A DNA stretch of 14,526 bases, from IMG/VR virus record IMGVR_UViG_2778261256_000010, positions 1 to 14,526 of that record; one strand, 5' to 3'. The notes beneath the pieces are model-generated. The model had not been told where the DNA came from. It did no database searches and saw nothing but the letters and a program-made list of their open reading frames with translations. This stretch comes from a virus. Lineage: Duplodnaviria; Heunggongvirae; Uroviricota; Caudoviricetes. How positions within the stretch are numbered: position 1 is the first letter of the stretch; the number at the start of each line of letters is the position of its first letter. Below, one piece after another: positions 1-14,526 of this stretch. The position numbers and the translations under genes are program-made.

Positions 1-158
1 TCGAAACGTACTCTCAACAGTTCGCTTAGGCATGGAAGTTTTGCGGCATTCTGGCTACACAATAACAAGGGAAGACTTACTCGTGGCTGCAACCCTACTA
101 GCTCAAAATTTATTCACACATGGTTACGCTTTGGGGAAATTATGAGGGGATCTCTCAG
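1..158 (+). mobile_element. IS10-like (IS4 family) insertion sequence, 3' portion ending at the inside end
   Basis: Frame +2 reads ...RNVLSTVRLGMEVLRHSGYTITREDLLVAATLLAQNLFTHGYALGKL then TGA (143-145), which I recognise as the IS10 transposase C-terminus. The last 24 bp (135-158, ...GGAAATTATGAGGGGATCTCTCAG) are the reverse complement of the IS10 inside end CTGAGAGATCCCCTCATAATTTCC. Recognition is from memory. Confidence 0.8.
2..145 (+). CDS. IS10 transposase, C-terminal 47 codons (rest of gene lies left of the window)
   Basis: Open frame from the window edge to TGA at 143-145; sequence matches my recollection of the IS10 transposase tail. Confidence 0.75.
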   Translation, partial: RNVLSTVRLGMEVLRHSGYTITREDLLVAATLLAQNLFTHGYALGKL

Positions 159-386
159 TACTTTATCTCCCTTTTCTGCAGCTAGATCAATCCACTTCTT
201 GGCCTCAACTACATCCTTATCAAAACCATTGATACCATCAAAATAATTTGTCCCTAACTCACTTTGTGCTGCGGTATCCCCTGCGTTAGCGGCTTCTATC
301 AGCGTTTGTTTATTGTCTGCGTTAACGAATCCAGAGCTAAAAAGCAAAGTTAATGCCAGCAACGATGAAGATTTTATGAATTTCAT
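114..386 (-). pseudogene. Sel1-repeat secreted protein, 3'-truncated by IS10 (native part 159-386; 114-158 is read-through into IS10)
   Basis: Start at the second Met of the 114..431 ORF (MKFIKSSSLLALTLLFSSGFVNA, a signal-peptide-like N-terminus). One Sel1-like repeat (AQSELGTNYFDGINGFDKDVVEAKKWIDLAAEKGD) breaks off mid-repeat exactly at the IS10 end (158/159); the last 14 codons are IS10-derived. Confidence 0.6.
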
Positions 387-618
387 ATTTTTTGTTCTGT
401 TGATATAGGATGAACAGTTTAGACGCGGCAAGCGCCAAGTGTGCGAAAAGGGTACTTAAATTTAGTTTATCTGTCAGCTTTGTTAATATAGTTTATAGAT
501 GGTAAAGTTAACAGAAAACTAATCACAGCTAGAAATAATGACTTATTTAATTATTGTGACGCTGCACAAGATATACTTAAATTATAACAACGATAAATAT
601 AATTAAAGGGAAATCAAA

Positions 619-1032
619 ATGAGCAAAAATAAGCTGATTTTAACAGGAGCTTTATTGTCGTTATTTGCTTTAGTGGGGTGTAAACCCACCGACGAGAAGG
701 CTATTTCTCTGGGTCAACAGGCAATTGCGGATGATATGAAAGACCCCTCGTCTGTAATGTTTAGAAAAGATAAGTTCGTCAGGACTGATCATAATGACGG
801 GAGAGTTACCGGTTTTGTGTGCGGTGAATTAAACGCAAAAAATGGATTTGGTGCATACGTGGGCTACCACTCATATGTTGTCGAACTTGAAATGAAATCA
901 AAGGGCATGTTTTCTAAAGGTGTGGAATACAAAATCCTCATGAAGTCATTGGCACCAAACGAGCCTCATGATTTACAGCGTTATAAGCAGGTCTACAGAG
1001 AGATGTGCAACAGTGAGGCTGTAGCTCATTAA
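619..1032 (+). CDS. small lipoprotein, unknown function
   Basis: 137-aa ORF with RBS AAAGGGA 6 nt upstream; N-terminus MSKNKLILTGALLSLFALVGC has a signal peptide and lipobox (LVGC). Confidence 0.7.
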   Translation: MSKNKLILTGALLSLFALVGCKPTDEKAISLGQQAIADDMKDPSSVMFRKDKFVRTDHNDGRVTGFVCGELNAKNGFGAYVGYHSYVVELEMKSKGMFSKGVEYKILMKSLAPNEPHDLQRYKQVYREMCNSEAVAH

Positions 1033-1095
1033 TGTGAATGCCGGGCTTATCGTCTGCCTGGCTTCTTCGTATAGCAGACTATTGCGCCCGATATA

Positions 1096-1115
1096 ATAAG
1101 TAGATACTTACTTAT
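1096..1115 (+). repeat. 20-bp motif ATAAGTA-NN-TACTTACTTAT, copy 1 (identical arms to the copy at 4689-4708; near-copy at 11336-11355)
   Basis: ataagtagatacttacttat, 42 bp upstream of the 1157 start codon and immediately downstream of a perfect TATAAT (1092-1097). Confidence 0.55.
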
Positions 1116-1156
1116 TTTTCTGAAAGAATACTTTCATCTGTTAGTCAGGAGTTGCT

Positions 1157-1951
1157 ATGAAAGAAGAATTTCAGAAGTTAGTCTGCGACATCATCGACAA
1201 ATCCGGCGTAGAAATTGATACAGAAGAGCGCCAGAAGATTATCGACGAGGCGATCCAAACTGCACTGGAGCATATCGCCACGTCCGTGAGCACCGTACCT
1301 CTTTCGGAAGGCTCGAAATACATGCAGGTCTGGGTTCGTTTTGGAGAGTCCCCGGAGTTGCCAGGTGTTAAGCAGAAACGCGCGGCACTTGTGGCGTTCT
1401 CTCGCGAGATGAAAGACGCAACGGTCGAAGTGAGTACCGGTGCATGGTACGACGGCCGCATTGTCTACACCAATCAGACTGTGTGCGATAAAGGTGAACG
1501 GTTTGAGGATATTGTCGACGCAACTCTTCGCACGCTCAAAGTCAGAGCTGGTGTGGCGGATGATCCGTCCATCGCGGCGTTCCTGAGTATTGTCGAACAG
1601 TCTGAAGTTACCGAGCGCGTAACAGATCTGACAACTCCACCTGGTTTGCTGGAATTGGTGGTCAGTGGCGATATCAAAAAAGCCGTTGAGCGCATTCGTG
1701 AGGTGGAATACGGCATTATCTGCGATATGTGCCGCAGCGACTTAGACCTGGTGCGCATCATTGTCGACGCGGGTCAGGCATGTGACGGAGTACTCGCCAG
1801 TTTTGCAGGGCAAGTGGCTCGTCTGGCCAACGAATTACCCATGATTAAACAAGAAGCCAAATCCTACGCCGTTCATCGTACCAACGATTTACTGGACCCA
1901 TACCGGTTCGAAGCTGCTCAGGACAAAATGACTGGCTGGGCGACCTGGTAA
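1157..1951 (+). CDS. hypothetical protein (264 aa), no recognisable motif
   Basis: Long ORF with strong RBS AGGAG (1147-1151) 5 nt upstream, followed by its own terminator. Antisense ORFs 1171..1461 and 1474..1761 are taken as shadows. Confidence 0.7.
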   Translation: MKEEFQKLVCDIIDKSGVEIDTEERQKIIDEAIQTALEHIATSVSTVPLSEGSKYMQVWVRFGESPELPGVKQKRAALVAFSREMKDATVEVSTGAWYDGRIVYTNQTVCDKGERFEDIVDATLRTLKVRAGVADDPSIAAFLSIVEQSEVTERVTDLTTPPGLLELVVSGDIKKAVERIREVEYGIICDMCRSDLDLVRIIVDAGQACDGVLASFAGQVARLANELPMIKQEAKSYAVHRTNDLLDPYRFEAAQDKMTGWATW

Positions 1952-1969
1952 GCCTCGATAAAACATTTA

Positions 1970-1990
1970 GCCCCCTCGTGGGGCTTCTTT
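1970..1990 (+). terminator. Rho-independent terminator
   Basis: GCCCC-ctcgt-GGGGC stem-loop followed by TTCTTT, 19 bp after the stop of the 264-aa gene. Confidence 0.6.
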
Positions 1991-2032
1991 AAACTGCGAT
2001 TAATAAGTAAGTACAAGATTACGGTTAGAAGC

Positions 2033-2509
2033 ATGTCCACAAGAACAGATTTGTCGAAAATCCCGTCTATCTCCGGAAACAACGGTTATTCGCTGCGCTG
2101 CCCGGAAGTGAAGCTCAACGGCCATGAGGCTCATTGCAGCTATACAGTCTGCCAACACACGATCCTCGCCTATAAAGAAAAACGTCTCCCGGCTACATCG
2201 TTCCAGTCCTGCGCTGCGGCTATTGCTGCTGGTAAATGTCAGGCACTGAAAATGATGGTCGAAGAGATCCGCAAAGACGAACAGCTCTACTTCATCGATA
2301 TGTCTTCACTTATCAAAGAAGTGGAAGAGCAAAACGACCATGCCAGAACGCTCCCCCGGAAGCGAAACACCGCGACAATTGACAGTCTTATTCATCGCAC
2401 GAAGAAAACAGAACCTGCTAAATCCGAAACCAATCCCACCGATTCACTGGCGCCGATCACTGACGTGTACGCGGCACTCATTGAAGAAGCAACCAAAGAA
2501 AACACATGA
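2033..2509 (+). CDS. hypothetical Cys-containing protein (158 aa)
   Basis: ORF directly upstream of and co-oriented with the ligase; five Cys in the N-terminal half (C23, C35, C40, C60, C69) suggest a possible metal-binding module. No family recognised. Weak RBS. Confidence 0.55.
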   Translation: MSTRTDLSKIPSISGNNGYSLRCPEVKLNGHEAHCSYTVCQHTILAYKEKRLPATSFQSCAAAIAAGKCQALKMMVEEIRKDEQLYFIDMSSLIKEVEEQNDHARTLPRKRNTATIDSLIHRTKKTEPAKSETNPTDSLAPITDVYAALIEEATKENT

Positions 2510-2543
2510 AAACTCCCGAGCGACCGATGGAGGTTAAACACTA

Positions 2544-3866
2544 ATGGAAAAACTGATCGCCCTAAAGCACAAGCTGGATGCTATTAAAACGATGGGAACC
2601 AACGCCAAGAAAGAGGCGCTGGCCAATCTGGATGAATTTGAACAGAGCATGGTCTCGCTAATGCTCAATCCATTCATTCGATTCGGTGTGAAGAAGTACA
2701 AAGTGGCCGAGCCACTCGATACTTCCGTACCCAGCGACCAGAAGGTAGTAGATCTGCTGGAGAAGCTGGCAGCGCGCGAACTGACCGGGAACATCGCTAT
2801 TGCTGCTGTCGAATCACTCGTTGCCTCGATGTGCGCTGACGGGCAGGACGTGTTTCGTCGCTTCCTGCTGAAAGATCCGAAAGCCGGTGTCGGCATCAGC
2901 CTGTGCAACAAGGTGTTCGAAAACCCAATTCCGAAGTTTGAGGTACAGCTGGCGTCTCCGTACAAGGAGAAAGGCGACAAATACCCATTTAAACCAAATC
3001 CAAAGGCCAAGTGGCCAATGATCGGCAGTCTCAAACTCGATGGTCTCCGGGTTATCTGCGAAGTCATCGTGGACGAGGGTGAGGTCAATTTCCTGACGCG
3101 CACCGGCAATCCGATTACGTCACTCGATCACCTTAAACCAGCCATGCTGGAGCGGGGCAGACTCTCCGGCTTCAATCACATCTTCTTCGATGGAGAGGGC
3201 ACTGCAGGTACATTCAACCAGTCAGTGTCGGCGCTTCGTAAGAAGAACGTGAAAGCCATTGGTGCCGTTTACCACATTTTCGATTTCTTCTTACCGGAGT
3301 GGCGTGCTCAAGCAAAAAGCAAAGAGTACCTGAAGACCGGTATGAAGCTGAAAGAGCGCCTGGCTATGCTGGTGGCGTTGTTCCGCAACACTTGCGTGGA
3401 AGATTATGCGCAAGATATCCACCTTCATCCGTTCTACATCATCCATAGCCACGAAGATTTCATCGAACGTTTCATGAAGCGACTGGACGAGAATGAAGAG
3501 GGAGAGATGGACAAAGATCCGGATTCAGTTTACGAGTTCAAACGTACCCGCAGCTGGTGGAAGCTGAAAGACGAGGATTCAGAAGACGGTGAAATCATCG
3601 ACTTCGAGCCTGGCGATCCGGATTCTGGATTTGCGCATACGCTAGGCAAGATAGTGATTCGTCTGGAGAACGGCGTCATCGTTCGTGCCAGCGGTATCAA
3701 GCATAAATACCTGGATGAAATCTGGAACAATCAGGAGAAGTATCGTGGACGCATCGTTGAGGTTCACTGCCATGAGAAAACGCCAGATGGTAGCTTGCGT
3801 CATCCACGTCTGAAGTGGCCTAAATGTCTTCGAGATACCGAAGATCGTATTGGAGATAAAGAATGA
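2544..3866 (+). CDS. ATP-dependent DNA ligase, phage T4 gp30-like
   Basis: RBS GGAGG upstream. Nucleotidyltransferase motif I KLDGLR (K164, 3033-3050), FFDGEG, WWKLK, and the C-terminal LRHPRLKWPKCLRD (motif VI-like). The N-terminal domain aligns by eye with T4 ligase (ARELTGNIAIAAVESL...ISLCNKVF...LASPYKEKGDK versus T4 TRKLTGNAAIEELTGY...VSIANKVW...LASSYDEKGINK). Confidence 0.85.
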   Translation: MEKLIALKHKLDAIKTMGTNAKKEALANLDEFEQSMVSLMLNPFIRFGVKKYKVAEPLDTSVPSDQKVVDLLEKLAARELTGNIAIAAVESLVASMCADGQDVFRRFLLKDPKAGVGISLCNKVFENPIPKFEVQLASPYKEKGDKYPFKPNPKAKWPMIGSLKLDGLRVICEVIVDEGEVNFLTRTGNPITSLDHLKPAMLERGRLSGFNHIFFDGEGTAGTFNQSVSALRKKNVKAIGAVYHIFDFFLPEWRAQAKSKEYLKTGMKLKERLAMLVALFRNTCVEDYAQDIHLHPFYIIHSHEDFIERFMKRLDENEEGEMDKDPDSVYEFKRTRSWWKLKDEDSEDGEIIDFEPGDPDSGFAHTLGKIVIRLENGVIVRASGIKHKYLDEIWNNQEKYRGRIVEVHCHEKTPDGSLRHPRLKWPKCLRDTEDRIGDKE

Positions 3867-4042
3867 TGCTCGGCTGGATGTTTGTATTTTTAGTCGTCGG
3901 CATTGTTATCGGAAGTCTGGTTATGTCCAGCTGTATCCACGATTACGTAAAAGCCGGTGTCATGCAAAGGCGAGGTCGTATTTATCGCATAGTAGATATC
4001 ACGGACACACTGAAGGAGATTAAGGATGATCATGTTAAGTAA
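3863..4042 (+). CDS. small membrane protein (59 aa), not in the supplied ORF track
   Basis: ATG at 3863 overlaps the ligase stop (ATGA); RBS GGAGA 7 nt upstream; MMLGWMFVFLVVGIVIGSLVMSS is a predicted TM helix; stop TAA 4040-4042. Translated by hand. Confidence 0.45.
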   Translation: MMLGWMFVFLVVGIVIGSLVMSSCIHDYVKAGVMQRRGRIYRIVDITDTLKEIKDDHVK

Positions 4043-4238
4043 ACGAGAGAAGGAAACCCTGCGTGAAATTAGCAAGTGGAAGGAGTTCTACGCCAACTGG
4101 AAGCCGAAGACCAGAGCCAAACTGGAGCGCATGAATCTTGTCGCCAACGTTTCTCCAAAGGGATGTATTGAGAACTATCAACTGACTGAAAAAGGTTATT
4201 TGTTGTTGCAGCAATTGACTGAGGCGGGGGCGCACTGA
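4026..4238 (+). CDS. small hypothetical protein (70 aa)
   Basis: Strong RBS AAGGAG (4013-4018) 7 nt upstream of ATG 4026; soluble, charged sequence; stop overlaps the next start. Confidence 0.55.
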   Translation: MIMLSKREKETLREISKWKEFYANWKPKTRAKLERMNLVANVSPKGCIENYQLTEKGYLLLQQLTEAGAH

Positions 4239-4390
4239 TGATTCCATACATCATTTTATCTTTTACTGGTGGCGTGGGCCTCGGCCTCGCAATCTGCCGC
4301 GCCCTGGTCCAGCAGGAACTGCAAACCAAAACACTTCGTGTCGGTAAGCGTGTGTATCGGGTTGTTCACGAGACGGGAGTGCGAAAATGA
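4238..4390 (+). CDS. small membrane protein (50 aa), not in the supplied ORF track
   Basis: ATG 4238 overlaps the upstream stop (TGATG); MIPYIILSFTGGVGLGLAICRAL is a TM helix; stop TGA 4388-4390 overlaps the ATG of the next gene (4387). Confidence 0.4.
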   Translation: MIPYIILSFTGGVGLGLAICRALVQQELQTKTLRVGKRVYRVVHETGVRK

Positions 4391-4692
4391 GCAATTTGAC
4401 TTCCTTCGACTGGTGGCTGGCAACCTACCTTGTGGCGGCCGGCTTCGGATTTGCCTTTTACATTGGTCAGTTAATCGTAAAGCTACTGCTGATCAGATTC
4501 GCCAGCCATAAACGCATAGACGACGGTCTGTGGCGTCTGGGGTCCCTGTTAGAGACGCATTACGGCGAACTCAAGGAAAACGAAACTATCACTATTCAAG
4601 CGAAGCGTTTTACCGCCATCATCACGAGAACTCCGGAACAAAAGGGGAGCCTGATCAAAAAGATAGCAACTAAACGCATCACAGATAGATAA
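4387..4692 (+). CDS. small membrane protein (101 aa)
   Basis: N-terminal TM segment WWLATYLVAAGFGFAFYIGQLIV followed by a charged C-terminal domain; translationally coupled to the preceding small gene. Confidence 0.6.
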   Translation: MSNLTSFDWWLATYLVAAGFGFAFYIGQLIVKLLLIRFASHKRIDDGLWRLGSLLETHYGELKENETITIQAKRFTAIITRTPEQKGSLIKKIATKRITDR

Positions 4693-4708
4693 GTATTTAC
4701 TTACTTAT
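4689..4708 (+). repeat. 20-bp motif ATAAGTA-NN-TACTTACTTAT, copy 2
   Basis: ataagtatttacttacttat, overlapping the stop codon of the 101-aa gene; followed by CTAATAT...TATAAGAT, which is shared with copy 3. Confidence 0.55.
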
Positions 4709-4884
4709 CTAATATGTATAAGATCACTTTGTTTTCGTTGAGATGCGACTGTTTGAACGTTAAATATAACTGCAAACGAAGATGCATACCTGGCAGTAGC
4801 CTAAGAAGCCAAACACCAGCGAGGTCAGTTTCCAGCCTCGTCACCAAAATGGGACACACTGAGCGAGTGTGATTGCAGAACGCA

Positions 4885-4916
4885 GAATAGGGCATATTGC
4901 ACCATCCATGCCCTAT
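4885..4916. other. perfect 10-bp-stem hairpin (AATAGGGCAT / ATGCCCTATT, 12-nt loop)
   Basis: Direct reading; no U-tract after it, so not a classical terminator. Confidence 0.5.
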
Positions 4917-5071
4917 TCAATGAAGTAACAGAATGGGCGGTTGGTTTCATCATTCCATTCACCCATCCCGGTTTCAGCTGACCGTCCATTCTGTTACGTC
5001 ATTTCCATTACTTATGTCGTTTATACTTGGGTTAAAAGCGGCGACGTAACCCGGCTGACTTGGTTAGTCAG

Positions 5072-5189
5072 CACATAACGTTGAGATCACTGATTTTTCT
5101 TAAAATCATACAGGCGATTCCACATAGCTGTAGCGACTGATCAATATGTTGGGTTGAACATTAATCGGTTCAGTGATCTCAACGTTGTG
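5072..5189. repeat. 17-bp perfect inverted repeat (5076-5092 / 5169-5185; 20 of 21 if extended) flanking a 76-bp spacer
   Basis: AACGTTGAGATCACTGA and its exact reverse complement TCAGTGATCTCAACGTT; three GATC sites within the element. Confidence 0.55.
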
Positions 5190-5435
5190 AAAGCAGGATT
5201 AATTAACCCTCTAGTGAAAACATTGTTGCCTTTATTGCCCCTGACTTCACAACATGTATGATTCCATACATCCAATAAGATCGAAGAATCTAACGGCAAT
5301 CAACCACCGAGAAAGATTCCAGATCTTCGCTCATATGAGCGAGCCACATACCTCGTCTGGCACTAACGTAAAGTGCAAGTTGCGGGAAAGTTTCTGGCTG
5401 CCTGGTTGTCCATAAGCTAGTACCGCCGCGAAAAT

Positions 5436-5510
5436 GATGGTGTAGCTCAGTGGTAGAGCGGTTGACTGTTAATCAACTGGTCGGTGGTTCGAGTCCACCC
5501 ACCATCGCCA
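5436..5510 (+). tRNA. tRNA-Asn (anticodon GTT at 5468-5470)
   Basis: Folded by hand into a full cloverleaf: 7-bp acceptor stem GATGGTG/CACCATC, D-arm GCTC-AGTGGTA-GAGC, anticodon stem GTTGA/TCAAC with loop CTGTTAA, T-arm GGTGG-TTCGAGT-CCACC, discriminator G, encoded CCA. Confidence 0.9.
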
Positions 5511-5663
5511 ACATAGCGCTGAACGGTTTGGATTCGCCACCACCGTCCGAACGAAAGACTCCGCAAATGTCGCCAGACCGTTCAGCGCTGTGATAGACAC
5601 GGCAGACGTTTTTTAACCATTGCTTCTAAGCATCGTAGCAACACTTTTTTCAGCGCAAAATCC

Positions 5664-5685
5664 AAAGGGGCTTCGGCCCCTTTTT
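5664..5685 (+). terminator. Rho-independent terminator downstream of the tRNA
   Basis: AAAGGGGC-TTCG-GCCCCTTTTT: GC-rich stem, tetraloop, T-run. Confidence 0.7.
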
Positions 5686-5764
5686 GCTATCAAGTCGCAT
5701 ATGCAACCAACTTTTTTTAGCTTATAGTTAAGTTCAGTAGTAGAATGCTACGCTTCGTCGAGAA

Positions 5765-6313
5765 ATGACGATTATGGAGTCTATCGTGAAATTTAAAATC
5801 CAGCATTTGCAGGCAGCAGTGGCACTGGTTCTTGCCAGTATCCAGCCGCAACCCAAAGCGGTTGCGTGTCAGCCTACGATTGTAGAACGGGTTTATGAGA
5901 TGGGCGCTAGAGTCAACAAAACCGACATCAGTGATCTTACAGCTGCTCTCAATGAATTGGCTAAAGAACTGCGTTCAAGCCGCGCTGAACTTGCTCATTA
6001 TGCTGACACTGACTTCTTTGCTGCTATCAAAGTAGCGGAAGAAATTAAGAATCAAACTATTCATGTAGCCGGTATCGCAGAATCTTTTGTTTTGATGTTA
6101 CCTGAAAAAGACGTCATCATGTCTTACGACAAAAACACTGTTGAGTTTGCGTTTTTTAAGGCTATTAAAATGGTCAGTATTGCGACCAAAAACTATCTCA
6201 ATCTGATTGATCAGATTACACGCACTTCTGTAGTGCGTGACTCTGGTGTCAACCTTTTAGCCATGAACCATCTATTAGAGACTGGCAACAAGGCTGCGGC
6301 TAAATGGCATTAA
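5765..6313 (+). CDS. putative antitoxin-like partner of the YafO-family toxin (182 aa; true start uncertain)
   Basis: ORF ends 10 nt inside the toxin gene (6304-6313 overlap), the usual toxin-antitoxin coupling. No recognisable Phd/YefM or RHH sequence signature; much larger than E. coli YafN (~97 aa). Confidence 0.45.
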   Translation: MTIMESIVKFKIQHLQAAVALVLASIQPQPKAVACQPTIVERVYEMGARVNKTDISDLTAALNELAKELRSSRAELAHYADTDFFAAIKVAEEIKNQTIHVAGIAESFVLMLPEKDVIMSYDKNTVEFAFFKAIKMVSIATKNYLNLIDQITRTSVVRDSGVNLLAMNHLLETGNKAAAKWH

Positions 6314-6720
6314 CGGCTGAATACAGTCAAGTTACGTGGGATGATTTTTTTCAGCCCACTTTTGTCGTTTACCCTGACCTAGAAAGTCAGCTCAAATCCG
6401 AGTTCATTACTTACAAATCAACTGGCGCACCATCTAATCTTCTTGGACGAGATGCGCCATTTGACTTCCCGCCGTTCGCCGTTGATGCTAATGTCCAGCA
6501 TATTCACGTCAATTTGCATTTCCAGCTTACCTGGAACGCAAGGCAAGAGAACTACAACCGAACCTCAAACCACTATCTCGTTTATACCGAGCACATGTGG
6601 GATAGCGGGCGTTTTTTGCTGATGGGGCTAGTCACTCCAGCTCACGATCGTATGCCAGCAAGAGATACTAGGTTGCTCAGCTACTTCGCTGAAGTCGCAG
6701 AAGGTTTCCATTCTAGCTGA
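6304..6720 (+). CDS. yafO: YafO-family type II toxin (ribosome-dependent mRNA interferase family)
   Basis: Aligned by eye to my recollection of E. coli YafO: FITYKSTGAPSNLLGRDAPFD vs FISYKRDGVLPDIFGRDALYD; VQHIHV vs VAHIHL; RTSNHYLVY vs RTNDEAHLVY; FLLMGLVTPAHDRMPARD vs WLLIAILKPEPHKLARD. Confidence 0.7.
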   Translation: MALTAEYSQVTWDDFFQPTFVVYPDLESQLKSEFITYKSTGAPSNLLGRDAPFDFPPFAVDANVQHIHVNLHFQLTWNARQENYNRTSNHYLVYTEHMWDSGRFLLMGLVTPAHDRMPARDTRLLSYFAEVAEGFHSS

Positions 6721-6887
6721 ACTTTAGCGATCGTCATCTTCTTCATCATTCTTTTTCTTCTAACAAATCATTCTCATCAATCTGGCTCAGATGGCATTCC
6801 AAAGTTGGCGTTATTAGGCGCTTTTTACTATTTAGCGTTTAAGATGGTTTGTCTACATAATTTATTCAGAATTTACGTAAGCTATAT

Positions 6888-6922
6888 AAATGATTCCATA
6901 CTTGTAAGGTATGGAATCATTT
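6888..6922. promoter_or_regulatory. perfect 14-bp inverted repeat AAATGATTCCATAC-N7-GTATGGAATCATTT (candidate operator)
   Basis: Exact palindrome about 100 bp upstream of the recombinase ORF; shares the core TGATTCCATAC with the 15-bp direct repeats at 4238 and 5258. Confidence 0.5.
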
Positions 6923-6973
6923 TCAAAAACAGTCTATTTTACTGTTGATCATACAAAAACTGAGGCCTAACAC

Positions 6974-6992
6974 ACTGTTTATAAATACAGTA
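6974..6992. promoter_or_regulatory. LexA (SOS) box-like site, CTGT-N8-ACAG
   Basis: ACTGTTTATAAATACAGTA against the gammaproteobacterial consensus TACTGTATATATATACAGTA; AT-rich spacer; about 30 bp upstream of ATG 7021. It is the only CTGT-N8-ACAG I found in the window. Confidence 0.5.
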
Positions 6993-7020
6993 AAAACAGG
7001 CTTCACTCAGTGAGTGGACT

Positions 7021-8124
7021 ATGAAAAACACTTTTGATAAAGCACGCGCAGCAGAAAACACCTCTAGAGAAGCCATCGAGTATCTCGAACGCGCTTCCGG
7101 TTTGTCAGCAGTGTCGACCACCAATTTCGACGGTGACATGTCGTTTTCTTCCGCATTCATGTTATTCACTCGCTTATCTTTGCTGATAACGAGACGTCGA
7201 CCTGAAATAGCTGTTCATTGTATTTTGATACATGTAATGCCGCATATCTGTGAAGTAAAAGTAAGTGACATTAGTAGGGTTTTAGTCAACCAGCTGGTGA
7301 ACCCATTAATACTTGAGGGCAAGATCGTCCAGGGCAGACGTGTGTTCTCGCTGATGAAGCAGTTTCTCAGTTGGTGTGCATTTCAGGGCTTAATTGATAC
7401 ATCCCCATTGAACGATATGTCGCTTAACAGAGTAGCCGGTGGCGCGAAGCCCACGCCGCGCGAGCGCAAACTGACCGACGCAGAGGTCTGGGTCTTTTGG
7501 AATGTATGGGACTACTTCAACGTATGTGAGGGTACAAAGTGGGCGGCCAGATTATGCCTTGTAGCGGCCAGACGACCAGATGAAGTGCTCCGAGCTAAAA
7601 GATCAGAATTCAACCTCGAATATAATTTATGGAATCAAGGAACGAGGAATAAATCGGCTCGCCAGCACTCGTTACCATTAAGCCCGCTAATGCGCAAATG
7701 TGTTGAGGAGCTGATCAAATACGGAAAAGGCAGCCAGTGGCTTGTTCCTTCAAACAAGAAACAGGGTGAGGATGTGCCAATGTCTAAGGTGGCCATATCA
7801 CAGGCGTTGAGAAGGATTTTAGAACGTCCAGAGTTGATGGAGCTTGAGCCATTTACCCCCCGAGATTTGCGTCGTACTGCGCGTAGTTACTTCCCCGCGT
7901 TAGGCATAAGTCAGGAGGTATCCCGCAAAATTATGAACCACAGTCTTGAGGGGATAGATCGAGTATACGATCGACACGATTATATAGACGAGATGCGAGA
8001 CGCCTTAAACAGTTTTTCGGCGTACATCGCATCAATCGTAGAGAAACAGGATTTAGAGGAGATAGATCATAAGTTCAAGGGAGATCGACTCGCTACTGAG
8101 CTAATCCGTGTAAATTTCTCATAG
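7021..8124 (+). CDS. tyrosine recombinase/integrase, P4-like catalytic core; arm-binding N-terminal domain absent, first ~60 aa unrelated
   Basis: Core-binding-like segment from about aa 70 (HVMPHICEVKVSDISRVL...VFSLMKQFLSWCAFQGLIDTSPLNDMS); catalytic signatures ARRPDEVL (box I Arg), FTPRDLRRTA (box II, with R where His is usual), NHS, and RVYDRHDY (catalytic Tyr). Confidence 0.65.
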   Translation: MKNTFDKARAAENTSREAIEYLERASGLSAVSTTNFDGDMSFSSAFMLFTRLSLLITRRRPEIAVHCILIHVMPHICEVKVSDISRVLVNQLVNPLILEGKIVQGRRVFSLMKQFLSWCAFQGLIDTSPLNDMSLNRVAGGAKPTPRERKLTDAEVWVFWNVWDYFNVCEGTKWAARLCLVAARRPDEVLRAKRSEFNLEYNLWNQGTRNKSARQHSLPLSPLMRKCVEELIKYGKGSQWLVPSNKKQGEDVPMSKVAISQALRRILERPELMELEPFTPRDLRRTARSYFPALGISQEVSRKIMNHSLEGIDRVYDRHDYIDEMRDALNSFSAYIASIVEKQDLEEIDHKFKGDRLATELIRVNFS

Positions 8125-8517
8125 CGACTTGATTGCCTCAACAACCCGCTCCGACGCACCACGTTGGTCACCGAAACGTCGACGGAAGGCTTCCAGAACT
8201 AGTTTTTCATCTTTAGTCAGAGGGGCTGTGCCTTCGTCGCGAAAAAACGCTAACAGCTCTGGATGACGCTCTTCCAGCACCATTAGCATCAATCGGACCG
8301 AATCGGCATCCAATGCTTTAGCCAACGCTCTGACCTTGTCGATCGGAAGCGGGATTTTGCCGCTCTTGATAAGTGAAAGATTGTTAGGGTTTTTATAGCC
8401 TGCTTCTTTCGCGATGGTCGCCTGGCTTTTCGGAGAAATCGCGATTAAAGCGTCAATGTAAGCAGCGTAGCGACCTACTTTAGCTTCTGTTGTTTCGTTG
8501 GTAGCCATAATTATCAA
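8119..8517 (-). CDS. helix-turn-helix (XRE/Cro-like) transcriptional regulator
   Basis: SQATIAKEAGYKNPNNLSLIKSGKIPLPIDKVRALAKAL is a canonical HTH; convergent with and overlapping the recombinase 3' end by 6 bp. Start may be the second ATG (MATNE...). Confidence 0.65.
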   Translation of the reverse strand: MIIMATNETTEAKVGRYAAYIDALIAISPKSQATIAKEAGYKNPNNLSLIKSGKIPLPIDKVRALAKALDADSVRLMLMVLEERHPELLAFFRDEGTAPLTKDEKLVLEAFRRRFGDQRGASERVVEAIKSL

Positions 8518-8764
8518 CCTGCGTGTTTTGATTTTATTTGGTAAGTGCTTACTGATATTACATCAAAGGTTAGTGTTGTAAAGACTTATCTATTTTTTTA
8601 CGTAGGTTTACTGACCGCAAAAGGCTTCATTAATAGACAACTATCTAAAAAATAACTCATTTAAGAACTTAAAACTAAGTTGTATTTGATATATAAGTAT
8701 TCCGTATTGATACAATAGGTAGTAGTATTGCAAGGCATTTACGTGTTCAGTTGGATGATATGAA

Positions 8765-8977
8765 ATGAAAAAAATAACTTCTAATTTGATCGCCCTTGAG
8801 GTCGGACATACGGTTTCAATTGACGATGATGGGGCAGCAGCCATACTCACTGAACTGCCAACAAAGTCTTTGTTACTTGACATGAAAGACGCAACCGCAT
8901 ACATCTTTGAGCTAAAGGGCAAGTGCTTCACTCTCATCAATACCGGCTGCGGTTCAGTAGCCGTCCGCACAAGTTAA
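8765..8977 (+). CDS. small hypothetical protein (70 aa)
   Basis: RBS-like GGATGA upstream; sits just upstream of the vWA gene; could be spurious (AT-rich surroundings). Confidence 0.35.
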   Translation: MKKITSNLIALEVGHTVSIDDDGAAAILTELPTKSLLLDMKDATAYIFELKGKCFTLINTGCGSVAVRTS

Positions 8978-9002
8978 CACCACCCCTCCCATCCTCTCTA
9001 GC

Positions 9003-9037
9003 GCCTGTACGAACAGATTAGATGCCTGTTCGTACAG
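9003..9037. promoter_or_regulatory. tandem near-palindromic sites GCCTGTACGAACAG / GCCTGTTCGTACAG (candidate operator pair)
   Basis: CTGTACGAACAG (9005-9016) and its exact reverse complement CTGTTCGTACAG (9026-9037), 9-bp spacer, about 55 bp upstream of the preferred start of the vWA gene. Confidence 0.45.
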
Positions 9038-9090
9038 TGATAAATTACGCACATCAGAAAACAAATTGTTTTAACAACAAGGGAATTCTA

Positions 9091-11319
9091 ATGTCCAAAA
9101 AAACCACCAAAGCTGTACTGAAAGAGGTGCAGGATTTTCGCGACTGTGTAAAACGAGTTGTAGCGATGCTTTCAGGTAAACAGATACCTGTTGCAGAACG
9201 AGGCAATGAAGCATATGTCCGCTATAACCGGCGCGGCGAACCAGTGCTGGTAAACATCCCATCTATACCGGACGACGCGTCGCCAACCCTCATGAACGCA
9301 GTGCGTGGTTTTCTCGACCATGAGGTGGCCCATATTCTCTTTACTGAACCGAAAGTCGCAATGCAGATGCGCGAAAGAGGAAAGGCTCCGTCTACGGGGC
9401 TTTGGAATGCGCTGGAAGACGTTTTTATTGAACGCAGAATGGGGCAGGTCTTTAACGGAACCCGGCGTAATTTACTTGCAACACAGAGTCTGGTTATCGA
9501 CAAATACTTCAGGAATAAAGTACCAGAAGCGGTTTTAGCCTGTCACGGAGACCAGCGTGAATTGTTTTTGAAATTCTTCCTTTGCCCGGTCGTCCGCGCC
9601 TGGGATGGACAAAGCCCCTTCATCGATTTTATGGAAGAACACTGGCGCCTTATCGAGAGGCCGGTAGCCTTACTAAAGGAGCATGGTATAGACGTGGCCG
9701 TTCGCAATATGTCGAACACTGAGGATTGCGTGAAGGTCGCTGCTGCTATAGCCCAAATCATGCAGGATATGAAAGACAAGCCAGAGGGCAAATTACCAGA
9801 ACTTAAATCATCTGCCAGAAAGCCGTCGGAGAGCAAAGACGAGTCCGAGGAAACGCCAGAATCAGGTGACGAGCCGTCTCATGGTGACTCTGCATCTAAG
9901 CCTGCCAAAGGCGAAGGCGATGACAAGGAAGAACGAGAAGATGATGCATCAGAAGAGGAAGATTCTGGGGATTCCGATTTGCCTGATTCGTTAGATAAGG
10001 ACTTACCTACACACGTTAAAGATATTAGTGATACAGAAAGTAAATATACAGAAGCAGGCCACGAAGAGTCAGGAGACACCCCAGAATCCGATGCTATCGG
10101 CATGAAATCAAGTGACTCTGACACCGATGGTGATGGCGGTGAGGACTCCGATACTGATCGTGGGGAAACTGAAGAAGACGTCGAAGGCAAAAAAAATAAA
10201 GATGGTGCGGAAGTGCCCAAAGACAGTGAGTCTGGCTTTGTTCCTGCGCCGGATGAAATGACTCTGGAGGAGGCGCTAAAGGCGCTCGACGAGATGGAAG
10301 ACGGAATCGGTGAAATGACCGAAGACGCACTGTCGGCCACCATCAGCAAAGAGCTTATGAGCGTCTCACCTTCTGATTATCGGCCATACGATCGATCATA
10401 CGACTTTATCGGGTTGATTGATGGAGCCGAAGAGCATGTGAAGCGCACCAGAAAGACGTTCGGTGCAATACCAATGCACTCACCAGTCGACCGCTACCGT
10501 ATGGTGCCAGAAGGCAGAAAACTCTTTGAACTGAAAATCGAAAAACATCTGTCTGCAGGCGTTTCTTCGACGCTGGCCAAAGACCTGGAGCGGGCCATCG
10601 CCAGCCGCAACCGAGTTCAGTTTATACCTGGTCAGAGGCGTGGGCGGATACATGGCGCGAGCCTGTATCGTCTGGCAATGAACGACGACCGAGTGTTCCG
10701 CAAGAAGGAAGACCATAGAGCGGTGAACGCGTGTGTCCAGCAAGTCATCGACTTGTCCGGCTCAATGGATGGCGTGAAGATTCAACTGGCCCTAGCCAGT
10801 GCCTATACCATTGCGGATGCTTTAGATCGTATCAATGTCCCCAACATCATCACCGGCTTTACCACGTTCGGTAGCCCAGATTATGAAACCAGGTCGAAGC
10901 GCGGGTTTACACGCTTCGAGGCGCTCATGCTGCCCATTATCAAAAACTGGAATGAGAAAGCAAACTCTCCAGAGATCCGTGCTCGCATGGGATGCGTATG
11001 TGAGACGTTCCCCCTGCTCAATAACGTCGATGGTGAGAGTGTCGCGCAACTGGCTACCCTGTTTGCAGGGCGAATGGAGGACAAAAAGATCATGCTGGTT
11101 ATGAGTGATGGGGAGCCATGTGCTACAGGTAGTGGATTCCATCAGCATTTACGAACCGTCACCAAAGAAATTGAGACCTTGAGCGACATCGAACTGATGG
11201 CTATCGGCATTCTGACCGACGAACCACGGCGTTACTACAAAAATTACGCACTGGTTAACAGTGTTGAAGAGTTAGGGCCGTCAGTCGTCACTGAGTTATC
11301 TCGTATCATTCTTGGGTAA
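9091..11319 (+). CDS. CobT/BchD-like architecture: N-terminal HExxH (zincin-like) module, ~170-180 aa acidic Ser/Asp/Glu-rich linker, C-terminal von Willebrand factor A domain
   Basis: Preferred start ATG 9091 (RBS AAGGGA 6 nt upstream); the track ATG 9022 lies inside the palindrome and lacks an RBS. HEVAH at 9319-9333 with Glu in NALEDVFIERR about 25 aa downstream (gluzincin-like spacing). vWA MIDAS DLSGS (10750-10764), then GFTT and MSDGEP. Confidence 0.75.
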   Translation: MSKKTTKAVLKEVQDFRDCVKRVVAMLSGKQIPVAERGNEAYVRYNRRGEPVLVNIPSIPDDASPTLMNAVRGFLDHEVAHILFTEPKVAMQMRERGKAPSTGLWNALEDVFIERRMGQVFNGTRRNLLATQSLVIDKYFRNKVPEAVLACHGDQRELFLKFFLCPVVRAWDGQSPFIDFMEEHWRLIERPVALLKEHGIDVAVRNMSNTEDCVKVAAAIAQIMQDMKDKPEGKLPELKSSARKPSESKDESEETPESGDEPSHGDSASKPAKGEGDDKEEREDDASEEEDSGDSDLPDSLDKDLPTHVKDISDTESKYTEAGHEESGDTPESDAIGMKSSDSDTDGDGGEDSDTDRGETEEDVEGKKNKDGAEVPKDSESGFVPAPDEMTLEEALKALDEMEDGIGEMTEDALSATISKELMSVSPSDYRPYDRSYDFIGLIDGAEEHVKRTRKTFGAIPMHSPVDRYRMVPEGRKLFELKIEKHLSAGVSSTLAKDLERAIASRNRVQFIPGQRRGRIHGASLYRLAMNDDRVFRKKEDHRAVNACVQQVIDLSGSMDGVKIQLALASAYTIADALDRINVPNIITGFTTFGSPDYETRSKRGFTRFEALMLPIIKNWNEKANSPEIRARMGCVCETFPLLNNVDGESVAQLATLFAGRMEDKKIMLVMSDGEPCATGSGFHQHLRTVTKEIETLSDIELMAIGILTDEPRRYYKNYALVNSVEELGPSVVTELSRIILG

Positions 11320-11335
11320 TAGCTTACCCTTAAAA

Positions 11336-11355
11336 ATAAGTAACTACTTACTATA
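11336..11355 (+). repeat. 20-bp motif, copy 3 (ATAAGTA-AC-TACTTACTATA)
   Basis: 17 bp after the vWA gene stop and about 60 bp upstream of the zinc-finger gene; followed by CTAATAT...TATAAGAT as at copy 2. Confidence 0.5.
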
Positions 11356-11413
11356 CAGCCTAATATATTTCTATAAGATATACCCCACAAACGACAAACA
11401 GTAAGGAAAAAAC

Positions 11414-11680
11414 ATGACCGCTACTGCACTACAGCAAGAAGAACATTTGCCGGAAGCCATCGTCTGCAAGTGGTGTGGCAAATCCTTTCATTACCTGAAA
11501 TCCCATATCTCTATGGGCCGTTGCGAGAATATTCCTGAGTCTGCGAAGGGTCTGGACGTGGACGAAGTGGTGAAGATGTACACCTCTGCGTTTCCAGATG
11601 AACCAACGATCTCTCGCACGGCACTGGCCAAACTCAATGAGAAGGGGTCGTTTGCGGGAGGGGGCGGAATCCTACGCTAA
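11414..11680 (+). pseudogene. Ros/MucR-type zinc-finger mini-protein, 3' end replaced by the Tn3-family inverted repeat (native part 11414-11643)
   Basis: RBS AAGGA 6 nt upstream. IVCKWCGKSFHYLKSHI matches the Ros/MucR zinc-finger IVCLECGGSFKSLKRHL, and SRTALAKLNEKG matches ARSRLAKEMGLG. From codon 78 the ORF is encoded by the transposon IR (GSFAGGGGILR). Confidence 0.5.
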
Positions 11681-11681
11681 G
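11644..11681. repeat. Tn3-family 38-bp terminal inverted repeat (GGGG...ACGCTAAG)
   Basis: GGGGTCGTTTGCGGGAGGGGGCGGAATCCTACGCTAAG; outer GGGG at 11644; the tnpA stop (CTA on +, 11677-11679) lies inside the IR, as is typical of the family. Confidence 0.8.
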
Positions 11682-14449
11682 GCTTTGGCCAGCGATATTC
11701 TCCGGTGAGATTGATGTGTTCCCATCCGAGCGGCGAAACATGGGCCAAGAGATCGGGCGATAGCAGCTTTCCATCGCGTTTCTGGTTTGCAACGACCTCG
11801 CCGAGCTTCATGGTGTTCCAGAAGATGATGATGGCGGCGAGCAGATTCATGCCGGCGATGCGGTAATGCTGGCCTTCGGCGGAACGGTCGCGGATTTCAC
11901 CGCGGCGGTGGAAGCTGATTGCCCGCTTCAGCGCATGATGAGCTTCGCCTTTGTTGAGCCCGATCTGGGCACGCCGTTGGAGTTCGGCATCCAGAATCCA
12001 GTCGATCATGAACAGGGTGCGCTCGACGCGACCGACTTCCCGCAGGGCTGTCGCGAGCTCGTTCTGCCGCGGATAGGAGGCGAGTTTCCGCAGAATCTGG
12101 CTTGGCGCGACGGTCCCGGCAGCAATGGTGGCGGCGATGCGCAGGATGTCGGGCCAATTGCGCTCGATCATGGCTTGGTTGACCTTTCCGCCGATCAACG
12201 CTCGCAGGTGCGCCGGGGCGGCCGACGGATTGAACGCGTAGAGCCGTTTGGATGGCAGGTCGCGGATGCGCGGAGCGAACCGGTAGCCGAGAATGGCACA
12301 TGCGGCAAAGACGTGATCGGTGAAGCCGCCCGTGTCGGTGAACTGCTCGCGGATATGGCGTCCAGCATCGTTCATCAGCAGGCCATCGAGGATGTAAGGC
12401 GCTTCGCTTGCCGTTGCAGGAATCACCTGGGTTGCGAACGGCGCATATTGGTCGGAGACGTGGCTATAGGCTTTCAGGCCCGGGGTATTGCCATATTTCG
12501 CGTTGACCAGGTTCATGGCCTCACCTTGCTCTGTAGCGACGAAGAACTGTCCGTCGCTCGAAGCCGACGTGCCCATGCCCCAGAACCGGGCCATGGGTAA
12601 CGCTGCCTGTGCCTCGACCACCATGGCCAGCGCCCGGTCATAGGCTTCGCCCTCGACATGCCACCGTCCAATGCGGATCAATTCCCAGAAGGTGTGGGTG
12701 TTTGTCGCATCCGCCATTTTGCGCAAGCCGAGGTTGATCCCTTCCGCCAAGATAACGTTCATTAGCCCGATCCGGTCAGCGCAGGGTGCTCCTGTGCGCA
12801 GATGGGTGAACGCTTCGGTGAAGCCGGTCGCCGCATCCACCTCCAGCAGGAGATCGGTGATGCGCGTGGGCGGGATCTGCTTGTAGAGATCGAGCACCAG
12901 ATCTTCGGCGCCTGTCGGCGCGGCGGCTTCGAGTTTCTCGATATGCAGAACGCCGTTTTCAATCGACCCGCCCGGGATCGTGCCTGCGCGAGCGGCACGG
13001 CCAAGCTCGCGCAACCGCATGTCGAGGCGAGCTTGCCGGTCTGCCAGCCATTCCTCCGGCCGCAATGGCACAGCGAGACGACCGCCTTCCGCGATGGATT
13101 GTGCCGGAACGAGTGCGTGTTTCAGATCGCCATAGCGCCGGGACCTAGTAAGCCAGACATCTCCGGAGCGGAACGCATCGCGCAGATGGAACAGCACCGC
13201 GATCTCCCATAGGCGAGCGTCGCCAGCCCTCTGGGCCCGAAGGTGGCGATGCCATTTCGAGCTGGGCCGCAAGAAGCTGGTCATCGCGGCATCGTTCAAA
13301 CCGGTACGAAGGGCCGTCACCGCTTCCAGAAGCGGCAGTGCAACGGGCGCAGCTCGCAGATCGAGCAGGCGCAACATGCGTGGAGCGTATCGGCGGAAGC
13401 GGTGATAACCGTCGAGCACATGATTGAGCGGATCGTCGGCCATGGTGGCGGTCAGCCTGGTTGCCATTGCAACAAGGGTTTTTAAGCCGTCCCACCCTGA
13501 CCCACTCGCGATGACATCGCCCAGCGGCTGGCCATCATCCTGTGCATCGACCAGGGCGCCCCCGATCTCGGCGAAGGATTTCAGGGTGTCACGCACCACC
13601 CCCGCTTCGTCTGCGACCTTTGCATGGCAAATACGCTCCGAAGCACGGTAGAGACGGCCGACGATCCGGTCGTGGGTTTCGACCACTGCGTCGGCCAACA
13701 TCGCCTGCCATTCCGAGACGCAAACAGCCAAGATCGCAAGCCGCCTGTCCTCCGGGAGATCGCGCATGCCGTCGGCATAATACCGTTCACCCTGCCTGCG
13801 CAGACGAGTCACCCGATGGGCAGGAACGCCGGCAAGCAGATCCTCGGGGAGATCGATGCGTTGCAGATATTCGAGCCGGTCGAGCAGCCGGTTGGCCGAC
13901 GAAGAGTTCGAGCCAGGCTCGAACTGGCGCAGCCACACAAAACGGGTCACCCGATCATCAGCCGTCTCCTCGAGCAATGCCAGCAACTGTTCTCGGATCG
14001 ACATAGGCAGCCGACTGGCGATCCTCGTCTCGATGCGTCGCTCGGCATCGACGAGAGCCGCGGCACAAAGCCGCTCGATCGTGGATGTCGCGGGAAGGAC
14101 AGTGCGGGTGCGTCGGCACTCGGCTACGAAGCGACGGGCGATATCCTCGTTCGACACCGCCATCTCGGCTTCTCGGAACAACCATTCCTTCAGCTCGCTC
14201 GCACCACGTCCGGAGAAGGTGCGGAAGCCGTAGAGCCCCCGTAACTCGGCAAGATGCTCGTGCCGTGTTTCCTCGCGGGCAGCATAGTCTACGAGATCGT
14301 CGGCACCCAGGCCAAGCTGCGCTCCGATAAATTCGATGACCTCTGCAGGGATCAGTTCGCCTGGAGCCAGCACCCGGCCGGGATAGCGCAGGACACACAA
14401 TTGCAGGGCGAAGCCGAACCTGTTGTGAGCGCGCCGACGCAGCCTGATA
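11644..14449 (-). mobile_element. Tn3-family transposon remnant (one IR plus 5'-truncated tnpA; no res, tnpR or cargo in view)
   Basis: High-GC block bounded by the 38-bp IR on the left and the IS10 outside end on the right. Confidence 0.8.
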
Positions 14450-14505
14450 CTGATGAATCCCCTAATGATTTTTATCAAAATCATTAAGTTAAGGTAGATA
14501 CACAT
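11677..14505 (-). CDS. tnpA: Tn3-family transposase TnpA, 5'-truncated (first ~18 codons of the ORF are IS10-derived; native part 11677-14449)
   Basis: 942-aa ORF; C-terminus ...LSPLGWEHINLTGEYRW is the Tn3-family signature; N-proximal SIRLRRRAHNRFGFALQLCVLRYPG matches Tn21 TnpA near residue 37-60 (recalled), so about 35 N-terminal residues are missing. Opposite-strand ORFs in this block are GC-rich shadows. Confidence 0.9.
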   Translation of the reverse strand: MCIYLNLMILIKIIRGFISIRLRRRAHNRFGFALQLCVLRYPGRVLAPGELIPAEVIEFIGAQLGLGADDLVDYAAREETRHEHLAELRGLYGFRTFSGRGASELKEWLFREAEMAVSNEDIARRFVAECRRTRTVLPATSTIERLCAAALVDAERRIETRIASRLPMSIREQLLALLEETADDRVTRFVWLRQFEPGSNSSSANRLLDRLEYLQRIDLPEDLLAGVPAHRVTRLRRQGERYYADGMRDLPEDRRLAILAVCVSEWQAMLADAVVETHDRIVGRLYRASERICHAKVADEAGVVRDTLKSFAEIGGALVDAQDDGQPLGDVIASGSGWDGLKTLVAMATRLTATMADDPLNHVLDGYHRFRRYAPRMLRLLDLRAAPVALPLLEAVTALRTGLNDAAMTSFLRPSSKWHRHLRAQRAGDARLWEIAVLFHLRDAFRSGDVWLTRSRRYGDLKHALVPAQSIAEGGRLAVPLRPEEWLADRQARLDMRLRELGRAARAGTIPGGSIENGVLHIEKLEAAAPTGAEDLVLDLYKQIPPTRITDLLLEVDAATGFTEAFTHLRTGAPCADRIGLMNVILAEGINLGLRKMADATNTHTFWELIRIGRWHVEGEAYDRALAMVVEAQAALPMARFWGMGTSASSDGQFFVATEQGEAMNLVNAKYGNTPGLKAYSHVSDQYAPFATQVIPATASEAPYILDGLLMNDAGRHIREQFTDTGGFTDHVFAACAILGYRFAPRIRDLPSKRLYAFNPSAAPAHLRALIGGKVNQAMIERNWPDILRIAATIAAGTVAPSQILRKLASYPRQNELATALREVGRVERTLFMIDWILDAELQRRAQIGLNKGEAHHALKRAISFHRRGEIRDRSAEGQHYRIAGMNLLAAIIIFWNTMKLGEVVANQKRDGKLLSPDLLAHVSPLGWEHINLTGEYRWPKP

Positions 14506-14526
14506 CTTGTCATATGATCAAATGGT
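14450..14526 (+). mobile_element. IS10-like outside end (5' portion of a second IS10 copy, continuing past the window)
   Basis: CTGATGAATCCCCTAATGATTTTTATCAAAATCATTAAGTTAAGGTAGATACACATCTTGTCATATGATCAAATGGT matches my recollection of the IS10 outside end and pIN/pOUT region with a few substitutions. Confidence 0.8.

Follow-up and report, generated by a model that had tools for sequence, protein, structure and literature searches.

The window, meaning the whole 14,526-nt stretch analysed here, begins and ends in IS10 sequence. The window is the entire contig NNVY01000075.1 (14,526 bp) of the short-read E. coli draft assembly GCA_002485945.1, and therefore no DNA lies past either edge. It is a piece of an SSU5-like phage-plasmid plus one Tn5393 arm, which together make up the 14.3-kb interval between the IS10 ends (Table 1). 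Every component is a known element, and together they form an ordinary mosaic of mobile elements; no new type of element is involved.

Table 1. Coordinates of the features found in the window, with the comparisons on which they are based.
Feature	Position	Strand	Remarks
IS10 3′ end (IS10 nt 1172-1329), IS10-Right type	1-158	+	158/158 to IS10R of pCS0010A; 6 mismatches to IS10L
sel1/TPR remnant with IS10 run-on	114-386	-	90-aa fusion ORF, stop at 114; sel1 part 159-386 = codons 1-76 of 381
9 bp adjoining IS10 inside end, TACTTTATC	159-167		Presumed one copy of IS10 target duplication; uninterrupted in IS10-free reference plasmid
SSU5/pHCM2-like phage-plasmid segment	159-11643	+	98.9-99.5% identity to ~70-230-kb IncFIB-type E. 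coli plasmids; 91% to phage SSU5
ATP-dependent DNA ligase	2544-3866		
tRNA-Asn	5436-5510		
YafO toxin	6304-6720		Upstream partner 5765-6313
Tyrosine integrase	7021-8124		
XRE-like regulator	8119-8517	-	
CobT-like protein	9022-11319		
cobS-like AAA ATPase, 5′ remnant	11414-11643	+	76-77 of 411 codons; split by Tn5393; remainder on NNVY01000085.1
Tn5393 target-site duplication (5 bp), GAGAA	11639-11643		Also after the other inverted repeat, NNVY01000085.1 2074-2078; cobS resumes in register
Tn5393 38-bp terminal inverted repeat, tnpA end, GGGGTCGTTTGCGGGAGGGGGCGGAATCCTACGCTAAG	11644-11681	+	Identical in pCS0010A
Tn5393 tnpA without codons 1-39 of 961	11677-14449	-	0 mismatches to pCS0010A over 11644-14449; Pfam DUF4158 and DDE_Tnp_Tn3
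One copy of 9-bp target duplication from Tn10 entry into Tn5393 tnpA, AGCCTGATA	14441-14449		Repeated across Tn10 in pCS0010A
IS10 outside end (77 nt), IS10-Left type	14450-14526	+	77/77 to IS10L; 4 mismatches to IS10R; begins CTGATGAATCCCC

IS10 ends and the limits of the contig

The initial annotation had placed an IS10 end at each edge of the window, in direct orientation. Both ends are IS10, each running outside-to-inside on the + strand, and chance cannot account for matches of such length. The termini are exact, with the outside end CTGATGAATCCCCTAATGATTTT... at 14450 (+) and the inside end CTGAGAGATCCCCTCATAATTTCCCC... at 137-158 (reverse complement) forming imperfect inverted repeats. 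The left stub carries the final 46 transposase codons and stop intact (2-142) and terminates at 158 in the inside-end sequence ...GGGGATCTCTCAG, which includes a GATC site. A complete IS10 comprises 1329 bp and encodes a 402-aa DDE transposase, of which the window holds 158 and 77 nt. The two ends claimed by the annotation are thus present, whereas its two IS10 copies are deduced from stubs of unlike allelic type. It was also right that both junctions cut genes (sel1 on the left, a Tn3-family tnpA on the right) and that the flanking 9-mers differ, which rules out one simple insertion. The Tn10 arrangement, in which IS10L and IS10R lie inverted around tetR, tetA(B), tetC and tetD, is not seen in the window, where the IS10 ends are direct and surround phage-plasmid DNA.

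The stubs resemble k=77 assembler overlaps that reach into collapsed repeats. Over its first 77 nt the left stub is common to the IS10L and IS10R alleles, which first diverge at window position 78, and the length of the right stub is exactly 77 nt; both window ends stop 77 nt into sequence common to other IS10 copies. A sibling contig, NNVY01000085.1, likewise ends 76-77 nt into IS1, and none of this differs from standard k=77 de Bruijn behaviour. Because the assembler was unable to cross the repeat, the contig runs between two different IS10 copies, stopping in each. An apparent IS-flanked segment in a draft contig is usually an assembler halting at collapsed repeats, and the two ends may stem from unrelated events.

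The phage-plasmid backbone, Tn5393 and the right junction

SSU5/pHCM2 synteny (ligase, tRNA-Asn, integrase and CobT/CobS-like genes) was found in the portion covered, namely the 11.5-kb backbone segment and part of the sibling contig. The backbone also holds hypothetical genes (annotation by Pfam), and the tRNA was the sole Rfam match. Pfam recognised no replication gene in 159-14449, and a self-replicating 15.6-kb plasmid was rejected on this ground. The backbone, and the presence of strA-strB in a transposon- and IS-rich region, resemble the SSU5/pHCM2-like phage-plasmids with resistance transposons described previously (Pfeifer et al. 2022, PMC9600943). However, the insertion sites here (the cobS-like gene and sel1) are new, and the replicon is known from open contigs. 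The locus is a further case of an SSU5-like phage-plasmid gaining a transposon for streptomycin resistance (Tn5393, here with part of Tn10) and being struck again by IS10.

The cobS-like remnant runs on into an 88-aa fusion ORF ending at 11680. The other Tn5393 arm lies on the sibling contig, which contains strA-strB (APH genes), the second inverted repeat (2036-2073; two mismatches to the copy at 11644-11681, read by eye), GAGAA and the rest of cobS. The hallmarks of Tn5393 were all found, namely terminal inverted repeats, a 5-bp duplication on both sides, a DDE_Tnp_Tn3 tnpA and strA-strB. Tn5393 inserted into the cobS-like gene through ordinary Tn3-type transposition and left GAGAA behind. 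The strA side, with an ISEcp1-unit tail and a truncated IS1133, resembles that of K. pneumoniae plasmid pLAP2_020035, to which the first 2,073 nt of the sibling contig are 100% identical. The same IS10L is present in pLAP2_020035, from which tet and IS10R have already gone via an inside-end deletion.

As a side observation, Tn5393 has a clean 5-bp duplication despite its own transposase gene being split by IS10. Either a defective Tn5393 moved with the help of a transposase supplied in trans, or recombination later swapped its interior; the observation bears on the continued spread of ‘dead’ resistance transposons.

Judged by sequence identity, the right junction is the known insertion of Tn10 in Tn5393 tnpA, of the Tn5393h/l lineage. 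Both Tn5393h and Tn5393l are Tn5393 with Tn10 inserted in tnpA (PMC10333595). These transposons (pCVM29188_146, R64) match the window base for base at the tnpA′/IS10-Left junction, in the 9-bp AGCCTGATA, in the inverted repeat and over 2.8 kb of tnpA. However, the window's copy lies within the cobS-like gene of a phage-plasmid, and this junction is absent from PLSDB and from complete E. coli genomes. In pCS0010A, AGCCTGATA recurs at the opposite end of Tn10, where it follows the IS10R outside end. The tnpA′/IS10L junction is 100% identical in the plasmids among the matches listed, and 463 plasmid records cover at least 80% of window 11500-14526. At this junction tnpA is lengthened by ~19 IS10-derived codons to give a 942-aa ORF ending at 14505. 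The right IS10 is the IS10-Left of the ancestral Tn10 insertion in tnpA, inherited together with Tn5393. In PLSDB, no Tn10 variant was found whose outside end at the ′tnpA side is of IS10L type, the best matches all being of IS10R type; variants with an IS10L-type inside end adjoining tetD do exist.

The left junction in sel1

At the exact point where the window turns to IS10, reference plasmids read ...GCATAATATGC followed directly by TACTTTATC... (...ATATGC/TACTTTATC...). Neither this junction nor that between the backbone and the Tn5393 inverted repeat was found among 72,556 plasmids (PLSDB) and 5,426 complete E. coli genomes; whole-window searches of these two collections matched the parts but neither novel junction. 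ORFs fused across both novel junctions occur on NNVY01000075.1 only, and this contig alone holds an exact copy of the 90-aa sel1-IS10 product. We infer separate histories for the two junctions, the right one being inherited and widespread and the left specific to one strain.

The left IS10, which is of IS10-Right type at its inside end, would therefore represent a separate strain-specific event. This was most likely a simple cut-and-paste insertion of IS10 in sel1, in the same orientation as IS10-Left by chance. Single IS10-Right transposition was reportedly about ten times commoner than Tn10-promoted rearrangements in Kleckner's Tn10 work. If the strain belongs to the pLAP2_020035 lineage, its neighbouring Tn10 has no IS10R, and the left copy must therefore have come from elsewhere. 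As part of the best overall explanation we favour simple insertion tentatively, giving it somewhat less than an even chance.

Simple insertion predicts TACTTTATC and the sel1 remainder beyond the outside end of the left IS10, and the reading is weakened because neither has been seen: predicted-product look-ups and exact-pattern scans did not recover a contig carrying them. The look-ups used 15 predicted sel1-remainder products (five sel1 variants in up to three forms, i.e. IS10L-sel1 fusion, IS10R-sel1 fusion and internal-Met start). Fourteen of these were absent from the protein collection, the fifteenth (P0015) was present only on two unrelated metagenome scaffolds, and none was found for assembly GCA_002485945.1. 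This negative is uninformative since sel1 is highly mosaic. Exact-pattern scans of the metagenome and species-representative genome collections for the observed and predicted junctions gave 0 matches. Moreover, should the contig ends be k=77 graph ends, just one flank of the IS10R-type inside end exists in the genome and there is no IS10R/tetD junction. Such a lack counts against simple insertion, because an extra copy beside an intact Tn10 would not predict it. Direct orientation is also only a 50% outcome for an independent event, whereas an inversion promoted by Tn10 forces it.

Alternative origins of the boundaries

Tn10-promoted deletions and inversions, arising by intramolecular transposition of inside ends, were reportedly described by Kleckner, Reichardt and Botstein in 1979. 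Here, the inside ends of the Tn10 in Tn5393 tnpA would have attacked sel1 on the same replicon, with loss of tet and inversion of the 14.3-kb interval. The IS10-Right inside end would become joined to sel1′ and the IS10-Left outside end would stay at tnpA′, giving direct repeats; the other product junction would read IS10L inside end, GATAAAGTA, rest of sel1. This geometry, worked by hand, matches the window exactly in allele pattern and orientation, and the 158-nt left stub, in implying a one-flank IS10R inside end and no tetD junction, is as expected if tet was lost. There are also precedents. In strain ER2796 a Tn10 inversion/deletion left two directly repeated IS10 and a 9-bp duplication in inverted orientation, and DH10B has an 11-kb IS10-mediated inversion (PMC4444293); the inside-end deletion in pLAP2_020035 started from the same IS10L. 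As in Tn10-promoted rearrangements generally, the window has an IS10 inside end on new DNA. However, no reciprocal junction, inverted 9-bp copy or loss of tet was observed here, and simple IS10 insertion is an equal or better fit. After a pure inversion only one flank remains at the IS10L outside end, so that a k=77 contig should reach ~184 nt into IS10L and not 77; an added gene-conversion step or an additional IS10 copy is needed to explain the 77-nt stub. Moreover, the left end of the sibling contig fits a pLAP2-type lineage that has already lost IS10R, and the predicted IS10L-sel1 fusion proteins were not found in the protein collection, although the strain's sel1 allele may differ from the five used. 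Inside-end events are also said to be rarer than single IS10 transposition. On balance we regard inversion as a rather unlikely, if serious, rival. It is unlikely, too, that the interval is specifically an inside-end inversion product within the phage-plasmid, in which tet(B) was discarded and a new 17-kb direct-repeat unit, IS10R-(phage-plasmid genes and Tn5393 arm)-IS10L, was formed. Were this so, recombination could release the unit as a circle, or the unit could travel as a composite element, and IS10 would have remodelled a phage genome still subject to packaging and viral transfer.

The length of the right stub bears on a further rival. Since it is exactly 77 nt, an IS10L-type outside end should have a second flank, and no simple two-copy model, simple insertion included, fits without a hybrid IS10 or a third copy. 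A single hybrid IS10, with an L-type outside end and an R-type inside end, would make the contig a 15.6-kb circle or a tandemly amplified unit; such a circle or unit would have come from an inside-end deletion or from direct IS10 copies recombining with each other. The end orientations fit circular closure, and plasmid pIncFIB of E. coli L-I1 provides a precedent at the same tnpA′ junction, where a hybrid IS10 (L-type at 24-425, R-type at 903-1300) lies beside a flipped tet region. However, a free circle with no recognisable replication gene would be expected to disappear. Another contig, which runs on into other DNA, carries what remains of Tn5393 and cobS, placing the interval in a larger replicon, and the contig ends still demand one or more additional IS10 copies elsewhere in the genome. 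We therefore consider a lone hybrid IS10 improbable. Least credible of all is an assembly artefact, i.e. a chimeric contig or misattached stub with no IS10 truly adjoining sel1: the assembly is a short-read draft and the left junction occurs in one assembly only, but the junction coincides precisely with the last base of the inside end, the six IS10R alleles in the stub form a coherent set, exact IS-end junctions do not arise by chance in de Bruijn graph contigs, and the contig's other novel junction is backed by the matching 5-bp duplication on the sibling contig.

As a consequence of these events, sel1, cobS and tnpA are all inactivated. The direct IS10 pair is a potential substrate for recombination or for a composite transposon. 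Deletion or circularisation of the interval by homologous recombination, which the initial annotation had raised, is mechanistically possible, as it is for any direct repeats.

IS10 stubs and the limits of the draft contig

The left stub of the window terminates ...GGGGAAATTATGAGGGGATCTCTCAG, which is the IS10 inside end in reverse complement, and the right stub opens with CTGATGAATCCCCTAATGATTTT, the IS10 outside end. On the + strand both run from outside end to inside end, bearing out the two IS10 ends in direct orientation proposed in the initial annotation. As references we used the two IS10 copies of the complete Tn10 in Salmonella Kentucky plasmid pCS0010A, IS10-Left (IS10L) and IS10-Right (IS10R), which have 17 differences between them. 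The left stub matched IS10R (158/158, against 6 mismatches to IS10L) and the right stub IS10L (77/77, against 4 mismatches to IS10R). Therefore, the stubs are not interchangeable copies of one sequence.

Two ORFs made by novel junctions, a 90-aa sel1'-IS10 fusion and an 88-aa fusion of cobS' to the Tn5393 inverted repeat (IR), were subjected to exact-sequence look-up. Each was on one record only, NNVY01000075.1 (assembly GCA_002485945.1), the 90-aa protein being listed under E. coli in RefSeq. This record is 14,526 bp long and spans the window from 1 to 14526, and thus there is no contig DNA beyond the window. Judging by where they fall, both window ends resemble ends of a de Bruijn graph built with k=77: exactly 77 nt of the contig precede position 78, the first base distinguishing IS10L from IS10R, the right stub likewise measures exactly 77 nt, and a sibling contig stops 76-77 nt inside IS1. 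Such graph ends would mean that the IS10R-type inside end is single-flanked in the genome (by sel1'), that an IS10L allele is present elsewhere in it, and that two or more different sequences flank an IS10L-type outside end. Flanking by two IS10 ends was a real observation and its interpretation partly right, but the segment so described is a draft contig that stops at collapsed repeats on either side. The junction at its right end is inherited and well known, and that at its left end stems from an ordinary IS10 event; all components are known elements, only the particular insertion sites being new.

The phage-plasmid backbone

The sequence between the left stub and Tn5393 shares 98.9-99.5% identity with plasmids of E. 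coli and E. fergusonii that are typed as IncFIB and measure about 70-230 kb, and 91% with Salmonella phage SSU5. It is therefore an SSU5/pHCM2-like phage-plasmid backbone.

Positions of features in the window
Feature	Position	Remark
Left IS10 stub	1-158	IS10 3' end
Phage-plasmid backbone	159-11643/4	
ATP-dependent DNA ligase		backbone gene
tRNA-Asn (GTT)	5436-5510	conserved with phage SSU5
YafO toxin pair		backbone
Tyrosine integrase and adjoining XRE-like regulator		backbone
CobT-like protein	9022-11319	
cobS-like AAA ATPase		first 76-77 codons only
GAGAA	11639-11643	upstream of Tn5393 IR
942-aa ORF	11677-14505 (-)	IS10-tnpA fusion
Right IS10 stub	14450-14526	IS10 5' end

The tRNA gene sits within a stretch otherwise poor in ORFs (about 4700-5760), and in the CobT-like protein the CobT and VWA domains are separated by a long, acidic region of low complexity, rich in Ser, Asp and Glu (about residues 265-420).

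Tn5393, Tn10 and the right junction

Database matches to the backbone all end at 11644, the start of the 38-bp Tn5393 IR GGGGTCGTTTGCGGGAGGGGGCGGAATCCTACGCTAAG, which is followed by Tn5393 tnpA on the minus strand. We predicted the ORF for the cobS remainder downstream of the other Tn5393 end and looked it up in a protein collection, where a 304-aa form was present. Contigs with this form include NNVY01000085.1 (8,490 bp), a sibling contig from the same assembly as the window. Here an ISEcp1-unit tail, truncated IS1133, strA, strB, the IR (2036-2073), GAGAA and the cobS remainder are succeeded by a second Tn3-family transposon, ars-like genes and an IS1 end. GAGAA precedes the IR in the window and follows it on the sibling contig (IR plus GAGAA, 2036-2078), so the insertion carries the 5-bp duplication expected for Tn3-family transposition. 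Tn5393 truly transposed into the phage-plasmid. The duplication is clean although IS10 interrupts tnpA at the ancestral position. Either Tn5393 was already defective and was moved in trans, or it was still intact on insertion and exchanged its interior by recombination afterwards.

On the sibling contig (3090-8490), the second transposon (IR GGGGTCAGTTTGGATATCG..., tnpA of 995 aa) starts directly after the cobS-like stop, and an ArsP-like permease, an ArsR-like regulator and the IS1 end follow; the phage-plasmid region is thus densely populated with mobile elements. The strA-proximal Tn5393 (1-2073) is 100% identical to K. pneumoniae pLAP2_020035 (positions 14894-16966 of stretch L006), including the ISEcp1-unit tail inserted in IS1133. 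Because the AT-rich hairpin sequence at the contig start is not repetitive, a gap in coverage is a likelier cause of the break than a repeat.

Positions 11644-14526 share 100% identity with the E. coli, Salmonella and Klebsiella plasmids listed among the matches; with window 11500-14526 as query, coverage was at least 80% in 463 records. In pCS0010A and pLAO8 a complete Tn10 (IS10L, gltS/jem genes, tetR, tet(B), tetC, tetD, IS10R) has its left edge at the right junction; past it come tnpA codons 1-39, followed by tnpR and IS1133. The 9 bp AGCCTGATA adjoin both Tn10 outside ends, and the two tnpA halves joined give a 961-aa TnpA. The same structure has been described for Tn5393h (pCVM29188_146) and Tn5393l (R64), both Tn5393 with Tn10 in tnpA, an insertion that 'likely annihilates' Tn5393 mobility (PMC10333595). 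The window tnpA is without codons 1-39, and an ATG in the IS10L outside end, in frame, lengthens the remnant to 942 aa. This ORF could encode a predicted, N-terminally altered transposase; the identical fusion must exist in all plasmids with that junction.

Downstream of the IS10L adjoining the tnpA remnant the region is highly plastic. The IS10R/'tnpA junction is kept in only 35 PLSDB records. E. coli L-I1 plasmid pIncFIB has a flipped tet region and, adjoining tnpA', an L/R hybrid IS10 (L-type at 24-425, R-type at 903-1300), and the IS10-Left of pLAO8 has IS10-Right alleles at positions 410-1106. These mixed alleles and the tet inversion point to gene conversion and crossover between inverted IS10 copies. 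In pLAP2_020035 a truncated ISEcp1 directly adjoins the inside end of IS10L, interpreted as a Tn10-promoted deletion.

The left junction in sel1

Of the 381 codons that the sel1/TPR gene has in reference plasmids, the window keeps the first 76, and the break coincides exactly with the terminal base of the IS10 inside end; across this site reference plasmids, without IS10, read ...ATATGC followed directly by TACTTTATCTCCC... The junction was absent from all PLSDB plasmids and complete E. coli genomes, exact junction scans of metagenome and species-representative collections gave 0 matches, and it appears strain-specific. None of the predicted sel1-remainder proteins (n=15, five alleles) was found for GCA_002485945.1 in the protein collection, and a sibling contig with the sel1 remainder was not reached through the neighbouring genes, which are too common.

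The evidence on the origin of this junction is split between three readings, all of which fit. Tentatively, an IS10 copy would have entered sel1 by simple insertion. This is favoured because of the identity between the sibling contig and the pLAP2 lineage, which no longer has IS10R, and because single IS10 transposition has the higher rate. It predicts that sel1(rest)-TACTTTATC adjoins the outside end of the left IS10, in the order sel1(rest)-TACTTTATC-CTGATGAATCCCC. Intramolecular transposition by the Tn10 inside ends, with an inversion outcome, is rather unlikely, even though its geometry, IS10R(inside end)-target-interval-(outside end)IS10L in direct orientation with tet lost, gives exactly the observed allele pattern. 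Moreover, the graph ends leave the IS10R inside end no second flank, and such events have sequenced precedents in ER2796 and DH10B (PMC4444293). The prediction here is 'tnpA(5')-AGCCTGATA-IS10R at left and IS10L-CTCTCAG-GATAAAGTA-sel1(rest) at right. Every model, simple insertion included, has to posit a further IS10L-type outside end to account for the 77-nt right stub. A circle or tandem unit closed by one hybrid IS10 shares this need and is improbable, the interval between the stubs having no replication gene, which argues against a free circle. Artefact or other explanations take up the remainder.

In SSU5-like elements (L016-L025) the cargo varies at the sel1 slot, which lies downstream of the primase gene of the phage-plasmid; other genomes have Fic with a Phd antitoxin and a fimbrial gene, a sulfatase, DprA or a radical-SAM gene there. 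The sel1 gene is itself mosaic and frequently truncated, one 159-aa form being found on 182 contigs.

Follow-up and report, generated by a model that had tools for sequence, protein, structure and literature searches.

The window (the whole stretch of DNA analysed, 14,526 nucleotides) is part of an E. coli SSU5-like phage-plasmid, and genomes of SSU5-type phage-plasmids are ~105 kb long. It carries the following features, with all promoter elements predicted:

1096–1115, no strand: candidate operator copy 1, ATAAGTA-GATACT-TACTTAT (ATAAGTAGATACTTACTTAT), with perfect 7-bp inverted arms, upstream of a 264-aa gene
1121–1129, plus strand: extended −10-like element TGAAAGAAT, 6 nt past copy 1, with a predicted start at ~1136
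1157 (ATG): gene of 264 aa, downstream of copy 1
2003–2022, no strand: degenerate candidate copy, ATAAGTAAGTAC AAGATTAC, with 5 mismatches, a perfect left half and a decayed right half
4689–4708, no strand: candidate operator copy 2, ATAAGTA-TTTACT-TACTTAT (ATAAGTATTTACTTACTTAT)
4719–4724, plus strand: −10-like TAAGAT (inside TATAAGAT), 17 bp after TTTACT, scoring 8.5 of 12.5 and conserved
5436–5510: tRNA-Asn, after a conserved non-coding region downstream of copy 2
7021–8124: tyrosine integrase gene, adjoining the HTH gene
8122–8508, minus strand: gene for a 129-aa XRE-type HTH protein that matches PHROG 8 (transcriptional regulator) at E = 1.4e-10
8537–8556, no strand: weaker candidate copy, TTTGGTAAGTGCTTACTGAT, with 4 mismatches, matching the consensus in the inner 14 bp and differing in the outer triplets
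8555–8582, minus strand: predicted sigma-70 promoter of the HTH gene, TTTACA (8582–8577), 16-bp spacer, TAATAT (8560–8555), 9 of 12 matches
9991–10010, no strand: intragenic copy, TTAGATAAGGACTTACCTAC, with 4 mismatches, in the acidic linker of a vWA/CobT-like gene
11336–11355, no strand: candidate operator copy 3, ATAAGTAACTACTTACTATA, right arm one base short, between the vWA/CobT and CobS-like AAA ATPase genes
11361–11379, plus strand: −10-like elements past copy 3, TAATAT (11361–11366) and TATAAGAT (11372–11379)

A sequence-only reading of the window had singled out copies 1–3, and exact 20-mers are indeed present at all three positions, each of them intergenic as it had claimed. The motif is commoner than chance: a scan of the window with ATAAGTANNTACTTACT at up to two mismatches gave seven matches against 0.01 expected, and no shuffle equalled seven. 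The downstream stretch said to be common to copies 2 and 3 (CTAATAT...TATAAGAT) is real and also kept in relatives, and the degenerate copy proposed at 2003–2014 is genuine but longer, lying 10 nt upstream of a 158-aa gene and having orthologues in SSU5 (39087), Cyrano (35607) and pJN2-26 (80738). A half-copy claimed near 8693 came down to loose half-site matches, and two copies had been overlooked, one at the HTH promoter (8537–8556) and one within the vWA/CobT gene (9991–10010), the latter with orthologues in SSU5 (43661) and pJN2-26 (91932). The gene after copy 3, taken for a zinc-finger gene, is actually the first 77 codons of a CobS-like AAA ATPase gene, which a Tn3-family insertion truncates at 11644. 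Copy 1 forms an island of conservation across SSU5, Cyrano, pJN2-26 and Moellerella with an unalignable upstream flank, ATAAGTATTTAC in the copy 2 region is kept in five lineages, and copy 3 is kept, between conserved genes, in SSU5, Cyrano and pJN2-26.

The motif, whose consensus is the 20-bp palindrome ATARGTAAGT|ACTTACYTAT, is not confined to the window. Each ~105-kb genome holds 21–25 distinct good sites with ~0 expected (19–26 matches at ≤3–4 mismatches against ~0 expected in each of four genomes). In SSU5, 29 of 32 sites are intergenic, though non-coding DNA makes up only 11.6% of the genome. The genes downstream include replication genes as well as structural and lysis genes; SSU5 copies lie 5' of the portal, tail tube, tail fibre and holin genes, 2–60 nt from the ATG, and many sites end only 2–20 nt from a start codon. 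All 31 exact 18-mer matches among 2.9 million viral contigs fell in SSU5-like contigs. An Acinetobacter phage-plasmid carries a changed palindrome, TCAGTCAGTACTGACTGA, in 26 copies at ≤3 mismatches against 0 expected (34 at ≤5), located at most structural-gene junctions when sites and annotation were compared by eye, and in Rhizobium phage RHph_X66 TAAGTAAGYRCTTACTTA, nearly the same sequence as the motif, occurs 38 times with 0 expected. Judged by sequence, the motif is thus a dispersed palindromic protein-binding site specific to the SSU5-type family rather than to the window, and the searchable literature yielded no description of this site family.

The copies had been described as fixed in orientation, but each window copy also matches the minus strand with 1–2 mismatches, and the core is not oriented. 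Genome-wide, left and right halves, taken relative to gene direction, carry equal numbers of mismatches and −10-like flanks are symmetric around the motif (48 vs 51), while A-tracts show a mild excess on the upstream side (227 vs 179 of 450). An RNA hairpin in intercistronic or 5' untranslated positions, serving as processing site, 5' stabiliser, weak terminator or translational operator, would agree with transcribed-strand palindromes just upstream of ribosome-binding sites and with the GUAC-looped folds of the consensus (−6.6 kcal/mol) and of the Acinetobacter variant (−7.7 kcal/mol). Yet folding energies of the window copies, on AU-rich stems, are only −1.6 to −4.2 kcal/mol, compensatory covariation at arm positions 4/17 and 1/20 was not significant (Fisher p = 0.07–1), and an Rfam search matched no family, so that we consider an RNA element very improbable. 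Intrinsic terminators were rejected on the same stems and on a terminator scan (GC-rich stem plus U-tract) that recovered no motif copy. The two halves degenerate independently of each other and mismatches are as often G·U as A·C (53 vs 50, p = 0.84), which, together with the weak hairpins, argues for the site of a dimeric DNA-binding protein and not for an RNA element.

Recombination or cassette boundaries, also suggested earlier, would make the sites core sites of the neighbouring tyrosine integrase. The arrangement ATARGTA-N6-TACYTAT does resemble a tyrosine-recombinase core site, with 7-bp inverted arms and a 6-bp spacer, and copy 1 borders a variable cargo slot, homology beginning at 1056 for most relatives and at 1093 for SSU5. 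However, the Acinetobacter and Rhizobium elements, which bear 26–38 copies, have no detectable integrase homologue, and ~25 symmetric sites would scramble the genome, whereas the gene order of annotated relatives appears unchanged by eye. Copy 3, moreover, sits between two conserved genes, and a deletion in SSU5, described below, ends at unrelated 10-bp repeats and not at motif copies. It is hard to credit, therefore, that the sites serve the integrase.

Of the further suggestion, an element-specific promoter or a regulator-binding site, the second part stands: the motif is palindromic and family-specific, it overlaps predicted promoters, and a conserved −10-like element lies beside each of copies 1–3. 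A promoter element as such does not agree with a motif-promoter register that varies or with the many copies only 2–20 nt from a start codon. At copy 1 the −10-like element is kept in four lineages as TGnAAGAAT / TGTAATAAT, and relative to the predicted start the copy would span roughly −40 to −21; a perfect TATAAT at 1092–1097, overlapping the first 2 nt of the copy, is an alternative. The centre of copy 2, TTTACT (4696–4701), doubles as a −35-like hexamer, and the promoter predicted there reads into the conserved non-coding region and then tRNA-Asn. Past copy 3, CTAATATATTT.TATAAGAT is conserved, with the CobS ATG downstream at 11414. Scored as sigma-70 promoters, copies 1–3 reach at best 8–8.5 of 12 and none attains the 9-of-12 threshold of the consensus scan. 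Among 90 sites, sigma-70-like full promoters with the −10 at or after the motif end number 23 in the gene direction vs 4 in the mirror direction, and many sites are without a good −35. In RHph_X66, a CTAYAW −10-like box immediately precedes 11 of 38 sites when read in the gene direction and one site in the mirror direction. Most enterobacterial sites have the motif across the −35 and spacer, whereas in the Rhizobium phage and at the HTH promoter it follows the −10. The resulting footprint is one of a conserved motif and adjoining −10-like box within flanks that are not conserved. Several structural-module sites have GC-rich hairpins downstream instead of promoters.

These data also bear on whether the palindrome could be a phage-specific promoter element bound by a positive factor, such as an 88-aa PHROG 900 protein encoded just upstream of terS, that would draw host RNA polymerase to phage genes or redirect it there. 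In that case the HTH gene would be turned off in lytic growth through the motif copy at its promoter. Nearly every phage operon, early and late, has a site upstream, a good −35 is often absent, and the A-tract excess would provide a directional flank. All seven genomes, including those of SSU5 and the Rhizobium phage, encode the PHROG 900 protein, the second small candidate binder, and its presence in SSU5 would explain why the SSU5 sites are retained. Activators, however, normally require a fixed position, and the motif/−10 register is not fixed; where the motif ends 2–20 nt from the ATG there is no space for a downstream −10; and PHROG 900 is a family without known function, whose member here looks like a winged helix by our own reading of its sequence. 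Activation through the palindrome consequently appears unlikely to us.

We think it probable instead that the motif serves as operator in a dispersed regulon under an SSU5-type phage-plasmid repressor; which protein binds it, whether binding represses or activates, and where transcription starts are all inferred. The XRE-type HTH protein would be the most likely binder. Its matches to Pfam HTH_3/HTH_31 (E = 0.02–0.03) are below the cut-off, a search of PDB sequences found no relative among solved structures, and its single-sequence structure model is helical with low confidence (pLDDT 56). Its homologue CYRAN_45 carries the annotation 'putative repressor' and is expressed in the Cyrano lysogen (PMC9928086). 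Both hexamers of its predicted promoter are kept in three lineages, and the weaker copy at 8537–8556 takes in the final 2 nt of the −10 and the predicted start; no block of the intergenic region is better conserved among the window, Cyrano and pJN2-26. With roughly one intergenic region in four holding a copy, it is not very surprising in itself that one lies near the HTH gene. The gene co-occurs with the motif in every motif-bearing lineage but phage SSU5, and encodes the only annotated regulator candidate detectable in all six other motif-bearing genomes; it is found in ~1000 plasmids, with a host distribution resembling that of the element's ligase. Its recognition-helix region reads YKNPNN in same-motif lineages and FKRPNV in Acinetobacter.

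Other data are less favourable to the HTH protein. The Rhizobium HTH is only 31–37% identical to that of the window and the Acinetobacter HTH is at similar identity, but the former would need to read a near-identical site and the latter a different one. SSU5 lost the gene in a 3.4-kb deletion between the 10-bp repeats CCGTCCG(A/C)AC, with the last codons of a neighbouring small gene remaining, yet all its sites are intact, which fits a recent loss and also another binder. The PHROG 900 protein suits the motif distribution at least as well as the HTH protein does. Of the two proteins earlier proposed for EMSA, the HTH regulator was a good choice, whereas the 'Ros/MucR-like protein' is the truncated CobS fragment.

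For the repressor, we propose that a dimeric, element-encoded DNA-binding protein, most likely the XRE-type HTH protein, would recognise the palindrome with its strongest contacts in the 7-bp arms ATARGTA / TACYTAT. The ~25 intergenic sites would overlap or abut promoters of replication, nucleotide-metabolism, structural and lysis operons, and RNA polymerase would be blocked at occupied sites by a bound protein covering either the start site or the −35 plus spacer; sites within narrow junctions between genes might also act as roadblocks. The phage programme would thereby stay silent while the element replicates as a plasmid, and the HTH gene would repress itself via the weaker copy at its own promoter. 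A bolder version, possible but to our mind doubtful, is that one palindromic site, common to Rhizobium phages and enterobacterial phage-plasmids and with its specificity changed in Acinetobacter, acts as the sole master switch of a whole ~100-kb element, with the XRE HTH or PHROG 900 protein acting at nearly every operon junction as both promoter occluder and elongation roadblock; that XRE loss through the 3.4-kb deletion made a plasmid prophage into the lytic biocontrol phage SSU5; and that pMT1 of Yersinia pestis and pHCM2 of Salmonella Typhi are under the same switch.

The proposed repressor regulon has parallels in several known systems. The C1 repressor of P1 has many operators scattered over a ~100-kb plasmid prophage, including at its own gene, a logic and copy number the same as those proposed here, and the SSU5-type motif likewise shows many scattered copies above chance and a site at the candidate repressor's predicted promoter. 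The P1 operator, however, is an asymmetric 17-mer, ATTGCTCTAATAAATTT, and the SSU5-type site a symmetric 20-bp palindrome of unrelated sequence, which rules out a P1 C1 operator by homology. C1 is also not an XRE protein, unlike the candidate binder, and P1 late genes have a separate, Lpa-dependent promoter class, whereas the SSU5-type motif precedes early and late genes alike. Cluster A mycobacteriophages have ~20–30 repressor sites per genome (stoperators, bound by L5 gp71 or Bxb1 gp69) in short intergenic gaps of early and late operons, where binding halts transcription (PMC9283540). SSU5-type sites similarly occur in tiny gaps of co-directional operons, late genes included, but stoperators are 13-bp, asymmetric, read by a monomer and oriented with transcription, and the SSU5-type motif is symmetric; the orientation of a mycobacteriophage stoperator was not found in it, half-site mismatches being equal and −10-like flanks balanced. 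In the large temperate phage SPbeta, MrpR is a master repressor with palindromic SPBRE sites repeated across the genome (PMC10516654), much like the genome-wide palindrome and putative master repressor of SSU5-type elements, although MrpR is recombinase-like, belongs to a Gram-positive phage and has no sequence relation to the motif or the HTH protein. Operators of the lambdoid/434 type, finally, share with the scheme proposed here a palindrome, a dimeric helix-turn-helix protein, promoter overlap and autoregulation, but are clustered at one or two immunity regions, whereas the ~25 SSU5-type sites are dispersed.

Many E. coli IncFIB 'plasmids' match positions 159-11644 of the window at 99% identity, and Salmonella phage SSU5 is 91% identical in pieces amounting to 61% of positions 1093-11644; these matches identify the window as a piece of an SSU5-type phage-plasmid. 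Elements of this type form the largest supergroup of phage-plasmids, which includes S. Typhi pHCM2 and Y. pestis pMT1, and often carry resistance genes (PMC7969092, PMC9600943). The window is laid out as follows:

1-148, left end of the window: fragment of IS10, with 99% identity to the copy in a phage record
Gene order, first part: 264-aa gene, 158-aa gene, DNA ligase, four small genes
Gene order, second part: conserved non-coding stretch, tRNA-Asn, YafO toxin pair, tyrosine integrase
Gene order, third part: divergent XRE-type HTH gene, 70-aa gene, vWA/CobT-like gene, start of a CobS-like ATPase
From 11644, right end of the window: Tn3-family transposon

Alignments to most relatives begin at 1056, with only a few extending across 159-1055, and hence a variable cargo slot lies upstream of the first motif copy. 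By eye, the N-terminus encoded by the 137-aa gene (619-1032) resembles a lipoprotein signal. At the other end, the ORF at 11414-11680, taken earlier for a gene of the zinc-finger or Ros/MucR type, turned out to be a truncated CobS-like AAA ATPase: its first 77 codons are 100% identical to SSU5_050, and its tail consists of 11 codons from the end of the Tn3-family transposon inserted at 11644.

The three copies of the 20-bp motif (1096-1115, 4689-4708 and 11336-11355) were found exactly as the sequence-only reading had described them, and its pattern at ≤2 mismatches gave 7 matches in the window versus 0.01 expected; shuffles ruled out chance or AT-rich low complexity as the origin. The core, claimed to be oriented, is symmetric. 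Every copy also matches the opposite strand, the motif being an imperfect palindrome; in copies 1 and 2 the 7-bp inverted arms are perfect (ATAAGTA-N6-TACTTAT). We scanned four complete relatives, E. coli pLAO18, phage SSU5, phage-plasmid Cyrano and Klebsiella pJN2-26, and all four yielded the consensus ATARGTAAGT/ACTTACYTAT, with 19-26 matches per genome at ≤3-4 mismatches (21-25 distinct sites) versus ~0 expected. In SSU5, whose genome is 88% coding, 29 of the 32 sites at ≤6 mismatches are intergenic (binomial probability ~1e-23), and the sites lie 2-140 nt ahead of the start codons of genes that include those for replication, nucleotide metabolism, portal, tail-tube, tail-fibre and holin. 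The exact 18-mer TAGGTAAGTACTTACCTA had 31 matches among the 2.9 million contigs of IMG/VR, all 31 of which align to SSU5-like genomes. As a sequence signature, the motif marks SSU5-like contigs.

An RNA hairpin or a terminator was rejected on several counts. Predicted folding of the window copies is weak (-1.6 to -4.2 kcal/mol), there is no significant covariation between the variable positions 4 and 17 or 1 and 20 (Fisher p = 0.07-1), and in the would-be transcript G·U mismatches are no commoner than A·C (53 versus 50); moreover, Rfam holds no family matching the motif and a terminator scan did not pick up its copies. Mismatches in the left and right halves, taken by gene direction, numbered 27/29, 21/41, 21/26 and 30/33 in the four genomes and were judged equal. 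Halves that degenerate independently are as predicted for a dimeric DNA-binding protein, and by these sequence criteria the motif is a protein-binding site and not an RNA element; we take it, with fairly high confidence, to be an operator. An integrase site is disfavoured, given that the integrase is undetectable in some motif-bearing genomes and that the deletion in SSU5 is bounded by 10-bp repeats. By inspection, the sequence is also unlike the LexA box CTGT-N8-ACAG.

The flanks lengthen the palindrome to AT-n-[20-mer]-n-AT, giving TATnAT on each side, and consequently -10-like hexamers taken alone are symmetric (48 versus 51). Full -35/-10 pairs (score ≥9) whose -10 lies at the motif end or just past it occur at 23 of 90 sites in the gene direction versus 4 in mirror image, this full promoter context and a mild upstream A-tract being the sole directional signals. 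When copies 1-3 were aligned with four other lineages, the motif and the adjoining -10-like box stood out as conserved islands, with an upstream flank that was unalignable or less conserved:

Copy 1: motif followed by TGnAAGAAT (-10-like); conserved island
Copy 2: motif followed by TATAAGAT, 17 bp past TTTACT inside the motif; conserved island
Copy 3: motif followed by TAATAT...TATAAGAT; conserved island

At copies 1-3 the predicted operator would span roughly -40 to -20. At the HTH promoter and at an alternative TATAAT of copy 1 (1092-1097), on the other hand, the motif shares its first two bases with the -10, which places the predicted start inside the motif. A site that works in several registers is more to be expected of a repressor than of an activator. 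The stretch between copy 2 and tRNA-Asn (4709-5435) is non-coding and strongly conserved, with TTTGTTTTCGTTGAGACGCGACTGTTTGAACGTTAAATATAACTGCAAACGAAGAT near-identical in four lineages; it had no match in Rfam, and may encode a non-coding RNA transcribed from the predicted promoter at copy 2.

More distant relatives carry sites of the same kind. The phage-plasmid of Moellerella, with an HTH protein 40% identical, keeps the arms ATARGTA and TACYTAT and has relaxed central six bases. In the syntenic Acinetobacter phage-plasmid (HTH 37-40% identical) the enterobacterial motif is absent, and 26 copies of TCAGTCAGTACTGACTGA are present at ≤3 mismatches (34 at ≤5) versus 0 expected, in small intergenic gaps that include most structural-gene junctions. 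Rhizobium phage RHph_X66, syntenic, of 59% GC and with an HTH protein 31-37% identical, has 38 copies of TAAGTAAGYRCTTACTTA versus 0 expected; a GCGCTATAA-type box directly precedes 11 sites in the gene direction versus 1 mirrored, and a Shine-Dalgarno sequence and start codon directly follow 14 versus 3 mirrored. On these comparisons the motif architecture characterises the family in both gamma- and alpha-proteobacterial hosts, which argues against a host factor. The RHph_X66 palindrome has two kinds of upstream box: GCGCTATAA in the replication and accessory region (for example at 20755, 24539 and 38075), and (TTAAG)CTTGCAA before structural genes (for example at 79305, 84016 and 100442). 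A gene for a sigma-70-family protein lies after CobS, at 64303-64947. Together these features hint at two promoter classes with one common operator.

As for the protein that binds, the HTH product, assigned to PHROG 8 (transcriptional regulators), is detectable in all 6 other motif-bearing genomes examined, unlike the integrase and other annotated regulators. FljA-like SSU5_121, SSU5_116, SSU5_054, Ant, Cra and the 70-aa PHROG 4054 protein of the window were each rejected as undetectable in some motif-bearing lineages. About 1000 plasmids carry the HTH gene, whose spread across hosts resembles that of the element's ligase. The homologue in Cyrano, CYRAN_45, bears the annotation of putative lysogeny repressor, and the lysogen expresses it (PMC9928086). 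In the region that separates the HTH gene from its divergent neighbour, conservation is highest in TGGTAAGTGCTTACYGATATTACA...TTGTAAA, which comprises the motif core, a -10 and a -35; a consensus scan predicts this promoter of the HTH gene on the minus strand at 8582-8555. Furthermore, among the elements that have the motif in common, the recognition-helix region reads YKNPNN, YKNANN or YKNPNI in those of enterobacteria and YSNPNM in that of Rhizobium; in Acinetobacter, where the motif is changed, it reads FKRPNV. A single-sequence AlphaFold model of the protein (pLDDT 56) was too poor for a fold search. We favour the HTH protein as the binder with moderate confidence, because the 88-aa PHROG 900 protein encoded before terS remains a candidate: it is found in every lineage, SSU5 and the Rhizobium phage included, is called 'DNA-binding' by Cyrano's annotators, and in our own reading resembles a winged helix.

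Among the lineages, phage SSU5 alone lacks the HTH gene. In the alignment its deletion runs between the repeats CCGTCCGAAC (5543-5552) and CCGTCCGCAC (8961-8970), 10-bp direct repeats CCGTCCG(A/C)AC that flank exactly the deleted segment. This segment holds the toxin pair, the integrase, the HTH gene and the 70-aa gene, and the final codons of the last of these survive in SSU5. It follows that SSU5 derives from an element with integrase and HTH gene and has lost both, a loss that, we infer, made it lytic. The proposed operator and repressor would also account for its missing integrase-repressor module.

The motif follows the same logic as P1's dispersed C1 operators and the same placement as the stoperators of cluster A mycobacteriophages, but is homologous to neither and, both of these being asymmetric, is built like neither. 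The motif strings were not found in the searchable literature, nor was any description of SSU5-group regulation (promoter, repressor or lysogeny), the SSU5 genome and biocontrol papers lying beyond its reach; a recent review gives no regulator for the group (PMC11652158). A defined operator with one or two candidate binders makes the decision between plasmid life and lysis open to direct experiment.

A second dispersed palindrome, AAACAAnTTGTTT, has one copy in the window (9059-9071), ~20 nt ahead of ATG 9091, where the vWA/CobT gene probably starts. Exact copies are absent from the Moellerella, Acinetobacter and Rhizobium elements and number 9-12 in SSU5, pLAO18, Cyrano and pJN2-26, usually with a GATAAT-like box on one side and the Shine-Dalgarno sequence on the other. 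SSU5_121 (PF03614), a FljA-like 'repressor of phase-1 flagellin' protein, has a matching distribution, which suggests a regulon separate from that of the 20-bp motif. Across the whole genome of Klebsiella pJN2-26, Chi (GCTGGTGG) is the top over-represented 8-mer, with 27 occurrences versus ~3 expected from base composition.

Follow-up and report, generated by a model that had tools for sequence, protein, structure and literature searches.

Four small genes at the end of a replication block

The window analysed here, a stretch of 14,526 nucleotides, represents an SSU5-type phage-plasmid, and its positions 3800-4750 are 100% identical to the E. coli plasmid pLAO18. On its plus strand a DNA ligase gene is followed by a chain of four small genes, orfA to orfD, which by their geometry appear to be coupled to it, and by an inverted repeat at the end of orfD. 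The features of the locus are as follows.

2544..3866, plus strand, ATP-dependent DNA ligase, 440 aa (PF01068 E=8.5e-12; phrog_114 E=8e-123; dN/dS ~0.05)
3852..3855, plus strand, GGAG Shine-Dalgarno motif of orfA (7 nt to ATG 3863, 10 nt to ATG 3866)
3866..4042, plus strand, orfA, 58 aa (59 aa counted from ATG 3863; phrog_4381 E=1.9e-39)
4013..4018, plus strand, AAGGAG Shine-Dalgarno motif of orfB (7-nt spacer, within the 3' end of orfA; conserved)
4026..4238, plus strand, orfB, 70 aa (phrog_4054 E=1.5e-45)
4226..4230, plus strand, GGGGG Shine-Dalgarno-like motif of orfC (7-nt spacer; CAGGAG in relatives)
4238..4390, plus strand, orfC, 50 aa (phrog_6302 E=1.3e-32)
4375..4379, plus strand, GGGAG Shine-Dalgarno motif of orfD (7-nt spacer, within orfC; conserved)
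4387..4692, plus strand, orfD, 101 aa (phrog_4507 E=2.1e-59)
4686..4711, no strand, perfect 10-bp inverted repeat with a 6-nt spacer (TAGATAAGTA-N6-TACTTATCTA), found by repeat search and spanning the orfD stop

The ligase stop codon TGA occupies positions 3864-3866, with ATG codons at 3863 and 3866, while the orfB stop and orfC start share TGATG at 4236-4240 and the orfC stop and orfD start share ATGA at 4387-4390. The four reading frames and these start/stop overlaps lie where the original prediction had placed them. A further junction missing from it, between orfA and orfB, is a 17-nt overlap (4026-4042) that is kept in 65 of 67 loci. Where the window has the first ATG of orfA (3863), SSU5 and relatives from Enterobacter, Y. 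pestis and Cronobacter have CTG, so the conserved start is the one at 3866, which gives a 1-nt TGATG overlap and a protein of 58 aa. Across relatives the overlaps are maintained at 1 nt (ligase/orfA), 17 nt (orfA/orfB), 1 or 4 nt (orfB/orfC) and 4 nt (orfC/orfD), the ATGA at the last junction being present in 87 of 88 loci.

All four genes have a Shine-Dalgarno motif 7-10 nt upstream of the start, and the sequence ggagataaaga is conserved in every locus that bears orfA. Stop/start overlaps together with Shine-Dalgarno motifs in the upstream gene, both conserved in relatives, are the features of a translationally coupled operon. With a separate motif for every start within the gene before it, translational coupling of the chain is plausible; the 'stoichiometric co-translation' proposed earlier would be a reading of overlap geometry only. 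Four overlapping junctions in a row occur nowhere else in the SSU5 annotation, in which a hand count gives 1- or 4-nt overlaps at ~14 junctions in ~125 CDS. Overlapping genes are common in this genome, so that coupling is no proof of a shared function. A promoter and terminator scan found no terminator past orfD and no convincing internal promoter. The core of the inverted repeat, TAAGTATTTACTTA, is conserved in relatives; the repeat, a candidate hairpin or operator, marks the end of the chain.

Beyond the repeat, conserved non-coding DNA at ~4725-5003 holds an unannotated tmRNA-like tag frame. Between an in-frame TGA at 4754 and this frame (4772-4804), which reads ANEDAYLAVA*, there is no ATG, and the frame shows the GCA resume codon, the lack of a start codon and the hydrophobic Ala-rich C-terminus of a tmRNA tag. 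Nine tag-peptide variants exist, with synonymous third-position changes, and the element is common to unrelated phage groups, with copies in Felixounavirus, Kuttervirus and Carvajevirus. ARAGORN finds no tmRNA in this region, RF04321 reaches 19.9 bits where its gathering score is 47, and 4690-5440 contains no T-arm motif; a tRNA-like domain, as judged by an acceptor stem with G3:U70, a T-arm, CCA or the Rfam gathering threshold, was not found at 4725-5003. This neighbour is potentially more important than the chain, since the interplay between phages and ribosome rescue could be affected by a tag template that a phage carries.

Conservation, variation and expression of the chain

Relatives keep the four frames intact, with 62-94% amino-acid identity, substitutions are concentrated at third codon positions, and pairwise dN/dS values, where computable, range from 0.02 to 0.42 (0.07-0.16 for orfA and 0.18-0.42 for orfC). 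These results show that orfA to orfD are genuine genes under purifying selection at the 3' end of a replication-gene block. They are also catalogued proteins already and not new to databases. They are members, with no difference, of PHROGs 4381, 4054, 6302 and 4507 (SSU5_045-048; 'hypothetical proteins' of the pMT1/pHCM2 type), all of which carry the label 'unknown function' and match over the full protein length (E=1e-32 to 1e-59). The concern that such genes would be missed by default annotation is justified for orfC in some gene tables and for orfA in that of Cyrano, but not for SSU5 RefSeq, pJN2-26 and several plasmids, where all four are annotated. Gene order and overlaps are identical in SSU5, pJN2-26, Cyrano, Y. 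pestis pMT and Cronobacter plasmids, and the four families are confined to SSU5-like elements. Scans of Pfam, NCBIfam and PADLOC gave sub-threshold noise only, and no homology to any characterised protein was detected in these collections, in PHROGs or, with the orfB and orfD profiles, in the PDB.

The architecture of the chain varies among related loci. We compared 96 sequences, the window and 95 loci, a set in which orfD is over-represented because most loci were retrieved through it. The arrangement LABCD is found in 67 of these, 15 lack orfA, nine have only orfC and orfD, and two have orfD only. For example, one distant element (L098) carries the ligase gene followed by orfC and orfD only, and at loci L100-L103 orfD alone is retained; orfD also persists in elements from which the ligase gene is deleted or absent. 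No other member of the chain is as persistent, and orfC and orfD probably form the ancestral core pair. In Klebsiella variants the orfC tail and orfD are swapped for a 138-aa tail-anchored membrane protein, with the replication genes kept. The architecture counts and this replacement suggest that the chain is accessory and exchangeable.

In SSU5 the chain lies at 40,950-41,776, among helicase, primase, ligase and polymerase genes. An annotated holin-endolysin-Rz/Rz1 cassette is located at 27,556-29,000, after the tail genes and ~12 kb away, so that the chain does not adjoin an endolysin gene. RNA-seq of a Cyrano lysogen places the homologues of orfB to orfD at background, as is the ligase: CYRAN_36-39 have 5.9, 6.4, 5.0 and 7.6 normalised reads, a level similar to that of the late structural genes CYRAN_1 (7.1) and CYRAN_2 (8.4), and the moron CYRAN_40 has 151 (PMC9928086 S1 table). 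Known toxin-antitoxin genes and morons stand 6-700 fold over background in the same data (PMC9928086). From this lysogen transcriptome, which is silent on induced cells, orfA to orfD appear to be lytic-cycle genes; our literature search brought up neither a transcriptome of the induced state nor a functional study of these genes.

Three predicted membrane proteins and a predicted winged helix

The original prediction gave three of the products one hydrophobic helix and a short charged tail. For OrfA, OrfC and OrfD the helix is supported by their best 19-residue Kyte-Doolittle windows (KD19; 2.57, 1.83 and 1.84), and their tails are basic, but that of OrfD is ~65 residues long. OrfA has an N-terminal transmembrane (TM) helix at ~residues 2-24 with G12xxxG16, a dGapp sum of -2.2 on a Hessa-type scale and a basic tail with RRGRIYRIV. 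OrfC begins with MIPYI and has its helix, also with G12xxxG16, at ~residues 2-24, followed by the tail KQELKTKTLRxGKRVYRVVHET; its dGapp sum of ~+2 makes this a borderline TM call. Homologues of OrfC form 74 clusters at E<=0.01, and those on long contigs are on contigs of ~100-110 kb. By hhalign, OrfA and OrfC align without gaps over 50 columns (P=1.6e-5, score 27.6; shuffles 10.9 +/- 2.4), and bridging sequences exist (for example P0167 and the 55-aa protein of L098), which points to the two being paralogues. They would be duplicates of a single 50-58-aa peptide with a common GxxxG TM helix and R[IV]YR[IV]V strand.

OrfD is composed of a TM segment at ~residues 9-37, again a borderline call (Hessa-type score ~+2), a conserved part predicted to be cytoplasmic (KRIDDGLWRLGSLLE..YGELKE..ITIQAKRFTA) and a variable basic C-terminus. 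AlphaFold2 (AF2) models it with low confidence (pLDDT 64) as a helix at 6-60 and a hairpin at 67-80, a model too poor to serve as a query by fold. Profile-profile comparison of OrfD with OrfA or OrfC was not significant, and the likeness of KRFTAIITRT to KRVYRVVHET is by eye only. Its profile retrieved 18 matches from 1.84 billion representatives, nearly all D-like proteins or fragments as large as those of SSU5-like elements, with no distant characterised relatives among them, and a PDB sequence search with the profile gave nothing significant. Its database name, 'C-type natriuretic protein', is unsupported, as OrfD matches no Pfam family and the name is not used in the literature, and we treat it as a propagated misannotation.

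OrfB, a basic protein, is without a hydrophobic helix (best KD19 window 0.03) and is predicted to be soluble. Its AF2 model (pLDDT 72) has the elements H-H-E-E-H, and nearly all of the top 50 Foldseek matches in the PDB are winged helix-turn-helix proteins, with probabilities up to 1.0 and TM scores of 0.7-0.8, although E values are only 0.03-0.15. Sequence-level matches were insignificant, both in Pfam and in a profile search of the PDB. By topology and by Foldseek (best E ~0.03) the model resembles the winged-helix domains of MarR, PadR and TubR; OrfB differs from these proteins in having only 70 aa and no dimerisation or ligand domain. It is therefore predicted, from the modelled fold, to be a minimal winged-helix protein of DNA-binding type, and it may have entered the chain together with OrfA. 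We also considered OrfB as a regulator of the palindrome at 4686-4711, a conjectural candidate site, and set this aside, since elements without orfB keep the palindrome core, so that there is no co-occurrence signal between the two.

Possible role of the chain

We propose that ribosomes ending the ligase gene would re-initiate along the chain in lytic development and that its products would be made together. For OrfA, OrfC and OrfD we predict an N-out, C-in orientation in the inner membrane, because positive charges are lacking ahead of the helix and 3-4 Lys/Arg follow it within 15 residues. OrfC and OrfD would probably pair by means of the small residues in their TM helices and of their short beta-hairpins in the cytoplasm, which is pure inference. 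Our tentative suggestion is that the products may form a complex in the inner membrane, accessory and exchangeable, which would work from the cytoplasmic side on some membrane-associated process of the host in lytic growth. Host takeover, a cell-division block or exclusion would be examples; the complex would be neither a lysis system nor a core replication factor. The explanation as a whole, of real coupled genes, lytic co-production and an accessory membrane complex with an OrfC-OrfD core, is the best we can offer and has a reasonable chance, somewhat short of even, of being right.

The T4 exclusion proteins Imm and Sp and the phi29 replication anchor p16.7 are small inner-membrane proteins of early lytic infection. 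By analogy, OrfA, OrfC and OrfD would resemble them as short bitopic proteins that are encoded among early or replication genes and apparently lytic. T4 Sp works in the periplasm, however, whereas the conserved parts of OrfA, OrfC and OrfD are predicted to be cytoplasmic, and p16.7 has a DNA-binding domain, whereas OrfD has no recognisable one.

The position beside replication enzymes would fit a replication-linked role equally well. OrfD, with OrfC and OrfA, might hold the replisome, or phage DNA under replication, at the inner membrane in the manner of phi29 p16.7 and p1, with OrfB as the DNA-binding partner. The coupling to ligase between helicase/primase and polymerase genes, the predicted fold of OrfB and the OrfD model, in which an N-terminal anchor leads into a long helix and a small, basic domain in the cytoplasm, are consistent with this proposal. 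Nevertheless, we consider it unlikely: orfA and orfB are dispensable in many elements, orfD persists without the ligase gene, and the Klebsiella variants keep their replication genes though an unrelated membrane protein replaces the orfC tail and orfD. Moreover, no DNA-binding domain is detectable in OrfD, and no sequence or fold match to p16.7 is known.

The holin/antiholin reading of the original prediction appears very unlikely. It would make the products further holin-, antiholin- or pinholin-like proteins, which would time lysis by depolarising the membrane or by adjusting the action of the canonical holin. Small size, one or more TM helices and a charged C-terminal tail (net positive in all three) are what OrfA, OrfC and OrfD share with lambda S105/S107 and T4 T/RI, which is a loose criterion for a holin. 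The ATGATG dual start of orfA in the window is in keeping with this idea, but its first ATG is not conserved. T4 lysis regulators are scattered rather than clustered and could serve as a precedent by analogy for a set outside the lysis cassette. Against it, SSU5 has a complete cassette 12 kb off while the chain belongs to the replication block, no holin family of Pfam or PHROGs matches, and the functional tail is predicted to be cytoplasmic.

Highly improbable is a toxin, abortive or exclusion module, in which toxic membrane peptides with OrfB as regulator or antitoxin would serve plasmid maintenance or phage exclusion in the lysogen: small hydrophobic peptides do adjoin a small predicted DNA-binding protein, and phage-plasmids are rich in toxin-antitoxin and defence genes (a YafO toxin is encoded in the window), but no PADLOC or toxin family matches were obtained, and type I toxins such as Hok, Ldr and TisB are stand-alone transcribed loci with a promoter and an antisense RNA, whereas orfA to orfD, because they overlap their neighbours, show no such signals of their own. 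A constitutively expressed version of the small membrane toxin, as in post-segregational killing, conflicts with the background level of the orfB to orfD homologues in the Cyrano lysogen, 6-700 fold below known toxin-antitoxin genes and morons (PMC9928086 S1).

Phage-plasmids of the SSU5 type are frequent in clinical E. coli, Klebsiella, Enterobacter and Salmonella and occur in Yersinia pestis as pMT1; 777 plasmid records matched. Hardly any of the small genes of these phage-plasmids has been studied. On present evidence the small phage genes of the chain form an ordinary cluster that addresses no open question. That its members are real genes, apparently lytic in timing, three of them predicted to be membrane-anchored and with an OrfC-OrfD core, narrows the experiments needed to find their function. 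It is a more doubtful speculation that OrfC and OrfD, with OrfA and OrfB, constitute an unrecognised membrane-anchored, lytic-only module specific to SSU5-type elements that either tethers replicating phage DNA to the inner membrane or stops a membrane process of the host, for example cell division. If true, this module would define a new family of phage host-takeover peptides.

Overlapping genes downstream of the ligase gene

Over positions 2500-5000 the window shares 92.6% identity with Salmonella phage SSU5 and 76-78% with both Escherichia phage Cyrano and Klebsiella phage pJN2-26. Positions 3800-4750 match the E. coli plasmid pLAO18 (NZ_OP242248.1, 111.9 kb, IncFIB) at 100% identity, and 777 plasmid records contain related DNA, their hosts being Klebsiella, Escherichia, Enterobacter, Salmonella, Yersinia pestis (pMT), Citrobacter and Cronobacter. 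These matches to the three phages and the plasmids identify the window as an SSU5-type phage-plasmid. In SSU5 the tRNA-Asn gene directly precedes the CobT-like gene, whereas the window carries extra genes at 5765-8124; it also has a transposase gene at 11677-14505:

within 5765-8124: 182-aa ORF, not at this place in SSU5
6304-6720: YafO-family toxin (PF13957), extra relative to SSU5
7021-8124: tyrosine integrase, extra relative to SSU5
11677-14505, minus strand: Tn3-family transposase

Four small genes follow the ligase gene, with boundaries from the ORF list and the sequence:

2544-3866, plus strand: ATP-dependent DNA ligase (PF01068, phrog_114)
3863/3866-4042, plus strand: orfA; Shine-Dalgarno motif GGAG at 3852-3855
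4026-4238, plus strand: orfB; motif AAGGAG at 4013-4018, 7-nt spacer
4238-4390, plus strand: orfC; motif GGGGG at 4226-4230, 7-nt spacer
4387-4692, plus strand: orfD; motif GGGAG at 4375-4379, 7-nt spacer

The three start/stop overlaps of the original prediction are exact by ORF list and sequence. Because the relatives in SSU5, Enterobacter, Y. pestis and Cronobacter have CTG in place of the ATG at 3863, ATG 3866 is the conserved start of orfA; it overlaps the ligase gene by 1 nt (TGATG). The orfA/orfB junction, missing from that prediction, is a 17-nt overlap in 65 of 67 loci, and the ATGA overlap of orfC and orfD is kept in 87 of 88. All four starts have a purine-rich Shine-Dalgarno motif, and these motifs are conserved in relatives along with the overlaps. 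By hand count, the SSU5 annotation contains about 14 junctions with a 1- or 4-nt overlap, and the stretch from ligase to SSU5_048, the orfD homologue, is its sole run of four consecutive overlapping junctions. Coupled translation along ligase-A-B-C-D is plausible.

A-D are real genes. Their reading frames are conserved in homologous loci, all four being intact in relatives by tblastn (62-94% amino-acid identity), and substitutions are concentrated at third codon positions. In comparisons with five diverged elements, limited to pairs with unsaturated dS, Nei-Gojobori dN/dS is 0.07-0.16 for orfA, 0.06 for orfB (against SSU5, dS being saturated against the other elements), 0.18-0.42 for orfC and 0.02-0.10 for orfD; that of the ligase gene is about 0.05. 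Two of the small genes had been expected to be missed by default annotation, which is true of orfC in some gene tables and of orfA in that of Cyrano, but all four are annotated in the SSU5 RefSeq record, pJN2-26 and several plasmids. In Y. pestis pMT (locus L006, 1567-2393) the four small genes are all intact and adjoin caf1R, the F1 capsule operon regulator; the ligase gene upstream is truncated beside an IS100 element.

Predicted proteins and their history

Three single-transmembrane peptides had been proposed, and A, C and D indeed each have one N-terminal hydrophobic segment (best 19-residue Kyte-Doolittle window 2.57, 1.83 and 1.84), but B has none (0.03 only). A scores as clearly transmembrane (-2.2) on a Hessa-type scale (after Hessa et al. 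2005), while C and D are borderline (about +2), below every neighbouring-protein segment scored (minimum +3.2). The helices of A, C and D have a basic tail, with no Lys/Arg before the helix and 3-4 in the next 15 residues; by the positive-inside rule this asymmetry predicts N-out/C-in insertion. Our alignments show that A and C have in common G12xxxG16 in the helix and R[IV]YR[IV]V in the tail. Compared as profiles, the two align over 50 columns with no gap (P=1.6e-5), and the real score of 27.6 exceeds 100 of 100 shuffles preserving helix/tail composition (10.9 +/- 2.4) and 100 of 100 tail-only shuffles (16.6 +/- 1.4). Sequences intermediate between the two exist, and by these comparisons A and C are paralogues. 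The AF2 model of D, of low confidence (pLDDT 64), has a long helix (residues 6-60) and a hairpin (67-80), and conservation of D is highest in the segment KRIDDGLWRLGSLLE..YGELKE..ITIQAKRFTA, predicted to be cytoplasmic. Homologues of D are widely named 'C-type natriuretic protein' at NCBI; no Pfam family matches orfD and we found no supporting literature, so that the name looks like a propagated misannotation. B models as a winged-helix protein: its model (helix-helix-strand-strand-helix, pLDDT 72) matches MarR/PadR/TubR-type domains with probability 1.0 and TM 0.7-0.8, at E-values of only 0.002-0.1, the protein being so small.

A-D have no matches in Pfam, NCBIfam or PADLOC and match four PHROGs, each annotated 'unknown function'; they are thus members of catalogued, uncharacterised phage protein families. 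A search of 1.84 billion proteins with a profile of D yields only 18 representatives, and homologues of D, B and C lie on contigs that typically measure about 100-110 kb, judging by those of sufficient length. We compared 96 sequences (95 related loci and the window), most retrieved via orfD, so that D is over-represented. Ligase-A-B-C-D occurs in 67/96, the pattern without A in 15, C-D only in nine (six with a ligase remnant), A-B-C with D absent in two, D alone in two and A-D with ligase absent in one. In the metagenomic element L098 the ligase gene is followed by a 55-aa C homologue (P=2.7e-15 to C, 7e-5 to A) and a D homologue, still overlapping, without A or B; in loci L100-L103 a D homologue stands alone directly 3' of a 146-aa protein that elsewhere lies 5' of ligase. 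C-D thus persists, and from these gene contents C-D, or D alone, would be the old core; A would be a duplicate of C that joined the chain together with B. In the Klebsiella variants L013 (2439-3006) and L014 (2064-2949) the C tail and all of D have given way to an unrelated protein of 138 aa that has a hydrophobic anchor at its C-terminus, and in L014 an in-frame deletion has removed the helix of orfA. The C/D slot acts like an accessory region open to exchange, tending to hold membrane proteins.

A tmRNA-like element downstream of orfD

The stop codon of orfD lies within a perfect 10-bp palindrome (4686-4724 region), and 3' of this palindrome a weak promoter-like pair, TTTACT-17 nt-TAAGAT (8/12 matches), was read by eye; together they could be an operator/promoter for a downstream RNA or an operon-ending hairpin. 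At 4725-5003 lies an unannotated tmRNA-like element more conserved than the flanking genes: non-coding 4693-5000 shares 78-90% identity with elements to which the A-D genes are only 63-79% identical. The frame at 4772-4804 (GCA AAC GAA GAT GCA TAC CTG GCA GTA GCC TAA) reads ANEDAYLAVA* and is similar to ANDENYALAA, the ssrA tag of E. coli; upstream is an in-frame TGA at 4754, with no start codon between. Nine variants of the peptide occur in 96 of 105 sequences searched, with synonymous changes (GCC/GCT/GCA, TAC/TAT, ACA/ACG). By blastn the tag-bearing block is present in 396 phage records, including Felixounavirus (wV8, ANDNVFLAVA), Kuttervirus (Vi01, ANDNTFLAVA) and Carvajevirus (ANEEMYLAVA), and among the matches listed all fall in unannotated DNA or under 'hypothetical protein'. 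A covarying pseudoknot (stem 1 CGAGG/CCUCG versus UGAGG/CCUCA; loop-to-downstream pairings UCCA/UGGG, CCAA/UUGG, CCGA/UCGG and CCAG/CUGG) and hairpins lie 3' of the tag frame. Rfam tmRNA models score below threshold (RF04321 19.9-29.2 bits, gathering score 47; RF00023 15.4 bits), ARAGORN reports no tmRNA, and a search of the window for a tRNA-like domain found none. In wV8 (locus L104, 1202-1284) a D-arm-less tRNA-like gene directly 3' of the tag element, with a G3:U70 pair, encoded ACCA, acceptor stem CGGGGCG/CGCCUCG and T-arm GCGGG-UUCGAGU-CCUGC, scores 31.7 bits against Rfam tRNA, is not called by ARAGORN and could be the tRNA-like partner. An exhaustive 2014 survey confined phage ssrA to mycobacteriophages and Bacillus phage G (PMC4131195). 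We found no report of this element in the literature, and it is potentially much more interesting than the A-D chain. The remainder of the 740-nt gap (5004-5435) before tRNA-Asn (5436-5510) has long inverted repeats (5074-5093/5170-5189 and 5184-5206/5231-5253), whose arms show compensatory changes relative to Cyrano (ATCACTGA/TCAGTGAT versus GCCATTAC/GTAGTGGC), suggesting a larger structured RNA.

Expression and proposed role

We favour the view that A-D form an accessory, exchangeable inner-membrane complex whose target would be a membrane-associated process of the host. In SSU5 the chain (40,950-41,776) is flanked by helicase, primase and ligase genes and, at its other end, by genes for a tRNA, a CobT-like protein and DNA polymerase. 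This neighbourhood and B itself would fit a replication tether like phi29 p16.7, the likeliest of three rivals, but the dispensability and replaceability of the small genes do not. The earlier likening to holin/antiholin sets is disfavoured by this position among replication genes and by the separate, canonical holin-endolysin-Rz/Rz1 cassette of SSU5 at 27,556-29,000, 3' of the tail genes, which also make a lysis-timing function improbable. Normalised reads in the transcriptome of the LF82 lysogen (PMC9928086, S1 table) are 5.9 for Cyrano ligase and 6.4, 5.0 and 7.6 for the B, C and D homologues, similar to the late structural genes CYRAN_1 (7.1) and CYRAN_2 (8.4), whereas the moron CYRAN_40 reaches 151 and toxin-antitoxin genes exceed background 6- to 60-fold. 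Ligase and the B-D homologues are therefore off in this lysogen, which disfavours the least likely rival, a lysogen-active toxin or exclusion module, the small membrane toxin once suggested included; like ligase, the chain genes are presumably lytic-cycle genes.

Small coupled phage membrane-protein genes are a familiar kind of thing; new here are the A/C paralogy, the C-D core and the winged-helix call for B, as qualified above, and the exclusion of the lysis-cassette reading. In the proposed accessory complex C and D would associate, and the complex may act at the cytoplasmic face of the membrane, on a process of the host, during lytic growth.

Follow-up and report, generated by a model that had tools for sequence, protein, structure and literature searches.

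The window analysed here, i.e., the whole stretch of 14,526 nucleotides, is part of an SSU5/pHCM2/pMT1-type phage-plasmid, an extrachromosomal element rather than the P4-like island invoked by the original prediction. Such phage-plasmids are common in Enterobacterales, and the element carries a gene annotated as "integrase" although it does not integrate. This gene, int, is preceded by a perfect palindrome whose arm sequence recurs elsewhere in the window. The features of the locus are as follows:

4238–4252, + strand: orphan half-site 1 (arm plus ATC), overlapping the start and first four codons of a 50-aa open reading frame (ORF)
4238–4390: 50-codon ORF (MIPYI...), a gene in the SSU5 and Cyrano annotations
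5258–5272, + strand: orphan half-site 2 (arm plus ATC), in a 740-bp non-coding stretch 5' of tRNA-Asn
5436–5510, + strand: tRNA-Asn (GTT), intact, phage-borne, also in SSU5 and Cyrano
6862–6887, no strand: semi-conserved A/T-rich flank cagaatttacgtaagctatat left of the palindrome, with variable cargo further left
6888–6922, no strand: full site, palindrome AAATGATTCCATAC-TTGTAAG-GTATGGAATCATTT, proposed core recombination site of Int (left arm 6888–6901, asymmetric 7-bp spacer 6902–6908, right arm 6909–6922)
6945–6990, + strand: putative int promoter (an inferred assignment; −35 TTGATC at 6945–6950, −10 TAACAC at 6968–6973, TAATAT in relatives) and LexA box
6975–6990, + strand: LexA box CTGTTTATAAATACAG, directly after the putative int promoter
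7021–8124, + strand: int, tyrosine recombinase of 367 aa with core-binding and catalytic domains
7624–7637, − strand: degenerate half-site TGATTCCATAAATT within int (codons L-W-N-Q)
8119–8517, − strand: HTH (XRE-like) putative lysogeny repressor gene, convergent with int (6-bp overlap)

A reading of the sequence together with pattern searches of the window bore out the layout originally described, with the identical 15-mer ATGATTCCATACATC on the + strand at 4238–4252 and 5258–5272, the first copy opening the MIPYI micro-gene, the second being non-coding and ending 164 bp ahead of the tRNA-Asn start (about 165 bp had been given), and the same core forming both arms of the palindrome upstream of the recombinase. 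The hydrophobic product of the 50-aa micro-gene resembles a small membrane peptide. With up to two mismatches allowed, the 15-mer has 4 matches in the window vs. 0.04 expected, a number reached in 0/200 shuffles, and its 11-mer core has 5 matches with at most one mismatch vs. 0.23 expected. The fifth of these, TGATTCCATAA (7627–7637, − strand), lies within int and had been overlooked. In Cyrano, a complete 108-kb relative, the perfect 12-mer occurs five times vs. 0.02 expected, always inside the 9.2 kb around int.

The recombinase Int and the adjoining palindrome

Int matches PF00589 and PF22022 only, with no Pfam match to the arm-binding domain PF13356, which is carried by relatives at 24–33% identity and is absent from members of the Int family. 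Its AlphaFold2 model (pLDDT 86.7) has an all-helical N-terminus (residues 1–57), and a fold search returned lambda Int (75–356) as the best match, while Cre appeared only at E about 1e-2. Judged by domain content and predicted fold, Int is a recombinase without an arm-binding domain, and its sequence places it as a descendant of P4-type integrases (24–33% identity). Of the catalytic set R-K-H-R-H/W-Y of tyrosine recombinases, Int and its relatives keep R185, K211, R284, H307, and Y316. In place of His-I, Arg is found (PRDLRRT) throughout the family proper and in all aligned relatives except four of the six most distant and, since His-I is Arg in the family, the catalytic activity of Int in recombination is assumed here.

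The recurrence of the motif in related elements, which had been named as a check, was found: the palindrome lies 52–138 bp upstream of each int homologue examined (about 200 contigs), including 80/80 IMG/VR loci, 4 GTDB loci, and 8/8 distant homologues fetched, and the orphan sites are conserved as well. Among 54 distinct sequences, the arms show no variation, whereas at least 12 different spacers occur, always 7 bp long, in a layout that is 14-7-14 in the window and 11 to 15-7-11 to 15 in relatives. In distant homologues (45–50% identity), among them three contigs that have neither phage genes nearby nor an HTH gene next to int, both arms switch symmetrically to GACTCCAGAC, and 7/8 further contigs with a GACTCCAGAC-type palindrome have an int homologue 95–140 bp from it. 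The arms are of either the GATTCCATAC or the GACTCCAGAC class, in step with Int divergence, and in both classes the site is always 52–140 bp from int. Moreover, the full site occurs once per contig in 113 contigs and once in the entire Cyrano genome. In 131/138 distinct contexts, a CTG-N10-CAG box is found at most 140 bp from the palindrome. A lox-like core site is expected to have two inverted elements of 11–14 bp around an asymmetric spacer of 6–8 bp, to be co-inherited and to co-vary with the recombinase gene, and to be the only such site of an extrachromosomal replicon, and the palindrome agrees with this in each respect. As judged from these sequences, the palindrome is most likely a lox-like site on which the neighbouring tyrosine recombinase acts, probably serving to keep the plasmid monomeric and not to integrate it. 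No prior description of this site system was found in the literature searched.

It is highly improbable that the palindrome is an attP which Int recombines with a chromosomal attB in P4- or lambda-like fashion, with the repeats as arm-type sites. The distant relationship of Int to P4-type integrases and the nearby tRNA gene would agree with this idea; however, the 252 palindrome copies in E. coli, found in 251/5426 complete genomes, are all plasmid-borne (252/252) and none is chromosomal, and the module is also found on Y. pestis, Salmonella, and Klebsiella plasmids. The site is intact at every locus seen, with no splitting into attL and attR, and even close lineages have different spacers, as a conserved attB would not allow. 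The tRNA-Asn gene, intact and 1.4 kb from the palindrome, is neither interrupted nor abutted by motif copies; it is phage cargo and not an attachment site. The earlier suggestion of recombinase arm-type sites holds insofar as the motif travels and co-varies with int, but the sites are of the core type (13-7-13), Int has no arm-binding domain and, unlike arm-type sites, the orphan copies carry core-arm sequence and lie 1–7 kb away.

The position of the palindrome also raises the question of a purely regulatory function, in which Int, or a non-recombining protein of the Int fold, would be a DNA-binding regulator in the manner of MrpR and YopR. The palindrome would then serve as its operator at the int promoter, and the orphan copies would provide the replication and lysogeny region with more operators or with roadblocks. 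A perfect palindrome about 40 bp 5' of the −35 element of a LexA-controlled promoter fits a pure operator. In addition, the fold matches of Int include MrpR, YopR, and SroF, recombinase-fold repressors without recombination activity (the similarity is weak, TM 0.29–0.32), His-I is replaced by Arg family-wide, and the dispersed motif copies are conserved. Nevertheless, this explanation appears unlikely: the other catalytic residues, including the tyrosine, are conserved at 24–100% identity, a 13-7-13 layout whose 7-bp spacer is free to vary is the hallmark of sites used for strand exchange, and two orphan copies lie within coding sequence, away from promoters. Furthermore, int and the palindrome stay together on three contigs (one each of metagenomic, Erwinia, and Rahnella origin) with no phage genes within the 20 kb fetched and no lysogeny decision to regulate. 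On the left side of the site, homology of the window to a group of E. coli sequences at 79% identity begins at 6887–6889.

The HTH regulator had been named as a second candidate binder, i.e., the motif would be the operator of the adjacent XRE-like lysogeny repressor. In relatives, this gene is annotated as a putative repressor or an XRE/HTH regulator, its synteny with int holds throughout the phage-plasmid relatives, and the palindrome is dyad-symmetric. Yet, the repressor's own divergent promoter region (8518–8764) contains no copy of the motif and is occupied by a different enriched palindrome of 15 bp, TAAGTA-N3-TACTTA, which is also present at other intergenic sites. Moreover, about 20 bp separate the centres of the two arms, a spacing not typical of operators bound by HTH dimers, and the three contigs mentioned above keep the palindrome without an HTH neighbour, making the repressor a most implausible ligand.

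Orphan half-sites in the window and in dnaE of relatives

The orphan copies consist of a single core arm followed by ATC, without a partner arm; of the 7 bases at the spacer position, only these 3 are common to the orphan sites. A further copy lies within dnaE in relatives, and all four orthologous orphan classes have arm plus ATC as an identical 14–15-mer, the ATC not being part of the core. In orthologue alignments built without motif-based selection, perfect copies number 56/58, 33/35, and 74/76; the first figure refers to orphan site 1, whose flanks are variable, and the second to the alignable loci of orphan site 2, an island of identity amid diverged non-coding DNA. In dnaE, the 16-nt motif is present in 39/42 distinct sequences, and in the alignable carriers all 16 positions are invariant, including four degenerate third-codon positions, while flanking wobble positions vary; the encoded protein segment also differs from lineage to lineage. 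The orphan 15-mers are under DNA-level constraint. The int-internal copy is perfect (TGATTCCATACATC) in Yersinia, Kluyvera, Salmonella, and Klebsiella lineages and degenerate in two E. coli lineages; it is less well conserved than the other classes and, because it largely follows the xVWNQ codons, evidence for selection on it is weak.

Several observations tie the orphan copies to the core site. They are restricted to lineages with GATTCCATAC core arms, and in one Klebsiella locus (L093) the 5' bases of orphan site 2 have shifted in step with the core arms, giving TGTGATTCC, so that the nucleotide 5' of the arm is altered in the core and in orphan site 2 alike. Copies left of the palindrome are on the + strand and copies right of it on the − strand in 86/86 loci, a strict rule that has only about four independent sites behind it. 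Distances between orphan and core range from 733 bp to 7.1 kb and change with the cargo, a kilobase spacing that is, to our knowledge, unlike that of any known accessory site and so speaks against an accessory role. On balance, the orphan 15-mers would most likely be auxiliary Int-binding sites.

It is doubtful that the palindrome alone matters and that the orphan 15-mers are non-functional, either old recombination scars or chance matches held by coding constraint. Coding sequence holds three of the four classes, the codons largely account for the int-internal copy, and the int-less SSU5 and L185 retain orphan sites, int loss being very recent in both. On the other hand, the shared non-core ATC in all four classes, the frozen wobble positions of dnaE, the identity island of the non-coding copy, and the absence of further copies in the 108 kb of Cyrano are at odds with scars or chance.

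A function at the RNA level is less plausible still. Here, the palindrome would be a hairpin and the + copies (AUGAUUCCAUACAUC) sense elements pairing with the − copies in int and dnaE mRNAs, or the micro-gene would be controlled as in a type I toxin–antitoxin pair, by a minus-strand RNA that spans 5258 and pairs with its start codon. All genes here being on the + strand, upstream + copies and downstream − copies could form regulator–target pairs; perfect complementarity over 15–16 nt is conserved, robust sites show three variants, each a G:U-compatible transition, and the micro-gene product, as noted, resembles a membrane peptide. However, there is no Rfam match, promoter or terminator signals around 5258 are not above chance, and the stems are invariant, not compensating, in the 54 sequences. 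The palindrome also lies 5' of the predicted int promoter and accompanies int on unrelated replicons without orphan copies.

One rearrangement is in favour of a role for the orphan sites: the natural plasmid NZ_CP122497.1 has lost exactly 1020 bp from one 15-mer to the other, the junction falling within the 15-mer, although this single deletion could reflect replication slippage between 15-bp repeats. The predicted inversion junction was found in 0/292 plasmid records, and no inversion or orphan-by-core recombinant was present among 292–559 plasmid records.

Proposed role of the sites and comparison with known systems

Taken together, the 35-bp palindrome is probably the core site of Int, which is encoded about 100 bp downstream, with roles in dimer resolution and autoregulation, and the 15-mers auxiliary Int half-sites, a reading to which we assign a probability of roughly 0.6. 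One Int monomer would bind each palindrome arm, two per site, and the two full sites of a plasmid dimer would synapse into an Int tetramer. Strand exchange across the 7-bp spacer would then resolve the dimer, as Cre does at loxP in the phage-plasmid P1. Int bound at the palindrome would probably also autoregulate int, because the site lies just upstream of the LexA-controlled int promoter. The orphan 15-mers, including the dnaE and int copies of relatives, would most likely each be bound by a single Int monomer and play an auxiliary part, either through long-range contact with the Int–core complex or as weak one-armed recombination partners. A bolder proposal, which we regard as rather unlikely, is that the half-sites are functional one-armed Int sites in a long-range, orientation-dependent architecture spanning the cargo and the lysogeny module and reaching into dnaE, e.g., by forming a loop that insulates or represses, by acting as a polar barrier, or by allowing low-frequency programmed rearrangements of the NZ_CP122497.1 kind. 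If true, the plasmid/phage switch would have a layer of control based on a recombinase, without a described counterpart.

A probable target for Int offers a testable mechanism of plasmid maintenance and possibly a new orthogonal recombinase/site pair, for which two arm specificities and many spacer variants already exist in nature. The dnaE copy shows that DNA-level selection has placed a putative recombinase half-site in an essential polymerase gene, and through the LexA box the Int system is connected to the SOS response, by which these phages are induced.

The closest parallels are Cre/loxP of P1, Dre/rox, VCre/VloxP, and Vika/vox, which likewise comprise a simple tyrosine recombinase without an arm-binding domain on an extrachromosomal phage-plasmid, and a single site per replicon adjoining the recombinase gene, with perfect inverted arms of 13–14 bp and a short asymmetric spacer; by analogy, multimer resolution is the expected role. 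The spacer is 7 bp here, whereas it is 8 bp in loxP and 4 bp in rox. Int, a presumed recombinase, resembles Cre neither in sequence nor in the ranking of fold matches, in which lambda Int comes first, and it descends from P4-type integrases; the LexA box at the promoter and the conserved orphan half-sites kilobases away also set this system apart.

The lambda/P4-type heterobivalent integrases share with Int the core-binding and catalytic domain fold, an overlap length of 7 bp (lambda-type), and extra sites flanking the core in opposite orientations. In contrast, Int lacks an arm-binding domain of the PF13356/PF09003 fold, and its extra sites have core-arm sequence and lie 0.7–7 kb off, whereas arm-type sites differ from the core in sequence and are found no more than a few hundred bp from it. 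In addition, the arms of the palindrome are perfectly symmetric, and there is no integration into a chromosomal attB, for which such integrases often use a tRNA gene. Reuse of the core recombinase-binding motif as extra single copies in defined orientation is known from TnpI/IRS of Tn4430, IntI/attI (DR1 and DR2), and the third Flp element of native FRT, where all accessory copies are on the same side of the core and no further than about 100 bp from it; IntI is, moreover, LexA-regulated and located beside variable cargo, as int is here. However, the orphans of this system lie 1–7 kb off on both sides, two of them within genes, with a conserved ATC extension and not contiguous with the core, and no cassette-like sites were found in the cargo.

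In the Rci/sfx shufflon of R64, sites have only one conserved arm beside a 7-bp spacer and occur in both orientations, as here; in this system, however, the orphans have only 3 of the 7 spacer bases in common, whereas shufflon sites all share a conserved spacer, a symmetric full site is also present, and the plasmid records show one deletion between direct copies instead of inversion isomers. Finally, MrpR, YopR, and SroF, the master repressors of SPbeta-like phages, resemble Int in combining a tyrosine-recombinase fold with a gene in the lysogeny module and multiple dispersed sites, whereas Int keeps the catalytic tyrosine and arginines, and its int-plus-site modules also occur on contigs without nearby phage genes.

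Motif copies and the element that carries them

An identical 15-mer, ATGATTCCATACATC, is read twice on the + strand of the window, and the same core forms both arms of a palindrome upstream of int, the gene of a 367-aa tyrosine recombinase (Int). In this palindrome, perfectly inverted 14-bp arms surround a 7-bp spacer. The features considered here are the following:

4238-4252, + strand: first 15-mer (site 1), at the start of a 50-codon micro-gene
5258-5272, + strand: second 15-mer (site 2), non-coding
5436-5510: tRNA-Asn
6888-6922: palindrome (full site), AAATGATTCCATAC-TTGTAAG-GTATGGAATCATTT
6975-6990: LexA box, CTGTTTATAAATACAG
7021-8124, + strand: int
7627-7637, - strand: copy of the 11-mer core, TGATTCCATAA, inside int
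8119-8517, - strand: HTH gene, XRE-like putative lysogeny repressor

Allowing two mismatches at most, the window has four matches to the 15-mer where 0.04 are expected, a number that no shuffled sequence out of 200 reaches. Sequence reading and pattern searches confirm both repeats and the palindrome of the original prediction, together with the micro-gene opened by the first copy and the position of the second upstream of the tRNA (it ends 164 bp 5' of tRNA-Asn). All copies listed there exist, but the list overlooked the fifth, within int, which appears when the 11-mer core is searched with one mismatch. The perfect 12-mer occurs at only five positions of the 108-kb genome of Escherichia phage Cyrano, namely 37802 (+), 38814 (+), the two palindrome arms and 47010 (-), the last within dnaE.

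Judging by gene order, the window is a phage-plasmid of the SSU5/pHCM2/pMT1 type. The region is 99.5-99.8% identical to 70-230 kb plasmids of E. coli and E. fergusonii and akin to Salmonella phage SSU5 and to Cyrano. In order, it carries a ligase gene with several small genes, then tRNA-Asn, then cargo, which in the window is a YafO toxin pair, and finally int, the convergent HTH gene, a 70-aa gene and cobT. After cobT and an 88-aa gene, the backbone is broken by a G+C-rich Tn3-family transposase ORF (11677-14505, - strand, 942 aa), and for this reason the window lacks the dnaE half-site, which intact relatives have at about +6.2 kb.

The tRNA-Asn gene is no attachment site but an intact gene of the phage. 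A cargo hot spot (5511-6860 in the window; also in the relative loci L002, L092, L093, L096 and L375) fills the interval from the tRNA(s) to the palindrome, and its contents differ among close relatives: the YafO toxin gene (6304-6720) with a 182-aa partner upstream in the window, and glutaredoxin, Acb2/Tad1-like, Tad2-like, PhoH, Ail/Lom or additional tRNA genes elsewhere. The left edge of the palindrome is the exact point where homology among E. coli lineages restarts. The 740 bp 5' of tRNA-Asn (4693-5435), which hold site 2, have no gene annotated in relatives; SSU5 conserves the stretch, Cyrano only in part. Within it are two long inverted repeats, one of 23 nt (4919-4941/4981-5003) and one of 20 nt (5074-5093/5170-5189), and RNA folding of 5190-5440 gives z = -2.07. 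A further inverted repeat (5512-5531/5573-5592; 20 nt, 90% complementary, 41-nt loop) lies directly 3' of tRNA-Asn, roughly where SSU5 homology ends (~5550).

The palindrome and its probable recombinase

A survey of related elements places the palindrome about 128 bp 5' of int in all 80 IMG/VR loci encoding an 80-100% identical Int, and the layout is retained in more distant homologues. The arms, (A)ATGATTCCATAC, are invariant over 54 distinct sequences, and the 7-bp spacer and outer flanks vary, with at least 12 spacer variants over all loci. In distant lineages both arms vary together, which points to recognition by a symmetric, sequence-specific dimer.

Palindromes of distant Int homologues (lineage; Int identity; arm; spacer)
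Nissabacter; 63%; CAATGATTCCATAC; TTATATA
Serratia; 59%; TGATTCCATAC; CTATATA
Klebsiella; 58%; TGTGATTCCATAC; TATATAA
Xenorhabdus; 46%; ATGTGACTCCAGAC; GTAGTTA
Providencia; 45%; ATGACTCCAGAC; TACATAG

The original prediction named both the recombinase and the HTH regulator as proteins to check for binding, and the relatives favor the former. Three Int homologues of 47-50% identity, one each on contigs from a JGI metagenome, Erwinia and Rahnella, have as neighbors genes for metabolism, transport or type VI secretion; there are no phage genes in the 20 kb examined and no HTH gene is adjacent. All three retain GTGACTCCAGAC-N7-GTCTGGAGTCAC 52-136 bp upstream of int. Moreover, a pattern scan for the second palindrome class returned eight viral contigs, and in seven an int homologue lies 95-140 bp from the palindrome. 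These arrangements argue that the palindrome travels with int and not with the repressor gene. An operator of the HTH repressor is thus disfavored as the identity of the motif, which is also absent from the promoter region of the repressor gene itself. That region instead contains another enriched palindrome, TAAGTA-N3-TACTTA (e.g., ATAAGTAGATACTTACTTAT), present in intergenic sites with 14 strand-matches against 0.58 expected. Its copies (1096-1115, 4689-4708 and 11336-11355; weaker at 8541-8556, 8578-8593, 2298-2313 and 9995-10009) lie just 3' of stop codons and between the HTH gene and the divergent 70-aa gene, and it is a candidate HTH-repressor operator, or a phage promoter or terminator element.

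Among the spacers, which loosely follow YTNNTAR, CTATTAA and TTAATAG are mutual reverse complements (L020/L089 versus L013 and others; L098 versus L099), each found in both arm classes; thus, an asymmetric spacer takes either orientation relative to int. One viral contig (L374, 5271-5299) has a GACTCCAGAC-type palindrome with no recognizable int within ~5 kb on either side and may be a decayed module.

Pfam detects in Int the catalytic domain and, weakly, a central core-binding domain, and nothing else. The Int family (~340-380 aa) is devoid of the arm-binding domain PF13356, which relatives of 24-33% identity (360-464 aa) carry, and in the AlphaFold2 model (pLDDT 86.7) the N-terminus is all-helical in place of the beta-sheet arm-binding fold. 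The earlier comparison of the repeats with arm-type sites of a lambda- or P4-type integrase is, therefore, abandoned. In structure the model is closest to lambda Int residues 75-356, with Tn1549 Int and Xer proteins next; Cre comes much further down the ranking, and the weak matches include MrpR, YopR and SroF, repressors with the recombinase fold. Residues R185, K211, R284, H307 and Y316 are conserved, and in the Int alignment all members of the family proper have Arg in place of His-I (residue 281, window 7861-7863; PRDLRRT). His is kept (PHDLRRT) in four of the six most distant aligned sequences, which are P4-type relatives with the arm-binding domain. A purely regulatory, MrpR-like Int is possible in view of the repressor-fold matches and the Arg at His-I; from its sequence, Int is likely active as a recombinase.

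The full site occurs once per contig in 113 contigs and once in the entire Cyrano genome. The int-plus-site module has 252 copies in 251 of 5426 complete E. coli genomes, all on plasmids and none chromosomal. No split full site was found at any locus examined, and the largest of the contigs with a close Int, which reach 897 kb, provide plasmid-like contexts only. Spacers differ among close lineages, a variation incompatible with a conserved chromosomal attB and neutral if the site meets only its own sister copy. The reading of the palindrome as an attP for integration is disfavored by the single unsplit site, the exclusively plasmid location in E. coli and these lineage-variable spacers. The recombinases Cre, Flp, Dre and Xer act on core sites in which a spacer of 6-8 bp is flanked by perfect arms of 13-14 bp, and lambda-type integrases have a 7-bp overlap. 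From the arm and spacer geometry, the single copy and the plasmid location, we infer that palindrome and int are best read as a Cre/lox-like multimer-resolution module.

Orphan half-sites and a natural recombinant

In 86 loci with 10-kb flanks, the single copies of the arm, or orphan half-sites, converge on the palindrome. Plus-strand copies (at the micro-gene start and the non-coding position) are always to its left, 1.2-7 kb away depending on the cargo, and minus-strand copies are always to its right, at +733 within int in about half of the loci and at +6.0-6.3 kb within dnaE; the reverse orientation was never found in these loci. The arrangement is striking, yet with about four independent sites its chance probability is about 1 in 8. 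The cumulative GC skew of Cyrano, inspected for an origin or terminus behind this orientation, merely tracks transcription direction.

All orphan copies at all loci read TGATTCCATAC followed by ATC (rarely ATT, ACC or ATA), and ATC after the arm is absent from every core spacer. In orthologue alignments not selected on the motif, the copy is perfect in 56 of 58 micro-gene sites, 33 of 35 non-coding sites and 74 of 76 dnaE sites. The dnaE copy encodes G-C-M-E-S-L, and each of its positions, including four degenerate third-codon positions, is invariant in 39 distinct motif-bearing sequences, whereas flanking wobble positions vary freely; this contrast indicates selection at the DNA, or RNA, level. 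Three distant lineages have different residues at that place and no motif. The copy within int largely follows the xVWNQ codons, and in the lineages of the window and of Cyrano it is degenerate; we regard it as a weak candidate half-site.

The orphans are confined to lineages with GATTCCATAC core arms, and a search of GACTCCAGAC-arm lineages found none of either type. In Klebsiella, TGTG 5' of the arm is common to the core and orphan site 2. Conservation profiles reveal no degenerate second arm 7 bp past any orphan copy. SSU5 and L185, the only int-less relatives encountered, retain orphans; their loss of int is very recent, since in the DnaE N-terminus they match int-bearing relatives at 100% identity and the SSU5 junction is found in none of 585 related plasmids. 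The latter result also suggests that the isolated SSU5 phage arose by a recent deletion that removed its lysogeny module: the whole cargo-int-repressor module is missing (L003, 7513-7678), and cobT directly follows the tRNA. L185 (2058-6062) has no int and other cargo.

The most economical account would be that each orphan binds a single Int monomer and works locally with the Int-core complex, by long-range cooperative binding or looping, or as a weak one-armed recombination partner. Single accessory copies of a core motif have precedents in the third Flp element of FRT and in the DR1/DR2 repeats of attI and of the TnpI IRS, all of which lie within ~100 bp of the core, unlike the orphans, which are kilobases away. 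If the copies acted as RNA, through pairing of sense and antisense strands or through an arrangement at the micro-gene like that of type I toxins, the orientation rule would be accounted for; however, this reading has no support from Rfam, promoter or terminator scans and leaves the int-linked palindrome on unrelated replicons unexplained. Rfam returned only the tRNA in the window, and sigma-70 and terminator scans gave weak -10 matches on the nATGAT of both 15-mers, with totals equal to chance. The motif seems to bear little likeness to the IHF, DnaA, CRP, Tus and matS consensus sequences.

The 15-bp repeats do recombine, as revealed by a natural deletion between them. A chimeric query (left flank of site 1, 15-mer, right flank of site 2) has a sole end-to-end match, at 99.8% identity, in the 107-kb IncFIB plasmid NZ_CP122497.1 of a duck E. 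coli, which has lost exactly the 1020 bp separating the two 15-mers. Both Int-mediated exchange and slippage between the repeats are compatible with this deletion. The inversion junction of site 2 with the dnaE site was absent from 292 plasmid records, and the deletion junctions of site 2 and site 1 with the core from 466 and 559, respectively; flank typing of 403 motif contexts gave no further hybrids.

No description of the site turned up in the literature, whether searched by element, by function or with the sequence. The core adds to a known site type, and the conserved orphan half-sites at kilobase distance, one within a polymerase gene, set the system apart. Reviews state only that phage-plasmids may carry dimer-resolution recombinases (PMC7969092; PMC11652158).

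Probable control of int expression

The near-consensus LexA box is located 3' of the palindrome, ahead of the start codon of int, and is directly preceded by a promoter-like TTGATC-17-TAACAC (TAATAT in place of TAACAC in relatives). Of 138 distinct full sites in relatives, 131 come with a LexA-like CTG-N10-CAG box. The box implies that the recombinase is probably under SOS control, and genotoxic stress induces Cyrano (PMC9928086). Int bound ~40 bp upstream of the -35 element could, in addition, autoregulate its gene. SOS-induced transcription of int would proceed antisense into the repressor gene, perhaps placing the latter under SOS control as well through convergent transcription. The two genes overlap by 6 bp (8119-8124), and their convergent arrangement is kept in all phage-plasmid relatives.

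What the first reader, a model, noticed from the sequence alone, without database searches (positions are those of the whole stretch)
4710..5435. Hairpin-dense 0.7-kb non-coding region upstream of the tRNA (candidate ncRNA, oriT or origin-like element)
No credible ORF, yet it holds a 10-bp perfect hairpin (4885-4916), a 12-bp inverted repeat (4924-4935 / 4985-4996), a 7-bp hairpin (5053-5071), a 17-bp perfect inverted repeat (5076-5092 / 5169-5185) with three GATC sites, and one copy of the 15-bp ATGATTCCATACATC repeat (5258-5272). This density of exact inverted repeats is not expected by chance and is typical of structured RNAs, transfer or replication origins, or recombinase substrates.
Basis: seen in the sequence. 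Interest (0 to 1): 0.55.

Follow-up and report, generated by a model that had tools for sequence, protein, structure and literature searches.

The report
Phage tmRNA-like RNA lacking tRNA domain
The "hairpin-dense spacer" is a conserved, structured non-coding RNA locus of an SSU5-type phage-plasmid whose first 150 bases look like the message-and-pseudoknot half of the bacterial ribosome-rescue RNA (tmRNA), but no tRNA-like half was found, and the same module occurs unannotated in four groups of enterobacterial phages.

Summary
The hairpins are real and beyond chance: the + strand folds with z = -5.9, and no ORF of 50 aa or more is conserved. In 17 SSU5-like relatives, six hairpin modules (4885-5253) are 98% paired, and 16 pairs show compensatory changes. 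G-U outnumbers A-C 162 to 9, so the structure belongs to the + strand, the strand of tRNA-Asn.

The main result lies at 4731-4883. A 10-codon frame (4772-4804, ANEDAYLAVA*) starts at a GCA with no start codon. It matches the E. coli ssrA tag ANDENYALAA in length and register. A stop-in-loop helix and two pseudoknots follow.

This core recurs in SSU5-like phage-plasmids, FelixO1-like phages, Kuttervirus and about 46-kb lambdoid phages. There it is 98.9% paired, with 8 covarying pairs. Synonymous codon changes preserve the peptide AN[DE]xx[YF]LAVA.

No tRNA-like domain was found in the window or in the whole 112-kb plasmid, so it fails membership as a tmRNA.

Best reading: a phage tmRNA-derived tag-template RNA, co-transcribed with tRNA-Asn, that acts on host trans-translation. 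How it reaches the ribosome is unknown. The oriT, origin and MITE readings are not supported.

The parts
4696..4724 (+). Putative sigma-70 promoter: -35 TTTACT (4696-4701), 17-nt spacer, -10 TAAGAT (4719-4724). The predicted start is near G4731.
   Evidence: Read from the sequence; it falls below the scan tool's 9/12 cut-off. The block TAAGTATTTACTTA and the -10 are conserved in all SSU5-like relatives; Klebsiella types have TATGAT. FelixO1-like loci (TTGACA-N17-TATAGT) and lambdoid loci (TTGACA-N17-TAGATT) carry a stronger promoter at the same distance from GUUUUCG. Inferred, not shown.
4731..4883 (+). tmRNA-like core: a 5' hairpin region, the tag template, a helix-5-like stem and two pseudoknots.
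   Evidence: Model R1, built from 46 phage cores, matches window 4727-4895 at 128.5 bits, E 1e-24. The core is shared with FelixO1-like, Kuttervirus and lambdoid phages. The only Rfam hits are weak matches to beta_tmRNA and tmRNA_permuted over the tag region.
4772..4804 (+). Tag-like reading frame GCA AAC GAA GAT GCA TAC CTG GCA GTA GCC TAA = ANEDAYLAVA*. It has no start codon or Shine-Dalgarno sequence. A at -4 is invariant and U at -5 is usual, as with U85/A86 in E. coli tmRNA.
   Evidence: Read from the sequence. The same 10-codon frame is present in all related loci, with synonymous variants. It aligns codon for codon with the E. coli ssrA tag.
4790..4819 (+). Helix-5-like stem CUGG(4790-4793)/CCAG(4816-4819) with the stop codon in its apical part.
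   Evidence: The outer 4 bp are invariant in 33 sequences. The inner 3-bp stem shows C-G, U-G and U-A variants.
4820..4854 (+). Pseudoknot A. Stem 1 is 4820-4824/4836-4840. Stem 2 is 4830-4834/4850-4854.
   Evidence: In 33 non-SSU5 homologues both stems are 99-100% paired. Compensatory changes occur at 3 of 5 pairs in stem 1 and 2 of 4 pairs in stem 2. The SSU5-type GCGAGG/CCUCGU is a further compensated variant.
4855..4883 (+). Pseudoknot B. Stem 1 is CACACU(4855-4860)/AGUGUG(4866-4871). Stem 2 is tentative in the window: GCG(4863-4865)/CGC(4881-4883).
   Evidence: Stem 1 is 100% paired with 2 covarying pairs. Stem 2 is clear in other lineages, as GCCC/GGGC, GCCCUGA/UCAGGGC, GACGGGAG/CUCCCGUC and GCCCAC/GUGGGC. 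It is only 3 bp in the window.
4885..4918 (+). Hairpin M1.
   Evidence: 11-bp perfect stem. 5 of 7 counted pairs covary and 100% are paired.
4919..5003 (+). Long hairpin M2.
   Evidence: 23-nt arms. 25 pairs are 99% paired, 3 of them with compensatory changes and 5 with changes to or from G-U.
5012..5072 (+). Hairpins M3 (5012-5021/5040-5049) and M4 (5054-5060/5066-5072).
   Evidence: RNAalifold consensus. M3 hardly varies (8 of 10 pairs never vary, none covaries), so it gives little evidence. M4 has one compensated pair.
5074..5189 (+).
   Evidence: 19 pairs are 98.5% paired and 3 covary, for example A-U in 9 sequences against G-C in 8. It is deleted in L010 between AACGTTG repeats.
5184..5253 (+). 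Hairpin M6 (GUUGUGAA.../...UUCACAAC). It overlaps the 3' arm of M5 by 6 nt.
   Evidence: Inverted repeat I4. 4 of 7 counted pairs covary. The register is imperfect in some rows.
5258..5272 (+). Conserved ATGATTCCATACATC motif. It is probably a half-site of the lox-like site at 6888-6922 and may not belong to the RNA's function.
   Evidence: Nearly invariant in the SSU5-like relatives that retain this segment; it is deleted in Y. pestis pMT. Copies lie at 4238 and as an inverted pair at 6890-6920.
5360..5376 (+). Small conserved hairpin GCAC-UAACGUAAA-GUGC upstream of the tRNA.
   Evidence: Found in the alifold run. Klebsiella types have compensated GUG/CAC (read by eye). Not formally counted.
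5436..5510 (+). tRNA-Asn(GUU), likely the 3' member of the same transcript.
   Evidence: ARAGORN and Rfam at 76.2 bits. No terminator-like site lies between 4731 and 5436.
5664..5685 (+). Intrinsic-terminator-like hairpin AAAGGGGC-UUCG-GCCCCUUU with a T run, likely the end of the transcription unit.
   Evidence: Read from the sequence. The scan tool did not list it; it lists 5587-5603 instead.

Best explanation
The region is a non-coding RNA locus transcribed rightward, probably as one precursor that ends with tRNA-Asn.

Its 5' 150 nt descend from tmRNA. They keep the tag template, which has an Ala resume-type codon, the conserved A at -4 (usually with U at -5), 10 codons and a stop codon. They also keep a helix-5-like stem and two pseudoknots. 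No tRNA-like domain accompanies them. Six further hairpin modules, specific to SSU5-type elements, follow.

I think the core most likely acts in the host's trans-translation pathway as an alternative tag template. Rescued nascent chains would then end in ...[YF]LAVA instead of the ClpXP degron ...YALAA, which would change their fate during phage growth.

Shown here: the structure, the strand, homology of the tag region to tmRNA, peptide-level constraint on the tag, and wide distribution in phages.

Inferred: transcription from the proposed promoter, translation of the tag, and the effect on proteolysis.

Unknown: how the template reaches a stalled ribosome without its own tRNA-like domain.
For: Structure and strand:
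- The + strand folds with z = -5.9.
- Core helices are 98.9% paired with 8 compensated pairs, against 31-42% paired when partners are slid.
- Modules M1-M6 are 98% paired with 16 compensated pairs.
- G-U versus A-C cells are 76 to 2 and 162 to 9.

Likeness to tmRNA:
- The window's tag ANEDAYLAVA and E. coli ANDENYALAA both have 10 codons, start at GCA, and place the stop in the helix loop.
- The phage model's best hit in the E. coli smpB-ssrA locus is exactly the tag region, in the same register.
- The only Rfam families touched are tmRNA families, aligned at the resume codon.

Peptide-level selection:
- A retrieval that did not use the tag found Kuttervirus GCT AAT GAT AAC ACG TTC where others have GCA AAC GAT AAT ACG TTC. 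Both encode ANDNTF.
- Synonymous GCA/GCC, GTA/GTG, GCC/GCT, TAC/TAT and TTC/TTT occur, as do TAA/TAG stops.
- Replacements are conservative (D/E/N, Y/F).

Distribution and context:
- The core is present in at least 119 IMG/VR contigs of four phage groups, next to tRNA genes or in the lambdoid late leader.
- It is present in 808 plasmids.
- It is present in 246 of 5426 complete E. coli genomes, always on plasmids and almost never annotated.
- ARAGORN-based notes of an 'ssrA' in FelixO1-like phages exist (PMC4319497).
Against: - No tRNA-like domain was found. ARAGORN finds no tmRNA in the window, in 12 relatives, or in the whole 112-kb plasmid at default and 90% thresholds.
- Rfam at gathering threshold finds only tRNA-Asn on the plasmid, apart from an unrelated IS009 hit.
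- Without a chargeable tRNA-like end, no known route brings a tag template into a stalled ribosome.
- Rfam tmRNA scores are far below threshold: 11.9-15.5 bits against cut-offs of 47 and 84.
- There are no expression data.
- Some plasmid copies carry deletions in pseudoknot B, M1 or M5, so the element is dispensable for plasmid maintenance.
- The consequence of an ...LAVA terminus for ClpXP rests on my knowledge of ssrA degron mutagenesis and was not tested here.
Confidence: 0.55

Rival explanations
1. Decoy or sponge. The RNA mimics the message-and-pseudoknot part of tmRNA in order to bind and titrate factors that recognise that part, such as ribosomal protein S1, RNase R, or SmpB on the ribosome. 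This would damp or redirect host ribosome rescue, and the RNA itself would not be translated.
For: - No tRNA-like domain was found, so decoding by the known route is not possible.
- Covarying pseudoknots are conserved.
- There is a precedent for the mirror case. Mycobacteriophage DS6A carries little more than the tRNA-like domain, and a similar molecule inhibits tmRNA, perhaps by titrating SmpB (PMC4131195).
Against: Synonymous substitutions preserve the peptide across lineages, and replacements are conservative. A pure RNA decoy would not be expected to show this. The stop codon and the frame length are invariant.
Confidence: 0.2
2. Precursor scaffold or stable RNA with no role in ribosome rescue. 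Here the locus is a structured leader that controls processing, stability or dosage of the downstream tRNA, or another RNA function such as sRNA sponging. The tmRNA-like part would be an exapted relic.
For: - The locus always lies next to tRNA genes or in a late-operon leader.
- The modules M1-M6 have no tmRNA counterpart.
- Lambdoid relatives carry arrays of similar long-stem modules.
- The Y. pestis pMT copy keeps 4693-5210 but has lost the tRNA.
Against: This does not explain why the 10-codon frame, the Ala first codon, the A at -4 (with U usual at -5) and the stop position are kept in four phage lineages with synonymous variation.
Confidence: 0.15
3. A DNA-level element: a transfer origin, a replication or packaging origin, a recombinase substrate or a MITE, acting through cruciforms or protein-bound inverted repeats.
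For: - Exact inverted repeats are dense in the region.
- A conserved copy of the recombinase-site-like 15-mer lies at 5258-5272.
- The caf1 island junction in Y. pestis pMT lies at about 5210.
Against: - The strand asymmetry of G-U versus A-C (162 to 9) does not fit double-stranded DNA sites.
- No DnaA boxes or nick-site consensus were found.
- RepA and ParB lie elsewhere.
- The plasmids are typed non-mobilizable.
- The same core sits in tRNA arrays of virulent phages.
- The inverted-repeat element is orthologous, not inserted.
Confidence: 0.03
4. The region encodes one or more small proteins translated conventionally.
For: Five ORFs of 52-64 aa overlap the region.
Against: - None is conserved as an open frame in relatives.
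- Indels of 1, 2 and 10 nt are tolerated.
- PGAP annotates nothing here in almost all of the matching plasmid and E. coli records listed.
- The overlapping +1 frame of the tag is not conserved at the amino-acid level (read).
Confidence: 0.02

Closest known systems
tmRNA (SsrA; Rfam RF00023, RF01850 beta_tmRNA)
   Same: - A tag template that starts at an Ala codon with no start codon.
- An A-rich upstream tract with A at -4 (usually U at -5).
- A 10-codon tag of the proteobacterial type, AND(E/N)x(Y/F)...
- The stop codon in the loop of a helix-5-like stem.
- H-type pseudoknots immediately downstream.
   Different: - No acceptor stem, T arm, G3-U70 or CCA end.
- No long helix 2 closing the molecule.
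- The region between the 5' end and the resume codon is only about 40 nt in the window, with no clear PK1.
- The tag ends in LAVA, not ALAA.
- Six extra hairpin modules follow in SSU5-type elements.
- Rfam scores are far below the gathering cut-offs.
Two-piece (circularly permuted) tmRNA (Rfam RF04321 tmRNA_permuted)
   Same: In these, the tag template lies on a separate 'coding piece'. The Rfam consensus around the resume codon (UAAAUGCAAACGAUAAC) is nearly identical to the phage sequence.
   Different: In two-piece tmRNAs the coding piece begins with the 5' acceptor strand, and an acceptor piece with T arm and CCA is encoded just upstream. Neither is present here. The upstream DNA is a conserved protein gene (phrog_4507) followed by a promoter-like site.
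Mycobacteriophage DS6A 'TLD-only' tmRNA remnant and other phage ssrA genes (tmRNA Website; PMC4131195, PMC11915505)
   Same: A phage-borne partial tmRNA. It shows that phages can carry half a tmRNA, and that such a half may interfere with host trans-translation.
   Different: DS6A keeps the tRNA-like half and lacks the tag. This element keeps the tag and pseudoknots and lacks the tRNA-like half. The database papers list no enterobacterial phage or plasmid entry.
Stable non-tRNA RNAs embedded in phage tRNA clusters (for example T4 species 1 and 2 RNAs) and the lambda PR'-tR' '6S' leader RNA
   Same: The genomic setting is the same: small structured RNAs co-transcribed with phage tRNAs or forming the late-operon leader (own knowledge for T4 and lambda; positions seen).
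   Different: No sequence or structural relationship was tested or seen. Those RNAs carry no tag-like frame.

Membership tests
tmRNA | A tRNA-like domain: a 7-bp acceptor stem formed by the 5' and 3' ends with G3-U70, a T arm, and a CCA end that can be charged. | tested here: not met
   - ARAGORN finds no tmRNA in the window, in 12 relatives, or in the whole plasmid pLAO18 at default and 90% thresholds.
- Rfam at gathering threshold finds only tRNA-Asn on the 112-kb plasmid, apart from an unrelated IS009 hit.
- The single ARAGORN 'permuted tmRNA' call in Moogle places its 5' domain inside tRNA-Lys.
tmRNA | An mRNA-like domain: a resume codon (usually GCA, Ala) with no start codon, a short tag frame ending in hydrophobic residues, and a stop codon. 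| tested here: met
   4772-4804 reads ANEDAYLAVA*. It is conserved as AN[DE]xx[YF]LAVA with synonymous changes. It aligns in register with the E. coli tag and with Rfam tmRNA consensus sequences.
tmRNA | Frame-setting nucleotides upstream of the resume codon (U85/A86 in E. coli, at -5/-4). | tested here: met
   A at -4 is invariant and U at -5 is present in most lineages; Cyrano has C (alignments). The functional meaning rests on published E. coli mutagenesis, cited from own knowledge.
tmRNA | Helix 5 enclosing the stop codon, followed by pseudoknots. | tested here: met
   The helix-5-like stem and two H-type pseudoknots are 98.9% paired, with 8 covarying pairs. Whether they are orthologous to PK2 and PK3 is inferred from position only.
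tmRNA | PK1 between the tRNA-like domain and the resume codon. | tested here: inconclusive
   Lambdoid and Kuttervirus copies have an invariant CUUUGCGG/CCACAAAG stem upstream of the tag. SSU5-like and FelixO1-like copies lack that segment. There is no covariation to judge it.
tmRNA | A score at or above Rfam's gathering threshold. | tested here: not met
   beta_tmRNA scores 11.9-14.7 bits against a cut-off of 84. tmRNA_permuted scores 12.3-15.5 bits against 47.
tmRNA | Aminoacylation with Ala, binding of SmpB and EF-Tu, and tagging of stalled nascent chains. | not testable with these tools
   This needs biochemistry or proteomics.
oriT | A nick-site consensus beside an inverted repeat, with a cognate relaxase on the element. 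| tested here: not met
   The region contains no MOBP, MOBQ or F-type nick consensus. 778 of 808 matching plasmids are typed non-mobilizable.
Plasmid or phage replication origin | Iterons or DnaA boxes, an AT-rich unwinding region, and an adjacent initiator gene. | tested here: not met
   There is no DnaA box with up to 1 mismatch, and no AT-rich block beyond the promoter-like 4693-4742. repA (IncFIB) lies about 29 kb away. A phage lytic origin cannot be excluded by sequence alone.
MITE | Terminal inverted repeats with target-site duplications, presence or absence between otherwise collinear genomes, and multiple copies. | tested here: not met
   The 5074-5189 element is present at the same place in nearly all relatives, with compensatory changes between its arms. 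The one lineage that lacks it has a deletion between AACGTTG direct repeats that also removes part of the arms.

The most novel reading that the evidence does not exclude
Enterobacterial phages of four unrelated groups carry a free-standing tag-template RNA, with no tRNA-like domain, that is nevertheless decoded on rescued ribosomes. The template would be supplied in trans to host tmRNA-SmpB or loaded by an unknown adaptor. It would rewrite the host degradation tag to a ...LAVA terminus. That would be a new mode of trans-translation and a new way for viruses to take over protein quality control.
Probability: 0.25. Interest if true: 0.92.

Novelty: new variant of a known kind. Interest (0 to 1): 0.72.

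Why it matters
[quoted passage not shown] A conserved, covarying phage RNA that keeps only the mRNA-like and pseudoknot part challenges that definition. The challenge is sharper because its tag peptide is under purifying selection in temperate, virulent and plasmid-like phages.

It raises a directly testable question: can a tag template work without its own tRNA-like domain, or is this a mimic that disarms ribosome rescue?

Practical points:
- The element is missed by ARAGORN, Rfam and PGAP.
- It is present on about 4.5% of complete E. coli genomes.
- It is present on typhoid (pHCM2-type) and plague (pMT1) plasmids.
- It is present in FelixO1-type and Kuttervirus phages, which are being considered for therapy.

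tmRNA tagging is known to restrict phage and plasmid propagation in some settings (PMC6207430), so a phage-encoded modifier of the tag is biologically plausible.

Tried and rejected
- The genome-contig scan with AACACCAGNNNGGTN{1,4}TTCC was too loose.
- Duplex prediction between the core and E. coli tmRNA was no better than shuffles (-84.3 against -81.7 +/- 6.9 kcal/mol). There is no sign of pairing with host tmRNA.
- A possible acceptor-like helix pairs the 5' end GUUUUCG (4731-4737) with CGAAAAU (5429-5435) right at the tRNA-Asn 5' boundary. The 3' strand is absent in Klebsiella types and weak in Cyrano types, so I rejected it as not conserved.
- The long-range pairing 4736-4744 with 5176-5184 (I7) is compensated in Klebsiella types but mismatched in SSU5, Cronobacter and Cyrano. 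The local 5074-5093/5170-5189 helix covaries consistently, so the local helix is preferred.
- The ARAGORN 'permuted tmRNA' in Moogle is an artefact for the tRNA-like part.
- A tRNA-like minimal module with a T arm (GGGUUCGAAUCCC) lies next to the core in only 8 of about 70 lambdoid loci checked. It lacks G3-U70, so it is not a general partner.
- Rfam recognises none of the downstream modules in lambdoid, Felix or Kutter loci.
- The model-based alignment A4 misplaces the 3' strand of pseudoknot A by one column in SSU5-like rows. I therefore made the covariation counts on the 33 non-SSU5 sequences (A5).
- Literature searches for a described tmRNA lacking a tRNA-like domain, or an ssrA-like phage RNA, found none. 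No RNA-seq paper on pHCM2 ncRNAs was held.

Full report
**Setting.** The window is an E. coli SSU5-type phage-plasmid. The region 4693-5435 is 100% identical to plasmid pLAO18 and 91% identical to Salmonella phage SSU5. The finding lies between a conserved small gene (4387-4692, phrog_4507) and tRNA-Asn (5436-5510). All three are on the + strand. Almost none of the matching records listed (Salmonella phage SSU5 and PGAP-annotated plasmids) annotates anything here. The stretch is conserved in 808 plasmids of Klebsiella, Escherichia, Enterobacter, Yersinia, Salmonella and others.

**Observation.** The + strand of 4731-5260 folds at -170.4 kcal/mol, against -132.4 +/- 6.4 for shuffles (z = -5.9). 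The - strand gives z = -4.7. None of the five ORFs of 50 aa or more stays open and in frame across 18 SSU5-like relatives. Indels of 1, 2 and 10 nt occur. The region is therefore non-coding in the conventional sense.

**Structure in SSU5-like relatives.** An RNAalifold consensus on 17 sequences at 74-92% identity predicts hairpins M1 to M5:
- M1, 4885-4918
- M2, 4919-5003
- M3, 5012-5049
- M4, 5054-5072
- M5, 5074-5189

Twelve of the predicted pairs are compensated. With M6 (5184-5253) added, 74 pairs are 98.0% paired and 16 show changes on both sides. Sliding the partners by 1-3 columns gives only 30-52% paired.

Among paired cells, G-U occurs 162 times and A-C 9 times. A G-U pair on the + strand would be an A-C mismatch on the - strand. 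So the selected structure is that of the + strand, as RNA. This argues against double-stranded protein-binding palindromes.

One lineage (L010) lost it through a deletion between AACGTTG repeats. Its GATC sites are not conserved.

**The tmRNA-like core.** BLAST showed that 4727-4848 also matches FelixO1-like phages inside their tRNA arrays and Kuttervirus phages next to theirs. In the window the shared block contains GCA AAC GAA GAT GCA TAC CTG GCA GTA GCC TAA (4772-4804), which reads ANEDAYLAVA*. The E. coli ssrA tag is ANDENYALAA.

A pattern scan of IMG/VR found at least 119 contigs carrying this frame. They fall into four groups:
- SSU5-like elements of 100-114 kb
- FelixO1-like phages of 85-90 kb
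- Kuttervirus of 155-160 kb
- Lambdoid phages of about 46-50 kb, where the block lies between the Q antiterminator and the lysis genes, for example Cronobacter phage ENT47670

The frame has no start codon or Shine-Dalgarno sequence. It begins with Ala. An A-rich tract precedes it, with A at -4 and usually U at -5, the positions of U85/A86 in E. coli tmRNA (own knowledge).

Downstream come a CUGG/CCAG stem with the stop codon in its apical part and two H-type pseudoknots. On 33 non-SSU5 sequences aligned to a covariance model (R1), 25 pairs are 98.9% paired. Eight pairs and 49 cells show compensatory changes. Slid controls give 31-42% paired, and G-U versus A-C is 76 to 2. Stem 2 of pseudoknot B changes length and sequence between lineages but stays complementary.

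In the window the elements are at:
- 4790-4819: helix-5-like stem
- 4820-4854: pseudoknot A
- 4855-4883: pseudoknot B, whose second stem is only 3 bp here

**Is the tag read as protein?** A second scan keyed only on the pseudoknot region returned 88 stretches of DNA, including variants the first pattern could not see.
- One Kuttervirus group encodes ANDNTFLAVA with GCT AAT GAT AAC... where others use GCA AAC GAT AAT....
- Synonymous GCA/GCC, GTA/GTG and GCC/GCT occur, as do TAA/TAG stops.
- Replacements are conservative (D/E/N at codons 3-4, Y/F at codon 6, one V to A, one N to K).
- The overlapping +1 frame is not conserved.

This is the signature of selection on the peptide. It is the strongest argument that the frame is decoded.

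**Relation to tmRNA.** Model R1's best hit in the E. coli smpB-ssrA locus is the ssrA tag region, with resume codon on resume codon and stop on stop. The hit is weak, at 11.3 bits and E = 0.24. Conversely, the only Rfam families that touch the window region are beta_tmRNA and tmRNA_permuted. Both are aligned at the resume codon and both score far below their cut-offs.

No tRNA-like domain was found:
- ARAGORN reports none in the window, in 12 relatives, or in the whole 112-kb pLAO18 at default and 90% thresholds.
- Rfam at gathering threshold finds only tRNA-Asn on that plasmid, apart from an unrelated IS009 hit.
- The one 'permuted tmRNA' that ARAGORN calls in phage Moogle uses part of tRNA-Lys as its 5' domain. 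That call probably underlies the remarks in FelixO1-like genome announcements that an ssrA gene was found (PMC4319497).

The tmRNA database papers list phage ssrA only for mycobacteriophages and Bacillus phage G. They also describe DS6A as a remnant that has only the tRNA-like domain (PMC4131195, PMC11915505). The present element is the mirror image, and I found no description of it.

**Transcription (inferred).** A promoter-like site lies at 4696-4701 (TTTACT), a 17-nt spacer, and 4719-4724 (TAAGAT). It is conserved in SSU5-like relatives. FelixO1-like and lambdoid loci have stronger promoters at the same distance from the conserved 5' GUUUUCG. No terminator-like site precedes the tRNA. A terminator-like hairpin follows at 5664-5685. 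The likely product is one precursor that RNase P would cut at the tRNA 5' end.

**Mechanism.** I favour a role in trans-translation as an alternative tag template. The resulting ...[YF]LAVA terminus differs from the ClpX-recognised LAA terminus but keeps the AANDExY-like part that SspB binds (own knowledge of ssrA degron studies). The missing step is delivery to the ribosome.

Rivals are a decoy for factors that bind tmRNA's message and pseudoknot part, a tRNA-precursor scaffold, a DNA element, and small proteins. The last two are poorly supported.

**Verdict.** The element fails membership as a tmRNA because the tRNA-like domain is not found. It is best described as a new, widespread, tmRNA-derived phage RNA. 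Its function remains to be shown.

Noticed in passing
window 6888-6922 (also 4238-4252 and 5258-5272): AAATGATTCCATAC-TTGTAAG-GTATGGAATCATTT is a pair of 14-bp inverted repeats around a 7-bp spacer. It lies about 100 bp upstream of the tyrosine integrase gene (7021-8124) and looks like a lox/dif-type core site. Single half-site copies (ATGATTCCATACATC) lie at the start of ORF 4238-4390 and, conserved in the relatives that retain this segment, at 5258-5272 inside the finding. Rfam's weak 'GAIT' hit is this palindrome.
   Followed up: partly
L006 (Y. pestis pMT) 2501-3022, corresponding to window about 4693-5210: In Y. pestis pMT1 the homology to this locus stops at window position about 5210, where caf1R and the F1 capsule operon begin. 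The tmRNA-like core and M1-M5 are kept at 90% identity, but M6, the 15-mer and tRNA-Asn are gone. Across relatives, the DNA downstream of the tRNA is a cargo hot spot holding YafO, AbiG, AbiH, IS elements and caf.
   Followed up: no
L010 2163-2237: One Klebsiella plasmid has the orthologous tRNA with anticodon GGT (called Thr) instead of GTT (Asn). This is a single-base anticodon change in an otherwise 96% identical tRNA. The same plasmid also lacks hairpin M5.
   Followed up: no
window 5765-6720: Directly downstream of the tRNA lies a two-gene cassette ending in a YafO-family toxin (6304-6720, Pfam E = 1e-19). YafO is a ribosome-dependent mRNA nuclease (own knowledge), which would create the non-stop messages that trans-translation handles. 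The cassette is cargo of this plasmid only, so the adjacency may be coincidence.
   Followed up: no
L017, L025, L027, L028 (lambdoid phages), from about 100 nt upstream to 500 nt downstream of the core: The lambdoid late-leader region holds tandem long-stem modules of the form ACAACAG-GUAAGAGCAUUG...insert...CAGUGCUCUUUCC-GUUGUG. In a minority of loci the insert is a 60-nt tRNA-like unit with a D-like arm and T arm (GGGUUCGAAUCCC) but no anticodon arm. Many loci end with GUUGUGGUGAAUGCGCAGGCUGAUGCGC...CCGGAGUUCAGCACCGGCCACCACAAC before a terminator. None of this matches Rfam.
   Followed up: partly
window 5512-5592: A 20-nt inverted repeat (CATAGCGCTGAACGGTTTGG / CCAGACCGTTCAGCGCTGTG, 90% complementary) lies immediately after tRNA-Asn. 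Its function is unknown; it may be a processing or termination structure.
   Followed up: no
window 11677-14526: A 942-aa transposase gene sits on the - strand (phrog_7951). At the very end of the window there is a truncated match to the IS10 antisense RNA-OUT (14495-14526, 35.3 bits, cut off by the window edge).
   Followed up: no
L303 9254-9452 (pLAO18, outside the window): The Rfam family IS009 matches at 189.5 bits, overlapping the tail-fibre assembly gene of the same plasmid.
   Followed up: no

Follow-up and report, generated by a model that had tools for sequence, protein, structure and literature searches.

The stretch of viral DNA analysed here (the window, 14,526 nucleotides) contains a single tRNA gene, and this locus raises the question of whether that gene is a host gene, the integration target of an island or a tRNA carried by the element itself, and why it is kept. 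ARAGORN identifies the window's sole tRNA as a tRNA-Asn (gtt), which is located as follows.

5436–5510, + strand: tRNA-Asn(GUU) gene with encoded CCA (ARAGORN, Rfam and direct reading).

The gene, GATGGTGTAGCTCAGTGGTAGAGCGGTTGACTGTTAATCAACTGGTCGGTGGTTCGAGTCCACCCACCATCGCCA, matches the full tRNA model RF00005 in positions 1–71 with a score of 76.2 bits (E 1.4e-15; gathering score 29) and displays the features of a bacterial-type elongator tRNA-Asn(GUU) according to Rfam, ARAGORN and base pairing, i.e. acceptor, D, anticodon and T stems of 7, 4, 5 and 5 bp, respectively, in addition to U33, a GUU anticodon, A37, G18-G19 and a TTCGA-type T-loop. All 21 stem pairs are standard, the anticodon loop reads CUGUUAA, the discriminator is G73 and the CCA end is encoded. 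An earlier reading made from the sequence only had described a clean cloverleaf with a GUU anticodon and G73, all of which was confirmed. The AsnRS identity set of E. coli consists of the anticodon nucleotides G34, U35 and U36 together with discriminator G73 (PMC9976931), and the window gene possesses all four. The acceptor stem is GATGGTG/CACCATC and thus begins with G1-C72, the atypical first pair remarked upon in the sequence-only reading; the E. coli chromosomal tRNA-Asn with which it was compared starts with TCCTCTG and ends with CAGAGGA-G (U1-A72), while U1-A72 is absent from the phage tRNA-Asn family described below, 10 of 10 alleles having G1-C72. In a tRNA-Asn, G1-C72 is tolerable only in combination with a direct AsnRS, as in Enterobacteriaceae. 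U1-A72 is typical of bacterial tRNA-Asn and acts as a determinant for the tRNA-dependent amidotransferase, for which G1-C72 is an antideterminant (PMC9976931), and the window tRNA-Asn is therefore suited to hosts with a direct AsnRS, such as enterobacteria. A permissive Rfam scan of positions 4600–5800 detected no RNA families besides tRNA; a permuted-tmRNA match in the same interval (19.9 bits; gathering score 47) was below threshold and was taken as a chance match.

With respect to the origin of the gene, it is identical at 75 of 75 positions to the tRNA-Asn annotated in Salmonella phage SSU5 (NC_018843, D278_gt001) and to the copy on pHCM2 of S. Typhi CT18, and it is present at an identity of at least 99% on 166 PLSDB plasmids. 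In 5,426 complete E. coli genomes, matching places numbered 795 on plasmids versus 13 on chromosomes, at least one of the latter being a borderline match to an ordinary host tRNA-Asn. Only two of 185,579 species-representative genomes carry the gene, in both cases on plasmid-sized contigs (a 58-kb Buttiauxella contig and a 109-kb Kluyvera contig), and no donor bacterium using this tRNA-Asn chromosomally was found among them. The E. coli chromosomal tRNA-Asn (asnT/U/V/W type) shares the anticodon loop, G73, the T-loop and the overall cloverleaf with the window gene, but it differs in its first pair, in five of the seven acceptor pairs, in the anticodon stem (C41 versus A41 in the window), in the variable loop and in the T stem. 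Host tRNA-Asn genes are, moreover, chromosomal and constitute classic island integration sites (one example with an adjacent integrase was seen). Neither near-identity to host copies nor a chromosomal place, as expected of a host housekeeping tRNA-Asn, was found for the window gene. The sequence-only reading had made its case depend on the gene not being identical to the host's canonical chromosomal tRNA-Asn; the two are 69% identical, and nearly all E. coli copies of the window gene lie on plasmids. Its suggestion of an element-borne tRNA is consequently upheld by the complete identity to the SSU5 and pHCM2 copies and by the genome counts. These comparisons assign the gene to the SSU5/pHCM2-type phage-plasmid and not to the host. 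The gene itself is not new, having been annotated before in SSU5, pHCM2 and related plasmids. The related phage-like plasmids AnCo3 and pECOH89 carry theirs, like SSU5 and pHCM2, at the same locus as the window; ‘a tRNA for asparagine’ is listed in the genome announcement of AnCo3 and ‘threonine and asparagine’ in that of pECOH89 (PMC5427195, PMC3999498), with pECOH89-type relatives, unlike the window, possessing extra tRNAs (PMC3999498).

The surroundings of the gene lead to the same element. Positions 159–11644 display a 99% match to E. coli SSU5/pHCM2-type phage-plasmids (e.g. pRHB17-C02_4 and pTB212) and 91% identity to Salmonella phage SSU5 over the shared parts, which identifies this region, on sequence grounds, as the conserved backbone of an E. 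coli SSU5-type phage-plasmid. This family is widespread among enterobacteria; pHCM2 of S. Typhi is a member, as are many plasmids with resistance genes. Annotation and Pfam matches define the block as one of replication and nucleotide metabolism; its genes encode an ATP-dependent DNA ligase, small ORFs, the tRNA, a 182-aa ORF with a YafO-family toxin, a tyrosine integrase, an XRE-type regulator and a CobT-like protein, the tRNA-Asn being situated between a small ORF annotated as ‘C-type natriuretic protein’ and the CobT-like gene. The edges of the window are occupied by two mobile elements.

Approximately 1–156: IS10 terminus within a Sel1-repeat gene, ending in …GGGGATCTCTCAG.
11645–14526: Tn3-family transposon with inverted repeat GGGGTCGTTTGCGGGAGGGGGCGG…, a 942-aa DDE transposase (TnpA) and a GC content of about 62%.

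At 11644/11645 the transposon disrupts an AAA-ATPase gene located downstream of the CobT-like gene, and insertions of Tn3-like transposons close to tRNA loci of SSU5-type phage-plasmids are noted in a 2025 preprint (10.1101/2025.09.12.675607). The accessory DNA that had been proposed to flank the gene on both sides is therefore present at the edges of the window, but the adjoining sequence is conserved backbone. Within this backbone, at 5765–6720, the 182-aa ORF (without a Pfam match) overlaps the YafO-family toxin gene (PF13957, 70.8 bits) by 10 nt; the two resemble a toxin-antitoxin pair, although YafN antitoxins are typically much smaller than the upstream partner here. In other lineages the space separating the tRNA array from the integrase is filled by different cargo (e.g. 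glutaredoxin), which marks this interval as a variable cargo slot.

The tRNA-Asn belongs to a family with the same acceptor stem, members of which are 92–95% identical to the window gene and occur in several phages and phage-plasmids, so that three unrelated coliphage groups have in common a single tRNA-Asn body whose acceptor stem is not that of the host. The arrays in which they are found are the following.

Coliphage N4: Asn-Ser(UGA)-Thr(UGU)-Pro.
P1-type phage-plasmids: Asn-Thr or Asn-Tyr-Thr.
SSU5-like phage Cyrano: Asn-Thr-Ser.
The majority E. coli SSU5-like lineage (pGMI17-003_2): Asn-Tyr-Thr-Ser.

The N4 and P1-type genes (92% identity) share the GATGGTG/CACCATC stem, G73 and the anticodon loop with the window copy; they are followed by other tRNAs, whereas the window copy stands alone. 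In SSU5-like elements the array occupies the same backbone locus as the window tRNA-Asn, and the lineage of the window, SSU5 and pHCM2 represents a minimal, one-tRNA array; in the 110-kb relative pTB212 the tRNA-Asn is the only tRNA on the whole plasmid. Where the array has shrunk to a single gene, Asn is thus the tRNA that was kept. The D-arm and anticodon-loop pattern is shared by 117 tRNA-Asn genes on viral contigs; G1 is present in 46 of them, 40 of which belong to the window's family, and most of the remainder have the usual U1-A72. One contig (IMGVR_UViG_2600255169_000001, 2236–2365) carries a tRNA-Asn followed by a tRNA-Thr-like gene (Rfam, 44 bits) in which a 72-nt stretch replaces the 15-nt anticodon-arm region, so that this gene is either degenerating or interrupted, possibly by an intron. 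Additionally, E. coli plasmids of approximately 90 kb (e.g. NZ_CP043277.1, 36646–36722) harbour a 77-nt annotated tRNA-Arg that is 80.5% identical to the window tRNA-Asn over its full length and that is perhaps related to this phage tRNA body while bearing a different anticodon. Furthermore, the tRNA-Thr of a P1-type plasmid is followed by CAACAGGTAAGGGTATTT…, which resembles CAACGGTAAGGGTATTT…, the left hairpin arm after tRNA-Asn in the Klebsiella-type SSU5-like lineage; this likeness suggests joint transfer of the tRNA cassette and the structure behind it from one phage group to another.

Sequence variation within the family was next compared with that of the surrounding DNA. Standard pairs make up 99.5% of the stem cells in ten alleles, and compensatory changes are seen at pair 31-39 (A-U to G-C in four alleles) and at pair 50-64 (G-C to A-U in two alleles), while the acceptor stem is invariant except for one G-U. 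The tRNA-Asn is identical at all 75 positions in SSU5, pHCM2, Kluyvera and E. coli elements, the flanks of which differ by about 10% (89–90% identity in the case of SSU5); at a flank identity of 90%, 75 unchanged bases would be expected by chance about 4 times in 10,000. In diverged lineages the tRNA-Asn retains 93–99% identity, as opposed to 43–85% for the 200-nt upstream flank. Compensatory changes together with conservation far above that of the flanks constitute a clear signature, at the level of sequence, of purifying selection on a working tRNA.

The gene is followed by a group of predicted structures and preceded by a candidate promoter.

5512–5592, + strand: long hairpin with a 20-bp stem and an interior of about 41 nt (dG −40.4 kcal/mol, z −5.2).
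5587–5613, + strand: first terminator-like stem with T run, GCTGTGATAGACACGGC AGACGTTTTTT (predicted; conserved after the hairpin in relatives).
5667–5685, + strand: second terminator-like hairpin, GC-rich, GGGGCTTCGGCCCC then TTTTT (direct reading; conserved in Cyrano and pGMI17-003_2).
5235–5269, + strand: candidate promoter TTGCCC-16-TATGAT (weak 9/12 match, about 175 nt upstream of the tRNA).

The long hairpin, which starts 2 nt past the CCA of the tRNA-Asn, exists in three sequence versions across lineages. In Cyrano and pGMI17-003_2 a homologous hairpin with two compensatory arm changes, together with the terminators, follows the last tRNA of the array, and in the Klebsiella-type lineage a different long hairpin occupies the same place. 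Comparative evidence thus marks the hairpin as a conserved 3′-terminal element of the tRNA array, possibly acting as a processing or stabilising structure. The idea that it represents a decayed tRNA was rejected, as it does not significantly resemble the tRNAs located after Asn in N4 and P1 and as it comes after the last array tRNA in Cyrano and pGMI17-003_2. On the upstream side, a conserved sigma-70 promoter was considered and rejected, since a weak 9/12 match was all that was found and the −35 element is not clearly conserved across lineages. The candidate promoter overlaps a 12-mer, ATGATTCCATAC (5258–5269), that is perfectly conserved at the syntenic place upstream of the tRNA in all lineages and of which four copies were found versus 0.1 expected. 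The tRNA is preceded by approximately 740 nt of gene-free sequence (4693–5435), which is found in all relatives and the distal half of which is 74–90% conserved; it contains an inverted repeat (TTGTTG…CACAAC) immediately before the 12-mer as well as conserved patches such as GTCTGGCACTAACGTAAAGTGCAAGTTGCGG (approximately 5355–5385), which holds a small hairpin.

A selected, element-borne tRNA-Asn is a natural data point on why phages carry tRNAs. The use of phage tRNAs in counter-defence is an established idea, and the window gene would be routine but for an acceptor stem unlike that of the host, a hint of a backup role once the host tRNA-Asn has been destroyed. In the reading that we tentatively place first, and to which we would give not quite an even chance, the gene is a working elongator tRNA-Asn kept as insurance against nucleases. 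It would be transcribed from the phage-plasmid and trimmed, the adjoining long hairpin and terminators defining the 3′ end of the unit, after which it would be charged by the host AsnRS and read AAC/AAU, thereby providing virion production with a private supply of Asn-tRNA that is independent of the host tRNA-Asn and insuring it against host or competitor nucleases that deplete the E. coli tRNA-Asn. Its distinguishing feature would be the acceptor stem and body (G1-C72) rather than the anticodon loop.

Three nucleases are known to cut the tRNA of which the window gene encodes a phage-plasmid isoacceptor. Colicin E5 cleaves E. coli tRNA-Asn and has Y33-G34-U35-N36 as its determinant (PMC1635277). 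PARIS AriB cleaves E. coli tRNA-Asn as a secondary but biologically relevant target, at C40|41 in the motif U36-A-A-U39-C40-A41, with U39A abolishing, A41C weakening and U16C impairing cleavage (PMC12409363). CdiA-CT EC869, which also cleaves tRNA-Gln and tRNA-Trp, cuts between nucleotides 71 and 72 in tRNA-Asn and requires G73 and the weak U1-A72 pair, a G1-C72 variant being poorly cleaved (PMC9071432). The 7-nt anticodon loop of the window gene is the same as that of the host and retains the Y-G-U-N of colicin E5, which requires nothing beyond these four positions; escape from this toxin through the loop, as raised in the sequence-only reading, is therefore not supported. All known AriB-sensitive states (U16 and U36-A-A-U39-C40|A41) are likewise kept, and the AriB motif is locally better matched by A41 of the window than by C41 of the host. 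At the CdiA-CT EC869 determinant, by comparison, the sequence has G1-C72 in place of the host U1-A72. The spare-tRNA role proposed in that reading accordingly remains plausible by way of the acceptor stem or body, but not by way of the anticodon loop.

Sister alleles differ at the AriB positions. The alleles of N4, Cyrano, pGMI17 and Ro157 have C39 paired with G31, and those of the P1-type elements, pGMI17 and Ro157 have C16, while every co-resident phage tRNA-Thr(UGU) has G39 versus U39 in the host. In a small and phylogenetically non-independent sample, such changes occur in alleles from multi-tRNA arrays and are absent from solitary alleles. Phage T5 offers the closest functional parallel: its tRNA-Lys, -Thr and -Asn together rescue infection against PARIS, with tRNA-Asn contributing and tRNA-Lys necessary for the bypass (PMC12409363). 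The T5 tRNA-Asn(GUU) is, like the window copy, a phage-encoded gene with the same anticodon, G1-C72 and G73, and serves as a spare for a tRNA cut by a defence nuclease; however, its body is unrelated and its AriB site is destroyed (U36-A-A-G39-U40-U41, against U36-A-A-U39-C40-A41 in the window). The experimental support for a counter-PARIS role pertains to the T5 copy.

Several of these observations favour a role as insurance against nucleases, namely G1-C72, the change reported to blunt CdiA-CT EC869 (PMC9071432), the variation of family alleles at PARIS AriB positions, and the retention of Asn as the last tRNA in the minimal array. Others count against it: the window allele keeps the AriB and colicin E5 sites, the promoter prediction is weak, and the moderate enrichment of Asn in virion genes means that plain supply could explain retention. 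Furthermore, tRNA-Lys is found in none of the arrays examined, which weakens a specifically anti-PARIS reading, and, as CdiA-CT EC869 also cuts tRNA-Gln and tRNA-Trp, a resistant tRNA-Asn on its own would not rescue translation. G1-C72 characterises the whole phage tRNA-Asn family and, independently, the T5 tRNA-Asn. A bolder proposal, which we regard as unlikely but worth stating, is that the invariant G1-C72/G73 of the coliphage genes (SSU5-type, N4 and P1, and independently T5) represents an adaptation to tRNases that recognise the acceptor end; such enzymes are known in the CdiA-CT EC869 class, and undiscovered defence effectors might follow a similar logic. If true, acceptor-stem escape would be a new counter-defence route, as opposed to the anticodon-loop or -stem escape so far described for phage tRNAs, and it would explain why Asn is the tRNA kept in shrunken arrays. 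If, on the other hand, the acceptor stem gives no resistance, the tRNA-Asn is a codon-supply gene.

Plain codon supply, in which an extra tRNA-Asn raises the decoding of Asn-rich late proteins (especially tail fibres) and has no link to nucleases, is a serious contender that we nonetheless consider somewhat doubtful. Asn codons number 44.8 per 1000 in pTB212 versus 38.5 in a host chromosomal sample (1.16×), and they rise to 49.7 (1.29×) in the structural block and to 57.4 (1.49×) in the genes for tail fibres. In virion genes the strongest enrichment among residues is that of Ser, Lys, Thr and Asn, matching the Asn, Thr and Ser tRNAs of the fuller arrays, and the ACA codon, which is read by Thr(UGU), occurs 29.0 times per 1000 in tail fibres versus 8.3. 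The absence of change in the window allele at known anticodon-nuclease determinants is equally in keeping with mere supply. However, the overall enrichment of Asn is modest, and Lys and Ser are enriched more than Asn, yet the element has no tRNA for either. E. coli has four tRNA-Asn genes of its own, and AAC and AAU are not rare codons. Codon supply cannot, moreover, by itself explain a family-invariant acceptor stem that departs from that of the host at most of its pairs. The gene is an element-borne spare tRNA of a known kind, for which insurance and codon supply both survive as explanations.

It is improbable that the gene is a neutral relic, i.e. the last survivor of a decaying Asn-Tyr-Thr-Ser array with no current function. 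Such decay would be consistent with the occurrence of relatives with two to four tRNAs at the locus where the window lineage has one, and with the related contig whose tRNA-Thr-like gene has lost its normal anticodon arm. It is at odds with the complete identity of the tRNA despite flank divergence of about 10% and its very low chance expectation (see above), with the maintenance of stems by compensatory change, and with the retention of the terminal hairpin and the terminators.

A final alternative is that the adjacent integrase, or an island, uses the tRNA as its attachment target, for which the following features are relevant.

7021–8124: tyrosine integrase gene, 1.5 kb downstream of the tRNA.
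6888–6922: 14-7-14 palindrome, AAATGATTCCATAC-TTGTAAG-GTATGGAATCATTT, about 100 nt upstream of the integrase.

Despite the proximity of the integrase and the 3.42 kb that SSU5 lacks from 33 nt past the tRNA, this reading is very improbable and close to refuted, as the tRNA 3′ end is not repeated, the junction repeats lie outside the tRNA, and the integrase is a fixed backbone gene with a palindrome of its own. In detail, no second copy of the 25-nt 3′ end of the tRNA was found in the window with three mismatches allowed, and the integrase matches just the Phage_integrase catalytic domain in Pfam (36 bits), with no P4-type N-terminal domain found. It occupies the same backbone position in the diverged lineages Cyrano and pGMI17-003_2, and no island-free but otherwise identical backbone was found except for the SSU5 deletion described below. 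The P4-like island target suggested in the sequence-only reading is not supported, given these findings and the plasmid-only palindrome.

Compared with SSU5, the window contains 3,420 extra bases (5550–8969) between 7-bp CCGTCCG repeats (5543–5549 and 8963–8969), both of which are outside the tRNA; the junction is at approximately 7460 of the compared SSU5 sequence. SSU5 consequently lacks the right hairpin arm, ORF182, the YafO toxin, the integrase and palindrome, the XRE regulator and a 70-aa ORF. An integrase-borne islet inserted at the tRNA was considered as the cause and ruled out, since the filled state with a complete hairpin is present in more than 24 relatives, including diverged lineages, and the right hairpin arm is missing only in SSU5, which is therefore regarded as a deletion derivative. 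The location of the junction on the 7-bp CCGTCCG suggests a microhomology deletion, which may be linked to the isolation of SSU5 as a lytic phage.

The arms of the palindrome are perfectly conserved across lineages while its 7-bp spacer varies (CTACTAT and TTAATAG), and in E. coli it has 141 plasmid places and no chromosomal ones, occurring once per plasmid. Its architecture looks like that of a lox- or dif-type core site of the integrase itself, possibly with a role in multimer resolution, and the possession of such a plasmid-only site argues against the integrase acting on the tRNA. Single copies of the 12-mer are located at 4238–4249, at the start codon of a small ORF, and at the place upstream of the tRNA given above; pTB212 carries five copies in total, four of them in this region.

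Follow-up and report, generated by a model that had tools for sequence, protein, structure and literature searches.

The inverted repeat downstream of the tRNA-Asn gene in the analysed DNA (14,526 nucleotides, in the following called the window) is real and non-random, and sequence comparison together with folding predictions supports its interpretation as a 20-bp stem within an RNA hairpin on the tRNA strand that measures about 82 nt (5511-5592). According to our best reading, to which we assign a probability of roughly two in three, this hairpin would be co-transcribed as part of the 3' trailer of the tRNA and serve as an RNase III/RNase E processing or stabilising domain of a candidate sRNA. 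With the same degree of confidence, we regard hairpin, trailer and terminator as one module, which would constitute the 3' external transcribed spacer (3'ETS) of the tRNA unit. The elements of this unit are:

5235..5272, + strand: putative promoter TTGCCC-16 nt-TATGAT, proposed by a consensus scan and overlapping the 15-mer ATGATTCCATACATC (5258-5272)
5436..5510, + strand: tRNA-Asn (anticodon GTT) with encoded CCA, predicted by ARAGORN (Rfam tRNA, 76.2 bits)
5512..5531, + strand: left (5') arm of the hairpin, which holds the 13-mer 5515-5527 and pairs with 5573-5592 in 18 of 18 distinct homologues
5532..5572, + strand: hairpin interior of 41 nt, consisting according to the alignments of an inner stem-loop, AAGACUCCGC and a variable 3' part
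5573..5592, + strand: right (3') arm, which holds the 13-mer 5577-5589 and is missing in phage SSU5
5593..5663, + strand: conserved trailer of about 70 nt, AUAGACA..CGGCAGACGUU, followed by UAGCAACAC, a U6 run and CAGCGCAAA
5664..5685, + strand: intrinsic terminator AAAGGGGC-UUCG-GCCCCUUU plus U run, with an 8-bp stem in 18 of 18 sequences

The sequence-only reading had described a 13-bp inverted repeat whose left copy is AGCGCTGAACGGT (5515-5527) and whose right copy, ACCGTTCAGCGCT (5577-5589), is the exact reverse complement after a spacer of 49 nt. This description is correct, and the arms extend further: two segments of 20 nt (5512-5531 and 5573-5592) are 90% complementary as DNA and, folded as RNA, form 20 consecutive pairs including two U.G pairs (-40.4 kcal/mol). 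The stability of the stem corresponds to z = -4.7, none of 200 dinucleotide shuffles being as stable, and when the window was simulated 300 times with a first-order Markov model, only 4 runs contained a perfect inverted repeat of 13 nt or more whose loop did not exceed 100 nt. The stem starts 1 nt after the CCA of the tRNA in the window and 1-2 nt after it across relatives.

The pairing is conserved. A comparison set of about 70 loci carrying the downstream motif GTGATAGACA..CGGCAGACG was assembled; across 18 distinct homologues, each of the 20 pairs is present in 100% of the cells of the alignment, and slid registers are paired to at most 56%. Sixteen of the 20 pairs are invariant, two vary only to U.G, and two are changed on both sides between lineages (C-G to U-A and A-U to G-C); a C.A intermediate of a compensated pair is found in lineage L129. 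Note that the count of doubly changed pairs does not exceed that of the shuffle control. The covariation is shallow but consistent, the two compensated pairs probably representing one or two events among close relatives. Two basal mismatches of the stem occur in the lineages that have no tRNA abutting the hairpin (L128, L161, L168, L172), which is a weak hint at a link between the stem base and the adjoining tRNA; these four lineages share the same arms, their mismatches may go back to a single event, and L132, in which the hairpin still follows tRNA-Asn, has two stem mismatches as well.

For the assignment of a strand, two further hairpins are informative, which precede the tRNA and are conserved across the phage-plasmid family:

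4919..5003, + strand: paralogous hairpin hpA, with 23-nt arms (-37.8 kcal/mol, z = -7.2)
5074..5189, + strand: paralogous hairpin hpB, with 20-nt arms CAUAACGUUGAGAUCACUGA / UCAGUGAUCUCAACGUUGUG (-44.5 kcal/mol, z = -4.6)

In hpB, 3 of 19 pairs are changed on both sides and 98.8% of the cells are paired; the stem of hpA is likewise conserved, with several covarying pairs that occur as three pair types. Counted over the hairpin under study, hpB and hpA, G.U position-types on the + strand number 2, 6 and 8 (16 in total), as compared with 0, 1 and 1 (2 in total) for A.C, which is the equivalent of G.U on the - strand. A covariance model derived from 16 variants of the hairpin under study scored 82.5 bits on the + strand and 41.2 bits on the - strand. 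In addition, no ORF of at least 60 aa overlaps positions 4896-5764. The G.U bias, the location between tRNA and terminator, the strand-biased model score and the missing ORF point to an RNA on the tRNA strand, as far as can be judged from sequence; a double-stranded protein-binding palindrome is unlikely, whereas a strand-specific single-stranded DNA hairpin tolerating G.T would give the same strand bias. Altogether, we think it quite probable that a + strand RNA hairpin of the tRNA trailer is under selection. This outcome bears out the alternative, offered in the sequence-only reading, of a small structured RNA next to the tRNA: its stem is conserved with compensatory changes, has G.U pairs only on the tRNA strand and keeps a fixed position after the CCA, and it is followed by a conserved trailer closing in an intrinsic terminator. 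From this arrangement we infer the co-transcription with the tRNA that the same proposal contained.

The proposed transcription unit would comprise about 420 nt in the order promoter, 165-nt leader, tRNA-Asn, hairpin, trailer and terminator. The sigma-70-like site itself spans 5235-5262 and, to judge from its sequence, would function as the promoter. At the other end, the terminator stem pairs 5664-5671 with 5676-5683. It is here that the conserved module ends, as relatives diverge directly after the U run. The trailer is nearly invariant across lineages that have wholly different hairpin loops, and no consistent stem was found within it (5593-5663). A search of Rfam release 15 at the gathering threshold returned only the tRNA in the window; with E ≤ 10 in the regions 5300-5800 and 4650-5450 the result was again only the tRNA, and nothing was reported over 5511-5690.

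The hairpin interior evolves in a different manner. It contains a small lineage-specific inner stem-loop (about 5534-5553, UUCG...CGAA), which is followed by the conserved single-stranded motif AAGACUCCGC (5555-5564), kept in most types. The 5' half, which is the segment the sequence-only reading had singled out and which includes GGATTCGCCACCACCGTCCG at 5530-5549 in the variable loop region, is swapped for unrelated sequence in other lineages. For every hairpin type, a small inner hairpin is predicted at the same place, formed by unrelated sequences. Two further pairings were considered and rejected. One is an anti-Shine-Dalgarno role of AAGACUCC, which is complementary to GGAGUCU in the ribosome-binding site of the following gene (5776-5782). 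It fails on two grounds: relatives have a different gene downstream and do not conserve the 7-nt complementarity of the loop motif, and some two matches of a 7-mer per window are to be expected anyway; a search for complements showed no enrichment. Pairing of the left arm with 5649-5666 instead of the right arm would require segments that are wrongly ordered for one helix, and AATCCAAA varies without covariation.

The sequence-only reading had also seen in the loop a degenerate copy of the tRNA 3' end and, as its other alternative, a decayed att-site duplicate. Local alignments, judged against 5,000 shuffles, do not bear out the resemblance. Aligning 5525-5555 with 5483-5510 gave a score of 13 with 8 of 9 identities (CCACCACCG versus CCACCATCG), a value with a shuffle p of 0.08; the comparison of the whole loop with the tRNA 3' half was not significant either (p = 0.16). 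Loops linked to tRNA-Ser do not resemble their own tRNA (p = 0.11-0.23), and the right border 8941-8970 does not resemble the tRNA 3' half (p = 0.26). Remnants of tRNA-targeting integrative elements usually show, at the far border of the insert, a near-identical direct repeat of the tRNA 3' end with a length of 15 nt or more. With a tRNA likeness that is not significant and a segment that is replaced in other lineages, the att-site duplicate is not supported. The comparison with an empty site, which had been suggested as a check, leads to phage SSU5, the only relative of this kind. This phage breaks inside the loop at a 7-bp microhomology, which marks a deletion and not an ancestral attB:

5543..5549, no strand assigned: left copy of CCGTCCG, in the hairpin loop; SSU5 3344-3350 aligns to both copies
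8961..8967, no strand assigned: right copy of CCGTCCG, within the small CDS 8765-8977 upstream of cobT

A BLAST search with the SSU5 locus showed that SSU5 is colinear with 2206-5549 and 8961-11644 of the window. It lacks 5550-8960 (3.4 kb), i. e. the right arm, the trailer, the terminator, an ORF of 175-182 aa, YafO, the integrase and two small ORFs. The CDS 8765-8977 is annotated in an identical RefSeq plasmid, and the junction truncates both the hairpin and this CDS in SSU5. Since the right repeat lies inside an annotated CDS whose last codons persist in SSU5, the phage is, on sequence grounds, a microhomology deletion derivative. Since SSU5 is viable without right arm, trailer and terminator, the hairpin element is dispensable for lytic growth; given SSU5, the element is also not necessarily required for the maturation of tRNA-Asn.

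Some of these observations can be read in favour of a decayed att site, in which case the loop would preserve a degenerate duplicate of the 3' end of tRNA-Asn, dating from the integration or excision of an integrase-bearing segment between tRNA and cobT. A tyrosine integrase gene (the Phage_integrase-family ORF 7021-8124) lies 1.4 kb downstream of the hairpin and at a distance of 0.8 kb from the right junction, although integrase genes are found in the same region also in relatives without an SSU5-type junction; the segment missing in SSU5 is flanked by 7-bp direct repeats, and the junction falls within the very segment that had been compared with the tRNA. However, the corresponding loops behind tRNA-Ser lack this segment, its similarity to the tRNA 3' half amounts to the 8 of 9 nt mentioned above (p = 0.08-0.16), and the right repeat is part of a coding sequence with surviving last codons. 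The two junctions have little in common beyond 7-10 bp (p = 0.03), which is typical of a microhomology deletion and not of an att core with arm sites. Moreover, pHCM2 and the Klebsiella and other E. coli relatives possess both arms and the whole trailer, followed after the terminator by much longer, different gene sets. An att origin is extremely unlikely. That the hairpin itself acts as the terminator or an attenuator of the tRNA gene is hardly more credible. It is a strong hairpin directly 3' of a tRNA, and a small terminator-like hairpin (5587-5603, then a T6 run) overlaps the right arm, which would allow for a model of alternative structures. But the G+C-rich stem with an immediate U run that a terminator has is not what follows the tRNA here: the 20-bp stem ends at 5592 and continues with AUAGACACGG (GAUAGACA, without a U run), in most relatives the T run that follows 5603 is broken up (TTCTT), and the canonical, conserved terminator is located 72 nt further on at 5664-5685.

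A DNA-level element, i. e. a protein-binding palindrome, a cruciform or a single-stranded DNA hairpin serving for example as a priming or recombination signal, would account for the strong conservation of the arms with 16 of 20 pairs that never vary, for the conserved paralogous hairpins with common arm-base sequences, and for the G.T tolerance of a strand-specific single-stranded form; the array is, in addition, a recombination-prone region. The 8-mer GCGCTGAA has 5 copies in place of 0.8 expected, three of which lie within 150 bp inside the hairpin-trailer module (5516, 5581, 5649). Still, we consider such an element improbable. The bias of 16 to 2 towards G.U on the tRNA strand speaks against a double-stranded protein site, compensatory changes maintain the pairing and not the sequence, and the element is placed between the tRNA 3' end and an intrinsic terminator in tRNA orientation (with L128, L161, L168 and L172 lacking the abutting tRNA). 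Further, the spacer of 41-49 nt is hypervariable and exceeds the length that a dimeric operator would allow, and SSU5 manages replication and packaging with the right arm missing. Nor is the arm repeated anywhere else in the window: its 12-nt core has no second copy with fewer than two mismatches there, and the arm motif was rejected as a repeated protein site on this account. An integron attC site was dismissed as well; the stem base reads CAUAGCG ... CGCUGUG, so that the AAC/GTT boxes of attC (RYYYAAC ... GTTRRRY) are missing, and the integrase of the window has only generic Phage_integrase domains, where attC sites go with an IntI integrase. The remaining possibility is a selectively neutral palindromic remnant, MITE- or REP-like or the scar of a duplication, without a present function. 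The number of similar hairpins varies between 1 and 6 units among close relatives, suggesting duplication and loss, and SSU5 has lost half of the element without obvious harm. Against neutrality, which we judge to be a poor explanation, stand the retention of the module by several hundred plasmids in seven or more genera, with pairing held while the loop turns over, and the lack of target-site duplications or terminal repeats beyond the stem. A dispersed repeat of the REP, ERIC or MITE type was rejected, as none of 5,426 E. coli genomes has the element on the chromosome, the median being 1 copy per positive genome; REP or MITE sequences are dispersed, whereas this element occurs once per plasmid.

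For the preferred reading, a processing hairpin in the tRNA trailer, we propose the following course of events. Transcription would start from the promoter-like sequence 5235-5262 and pass through tRNA-Asn, hairpin and trailer to the terminator. The 20-bp helix that begins 1 nt past the CCA would block 3' exonucleases from maturing the tRNA unaided, so that an endonuclease cut would be needed. One candidate is RNase E, which might cut right after the CCA, as in the proline tRNAs of E. coli. The other candidate is RNase III, which might cut within the helix; this enzyme needs about two helical turns, a length that is conserved here and in the paralogues. As for the substrate length (about two turns, i. 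e. some 20 bp or more of uninterrupted dsRNA), the stem offers 20 pairs including the two U.G. The cut would release a trailer RNA of about 180 nt, or of about 100 nt after in-stem cleavage. The hairpin would shield the 5' end of this RNA, and its 3' end, consisting of a U-rich stretch, the terminator hairpin and a U tail, would resemble that of an Hfq-type sRNA. That one particular nuclease of the two is responsible is less likely than not, and so is a trans-acting role of the released RNA. RNAduplex computations against 39 translation-initiation regions (50 kb of a sister plasmid) gave for the trailer no better duplexes than for shuffles (87% as good); for the loop the result was marginal, with 4.5% of the shuffles as good, and the corresponding long, imperfect duplex is considered uninformative.

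By analogy, the module resembles in kind the tRNA 3'ETS RNAs, the RNase III processing hairpins of phages and the sRNAs of prophages. In E. coli, RNase E removes the hairpin abutting the CCA of proK, proL and proM in one step (PMC5291269). Common to these tRNAs and to the window is a stable stem-loop 1-3 nt after the encoded CCA, for which an endonuclease cut instead of exonuclease trimming would be expected. Their hairpin, however, is the Rho-independent terminator and is discarded, whereas the hairpin of the window precedes 70 conserved nt and a terminator distinct from it, an arrangement that suggests a role for the released RNA. 3'ETS-leuZ from the glyW-cysT-leuZ operon of E. coli arises when endonucleases process the 3' end of the tRNA and, bound to Hfq, functions as an sRNA sponge (PMC6191717, PMC8166272). 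Like the RNA proposed here, it is a non-coding RNA between the CCA of the last tRNA and the intrinsic terminator of the operon, and the architecture of the 3' end is similar, the terminator of 3'ETS-leuZ ending in a U tail. The module of the window occupies this same location, between the CCA of the last tRNA and the terminator and, by virtue of the G.U bias, on the tRNA strand. In contrast to 3'ETS-leuZ, which is about 50 nt long, consists essentially of the terminator region and has no sequence similarity to the trailer of the window, the RNA proposed here would be about 180 nt long, open with a 20-bp non-terminator hairpin and be encoded by a phage-plasmid.

Phage-encoded hairpins processed by RNase III are the R sites of T7, lambda sib and the precursor of the T4 tRNA cluster with its stable RNA species 1. 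They form stems of roughly two turns between functional RNAs, as does the hairpin in the window. The T4 tRNA cluster also gives rise to stable small RNAs of unknown function, and the T7 R sites have characteristic internal loops. The hairpin of the window is related to none of these by sequence or Rfam family, and RNase III cleavage is a candidate mechanism here.

The window is derived from an SSU5/pHCM2-type phage-plasmid, and E. coli plasmids match 5200-5900 at 99-100% identity. The neighbouring ORFs fit the backbone of such elements: they encode an ATP-dependent DNA ligase, a YafO toxin, a tyrosine integrase and CobT, after which comes a G+C-rich transposase of the Tn3 family. In PLSDB, 1,239 plasmids match 5430-5700, 507 of which cover at least 80% of this region; they originate chiefly from Escherichia, Klebsiella, Salmonella, Enterobacter, Citrobacter and Cronobacter. 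Among deposited phages, matches were confined to SSU5 and SSU5-like Klebsiella and Escherichia phages. Of the 5,426 complete E. coli genomes, 245 (about 4.5%) carry the module, in each case on a plasmid, mostly as a single copy per genome and in no case annotated. A contig scan of genomes returned mainly chance matches, except for Buttiauxella and Kluyvera. Hundreds of plasmids from Enterobacteriaceae have the module at the end of their tRNA array. It follows the last tRNA of an array, which is tRNA-Asn in the window, in pHCM2 and in some Klebsiella plasmids and tRNA-Ser(TGA) in longer arrays (Asn-Ser, Asn-Thr-Ser, Asn-Tyr-Thr-Ser). We found no literature on SSU5 or pHCM2 describing this hairpin RNA.

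Phage-plasmids of the SSU5/pHCM2 type occur commonly among clinical Salmonella Typhi, Klebsiella, Enterobacter and E. coli, and their tRNA region has so far been annotated only as 'tRNA plus hypothetical proteins', to which a conserved structured RNA module and paralogous hairpins are now added. The module is a concrete candidate for a regulatory RNA of phage-plasmids and for a determinant of how tRNAs encoded by the element mature. It also marks a fixed boundary in front of variable cargo genes (AbiH, toxin-antitoxin pairs, phoH, fimbrial genes), which is useful in annotation and comparative genomics. No major concept is changed unless a trans-acting function is demonstrated.

The non-coding tRNA region of the window (4693-5764, 1.07 kb) contains at least three long hairpins, and the paralogues have stems of 19-24 bp. 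The covariance model of the hairpin under study matches hpB with 24.2 bits (E = 3.5e-4; up to 39 bits in relatives) and, weakly, hpA with 17.4 bits (E = 0.016). Hairpins in the Thr-to-Ser spacers of relatives are recognised as well (20-25 bits), always with a better score on the + strand. By inspection, the hairpins have in common the base CACARCG / CGYUGUG, the mid-stem UGAR/UAAG and the top UUGG / CCAG, in which a U.G occupies the same position; hpA shares only this top feature. Being located upstream of the putative promoter 5235-5262, hpA and hpB probably belong to the 3' part of a preceding transcript. The Thr-to-Ser or Asn-to-Ser spacers of relatives contain 1-6 such hairpin units.

A branched unit of about 120 nt in the Thr-to-Ser spacer of relatives matches the STnc100 family (RF02076) with 43.8 bits (E = 5e-8), slightly below the gathering threshold of 47; in the hairpin and trailer of the window, no STnc100 match was obtained even at E ≤ 10. 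The STnc100/PasD family consists of prophage-encoded Hfq-type sRNAs with terminators (bioRxiv 10.64898/2026.05.13.724894). Its members adopt a multi-branch fold, whereas the element in the window is a simple long hairpin. The near-threshold match implies that such tRNA arrays carry sRNA-like genes beside these hairpins. A wider reading, which we regard as improbable, is that the hairpins, three here and up to six more in relatives, form an RNA punctuation system of SSU5-type phage-plasmids. The two-turn helices, with their shared base and top and the fixed U.G, would be read by host RNase III or by a factor encoded on the element; through cleavage, tRNAs and STnc100-like sRNAs would be cut out of a single precursor as cassettes; and the terminal unit would free an Hfq-type sRNA that acts on the expression of the host or the phage-plasmid, for example on lysis-lysogeny or maintenance.

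A minor observation concerns the 15-mer ATGATTCCATACATC, which overlaps the putative promoter and is invariant in 12 diverse relatives. It is repeated exactly at 4238-4252 and occurs as a near-palindromic inverted pair at 6890-6920 (6890/6906) upstream of the integrase gene. With 6 matches, it is found far more often than the 0.43 expected, and 50 kb of the sister plasmid contain 3 exact copies.

The hairpin with the 20-bp stem that begins 1 nt after the CCA of tRNA-Asn(GTT), here called the target hairpin, has two relatives located 5' of the tRNA:

4919-5003, plus strand, hpA, long hairpin with 23-nt arms
5074-5189, plus strand, hpB, long hairpin with 20-nt arms

Each of them is kept across SSU5-like elements with covariation of its own, and the G.U pairs of both belong to the plus strand. 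Because hpA and hpB are both picked up by the covariance model derived from the target hairpin, they are its paralogues.

The 15-mer ATGATTCCATACATC occurs in two exact copies (4238-4252 and 5258-5272) and as an inverted pair 5' of the integrase gene (6890-6904, plus strand; 6906-6920, minus strand); the number of matches expected is 0.43. The 15-mer coincides in part with the -10 element of the promoter predicted for the tRNA, shows no variation among relatives, and probably serves the phage-plasmid as a promoter or operator motif. The loop of hpA holds a looser copy, ATCATTCCATTCACC, and certain variants of the target hairpin have TTCCATTCA in their loops.

Two alternative pairings may involve the arms of the target hairpin, one of them being a small terminator-like element:

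5587-5615, hairpin GCUGUG-AUAGA-CACGGC with a U6 run on its 3' side; the small hairpin overlaps the right arm of the target hairpin

Owing to this overlap, formation of the small hairpin would require opening of the long stem; its U run is broken in most relatives. The right-arm sequence TTCAGCGC recurs at 5649-5656, shortly 5' of the true terminator, and the left arm could pair with this copy in all lineages, by G.U wherever the arm has changed.

Phage SSU5 lacks positions 5550-8960 (3.4 kb), a deletion bounded by two CCGTCCG repeats (5543-5549 and 8961-8967). The missing segment contains half of the target hairpin, the conserved trailer and the terminator. It also encodes the YafO toxin with a putative antitoxin, as well as the integrase, and has two small ORFs.

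In the Asn-Tyr-Thr-Ser arrays of relatives, the Thr-to-Ser spacers (L158, 5230-5402; also L057, L085, L006, L043, L076, L166 and L174) measure 146-646 nt and consist of one to six structured units. One unit type matched Rfam STnc100 (RF02076) with 43.8 bits (E = 5e-8), just under the gathering score of 47. STnc100-like sRNA genes inside phage-plasmid tRNA arrays seem not to have been reported previously. The following gene occurs in L006 and L172:

L006 5176-5310 and L172 4524-4653 (minus strand), tRNA-like gene of about 130 nt, scoring 46.7 bits with the Rfam tRNA model in L172

Its anticodon region carries an insertion of about 55 nt, and ARAGORN made no call for this version; at the equivalent place, other arrays have a tRNA-Thr(TGT) without interruption. 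The gene may be an intron-containing tRNA or a disrupted one.

Two features lie at the cobT-like gene:

9005-9037, inverted repeat CTGTACGAACAG / CTGTTCGTACAG, perfect over 12 nt, its arms 9 nt apart
within 11500-14526, minus strand, Tn3-family transposase of 942 aa, adjoining cobT

The inverted repeat overlaps the predicted start of the gene (9022), is kept in SSU5 with one loop change, and may either act as an operator or form an RNA hairpin. A sharp step takes the G+C content at 11500-14526 from about 0.47 up to about 0.62; this region is a transposon inserted in the phage-plasmid backbone, in agreement with the Tn3-like units recently reported near tRNA loci of SSU5-like phage-plasmids (bioRxiv 10.1101/2025.09.12.675607).

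Follow-up and report, generated by a model that had tools for sequence, protein, structure and literature searches.

The window (the whole 14,526-nt stretch of viral DNA analysed here) carries two overlapping genes on the same strand, situated between a tRNA-Asn gene and a tyrosine recombinase gene (Table 1). The second of the two encodes a YafO-family toxin, and the first encodes a protein that is referred to below as the partner and is considered to be a putative cognate antitoxin. A first-pass annotation of this DNA had described an overlapping upstream gene of up to 182 aa; both open reading frames are indeed present, and the start of the upstream one is refined here to GTG 5786.

Table 1. 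Features of the partner-toxin locus and of its immediate surroundings, in window coordinates
Feature	Position	Strand	Basis
tRNA-Asn (GTT); context, outside the cassette	5436..5510	+	ARAGORN and Rfam
Intrinsic-terminator-like hairpin, AAAGGGGC TTCG GCCCCTTT then TT; context	5664..5685	+	Read from sequence
Conserved upstream region, promoter-like stretch and 5′ leader	5706..5764	+	Homology among 12 otherwise unrelated loci
Shine-Dalgarno-like GGAG, 6 nt 5′ of GTG 5786	5776..5779	+	Read from sequence; conserved in alignment
Partner gene, 175 aa from GTG 5786; putative cognate antitoxin	5786..6313	+	PGAP start; purifying selection over whole length
Signal-peptide-like segment, residues 1-27: MKFK, LQAAVALVLASI, QPQPKAVA, then CQP	5786..5866	+	Hydropathy, charge, A-x-A; AF2
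Helical core, residues 45-148, three long helices	5918..6229	+	
C-terminal module, residues about 111-175, proposed toxin-binding part	6116..6310	+	hhalign; 19-sequence alignment
Overlap of partner stop and toxin start, 10 nt (ATGGCATTAA); TAA 6311-6313, ATG 6304	6304..6313	+	Read from sequence
YafO-family toxin gene, 138 aa	6304..6720	+	Pfam PF13957; K-12 YafO alignment; RefSeq name
Tyrosine recombinase, full length, 367 aa, phage-plasmid backbone; context	7021..8124	+	Pfam Phage_integrase

The YafO family, as known from YafO of Escherichia coli K-12, consists of ribosome-dependent mRNA endonucleases that act in the cytoplasm and block translation. The product of the downstream gene matches Pfam PF13957 (YafO_toxin) with an E value of 1.1e-19 and 70.8 bits, against a cut-off of 25, over profile positions 2-100 of 101, and it is 31% identical to K-12 YafO over about 111 residues (E 1e-11). 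These two results agree with the earlier statement that the toxin matches YafO well. The motifs GRD, HIH and RT..LVY are common to both proteins; the window toxin differs in having an N-terminal segment of about 30 residues (F-x-P-x-F...P-x-L-E) that is absent from K-12 YafO. Its score against the NCBIfam YafO equivalog NF007377 is 52.1 bits, below the cut-off of 153, and the protein is therefore a member of the YafO family rather than an orthologue. Its name in RefSeq is ‘type II toxin-antitoxin system YafO family toxin’. By the N-terminal heuristic described below, it lacks an export signal.

The partner open reading frame extends over positions 5765-6313 (+) and encodes 182 aa from its first ATG. 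RefSeq/PGAP annotates the gene as a ‘hypothetical protein’ of 175 aa that starts at GTG 5786, which is probably the conserved start; at the corresponding position an Erwinia relative has TTG, preceded by GGGAGG and with no in-frame ATG upstream. Two further codons, ATG 5774 (179 aa) and ATG 5765 (182 aa), may be alternative starts. In a codon alignment of 11 loci, partner codons 1-40 have a pS of 0.50, a pN of 0.09 and a dN/dS of 0.12, matching the dN/dS of 0.13 in the rest of the gene, a pattern which argues that the long N-terminus is truly coding and that the whole gene is real. The refuting case named in the first-pass annotation, in which the frame would merely lengthen a short canonical antitoxin by mistake, is therefore rejected. 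At its other end, the gene overlaps the toxin start codon, an arrangement that implies predicted translational coupling; the partner and toxin genes either overlap or are separated by no more than 16 nt in all 13 pairs compared.

Two observations concern the 5′ part of the gene and its leader. Synonymous divergence in codons 1-40 (5786-5905) is about half of that in the remainder (dS 0.8 versus 1.8), which suggests an extra constraint at the nucleotide level. An overlapping antisense open reading frame was considered as the cause and rejected, because stops interrupt it in several loci, and an Rfam search of the region returned no element that would explain the constraint. Farther upstream, hexamers resembling -10 elements are present at 5723-5728 (TATAGT) and 5741-5746 (TAGAAT). 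A consensus promoter scan of the + strand upstream of the partner passed no site, so that the promoter role of this stretch is deduced from its conservation alone; by that reasoning, the region at 5706..5764 would carry the promoter of the cassette.

The partner resembles none of the families with which it was compared. Searches against Pfam, NCBIfam, PHROGs, PADLOC and PDB sequences gave nothing above threshold, BLASTP against K-12 YafN produced no alignment at E <= 100, and PF02604 was not matched. Taken with the length of 175 aa, these results support the initial remark that the partner is unlike YafN/Phd antitoxins. Its sole antitoxin-like signal is a sub-threshold match to RHH_1 (E 0.07, 13.5 bits, cut-off 20.5), and none of the DNA-binding domains that might serve autoregulation (RHH, HTH, AbrB or Phd) is found in it above threshold. 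The AF2 model (pLDDT 80) is an all-helical bundle, and fold searches with the predicted structure returned generic helical bundles only, without a specific match. Given the sub-threshold RHH_1 signal and the generic folds, we do not retain the suggestion that the protein is an antitoxin fused to another domain.

Homologues of the partner form an unannotated family whose members are all 167-209 aa long. A profile search of 1.84 billion protein representatives gave 24 matches, which indicates that the narrow family is truly small. A search with a combined profile gave 75 clusters, every one of them labeled ‘hypothetical protein’ and with a Pfam domain in one IS-disrupted copy only; the same label is attached to every family member in RefSeq, UniRef and JGI. 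The C-terminal 60 residues or so are common to all YafO-associated partners, and in an hhalign comparison the window family and a Klebsiella/Pseudomonas partner group align over 60 columns with a probability of 90.7% (E 1.3e-6). Columns Q143 and L163 are nearly invariant in an alignment of 19 partner sequences. The C-terminal module is the part that we propose binds the toxin.

The window can be assigned to an SSU5/pHCM2-like phage-plasmid of E. coli. Over 4.3 kb it is 99.4-99.9% identical to plasmids of E. coli and E. fergusonii that measure about 70-230 kb, many of them around 110 kb, and the type of element is indicated by the DNA ligase, tRNA-Asn and CobT-like genes present on those plasmids. 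Most of the matching plasmid records (834/905) are non-mobilizable, and in complete E. coli genomes all 249 matches are plasmid-borne, with none on a chromosome. The integrase, initially reported as a recombinase remnant, is instead a full-length and conserved backbone gene, with 91% identity over 367 of 368 aa to its counterpart in an Enterobacter phage-plasmid (L035 3091-4194). In the Enterobacter element it likewise adjoins a partner-YafO pair, with no tRNA, and the same integrase neighbor is found in Klebsiella relatives as well.

These comparisons bear on the first-pass view that the module holds an island-stabilizing position between the tRNA and the recombinase. A tRNA-linked genomic island is rejected, because the E. 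coli matches are all on plasmids, the pair-integrase block is free of tRNA in related phage-plasmids, and 5400-7100 contains no repeat, of any meaningful length, of the tRNA 3′ end. Relatives of the cassette elsewhere also lack an adjoining tRNA, which is thus no general neighbor of the cassette. Directly 3′ of the tRNA-Asn is a 20-nt inverted repeat (5512-5531 / 5573-5592, 90% complementary, with a 41-nt loop), and the terminator-like hairpin lies between the tRNA and the cassette, just beyond the conserved block of the latter. On the other side, the AT-rich gap between toxin and integrase contains a perfect 14-nt inverted repeat (6888-6901 / 6909-6922) with a 7-nt spacer, which could be a terminator, a recombinase site or a regulator site.

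Comparison of 12 loci gives sharp limits to the conserved segment. Homology starts about 60-80 nt 5′ of the partner start codon (about 5700-5710) and its other limit is precisely the stop codon of the toxin; outside these limits, the flanks of the loci bear no relation to one another. The segment at about 5700-6720 moves as a self-contained, horizontally mobile unit of 1 kb. On Pseudescherichia chromosomes, the genes flanking the cassette are exbD and an SDR gene. Plasmids of Pantoea and Enterobacter carry it too, as do phage-plasmids, and on F-type plasmids its neighbors are dsbA-like genes. Its place in SSU5-like phage-plasmids is a fixed slot next to the integrase. Between the window and the Enterobacter element the toxins are 43% and the partners 29% identical, as against the 91% identity of the integrases, which points to replacement of the cassette within a conserved slot.

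The two genes are associated with great regularity. An intact YafO open reading frame lies directly 3′ of the partner in 10 of the 12 genome loci, with overlaps of 7-10 nt where measured, and in one further locus both genes are frameshifted. Distant full-length partners, only 18-29% identical, have a YafO gene after them on every contig that extends far enough; decayed copies excepted, the partner is directly upstream of a YafO toxin in every readable member. The same holds from the side of the toxin, since all relatives checked at 27-44% toxin identity have an upstream ‘hypothetical’ partner of 174-201 aa (Klebsiella/Enterobacter phage-plasmids, a Klebsiella IncF/IncHI plasmid, a Pseudomonas plasmid, lambdoid phage HK639 and phage PhiR40_1). 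The pairing spans plasmids of Enterobacterales, SSU5-like phage-plasmids, lambdoid and Pseudomonas prophages, and chromosomes. Among 13 pairs, partner identity and toxin identity are correlated with a Pearson r of 0.91 over 78 pairwise comparisons uncorrected for shared ancestry; with the same reservation about ancestry, the partner has diverged further than the toxin in 78/78 comparisons. Faster divergence of the partner is the pattern typical of antitoxin and immunity proteins.

A few loci show the cassette in decay. In two Pseudescherichia chromosomes (L008 and L009, about 6530-6560), the toxin has been deleted between CGCGG microhomologies, so that partner codon ~171 is fused to the last eight toxin codons and the partner open reading frame is intact. 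The two orphan partner copies differ with a dN/dS of 0.09, and their retention fits an orphan antitoxin, the timing being blurred by recombination with intact alleles. Both partner and toxin are frameshifted in Erwinia mediterraneensis, and an Enterobacter chromosome has a deletion across the partner-toxin junction. The opposite situation is found on an F-type plasmid of Enterobacter roggenkampii (L033 3001-3934), where a frameshift in an A-run, near codon 115, interrupts the partner and the 138-aa toxin open reading frame is intact. The cluster represented by this plasmid has 10 member sequences, which makes a sequencing error unlikely; the arrangement could be explained by lost translational coupling or by a second copy of the partner in trans.

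The strict pairing of partner and toxin, conserved across deep divergence, makes a new antitoxin family the best reading of the upstream gene, and the first-pass idea of a novel antitoxin is upheld on this ground. We propose, with a probability of roughly 0.6, that the segment at about 5700-6720 is a mobile two-gene toxin-antitoxin cassette whose partner belongs to a new family of antitoxins, serving a large clade of YafO toxins that are borne for the most part on mobile elements. The pair has the layout of a type II system, with small, adjacent, co-oriented and coupled genes that move together. According to the proposal, the downstream gene would encode a toxin that, by analogy with K-12 YafO, cleaves mRNA and blocks translation, and the upstream, translationally coupled gene would encode its 175-aa, all-helical cognate antitoxin. 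The antitoxin would bind and neutralize the toxin through the conserved C-terminal 60 or so residues; neutralization by direct binding is suggested by the synteny, the co-divergence and the orphan partner. On the SSU5-like phage-plasmid, the pair would most likely act as an addiction module (post-segregational killing), and possibly as an abortive-infection module.

Several properties of the partner do not sit easily with an antitoxin. It has no recognizable DNA-binding domain or known antitoxin fold, it is nearly twice as long as YafN, and in the E. roggenkampii plasmid an intact toxin frame persists beside a frameshifted partner. A further difficulty is that the N-terminus is Sec-like in 13 of 17 partner lineages, since a functional Sec signal would place the mature partner in the periplasm, away from a cytoplasmic toxin.

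This signal-like N-terminus is the most unusual feature of the partner and was overlooked in the earlier note. In the window protein, the best 10-residue Kyte-Doolittle mean is 2.69, with a net charge of +2 ahead of it, and residue 27 is the last of an A-x-A motif; AF2 predicts a helix at residues 5-19 that is split from the core by a low-confidence, Pro/Gln-rich linker (20-29). A home-made heuristic was applied that requires a hydrophobic 10-mer with a mean of at least 1.7, preceded by a net positive charge and followed by no more positive charge. This rule flags 13/17 partner lineages, 0/21 cytoplasmic controls and 3/3 exported controls. In distant relatives, the character of the segment is kept despite changes of sequence, often in textbook form (MKESITKITMAVTLALAGMSHNACA, then D; MKFGKLASLIAAVLAFAGAHS, then E; MARTKVPFSKVAMLSLALSVSTSCA, then Q). 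The four lineages in which it is weak or absent are L034, HK639, L036 and PhiR40_1, and they include the common Klebsiella form of 201 aa. A lipoprotein reading of AVAC was rejected, since close relatives have S, R or F in place of the Cys and the preceding residues do not fit a lipobox.

The N-terminus gives rise to an alternative that we think unlikely, though worth serious consideration, namely that the partner is genuinely exported by Sec or targeted to the membrane and that control of the toxin depends on its targeting. The tripartite (n/h/c) organization kept in most lineages, the separation of exported from cytoplasmic controls, flanking charges that favor an N-in/C-out topology, and the detached N-terminal helix of the model all speak for it. 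Several forms of such control can be envisaged: a cytoplasmic precursor might neutralize the toxin while being continuously exported, with export replacing proteolysis as the source of lability; the precursor might tether the toxin at the membrane, away from ribosomes; or toxin binding might mask the signal, so that only the bound partner is retained. It is doubtful, in our estimate, that the partner is a Sec-targeted antitoxin precursor whose lifetime or location depends on its removal from the cytoplasm, through export or insertion into the membrane, and not on proteolysis by Lon/Clp. If this were so, the secretion machinery would time the release of the toxin after plasmid loss or phage-induced shut-off. 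Against an exported partner, the signal call rests on a heuristic of our own making, and the four signal-poor lineages keep both the C-terminal module and the pairing, which argues that the shared function is cytoplasmic. The A-x-A site is missing in some close relatives. Moreover, within the window’s own subfamily no part of the protein is better conserved than the N-terminus, which is unlike ordinary signal peptides, and the halved synonymous divergence is likewise atypical of them.

Protective proteins with export signals do exist. The Tsi/Tai immunity proteins of type VI secretion systems and the colicin M immunity protein Cmi have signal peptides, and their toxins act in the periplasm, where an immunity protein is of use. 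They resemble the partner, with its signal-like N-terminus, in being protective proteins encoded beside a toxin and made with an export signal; the difference is that YafO toxins have a cytoplasmic target, ribosome-bound mRNA, and that the window toxin is itself without an export signal. A literature search on ‘periplasmic antitoxin’ returned no characterized example. If the N-terminus is functional, the locus would represent a cytoplasmic toxin under the control of an exported or membrane-targeted partner, an arrangement for which we found no precedent.

It is also conceivable, and we consider it improbable, that the partner is no antitoxin at all. It would instead be a protein destined for export or for the membrane, for instance one involved in exclusion or acting at the envelope, which has a function of its own and merely accompanies YafO; some other mechanism would then control the toxin, or the toxin would be non-toxic in this clade. 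The signal-like N-terminus and the absence of known antitoxin features are compatible with such a role, as are the purifying selection on the orphan partner that has lost its toxin and the broken partner beside an intact toxin frame in E. roggenkampii. What weighs against it is that gene order, pairing and a spacing of at most 16 nt persist down to 27% toxin identity and on many types of replicon, which is hard to explain without a direct functional dependence. The toxin also retains the K-12 YafO motifs. A search of the cassette for an alternative antitoxin gave no Rfam match, no tandem repeat and no antisense or small open reading frame that is conserved; an RNA antitoxin or known RNA element was rejected, since Rfam finds only the tRNA and there are no tandem repeats.

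There is very little to be said for reading the long frame as a spurious 5′ extension of a short antitoxin beginning at M46 (182-aa numbering; ATG 5900), because, even though this ATG exists and a metagenomic gene call (P0031, 137 aa) starts there, the codons 5′ of it show the coding signal given above, relatives at 18-30% identity keep both the total length and the N-terminal hydrophobic segment, the Met is not conserved in distant relatives, and the 137-aa form likewise matches no canonical antitoxin.

Returning to the preferred reading, that of a new antitoxin family in a mobile cassette, the nearest characterized system is YafN-YafO of the E. coli K-12 dinB operon. The toxins are homologous, and in both systems the partner gene precedes the toxin gene on the same strand with close spacing. 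The partners differ: YafN is a 97-aa protein of the Phd/YefM type, whereas the window partner has 175 aa, is all-helical and dissimilar, and has a signal-like N-terminus. According to Leplae et al. 2011 (PMC3141249), the partner of a YafO toxin is either Phd or an unnamed protein assigned by ‘guilt-by-association’. The YafO sequences of that study were 25 in number and all chromosomal, and its partners were predicted from adjacency and neither named, described nor tested. The window partner family fits this unnamed class and goes beyond it in being delineated here (167-209 aa, with a helical core, a C-terminal module and a signal-like N-terminus) and in occurring on plasmids, phage-plasmids and prophages. 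In the GenBank record of phage PhiR40_1, a 179-aa partner homologue bears the label ‘YafM antitoxin’, and a Pectobacterium genomics paper lists ‘YafO/YafM’ (PMC10991766); these are depositor labels, for which we found no experiment or family definition. ‘Lone’ YafO toxins have been reported in prophages (PMC10449497). Our literature searches found no characterization of the partner, only such mentions of adjacency, reports of ‘lone’ toxins and depositor labels. What is already known in this locus, then, is the YafO toxin and the type II-like layout of the module, and what the comparisons add is a previously unrecognized partner family.

Such a family would have practical consequences. A relative of the window toxin is contained in 636 plasmid records, and YafO toxins on plasmids, phage-plasmids and prophages are now annotated as lone toxins beside a ‘hypothetical protein’. 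A definition of the partner family would correct this annotation and extend toxin-antitoxin databases. It would also provide a candidate maintenance or defense module for the SSU5-like phage-plasmids that are clinically common in Klebsiella, Enterobacter and E. coli.

Finally, we note some features of related elements and of the rest of the window. In Klebsiella and metagenomic phage-plasmids (L025-L027 244-1414; L015 1063-1499), genes resembling those for colicin M, Acb2/Tad1 and Sequestin are located just upstream of the YafO pair, and these neighborhoods look like an accessory or counter-defense region. In phage HK639 (L038 530-2438), a moron made up of a lipoprotein gene and a partner-YafO pair lies between the genes for the tape measure and the minor tail. 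At its right edge, the window holds a Tn3-family transposase gene (11677-14505, -; DDE_Tnp_Tn3, E 1e-143), which is inserted in the backbone of the phage-plasmid past the CobT-like gene. A 137-aa open reading frame at 619-1032 (+), without a Pfam family, begins with a classic lipoprotein signal (MSKNKLILTGALLSLFALVGC). Another, of 101 aa at 4387-4692 (+), has a hydrophobic N-terminal part and matches phrog_4507, which is of unknown function; its RefSeq name, ‘C-type natriuretic protein’, looks like an annotation artefact.

Follow-up and report, generated by a model that had tools for sequence, protein, structure and literature searches.

A lox-like palindrome beside an arm-less, putatively SOS-controlled tyrosine recombinase of SSU5-type phage-plasmids, with multimer resolution as its most likely function

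The DNA analysed here, a stretch of 14,526 nucleotides (hereafter, the window) from an SSU5/pHCM2-like phage-plasmid, carries a gene, int, for a tyrosine recombinase that lacks the arm-binding domain of integrases, preceded by a predicted LexA box and by a perfect palindrome that is best read as the recombinase's own recombination site. The system would most likely serve the resolution of multimers of the low-copy phage-plasmid, and not integration, a reading that we hold to be probable, if well short of certain. The features on which it is built are collected in Table 1.

The window is at least 99% identical to 44 plasmids, and the phages Cyrano, PhiR41_1 and pJN2-26 show a 70–75% match to it. 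Cyrano encodes RepA and ParA/ParB, which points to plasmid replication, and it can be induced by ciprofloxacin (PMC9928086). Cargo of the moron type adjoins the palindrome, namely a YafO toxin module, tRNAs and glutaredoxin. The tRNA-Asn lies 1.4 kb from the palindrome without overlapping it, and an Rfam scan of the window gave nothing beyond this tRNA.

Table 1. Positions in the window of the recombinase gene, its candidate site, the predicted control elements and the lone arm copies.
Feature	Positions	Strand	Sequence, basis or remark
Lone arm copy	4238-4252	+	ATGATTCCATACATC; overlaps the start codon of a 50-aa ORF (MIPYI...)
Second lone arm copy	5258-5272	+	ATGATTCCATACATC; non-coding; tRNA-Asn begins about 165 nt downstream
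tRNA-Asn	5436-5510		phage-borne
Terminator-like hairpin 3′ of yafO	6807-6822		separate from the palindrome
Probable lox-like core site	6888-6922	.	arms invariant and spacer variable in about 110 clade-A loci
Left arm	6888-6901		AAATGATTCCATAC
Family-invariant 12-mer, left arm	6890-6901		ATGATTCCATAC
Spacer	6902-6908		TTGTAAG
Right arm	6909-6922		GTATGGAATCATTT
Family-invariant 12-mer, right arm	6909-6920		GTATGGAATCAT
Predicted sigma-70-type int promoter	6945-6973	+	comparison with relatives; 17-nt spacer
-35	6945-6950		TTGATC
-10	6968-6973		TAACAC
Predicted LexA (SOS) box, 20-mer	6973-6992	.	CACTGTTTATAAATACAGTA
Core CTGT-N8-ACAG	6975-6990		CTGTTTATAAATACAG
Arm-less tyrosine recombinase, 367 aa	7021-8124	+	Pfam, alignments, AlphaFold model
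Family-specific N-terminus, aa 1-38	7021-7134		
Core-binding domain, aa 39 to about 135			
Catalytic domain, aa about 150-344			
Family-specific C-terminal tail, aa 345-367			
Active site R185	7573-7575		
Degenerate arm copy	7627-7638	-	TTGATTCCATAA; inside int, 2 mismatches
Active site K211	7651-7653		
Active site R281	7861-7863		in place of His
Active site R284	7870-7872		
Active site H307	7939-7941		
Active site Y316	7966-7968		

The protein belongs to the tyrosine recombinase superfamily, as is indicated by a match to Phage_integrase (PF00589) over residues 173–319, with 36.2 bits (cut-off 27.1); Phage_int_M (PF22022) reaches 20.4 bits over residues 71–133, below its cut-off of 27, and is precomputed for many members of the family. 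The arm-binding domain PF13356 (formerly DUF4102) has no Pfam match in it, and hhalign finds homology to P4-like integrases over residues 39–344 (probability 100, E 1e-53, 35% identity). A reading made previously from the sequence alone had proposed a P4-like catalytic core and the absence of the arm-binding domain, and both proposals are borne out; it was likewise right that the N-terminus is unrelated to integrase arm-binding domains, but this portion measures some 38 residues and not the 60 or so then suggested, as homology sets in at residue 39. The AlphaFold model (pLDDT 84.6, with low confidence in the loop of Tyr316) has as its best match residues 75–356 of lambda Int, which comprise the core-binding and catalytic domains, and its fold matches structures of lambda Int, Tn1549 Int, IntI and Xer with probability 1.0. 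In the model the N-terminus consists of short helices only, with no beta-sheet, which argues against a divergent arm-binding domain.

Five of the six active-site residues are canonical: R185, K211, R284 and Y316 are invariant in the family, H307 nearly so, and the motif YDRHDY is present. The sixth is the exception already remarked on in the sequence-only reading, RDLRRT standing at box II in place of HDLRRT; this Arg281 is found in 107 of 107 family members, and His in 143 of 146 proteins of the outgroup. The enzyme would presumably be catalytic with Arg281.

The recombinase family comprises 113 clusters, with identities of 42–90%, in the Enterobacterales only. None of the 113 carries PF13356, which the next matches outside the family do possess, and the nearest outgroup is formed by P4-type integrases of about 400 residues with this domain. 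Descent from P4-type integrases is the best explanation of what is seen in the sequences, in the course of which an arm-binding domain and linker of some 110 residues would have been replaced by about 38, and the box II His would have become Arg. Such an exchange would not be recent: the short N-terminus is universal (107/107), and length and start codon are conserved down to 42% identity, while the first 38 codons show a dN/dS of 0.04–0.16 and are therefore under purifying selection, so that the idea of a recent chimera, in which a foreign 5′ region was fused to a truncated int, has to be given up. Over the whole gene, both family-specific ends included, dN/dS is 0.035–0.07, and by these measures the gene is intact and under purifying selection.

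The palindrome noted in the sequence-only reading is indeed there, with perfect arms of 14 bp and a spacer of 7 bp (35 bp in total), an inverted repeat for which chance would give, by our arithmetic, about 5e-5 occurrences per spacer length in 14.5 kb. The -35 follows it after 22 nt and the int start codon after 98 nt. About 160 loci have it together with the gene, 12 nt of each arm being invariant and the 7-bp spacer variable; of 63 genome loci, 60 have such a palindrome some 45–150 nt upstream of int, and of the 100 IMG/VR loci all have one adjoining int, apart from three that are cut at the contig end. More than 20 different spacers occur across both clades. By contrast, only two arm sequences exist in the whole set of about 160 loci, and they follow the clades of the protein: ATGATTCCATAC in clade A and (A/G)TGACTCCAGAC in clade B, which differ by a symmetric change at positions 5 and 10 of the 12-mer. 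Although int is close to saturation at its synonymous positions (pS about 0.6), the arms have remained unchanged. Arms of 12–14 bp and a 7-bp spacer beside the gene of an arm-less recombinase make up the architecture of a simple site of the Cre/FLP type, for which two inverted arms of 11–14 bp around a spacer of 6–8 bp are expected. As symmetric changes in the arms would also keep a hairpin, covariation alone is no proof of protein binding, and the argument for a bound protein is drawn instead from the invariance of the arms within clades and from the lone arm copies, which cannot pair; on these grounds Int would probably bind the arms. Three paralogues in Chimaeribacter (L049, L055 and L062) have no comparable palindrome within 700 bp upstream.

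The full site occurs once per IMG/VR contig and once in the complete 108-kb genome of Cyrano. It is present in 252 of 5,426 complete E. coli genomes, exactly once in each and always on a plasmid, and none of the 504 matched places in these genomes is chromosomal; neither a second full site nor an attC-like partner was found in any replicon examined. The DNA on its two sides is very unequal. For the 300 bp to the left, the 103 clade-A loci give 27 unrelated clusters and the 52 clade-B loci give 29, as against 2 and 5, respectively, on the int side; homology between relatives sets in precisely where the left arm has its outer edge. The palindrome is the constant companion of the gene, also in about 60 loci without a LexA box, and its supposed membership, together with that box, of a foreign 5′ block is not supported. 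The only other conserved neighbour, an XRE gene, is absent from about 50 loci that keep site and int.

The LexA box, which the sequence-only reading had placed at 6974-6992, has been confirmed as a good match that is conserved in relatives. The CTGT-N8-ACAG motif, the only one in the window, is not significant by itself (0.12 expected; at least one in 23 of 200 shuffles), and the box carries weight because of its position and its conservation. The box starts 1 nt after the -10 and lies 30 nt before the ATG; the 20-mer agrees with the LexA consensus TACTGTATATATATACAGTA at 17 of 20 positions, and its heterology index of about 4.0 falls within the span of 0.8–8.5 given by 16 E. coli boxes, a comparison that is indicative only. 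With its AT-rich centre and its overlap with the promoter it has the make-up of the boxes of the E. coli-type LexA regulon, and LexA would be expected to bind it. In favour of LexA control there are also a second near-consensus box in Cyrano, 34 bp upstream of an S24-peptidase gene, and, as indirect support, the induction of Cyrano by ciprofloxacin. The same layout (site, 23–26 nt, TTGATC, 17 nt, TAATAT, A, LexA box, 26–31 nt, ATG) recurs in 94 loci. Within the sub-clade of at least 78% identity, 39 of 43 unique upstream regions hold a perfect box, with 12 different N8 fillers, and more distant family members hold none (0/60); thus, the predicted box overlapping the promoter is limited to the enteric sub-clade of Escherichia, Klebsiella, Salmonella and Yersinia, and, as far as the comparison of upstream regions can tell, is a later addition specific to it. 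The promoter itself would presumably be active in the window, where the -10 departs from the TAATAT of relatives by two changes, among them the critical final T, so that expression in this lineage may be weak; owing to the same weak -10, the promoter went uncalled in a consensus scan of the window. The sequence-only reading had offered a repurposed, DNA-damage-regulated recombinase as one of two possibilities, and with an arm-less protein, Arg at box II and a conserved LexA box this comes close to our own view.

Besides the full site there are lone copies of one arm, up to 6 kb away and scattered over about 9 kb. The copy at the start of the 50-aa ORF is exact and conserved at the nucleotide level in relatives with different flanks, and a possible association with the recombinase may be envisaged for it; the copy upstream of the tRNA-Asn is identical in Cyrano at 15 of 15 positions, within intergenic DNA that has otherwise clearly diverged. 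At the place of the degenerate copy in int, most relatives have GATGTATGGAATCAA (codons D-V-W-N-Q). Copies to the left of the site are all on the + strand and those to the right all on the - strand, the right-hand copy of the relatives being inside a dnaE-like coding sequence. Cyrano has only three lone copies, all within 9.2 kb around int, and a role as genome-wide polar elements of the KOPS/Ter type was for this reason rejected. They were also rejected as cassette boundaries that integration into the full site would have left behind, since homology runs on beyond them to the left and to the right, and two of them are part of conserved genes. In the clade-B plasmid pPROV236-2 of Providencia, the 14 kb to each side of the site contain no lone copy.

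In the mechanism that we consider most likely, one Int monomer would sit on each 12–14-bp arm and strands would be exchanged across the 7-bp spacer, in the manner of Cre/loxP or FLP/FRT. The main reaction in vivo would be recombination between the two directly repeated sites of a plasmid dimer, which would resolve the multimer; this function is the likeliest because the site is found once per replicon and on plasmids only. Cyclisation of incoming phage DNA and cointegration with other carriers of the site could be by-products. In the Escherichia/Klebsiella/Salmonella/Yersinia sub-clade, LexA would keep Int low in unstressed cells and the SOS response would raise it, at a time when RecA-driven recombination would produce more multimers and phage-plasmids would be induced. 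Two features sit less easily with dimer resolution: the distant lone copies, which are unexpected for a simple Cre/lox-type resolution system, and the hypervariable side of the site away from int, which hints at reactions beyond it.

That hint leads to an explanation that is compatible with dimer resolution, though on balance we think it rather unlikely: Int would recombine different replicons or circles that carry the site and so replace the DNA on the non-int side. The many clusters of left flanks against the few on the int side, the abrupt start of homology at the left arm, the moron-like cargo and a layout recalling that of integrons (variable DNA, site, promoter with a LexA box, int transcribed away) all speak in its favour, and the intI gene of integrons is reportedly under SOS control. 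In its fullest form, to which we would give the same small but real chance, the module of int and site would be an SOS-triggered exchange point where phage-plasmids and enterobacterial megaplasmids swap or capture the DNA beyond the site, an integron without attC, in which Int would also bind the lone arms, so that these regulate the reaction or direct it. However, neither a second full site nor an attC-like partner turned up in any replicon, the lone arms are not cassette boundaries but are found within syntenic genes or in intergenic DNA that is conserved, and phage-plasmids often vary beside conserved modules without any site-specific mechanism. The palindrome could instead be an operator, bound by the XRE repressor or by a regulator that would have the lone copies as further targets, or else a terminator, Int acting elsewhere, and this we regard as quite unlikely. 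The scattered asymmetric arm copies recall dispersed single operators, such as those used by C1 of P1, the position close to the -35 would allow the regulation of int, and as RNA the palindrome forms a stable hairpin (-21 kcal/mol, z = -5.4). Yet site and int stay together in the about 50 loci where the XRE gene and all phage context are missing, and the XRE gene has a conserved and unrelated palindrome of its own in its promoter region, which makes an XRE operator improbable. A terminator has been rejected, since no T-run is conserved after the stem among relatives and yafO already has a separate hairpin at its 3′ end; moreover, a structural hairpin would have admitted many compensatory variants and not just two arm sequences, and the dimensions of arms and spacer are typical of the core sites of tyrosine recombinases.

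A classical phage integrase, with the palindrome as the core of attP and a chromosomal attB as its target, is very improbable. The core-binding and catalytic domains are of P4-type descent, several relatives bear the annotation "integrase", and some members of the family are on contigs of 0.5–0.9 Mb, which may be chromosomes or megaplasmids; against this, the arm-binding domain is absent, the site is symmetric, in contrast to an attP with arm sites, each carrier has one intact copy that in the E. coli genomes is never chromosomal, replication in Cyrano is that of a plasmid, and no excisionase gene was noticed beside int. Still less credit can be given to an invertase or shufflon-like switch, by which Int would turn round a segment of about 8 kb between opposed one-armed sites. 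The opposite orientation of the left and right copies would suit it, and the Rci/sfx shufflon of IncI plasmids uses sites in which one arm is conserved and the spacer has 7 bp, but in the 71 distinct contexts of lone copies each left flank pairs with one constant right flank, no inverted arrangement appears in more than 100 loci, and inversion would disrupt both int and the dnaE-like gene; in the absence of hybrid flanks, inversion between lone arms was rejected. Hardly credible at all is the other possibility raised from the sequence alone, a decayed integrase whose catalysis was abolished by the change from His to Arg. The canonical His is missing, the -10 is weakened in this lineage, and the score against the curated NCBIfam model PRK09692 is low (31 bits, cut-off 434). 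Nevertheless, the selection on the whole gene, the conserved active-site residues, length and start codon, and the fixation of Arg across 42–100% identity contradict decay, and basic or other residues occur at this position in active relatives, such as the type IB topoisomerases with their Lys.

Multimer resolution at a lox-like site, the reading preferred here, has its counterpart in Cre/loxP of P1, where likewise an arm-less recombinase lies beside a single site with inverted arms of 13–14 bp and a short asymmetric spacer, on a plasmid prophage with one site per replicon, and where resolution of multimers and cyclisation are the expected roles; Dre/rox, Vika/vox, Panto/pox and YR1-12 are named relatives of the Cre type. 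Nonetheless, no sequence relationship to Cre can be detected (a PDB search with the family profile gave no match), and Foldseek matches to Cre chains have E values of 0.03–0.7 at 11–15% identity, as against 1e-6 for lambda Int. The spacer has 7 bp and not the 8 of Cre, Arg stands where Cre has His289, and the recombinase is P4-derived with a LexA box in its promoter. The screen for Cre-type systems by Jelicic et al. was confined to 8-bp spacers, and neither arm sequence is present in it (PMC10250229). We read the pair as a Cre/loxP-like single-site system of independent origin, which would have arisen out of P4-type integrases. These, the P4/CP4-57 type with PF13356, PF22022 and PF00589, are the closest relatives in sequence and have the motifs xDLRRT and YDRHDY in common with the family; it differs from them by its short helical N-terminus, by its Arg, by an additional conserved C-terminal tail, and by a symmetric plasmid palindrome in place of an attP with arm sites and an attB in a tRNA gene.

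In proposed function, and in its reliance on a single site in each replicon, the system is also comparable to ResD/rfsF of F, Rsd/crs of the Salmonella virulence plasmid and XerCD at cer, psi or dif, which resolve multimers of large low-copy plasmids at a site beside the recombinase gene, the Xer systems employing host enzymes and accessory sequences. None of them is known to be under LexA control, and SOS control would be unusual for a housekeeping resolvase, which counts against the reading preferred here. IntI is likewise arm-less (fold match to 2a3v, E 1.5e-4), with a LexA box that overlaps the promoter and a site between the gene and highly variable cargo; unlike integrons, the present system shows no cassette array, and its site is a perfect duplex palindrome and not a folded single-stranded substrate. 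With Rci/sfx it shares the 7-bp spacer, and the one-armed sites of the latter resemble the lone copies, whereas the principal site here is fully symmetric.

In the literature no description was found of the integrase of SSU5, pHCM2 or pMT1, of its control by LexA or of multimer resolution in these elements, and the arm sequences matched unrelated primers only; the SSU5-type system of recombinase and site thus appears to be new. Phage-plasmids of the SSU5/pHCM2/pMT1 type are common in E. coli, Klebsiella, Salmonella and Yersinia pestis, where they carry resistance and toxin-antitoxin cargo. The candidate pair, independent of Cre, with a 7-bp spacer, a fixed Arg at an "invariant" His position and two classes of specificity, could be tested as an orthogonal tool for genome engineering, and would offer a case of integrases that lost their dependence on arms. 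An exchange point, if it were real, would constitute an unrecognised route for the flux of toxin-antitoxin modules, tRNAs and resistance genes, in a group of plasmids that about 5% of the complete E. coli genomes contain. The combination of SOS control with hypervariable DNA at the site suggests the hypothesis that DNA damage is tied to plasmid maintenance or to gene exchange.

The palindrome upstream of int (6888–6922) is built, by its sequence, like the core site of a simple tyrosine recombinase, since the arms are invariant within clades and 12–14 bp long, and the 7-bp spacer between them is free to vary. The 14-bp inverted repeat described in the sequence-only reading is real and perfect; homology to five relatives (70–75% DNA identity) starts exactly at its left arm, and in the same alignment the 12-nt arms do not vary, each relative having a spacer of its own. 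When one genome of each bacterial and archaeal species was scanned, 63 int-family loci were found, from Yersinia pestis, Kluyvera, Buttiauxella, Chimaeribacter, and Pantoea and Rahnella megaplasmids, as well as Erwinia, Ewingella, Hafnia, Xenorhabdus, Photorhabdus and Morganella, and in 60 of these a palindrome with a 7-bp spacer lies upstream of int. The other three (L049, L055, L062) are Chimaeribacter paralogues, second family copies of 46–48% identity on large contigs, in whose upstream 700 bp no palindrome of this kind could be recognised. The arms ATGATTCCATAC / GTATGGAATCAT are kept where Int is at least 58% identical to that of the window (clade A), and are TGACTCCAGAC / GTCTGGAGTCA where identity is 45–50% (clade B), the two differing at two positions, altered in both arms. 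The exact clade-A site is found in 100 IMG/VR contigs, one per contig, and adjoins int in all IMG/VR loci but three, which are cut at the contig end; the complete genome of phage Cyrano has one full site, and 252 of 5,426 complete E. coli genomes carry it, always on a plasmid, exactly once each, and in none on the chromosome.

Features of the window and of related loci (window coordinates unless a relative is named)
Feature	Position	Strand	Remarks
ATP-dependent ligase gene	2544–3866		
Lone arm copy	4238–4252	+	overlaps a start codon
Lone arm copy	5258–5272	+	upstream of tRNA-Asn
tRNA-Asn	5436–5510		
YafO-family toxin gene	6304–6720		
Site, left arm	6888–6901		AAATGATTCCATAC
Site, spacer	6902–6908		TTGTAAG
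Site, right arm	6909–6922		GTATGGAATCATTT; perfect inverted repeat of left arm
LexA box core	6975–6990		CTGTTTATAAATACAG; only CTGT-N8-ACAG in window
int	7021–8124	+	367 aa
Degenerate arm copy	7627–7638	-	inside int
XRE-type "putative repressor" gene	8119–8517	-	convergent with int
CobT-like protein gene	9022–11319		
Tn3-family transposase gene	11677–14505	-	high GC; NCBIfam equivalog, 1001 bits
Lone copy in a relative	L001:15486	-	
Lone copies in Cyrano	37802, 38814, 47010	+, +, -	

Int contains a tyrosine-recombinase catalytic domain (residues 173–319; Pfam, 36.2 bits, cut-off 27.1) and a sub-threshold match to the core-binding domain (residues 71–133), the Pfam search finding no arm-binding domain. 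In profile-profile alignment (probability 100, E 1e-53), residues 39–344 correspond to residues 113–450 of a P4-like integrase, which bears out the P4-like core, and residues 1–38 and 345–367 are family-specific; the N-terminus is therefore unlike integrases, as had been proposed, over about 38 residues rather than about 60. The AlphaFold model (pLDDT 84.6) speaks against a divergent arm domain there, with three short helices and no beta-sheet ahead of the core-binding helices, and its best structural match is lambda Int residues 75–356, that is, minus the arm domain.

A search of 5.8 billion proteins gave 113 clusters of relatives (43–90% identity, nearly all 340–380 aa), PF13356 being present in none of them, and beyond the family scores fall steeply to PF13356-carrying P4-type integrases of at most 33% identity. 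In a representative library of 1.84 billion proteins the family forms two full-length clusters (568 and 515 bits), and the next matches, the first at 205 bits, are of about 400 aa and matched from about residue 90–130. R185, K211, R284 and Y316 are invariant across the family and H307 nearly so. The Arg noted in place of the box II His is confirmed (TPRDLRRT; Arg281, codon 7861–7863) and occurs in 107 of 107 family proteins, whereas 143 outgroup proteins have His at this position, two have Arg and one has Ala. Against Cyrano, phage PhiR41_1 and a Y. pestis plasmid copy, dN/dS is 0.035–0.07, with synonymous sites near saturation, and 0.04–0.16 in the first 38 codons. It follows from this family-wide conservation and low dN/dS that the missing arm domain and the Arg in place of His are old, fixed and selected features, and neither the chimera nor the decayed remnant of the sequence-only reading can be sustained.

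The CTGT-N8-ACAG box ahead of the recombinase is likewise real, although by count alone it could be due to chance (0.12 expected; at least one in 23 of 200 shuffles); it agrees with the E. coli LexA consensus at 17 of 20 positions. In 94 loci of relatives the layout is the site, 23–26 nt, TTGATC, 17 nt, TAATAT, A, CTGT-N8-ACAG, 26–31 nt and ATG. Within the sub-clade of at least 78% identity, 39 of 43 unique upstream regions have a perfect box, with 12 different N8 fillers, and none of 60 upstream regions of more distant members has one; to judge by this confinement, the box was added later, within the enteric SSU5-like lineage. The −10 element (6968–6973) is TAACAC in the lineage of the window instead of TAATAT (about 85 relatives), and TAACAT in a sister lineage, so that the promoter of the window may be weakened, the gene itself being intact. 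Cyrano has a second near-consensus box, TACTGTATGTGTATACAGTA, at 89277 (L170:39277), 34 bp upstream of CYRAN_98, annotated as a "LexA-like peptidase S24" gene, which suggests that these phage-plasmids have a small regulon under host LexA. Ciprofloxacin induces Cyrano (PMC9928086).

The role that we favour for Int and its site is plasmid multimer resolution. Int monomers would occupy both arms and two sites would synapse, Tyr316 would cut at the spacer edges, and strands would be exchanged over 7 bp; as each plasmid has one site, the productive substrate would be a dimer, which would therefore be resolved into monomers, in the way that Cre/loxP does for P1. LexA would hold int expression low until DNA damage, which would also be the time of recombination-made multimers and prophage induction. 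This way of working would be that of Cre/loxP or of a plasmid resolution system, yet Int does not belong to the Cre family (PDB profile search and structure comparison); its descent is P4-like, but it is without the defining arm domain of P4-type integrases, and in complete E. coli genomes its site is found only on plasmids, at variance with the chromosomal attB of that group. The published Cre-type screen covered 8-bp spacers only (PMC10250229), no description was found in the literature on SSU5/pHCM2/pMT1 elements, and the system appears to be undescribed so far.

The flanks of the site are asymmetric, and this leaves room for a role in exchange or capture: the 300 bp on the non-int side (window 6600–6887 compared with L006–L168) fall into 27 unrelated clusters among 103 clade-A loci and 29 among 52 clade-B loci, and the int side into 2 and 5. 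Among close relatives, one and the same spacer is also seen in either orientation relative to int, CTACTAT in Cyrano and ATAGTAG in PhiR41_1, or TTAATAG and CTATTAA in both clades (window 6902–6908, L002–L168). Such flips cannot be produced by conservative site-specific recombination; they may stem from template switching that flips the hairpin loop. The palindrome is unlikely to be a terminator, as there is no conserved T-run behind it and yafO is followed by another, terminator-like hairpin.

Single arms, extending to ATGATTCCATACATC, fit the favoured role less neatly; they lie away from the site, and in relatives there are more inside int and inside a dnaE-like gene about 6 kb downstream. 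Those on the left are all + and those on the right all −, converging on the full site; their nucleotide sequence is conserved, whether they lie in coding or in non-coding DNA, over about 9 kb around int, and the complete Cyrano genome has exactly three, all within a 9.2-kb span around int. They were seen only in clade-A phage-plasmids, the one clade-B phage-plasmid compared (Providencia pPROV236-2) having none within 14 kb on either side. That they are cassette boundaries was rejected, as homology continues on both sides, and the relatives' loci give no sign of inversion between them.

In sequence, the window is an SSU5/pHCM2-type phage-plasmid: 44 Escherichia and Shigella plasmids match it at 99% identity or more, about 360 further matches lie at 60–90%, and phages Cyrano, PhiR41_1 and CMS-2020a and several Klebsiella phage-plasmids at 70–75%. 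The Tn3-family transposase sits in a block of 62% GC (~11400–14526) inserted behind the CobT-like gene, where relatives have a CobS-like AAA ATPase and then the dnaE-like gene, so that the downstream lone copy is absent from the window. Upstream of a lone arm and tRNA-Asn, 5060–5205 forms a long stem, AACGTTGAGATCACTGA ... TCAGTGATCTCAACGTT, with a fold z-score of −4.4, no match in Rfam and compensatory changes in Cyrano (GGCCATTAC / GTAGTGGCC). The XRE gene is missing from about 50 loci that retain site and int, and a different conserved palindrome upstream of it, GGTAAGTGCTTAC(C/T) (8540–8553), within a 45-nt invariant block between this gene and a divergent small ORF (8765–8977), is probably the operator and promoter of the XRE repressor, unrelated to the int site. 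In Biostraticola tofi the site is asymmetric (L033:2870–2903), its left arm, GACTCCATAC, mixing clade-A and clade-B bases and its right arm being pure clade B, a possible intermediate between the two arm specificities.

Follow-up and report, generated by a model that had tools for sequence, protein, structure and literature searches.

Pairs of genes resembling cobS and cobT are widespread in viruses and have been described across tailed viruses (Liu et al. 2021, PMC8651126), where they have been read as a vitamin B12 auxiliary pair; viromics routinely scores them as vitamin-B12 auxiliary metabolic genes. The published literature has called the "peptidase" annotation of a cyanophage cobT a mistake. 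The viral cobST cluster of the pHCM2/SSU5 type includes SSU5_049 and SSU5_050, annotated as "putative porphyrin biosynthetic proteins". The best structural reference is the CobSTN complex of Brucella melitensis (PDB 9uka), whose CobT is composed of an M48C-like N-domain, an acidic linker, and a vWA C-domain. The linker of Brucella CobT is approximately 90 residues long and disordered in structures (bioRxiv 10.64898/2026.07.21.739949). The same combination of a vWA-MIDAS protein with a helix-2-insert AAA+ ATPase is used by the MoxR-type pairs NorQ-NorD, CbbQ-CbbO, and RavA-ViaA, and in the MIDAS of Midasin. A phage MoxR-vWA pair with an N-terminal metallopeptidase on the vWA protein has been proposed to act in virion maturation (Iyer et al. 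2021, PMC7824862). The M48/M56 gluzincins, which include Ste24/ZMPSTE24, BlaR1, and minigluzincins, are also among the closest known systems.

The window analysed here is the whole 14,526-nucleotide stretch of the viral record IMGVR_UViG_2778261256_000010. It is an SSU5-type phage-plasmid, and the nucleotide identity of the locus to IncFIB phage-plasmids is 99.6%. The cobT-like coding sequence (9091–11319, + strand) specifies a protein of 742 amino acids. Among the proteins of E. coli plasmids, hundreds with the name "cobaltochelatase CobT-related" are 99–100% identical to it, and SSU5_049 has 91.8% identity. The gene thus belongs to a known, previously annotated family, and the viral cobST pair has also been described already; therefore, the orphan status given to the gene by a first-pass annotation cannot be upheld. 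The gene is an ordinary one, carried by a phage-plasmid that is common in E. coli, and the impression of an orphan is a transposon artefact. Its residual value is narrow but real, because it bears on the labelling of viral cobST as B12 genes. The reading that we favour is that the open reading frame encodes the CobT-like adaptor of a two-gene CobT/CobS-type machine located in a replication block, with the cobS of this copy cut by the transposon.

Domain organization of the CobT-like protein

The resemblance to CobT that had been proposed from the sequence was borne out by Pfam, which matched CobT to residues 11–331 (1.7e-35) and CobT_C to residues 535–742 (1.3e-108). The phrog_1576 profile aligned in full length, with its positions 1–728 of 729 covering residues 7–741. 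A full-length match to PHROG 1576 next to a CobS-like gene (PHROG 249) places the locus among viral cobST pairs, with the partner truncated in the window; an intact vWA MIDAS combined with a partner ATPase of the AAA_5 type (helix-2-insert clade) in the relatives places it in the MoxR class. The domain plan is that of CobT, with a CobT_N domain of the M48C-like type, an acidic linker, and a vWA domain with a MIDAS. The HExxH-containing head, acidic linker, and vWA tail noted at first reading are all located within 9091–11319. The AlphaFold model of the protein has a pLDDT of 79.8.

[quoted passage not shown] It is followed by E109-D110-x-x-I-E114 (9415–9432, + strand), in which E109 and E114, both within helix 100–120, are candidate third metal ligands. 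The initial observation of an HEVAH motif with a downstream glutamate is thus correct, and the motif sits on a helix. Residues 75–129 are weakly matched by the phrog_459 "peptidase" profile (5e-5). The first homology search returned solely 99–100% identical E. coli proteins and was uninformative about conservation; therefore, the conservation was evaluated in 130 full-length cluster representatives obtained by an exhaustive search of representatives with the N-domain. H77 and H81 are each kept in 128 of the 130 representatives and E78 in 129, while E109 and E114 are invariant and D110 is present in all but one (129/130).

Six genuine cobaltochelatase CobTs lack the HExxH motif and contain D-[AS]-x-A-L-[RQ] instead; the equivalents of both glutamates, however, persist in them. 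The N-termini for this comparison were taken from a frameshifted Brucellaceae locus and from cobT genes on chromids or plasmids, with one Methylobacterium open reading frame excluded as being in the wrong frame; the C-domain of Brucella CobT used as a query had recovered only N-terminally truncated fragments. From these residue patterns, the phage-type N-domain probably binds zinc and may clamp a client protein. It could also be a true peptidase that cleaves the client, although we lean against this.

The linker (about residues 234–405; 9790–10305, + strand) belongs to a segment (about residues 230–405) that is acidic, of low complexity, and poor in hydrophobic residues, with a pLDDT below 50 over residues 234–381, so that composition and model agree with the disorder claimed initially. 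It is about twice as long as the linker of Brucella CobT. The C-terminal domain (10306–11316, + strand) consists of a segment equivalent to the CobT shaft (about residues 489–546) and a vWA domain with the sequence DLSGS at residues 554–558 (nucleotides 10750–10764). It aligns to residues 355–616 of CobT from PDB 9uka (5e-19; profile-based 3.5e-59), with which it shares the shaft segment and five MIDAS residues; both proteins pair with an AAA_5 ATPase. The MIDAS is intact, as had been stated: D554, S556, S558, N645, and D673 align with Brucella CobT D422, S424, S426, N518, and D546, and they are conserved residues. The top Foldseek matches of the vWA domain are the vWA domain of NorD (6e-9) and the MIDAS domain of MDN1 (1e-7); however, the MoxR-type pairs constitute different sequence families, and the NorD profile matches the protein with an E-value of just 0.002–0.007.

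The truncated partner ATPase

The first-pass annotation found no ATPase in the window, and this was incorrect: a remnant of a cobS-like AAA+ ATPase gene, comprising the first 77 of 411 codons, is located at 11414–11644 (+ strand). It forms the beginning of an open reading frame (11414–11680) whose initial 77 residues agree at every position with the start of the 411-residue ATPase of two intact relatives (L001 and L002). In the intact protein, AAA_5 is matched at 4.5e-15 (L001) and phrog_249 at 2e-108. The AAA_5 ATPase domain, residues 173–293 of the intact protein, is absent from the remnant. In the CobS-like protein of phages, unlike in genuine CobS, approximately 160 additional N-terminal residues take the place of CobS_N.

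The remnant diverges from the intact cobS-like gene exactly at position 11645, where the terminal inverted repeat of a Tn3-family transposon (GGGGTCGTTTGCGGGAGGGGGCGGAATCCTACGCTAAG, 11645–11682) begins, and the nucleotide homology to intact plasmids stops at 11644. The open reading frame beside the inverted repeat (11677–14505, − strand) matches DDE_Tnp_Tn3 at 1.3e-143. The element, possibly of the Tn5393 type, interrupts the cobS-like gene behind codon 77. The exact junction of cobS and the transposon was not found in PLSDB or in complete E. coli genomes. Because of the insertion, the adaptor gene is intact but stranded, and its orphan look results from the loss of the cobS-like ATPase gene. 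The machine in this copy is presumably dead. With its cobS disrupted by the transposon, the window copy represents a naturally occurring cobS knock-out, and the phage-plasmid that carries it is evidently still maintained as a plasmid.

The earlier suggestion that a partner had been lost to transposon insertion is thus supported by the Tn3-family end at 11645. It had been coupled to the idea of half of a conflict system under a tandem operator of its own, with a sensor or effector acting alone as the alternative. Conflict systems do recur in which a peptidase-like domain and a vWA domain are joined to a MoxR-type partner (Kaur et al. 2020), and the cobT-like gene resides on a mobile element. 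However, PADLOC-DB v2 contains no defence-system family that matches the CobT-like or the CobS-like protein at E ≤ 0.01, and the orphan state is secondary to the insertion. The pair is core-like in the replication modules of distant phages, rather than a gene of a variable island, and the supposed operator, a lone inverted repeat, also occurs in SSU5, where the XRE gene is missing. A role in conflict or defence is therefore highly improbable, and a stand-alone sensor is at odds with the partner remnant and with the gene order in relatives described below.

Gene neighbourhood and candidate functions of the pair

A search of the neighbourhoods of homologues for ATPases, advised at the outset, found a cobS-like AAA+ gene directly after cobT in 71 of 71 viral loci of sufficient extent. 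The gene of a DnaE polymerase lies downstream of the pair in all 69 viral loci (69/69), down to a CobT identity of 28–31%, and Pseudomonas phage nickie has an identical gene order. Upstream of the pair, a ligase gene, often together with a primase gene, is present in all loci whose flank extends far enough on that side. No identifiable structural genes adjoin the pair in the stretches examined. The pair thus appears to be a constant component of the block of DNA-replication genes in SSU5-type phage-plasmids and related phages, with the apparent conserved order of XRE regulator, cobT-like gene, cobS-like gene, and DnaE polymerase gene. The synteny of cobT, cobS, and dnaE need not indicate functional coupling; it could be genome architecture inherited within a single large clade of phages.

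The published view of viral CobS and CobT is that of an auxiliary metabolic pair, which would stand in for or add to the subunits of the host and together with host CobN would raise cobalamin levels, for example for a B12-dependent ribonucleotide reductase. The proteins belong to the same Pfam families as the cobaltochelatase CobT and CobS, and nothing is missing from the MIDAS, the site that touches CobN in the Brucella holoenzyme. The scores of both equivalog models, however, are far below their cutoffs. The CobT equivalog TIGR01651 gave the window protein 76.1 bits against a cutoff of 759, matching only residues 486–737, and it was weak and far below the cutoff for all 50 family members tested, with the best E-value of 3e-43. 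The phage-type module is likewise below the cutoff of TIGR01650 (85 against 558). By contrast, genuine controls pass the equivalog models at 684 to 1166; those for TIGR01651 include proteins from Sinorhizobium (1166), Sphingomonas (839), and Cereibacter (808). The N-domain differs from that of genuine CobT precisely at the HExxH motif, and the gene order is reversed, being cobT followed by cobS in phage-type loci and cobS followed by cobT in genuine cobaltochelatase loci. Every phage-type locus examined is embedded in a replication block and not in the cob context of genuine cobaltochelatase genes.

E. coli is not known to have de novo corrin synthesis or CobN, and the route taken by Salmonella is the anaerobic one with CbiK. 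Therefore, the proposed CobN partner would be missing in these hosts. Neither Enterobacteriaceae hosts nor an intact HExxH motif agree with the interpretation based on host CobN and B12 (Liu et al. 2021, PMC8651126). The failure of the equivalog models, the HExxH motif, the reversed gene order, and the neighbouring dnaE in hosts without CobN together suggest that the B12 label is wrong. The evidence points away from this label at least for this large clade, and we regard an auxiliary role in cobalamin synthesis as quite improbable.

Alternatively, a MoxR-type ATPase and a metallopeptidase-vWA co-chaperone may process or assemble structural proteins of the virion. Such a function has been proposed for group 2.2 jumbo phages, in which the fusion of a peptidase to a vWA domain is a shared idea, and has been shown for the development of the tail of an archaeal virus; the weak phrog_459 match agrees with it. 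The jumbo-phage family, however, was likened to the window family by description of its architecture, and in the stretches examined the pair adjoins genes of DNA replication instead of identifiable genes of virion components. A role in virion assembly is therefore improbable, if somewhat less so than one in B12 synthesis.

The favoured two-gene machine would couple a vWA-MIDAS co-factor to a motor from the MoxR/chelatase clade of AAA+ proteins. By homology to the CobST complex of Brucella, the structure of which is solved, the N-domain would dock on the small subdomain of the ATPase and the C-domain on the hexamer, with the shaft in the pore; the MIDAS face would grip a client protein, which would be remodelled upon ATP hydrolysis. 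CobN or cobalt insertion is very unlikely to be what the machine serves in E. coli. The leading guess, made from synteny alone, is that the client is a phage or host protein of replication or nucleotide supply. The evidence against the B12 label also suggests an ATP-driven protease or remodeller in these replication modules. A more far-reaching and more doubtful proposal is that phage "CobT" is no chelatase subunit but an active, AAA+-coupled zinc metalloprotease, its HExxH...E head joined through the acidic linker to a clamp formed by the MIDAS, acting on a replication client in phages that encode DnaE and controlled by the XRE protein through GTAA-N4-TTAC sites, and that the chelatase CobT is a derived form without the catalytic histidines and glutamate. 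No experiments on the function of phage CobS or CobT were found in the literature searched, and a 2025 survey of phage-plasmids mentions neither cobT nor cobS.

Upstream genes and candidate control sites

As noted in the first-pass annotation, a gene of the HTH type and a 70-residue open reading frame lie upstream of cobT. The XRE-type HTH gene (8119–8508/8517, − strand) matches the phrog_8 "transcriptional regulator" profile at 1.2e-10, with weak matches to Pfam HTH_31 and HTH_3, and is probably a regulator. It had been described as convergent; however, it is divergent from the 70-residue open reading frame and cobT, and convergent solely with the integrase gene. In 72 of 79 loci, cobT has a homologue of this gene roughly 0.5–1.8 kb upstream, and such a homologue is also present in Rhizobium phages. 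The 70-residue open reading frame (8765–8977, + strand; phrog_2627, 8.8e-32) is positioned between the XRE gene and cobT. Its counterparts in SSU5-like loci are 44–100% identical, and SSU5 keeps only about the last six codons.

The sequence at 9003–9037, previously interpreted as a tandem palindromic operator, contains a single perfect 12-nucleotide inverted repeat (CTGTACGAACAG-N9-CTGTTCGTACAG, 9005–9037), the arms of which are 100% complementary. The resemblance to a direct repeat (12 of 14 positions match) stems from partial self-symmetry within each arm, a property that is not conserved among relatives. The repeat is placed 86 nucleotides upstream of the cobT-like start codon and can form a hairpin with a folding energy of −18.5 kcal/mol (z = −3.6). 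Among 12 relatives, 97% of the hairpin cells pair, with two compensatory pairs that probably reflect one event. Distant relatives have unrelated hairpins at the same position, several of them followed by a T-run; thus, the position of the repeat is conserved and its sequence is not. The motif does not recur elsewhere in the window, is likewise unique in relatives, and shares nothing with the control region of the XRE gene, the leader of which has a different conserved palindrome. Therefore, the repeat is probably not an operator of the XRE protein; it may act as a terminator, as an insulator, or as an operator of some other kind. Directly after the hairpin, an extended −10-like element, TGaTAAATT (9038–9046, + strand), is a candidate promoter of the cobT-like gene; the SSU5, PhiR41_1, and Klebsiella relatives share the pattern TGnTAnnTT. 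Scans for consensus sigma-70 promoters and terminators gave no calls at 9003–9090 or in the spacer between cobT and cobS.

The palindrome in the XRE leader (GTAAGTGCTTAC, 8541–8552) is situated between a promoter-like site (8582–8555, − strand) and the XRE start codon, and is a candidate autoregulatory operator. Two further GTAA-N4-TTAC palindromes, candidate XRE operators, occupy the cobT-cobS intergenic region (11316–11327 and 11340–11351). These three are the only matches to GTAA-N4-TTAC in the window, against 0.10 expected, and none of 200 shuffled sequences reached three. The cobT-cobS site is conserved in every examined SSU5-like group with an XRE protein at least 60% identical, and also in SSU5. 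It is plausible from this distribution that the XRE protein regulates the pair through the GTAA-N4-TTAC sites, and not through 9005–9037. The possibility that the integrase, XRE, and 70-residue genes form an islet beside tRNA-Asn that is unrelated to cobT was rejected, because homologues of the integrase and XRE genes are found upstream of cobT in most loci, with that of XRE in 72 of 79 and that of the integrase in 63. SSU5 is a deletion variant of this segment.

Origin and anatomy of the CobT-like protein

The cobT region matches many Escherichia coli and E. fergusonii IncFIB plasmids at 99.4–99.7% identity. The CobT-like protein shows 91.8% identity to SSU5_049 of Salmonella phage SSU5 and 99–100% identity to hundreds of database entries that carry the names 'porphyrin biosynthesis protein' or 'cobaltochelatase CobT-related protein'. 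Judged by these identities, the window is an SSU5-type phage-plasmid. The CobT-like protein is a member of a known, already annotated family, and the interest that remains lies in the question of what viral CobST does.

The cobT-like ORF (9091–11319, + strand) has 742 codons. The HEVAH motif occupies residues 77–81, with E109, D110, and E114 further along; residues 230–405 are acidic with few hydrophobic residues; and a DLSGS motif is located at residues 554–558. Pfam matches cover residues 11–331 (CobT, 1.7e-35) and 535–742 (CobT_C, 1.3e-108). The AlphaFold model, calculated with 50 diverse homologues as input, is confident at both ends of the protein, with residues 234–381 disordered. Because motifs, Pfam domains, and model agree, the three-part anatomy proposed in the first-pass annotation, with an HExxH head, an acidic disordered linker, and a vWA tail, is correct. 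That annotation was largely right; however, its framing of the gene as an orphan with its own operator fails.

The truncated partner gene and the replication module

Three intact relatives (CP057716, SSU5, and PhiR41_1) have, about 95 nucleotides after cobT, a gene for a 411-residue 'AAA family ATPase' (cobS-like), which is followed by the gene for DNA polymerase III alpha (DnaE). The window was described as containing no ATPase, but its ORF 11414–11680 opens with 77 residues identical to this protein and diverges from there on. The nucleotide homology to intact plasmids ends at 11644, and a transposon end with the sequence GGGGTCGTTTGCGGGAGGGGGCGGAATCCTACGCTAAG starts at 11645, followed by a transposase ORF (11677–14505, − strand; DDE_Tnp_Tn3 match, 1.3e-143). 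Therefore, the AAA_5 domain (residues 173–293) of the cobS-like protein is gone from the window. The orphan status of the cobT-like gene is an artefact: a 77-residue remnant of its partner is present at 11414–11644, and the rest was cut off by the Tn3-family transposon. This copy of cobT–cobS would be non-functional. The cobS–transposon junction occurs in none of the records of PLSDB or complete E. coli genomes.

In the transposon segment (11645–14526), the Tn3-family transposase gene is itself 5′-truncated, as its DUF4158 match begins at profile position 35. The sequence from 14450, CTGATGAATCCCCTAATGATTTT..., has what we take to be the look of an IS10 terminal repeat, and the inverted repeat at 11645 is presumably of the Tn5393 type. 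When the transposon end is searched by Megablast, its matches to many unrelated plasmids start 12 nucleotides ahead of the inverted repeat, within cobS (11633–11644), which reflects either alignment over-extension or a shared flank. The full cobS-like protein, encoded at 12317–13549 of the intact comparison locus L001, is extended at its N-terminus by about 160 residues where CobS_N would be. The extension opens with IVCKWCGKSFHYLKSHISMGRC, resembling a Ros/MucR-type zinc finger; however, the likeness is not significant, because the Pfam ROS_MUCR match has an E-value of 0.16.

The neighborhood of cobT was compared in 75 IMG/VR loci with relatives ranging from 100% down to 28% identity. A CobS-like ATPase, which the first-pass annotation had proposed to look for near homologues, is encoded directly downstream of cobT in all 71 loci that extend far enough, and a dnaE homologue is positioned 0–2.7 kb beyond it (69/69). 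Ligase, primase, and helicase genes are located upstream of cobT in loci with a long enough flank. In Pseudomonas phage nickie, the CobT of which is 33% identical, the order is primase, ligase, cobT, cobS, one small gene, and dnaE. No structural genes were seen adjoining cobT–cobS in the stretches examined. A role of the pair in virion maturation is possible but less likely. No PADLOC model matches the CobT-like or CobS-like protein. On the evidence of gene order, the cobT–cobS pair is a fixed part of the replication module.

In the most distant group (L070, L071, L073, L077–L079, L081, and L082; L004 at 9445–9987), two conserved genes lie between cobS and dnaE. One is sigma-70-like and has about 210 codons (Sigma70_r2 match, 1.6e-07); the other is Cys-rich, has about 180 codons, starts PGCFG...C..C, and gives no Pfam matches. 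By contrast, SSU5-like elements have a 67-residue ORF (phrog_6337) at this site.

The window also contains an ATP-dependent DNA ligase gene (2544–3866) with weak NHEJ-ligase-type matches and uncharacterized ORFs on either side; the gene belongs to the replication block, as it does in SSU5 and phage nickie. A tRNA-Asn(GTT) gene (5436–5510) precedes a 182-residue ORF overlapping a YafO-family toxin gene (PF13957, 1.1e-19; span 5765–6720); the two probably form a toxin–antitoxin pair, and this region differs among related loci. In Xanthomonas phage JGB6 (4273–7025), a stretch matching CobT_C carries several short coding sequences labeled 'DNA polymerase III subunit alpha' and 'PHP domain', and the record looks frameshift-fragmented and mis-annotated there.

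Relationship to cobaltochelatases and the metal-site signature

On TIGR01651, the equivalog model for CobT with a cutoff of 759 bits, the CobT-like protein reaches 76, and 50 of 50 diverse family members tested likewise fail; on TIGR01650, with a cutoff of 558, the CobS-like protein reaches 85. By contrast, the CobT controls from Sinorhizobium (1166), Sphingomonas (839), and Cereibacter (808) pass TIGR01651, and a Brucellaceae CobS passes TIGR01650 (684). The gene order also differs, being cobS–cobT in genuine loci and cobT–cobS in the phage type. By these measures, the CobT-like protein does not qualify as a strict cobaltochelatase subunit. It is unlikely that viral CobST are B12 auxiliary genes in hosts lacking CobN, such as E. 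coli, which is not known to encode it. In the Brucellaceae assembly GCA_012103055.1 (2316–4380), the genuine cobT is split by a frameshift; the called product has 459 residues without the N-domain, which reads in a different frame.

The structures of Brucella CobS, CobT, and CobN have been solved (July 2026 preprint, bioRxiv 10.64898/2026.07.21.739949). According to the preprint, CobT_N is built from a single helix, a three-stranded sheet, and eight further helices; it is similar to the M48C peptidase domain and binds to the small subdomain of CobS. CobT_C has a vWA fold in which D422/S424/S426/N518/D546 form the MIDAS, and its shaft enters the CobS ring; CobN docks on the MIDAS side. The C-domain of the window protein can be aligned to Brucella CobT_C, and the alignment covers the shaft region and each of the five MIDAS residues. 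The model of its N-domain (pLDDT 90.9) has exactly the topology described for CobT_N. The helix that comes next after the sheet carries the HExxH motif, and helix 100–120 carries E109 and E114.

Of 130 full-length sequences, each representing one cluster at ≤50% identity, 128 retain H77 and H81 and 129 retain E78, and E109 and E114 are invariant; the most conserved stretch, picked independently during the locus search, is [LIV]DHEV[AG]H[VIL]. By contrast, HExxH is absent from six genuine CobTs, namely those of Brucellaceae (where the residue numbers coincide with those given in the preprint), Sinorhizobium, Sphingomonas, Cereibacter, Pandoraea, and Caballeronia, which have D-[AS]-x-A-L-[RQ] at the aligned position and keep the two glutamates. 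Thus, the phage type still has the signature of a metal site, which is lost from the chelatase type. The phage MoxR–vWA pair in which the vWA protein has an N-terminal metallopeptidase domain (Iyer et al. 2021, PMC7824862) fits this result, and the remark that cyanophage cobT is 'mistakenly annotated as a peptidase' (Liu et al. 2021, PMC8651126) disagrees with it. The CobT-like protein would dock on a CobS-like hexamer as in Brucella, would bind zinc, and may cleave a client, which would belong to the replication apparatus.

Putative regulatory sequences around cobT

The tandem palindromes reported at 9003–9037 are a single inverted repeat (9005–9037) with perfect 12-nucleotide arms and a 9-nucleotide spacer, which folds as RNA with −18.5 kcal/mol (z = −3.6). 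The repeat is identical in SSU5, where the XRE gene is not nearby, and its motif has no further copy in the window or in relatives. The arms are CTGCGCGAA/TTCGCGCAG in the Klebsiella and PhiR41_1 groups, which amounts to a double compensatory change and was probably a single event. A TGnTAnnTT element directly follows the hairpin in close groups. Distant relatives have unrelated hairpins at the same site, about 80–90 nucleotides upstream of cobT, several of them followed by a T-run, like intrinsic terminators (L062, L072, L075, L080, and L082). In L072, the loop and 3′ flank of the hairpin contain TTGACT-16-TATTAT, which suggests a near-consensus promoter nested with a terminator. We read the element at 9005–9037 as a hairpin of conserved position that bounds the cobT transcription unit and would serve as a terminator/insulator or as an operator.

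The XRE-type gene (8119–8517, − strand), previously described as convergent, is divergent from the 70-residue ORF and cobT and convergent only with the integrase gene. In 72 of 79 loci, an XRE homologue precedes cobT by about 0.5–1.8 kb, and Rhizobium phages have one as well; therefore, it is a conserved neighbor of cobT. The palindrome GTAA-N4-TTAC occurs in the XRE leader (8541–8552) and twice in the cobT–cobS spacer (11316–11327 and 11340–11351). These are the only three copies in the window, against 0.10 expected, and none of 200 shuffles contained at least three. Both locations are kept in every examined SSU5-like group with XRE ≥60% identical, whereas the palindrome is absent from both in groups with XRE ≤46% identical. 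The palindrome is a likely operator of the XRE regulator, and this pattern makes it plausible that the XRE protein regulates its own promoter and also acts immediately ahead of cobS.

The order integrase, XRE, 70-residue ORF, and cobT (7021–8977 upstream of cobT in the window) is usual in SSU5-like elements. The reference phage SSU5 looks like a deletion variant without the XRE regulator, because the whole integrase–XRE block is absent and the 70-residue ORF is reduced to roughly its six final codons, beside tRNA-Asn (8765–8900 of the SSU5 locus).
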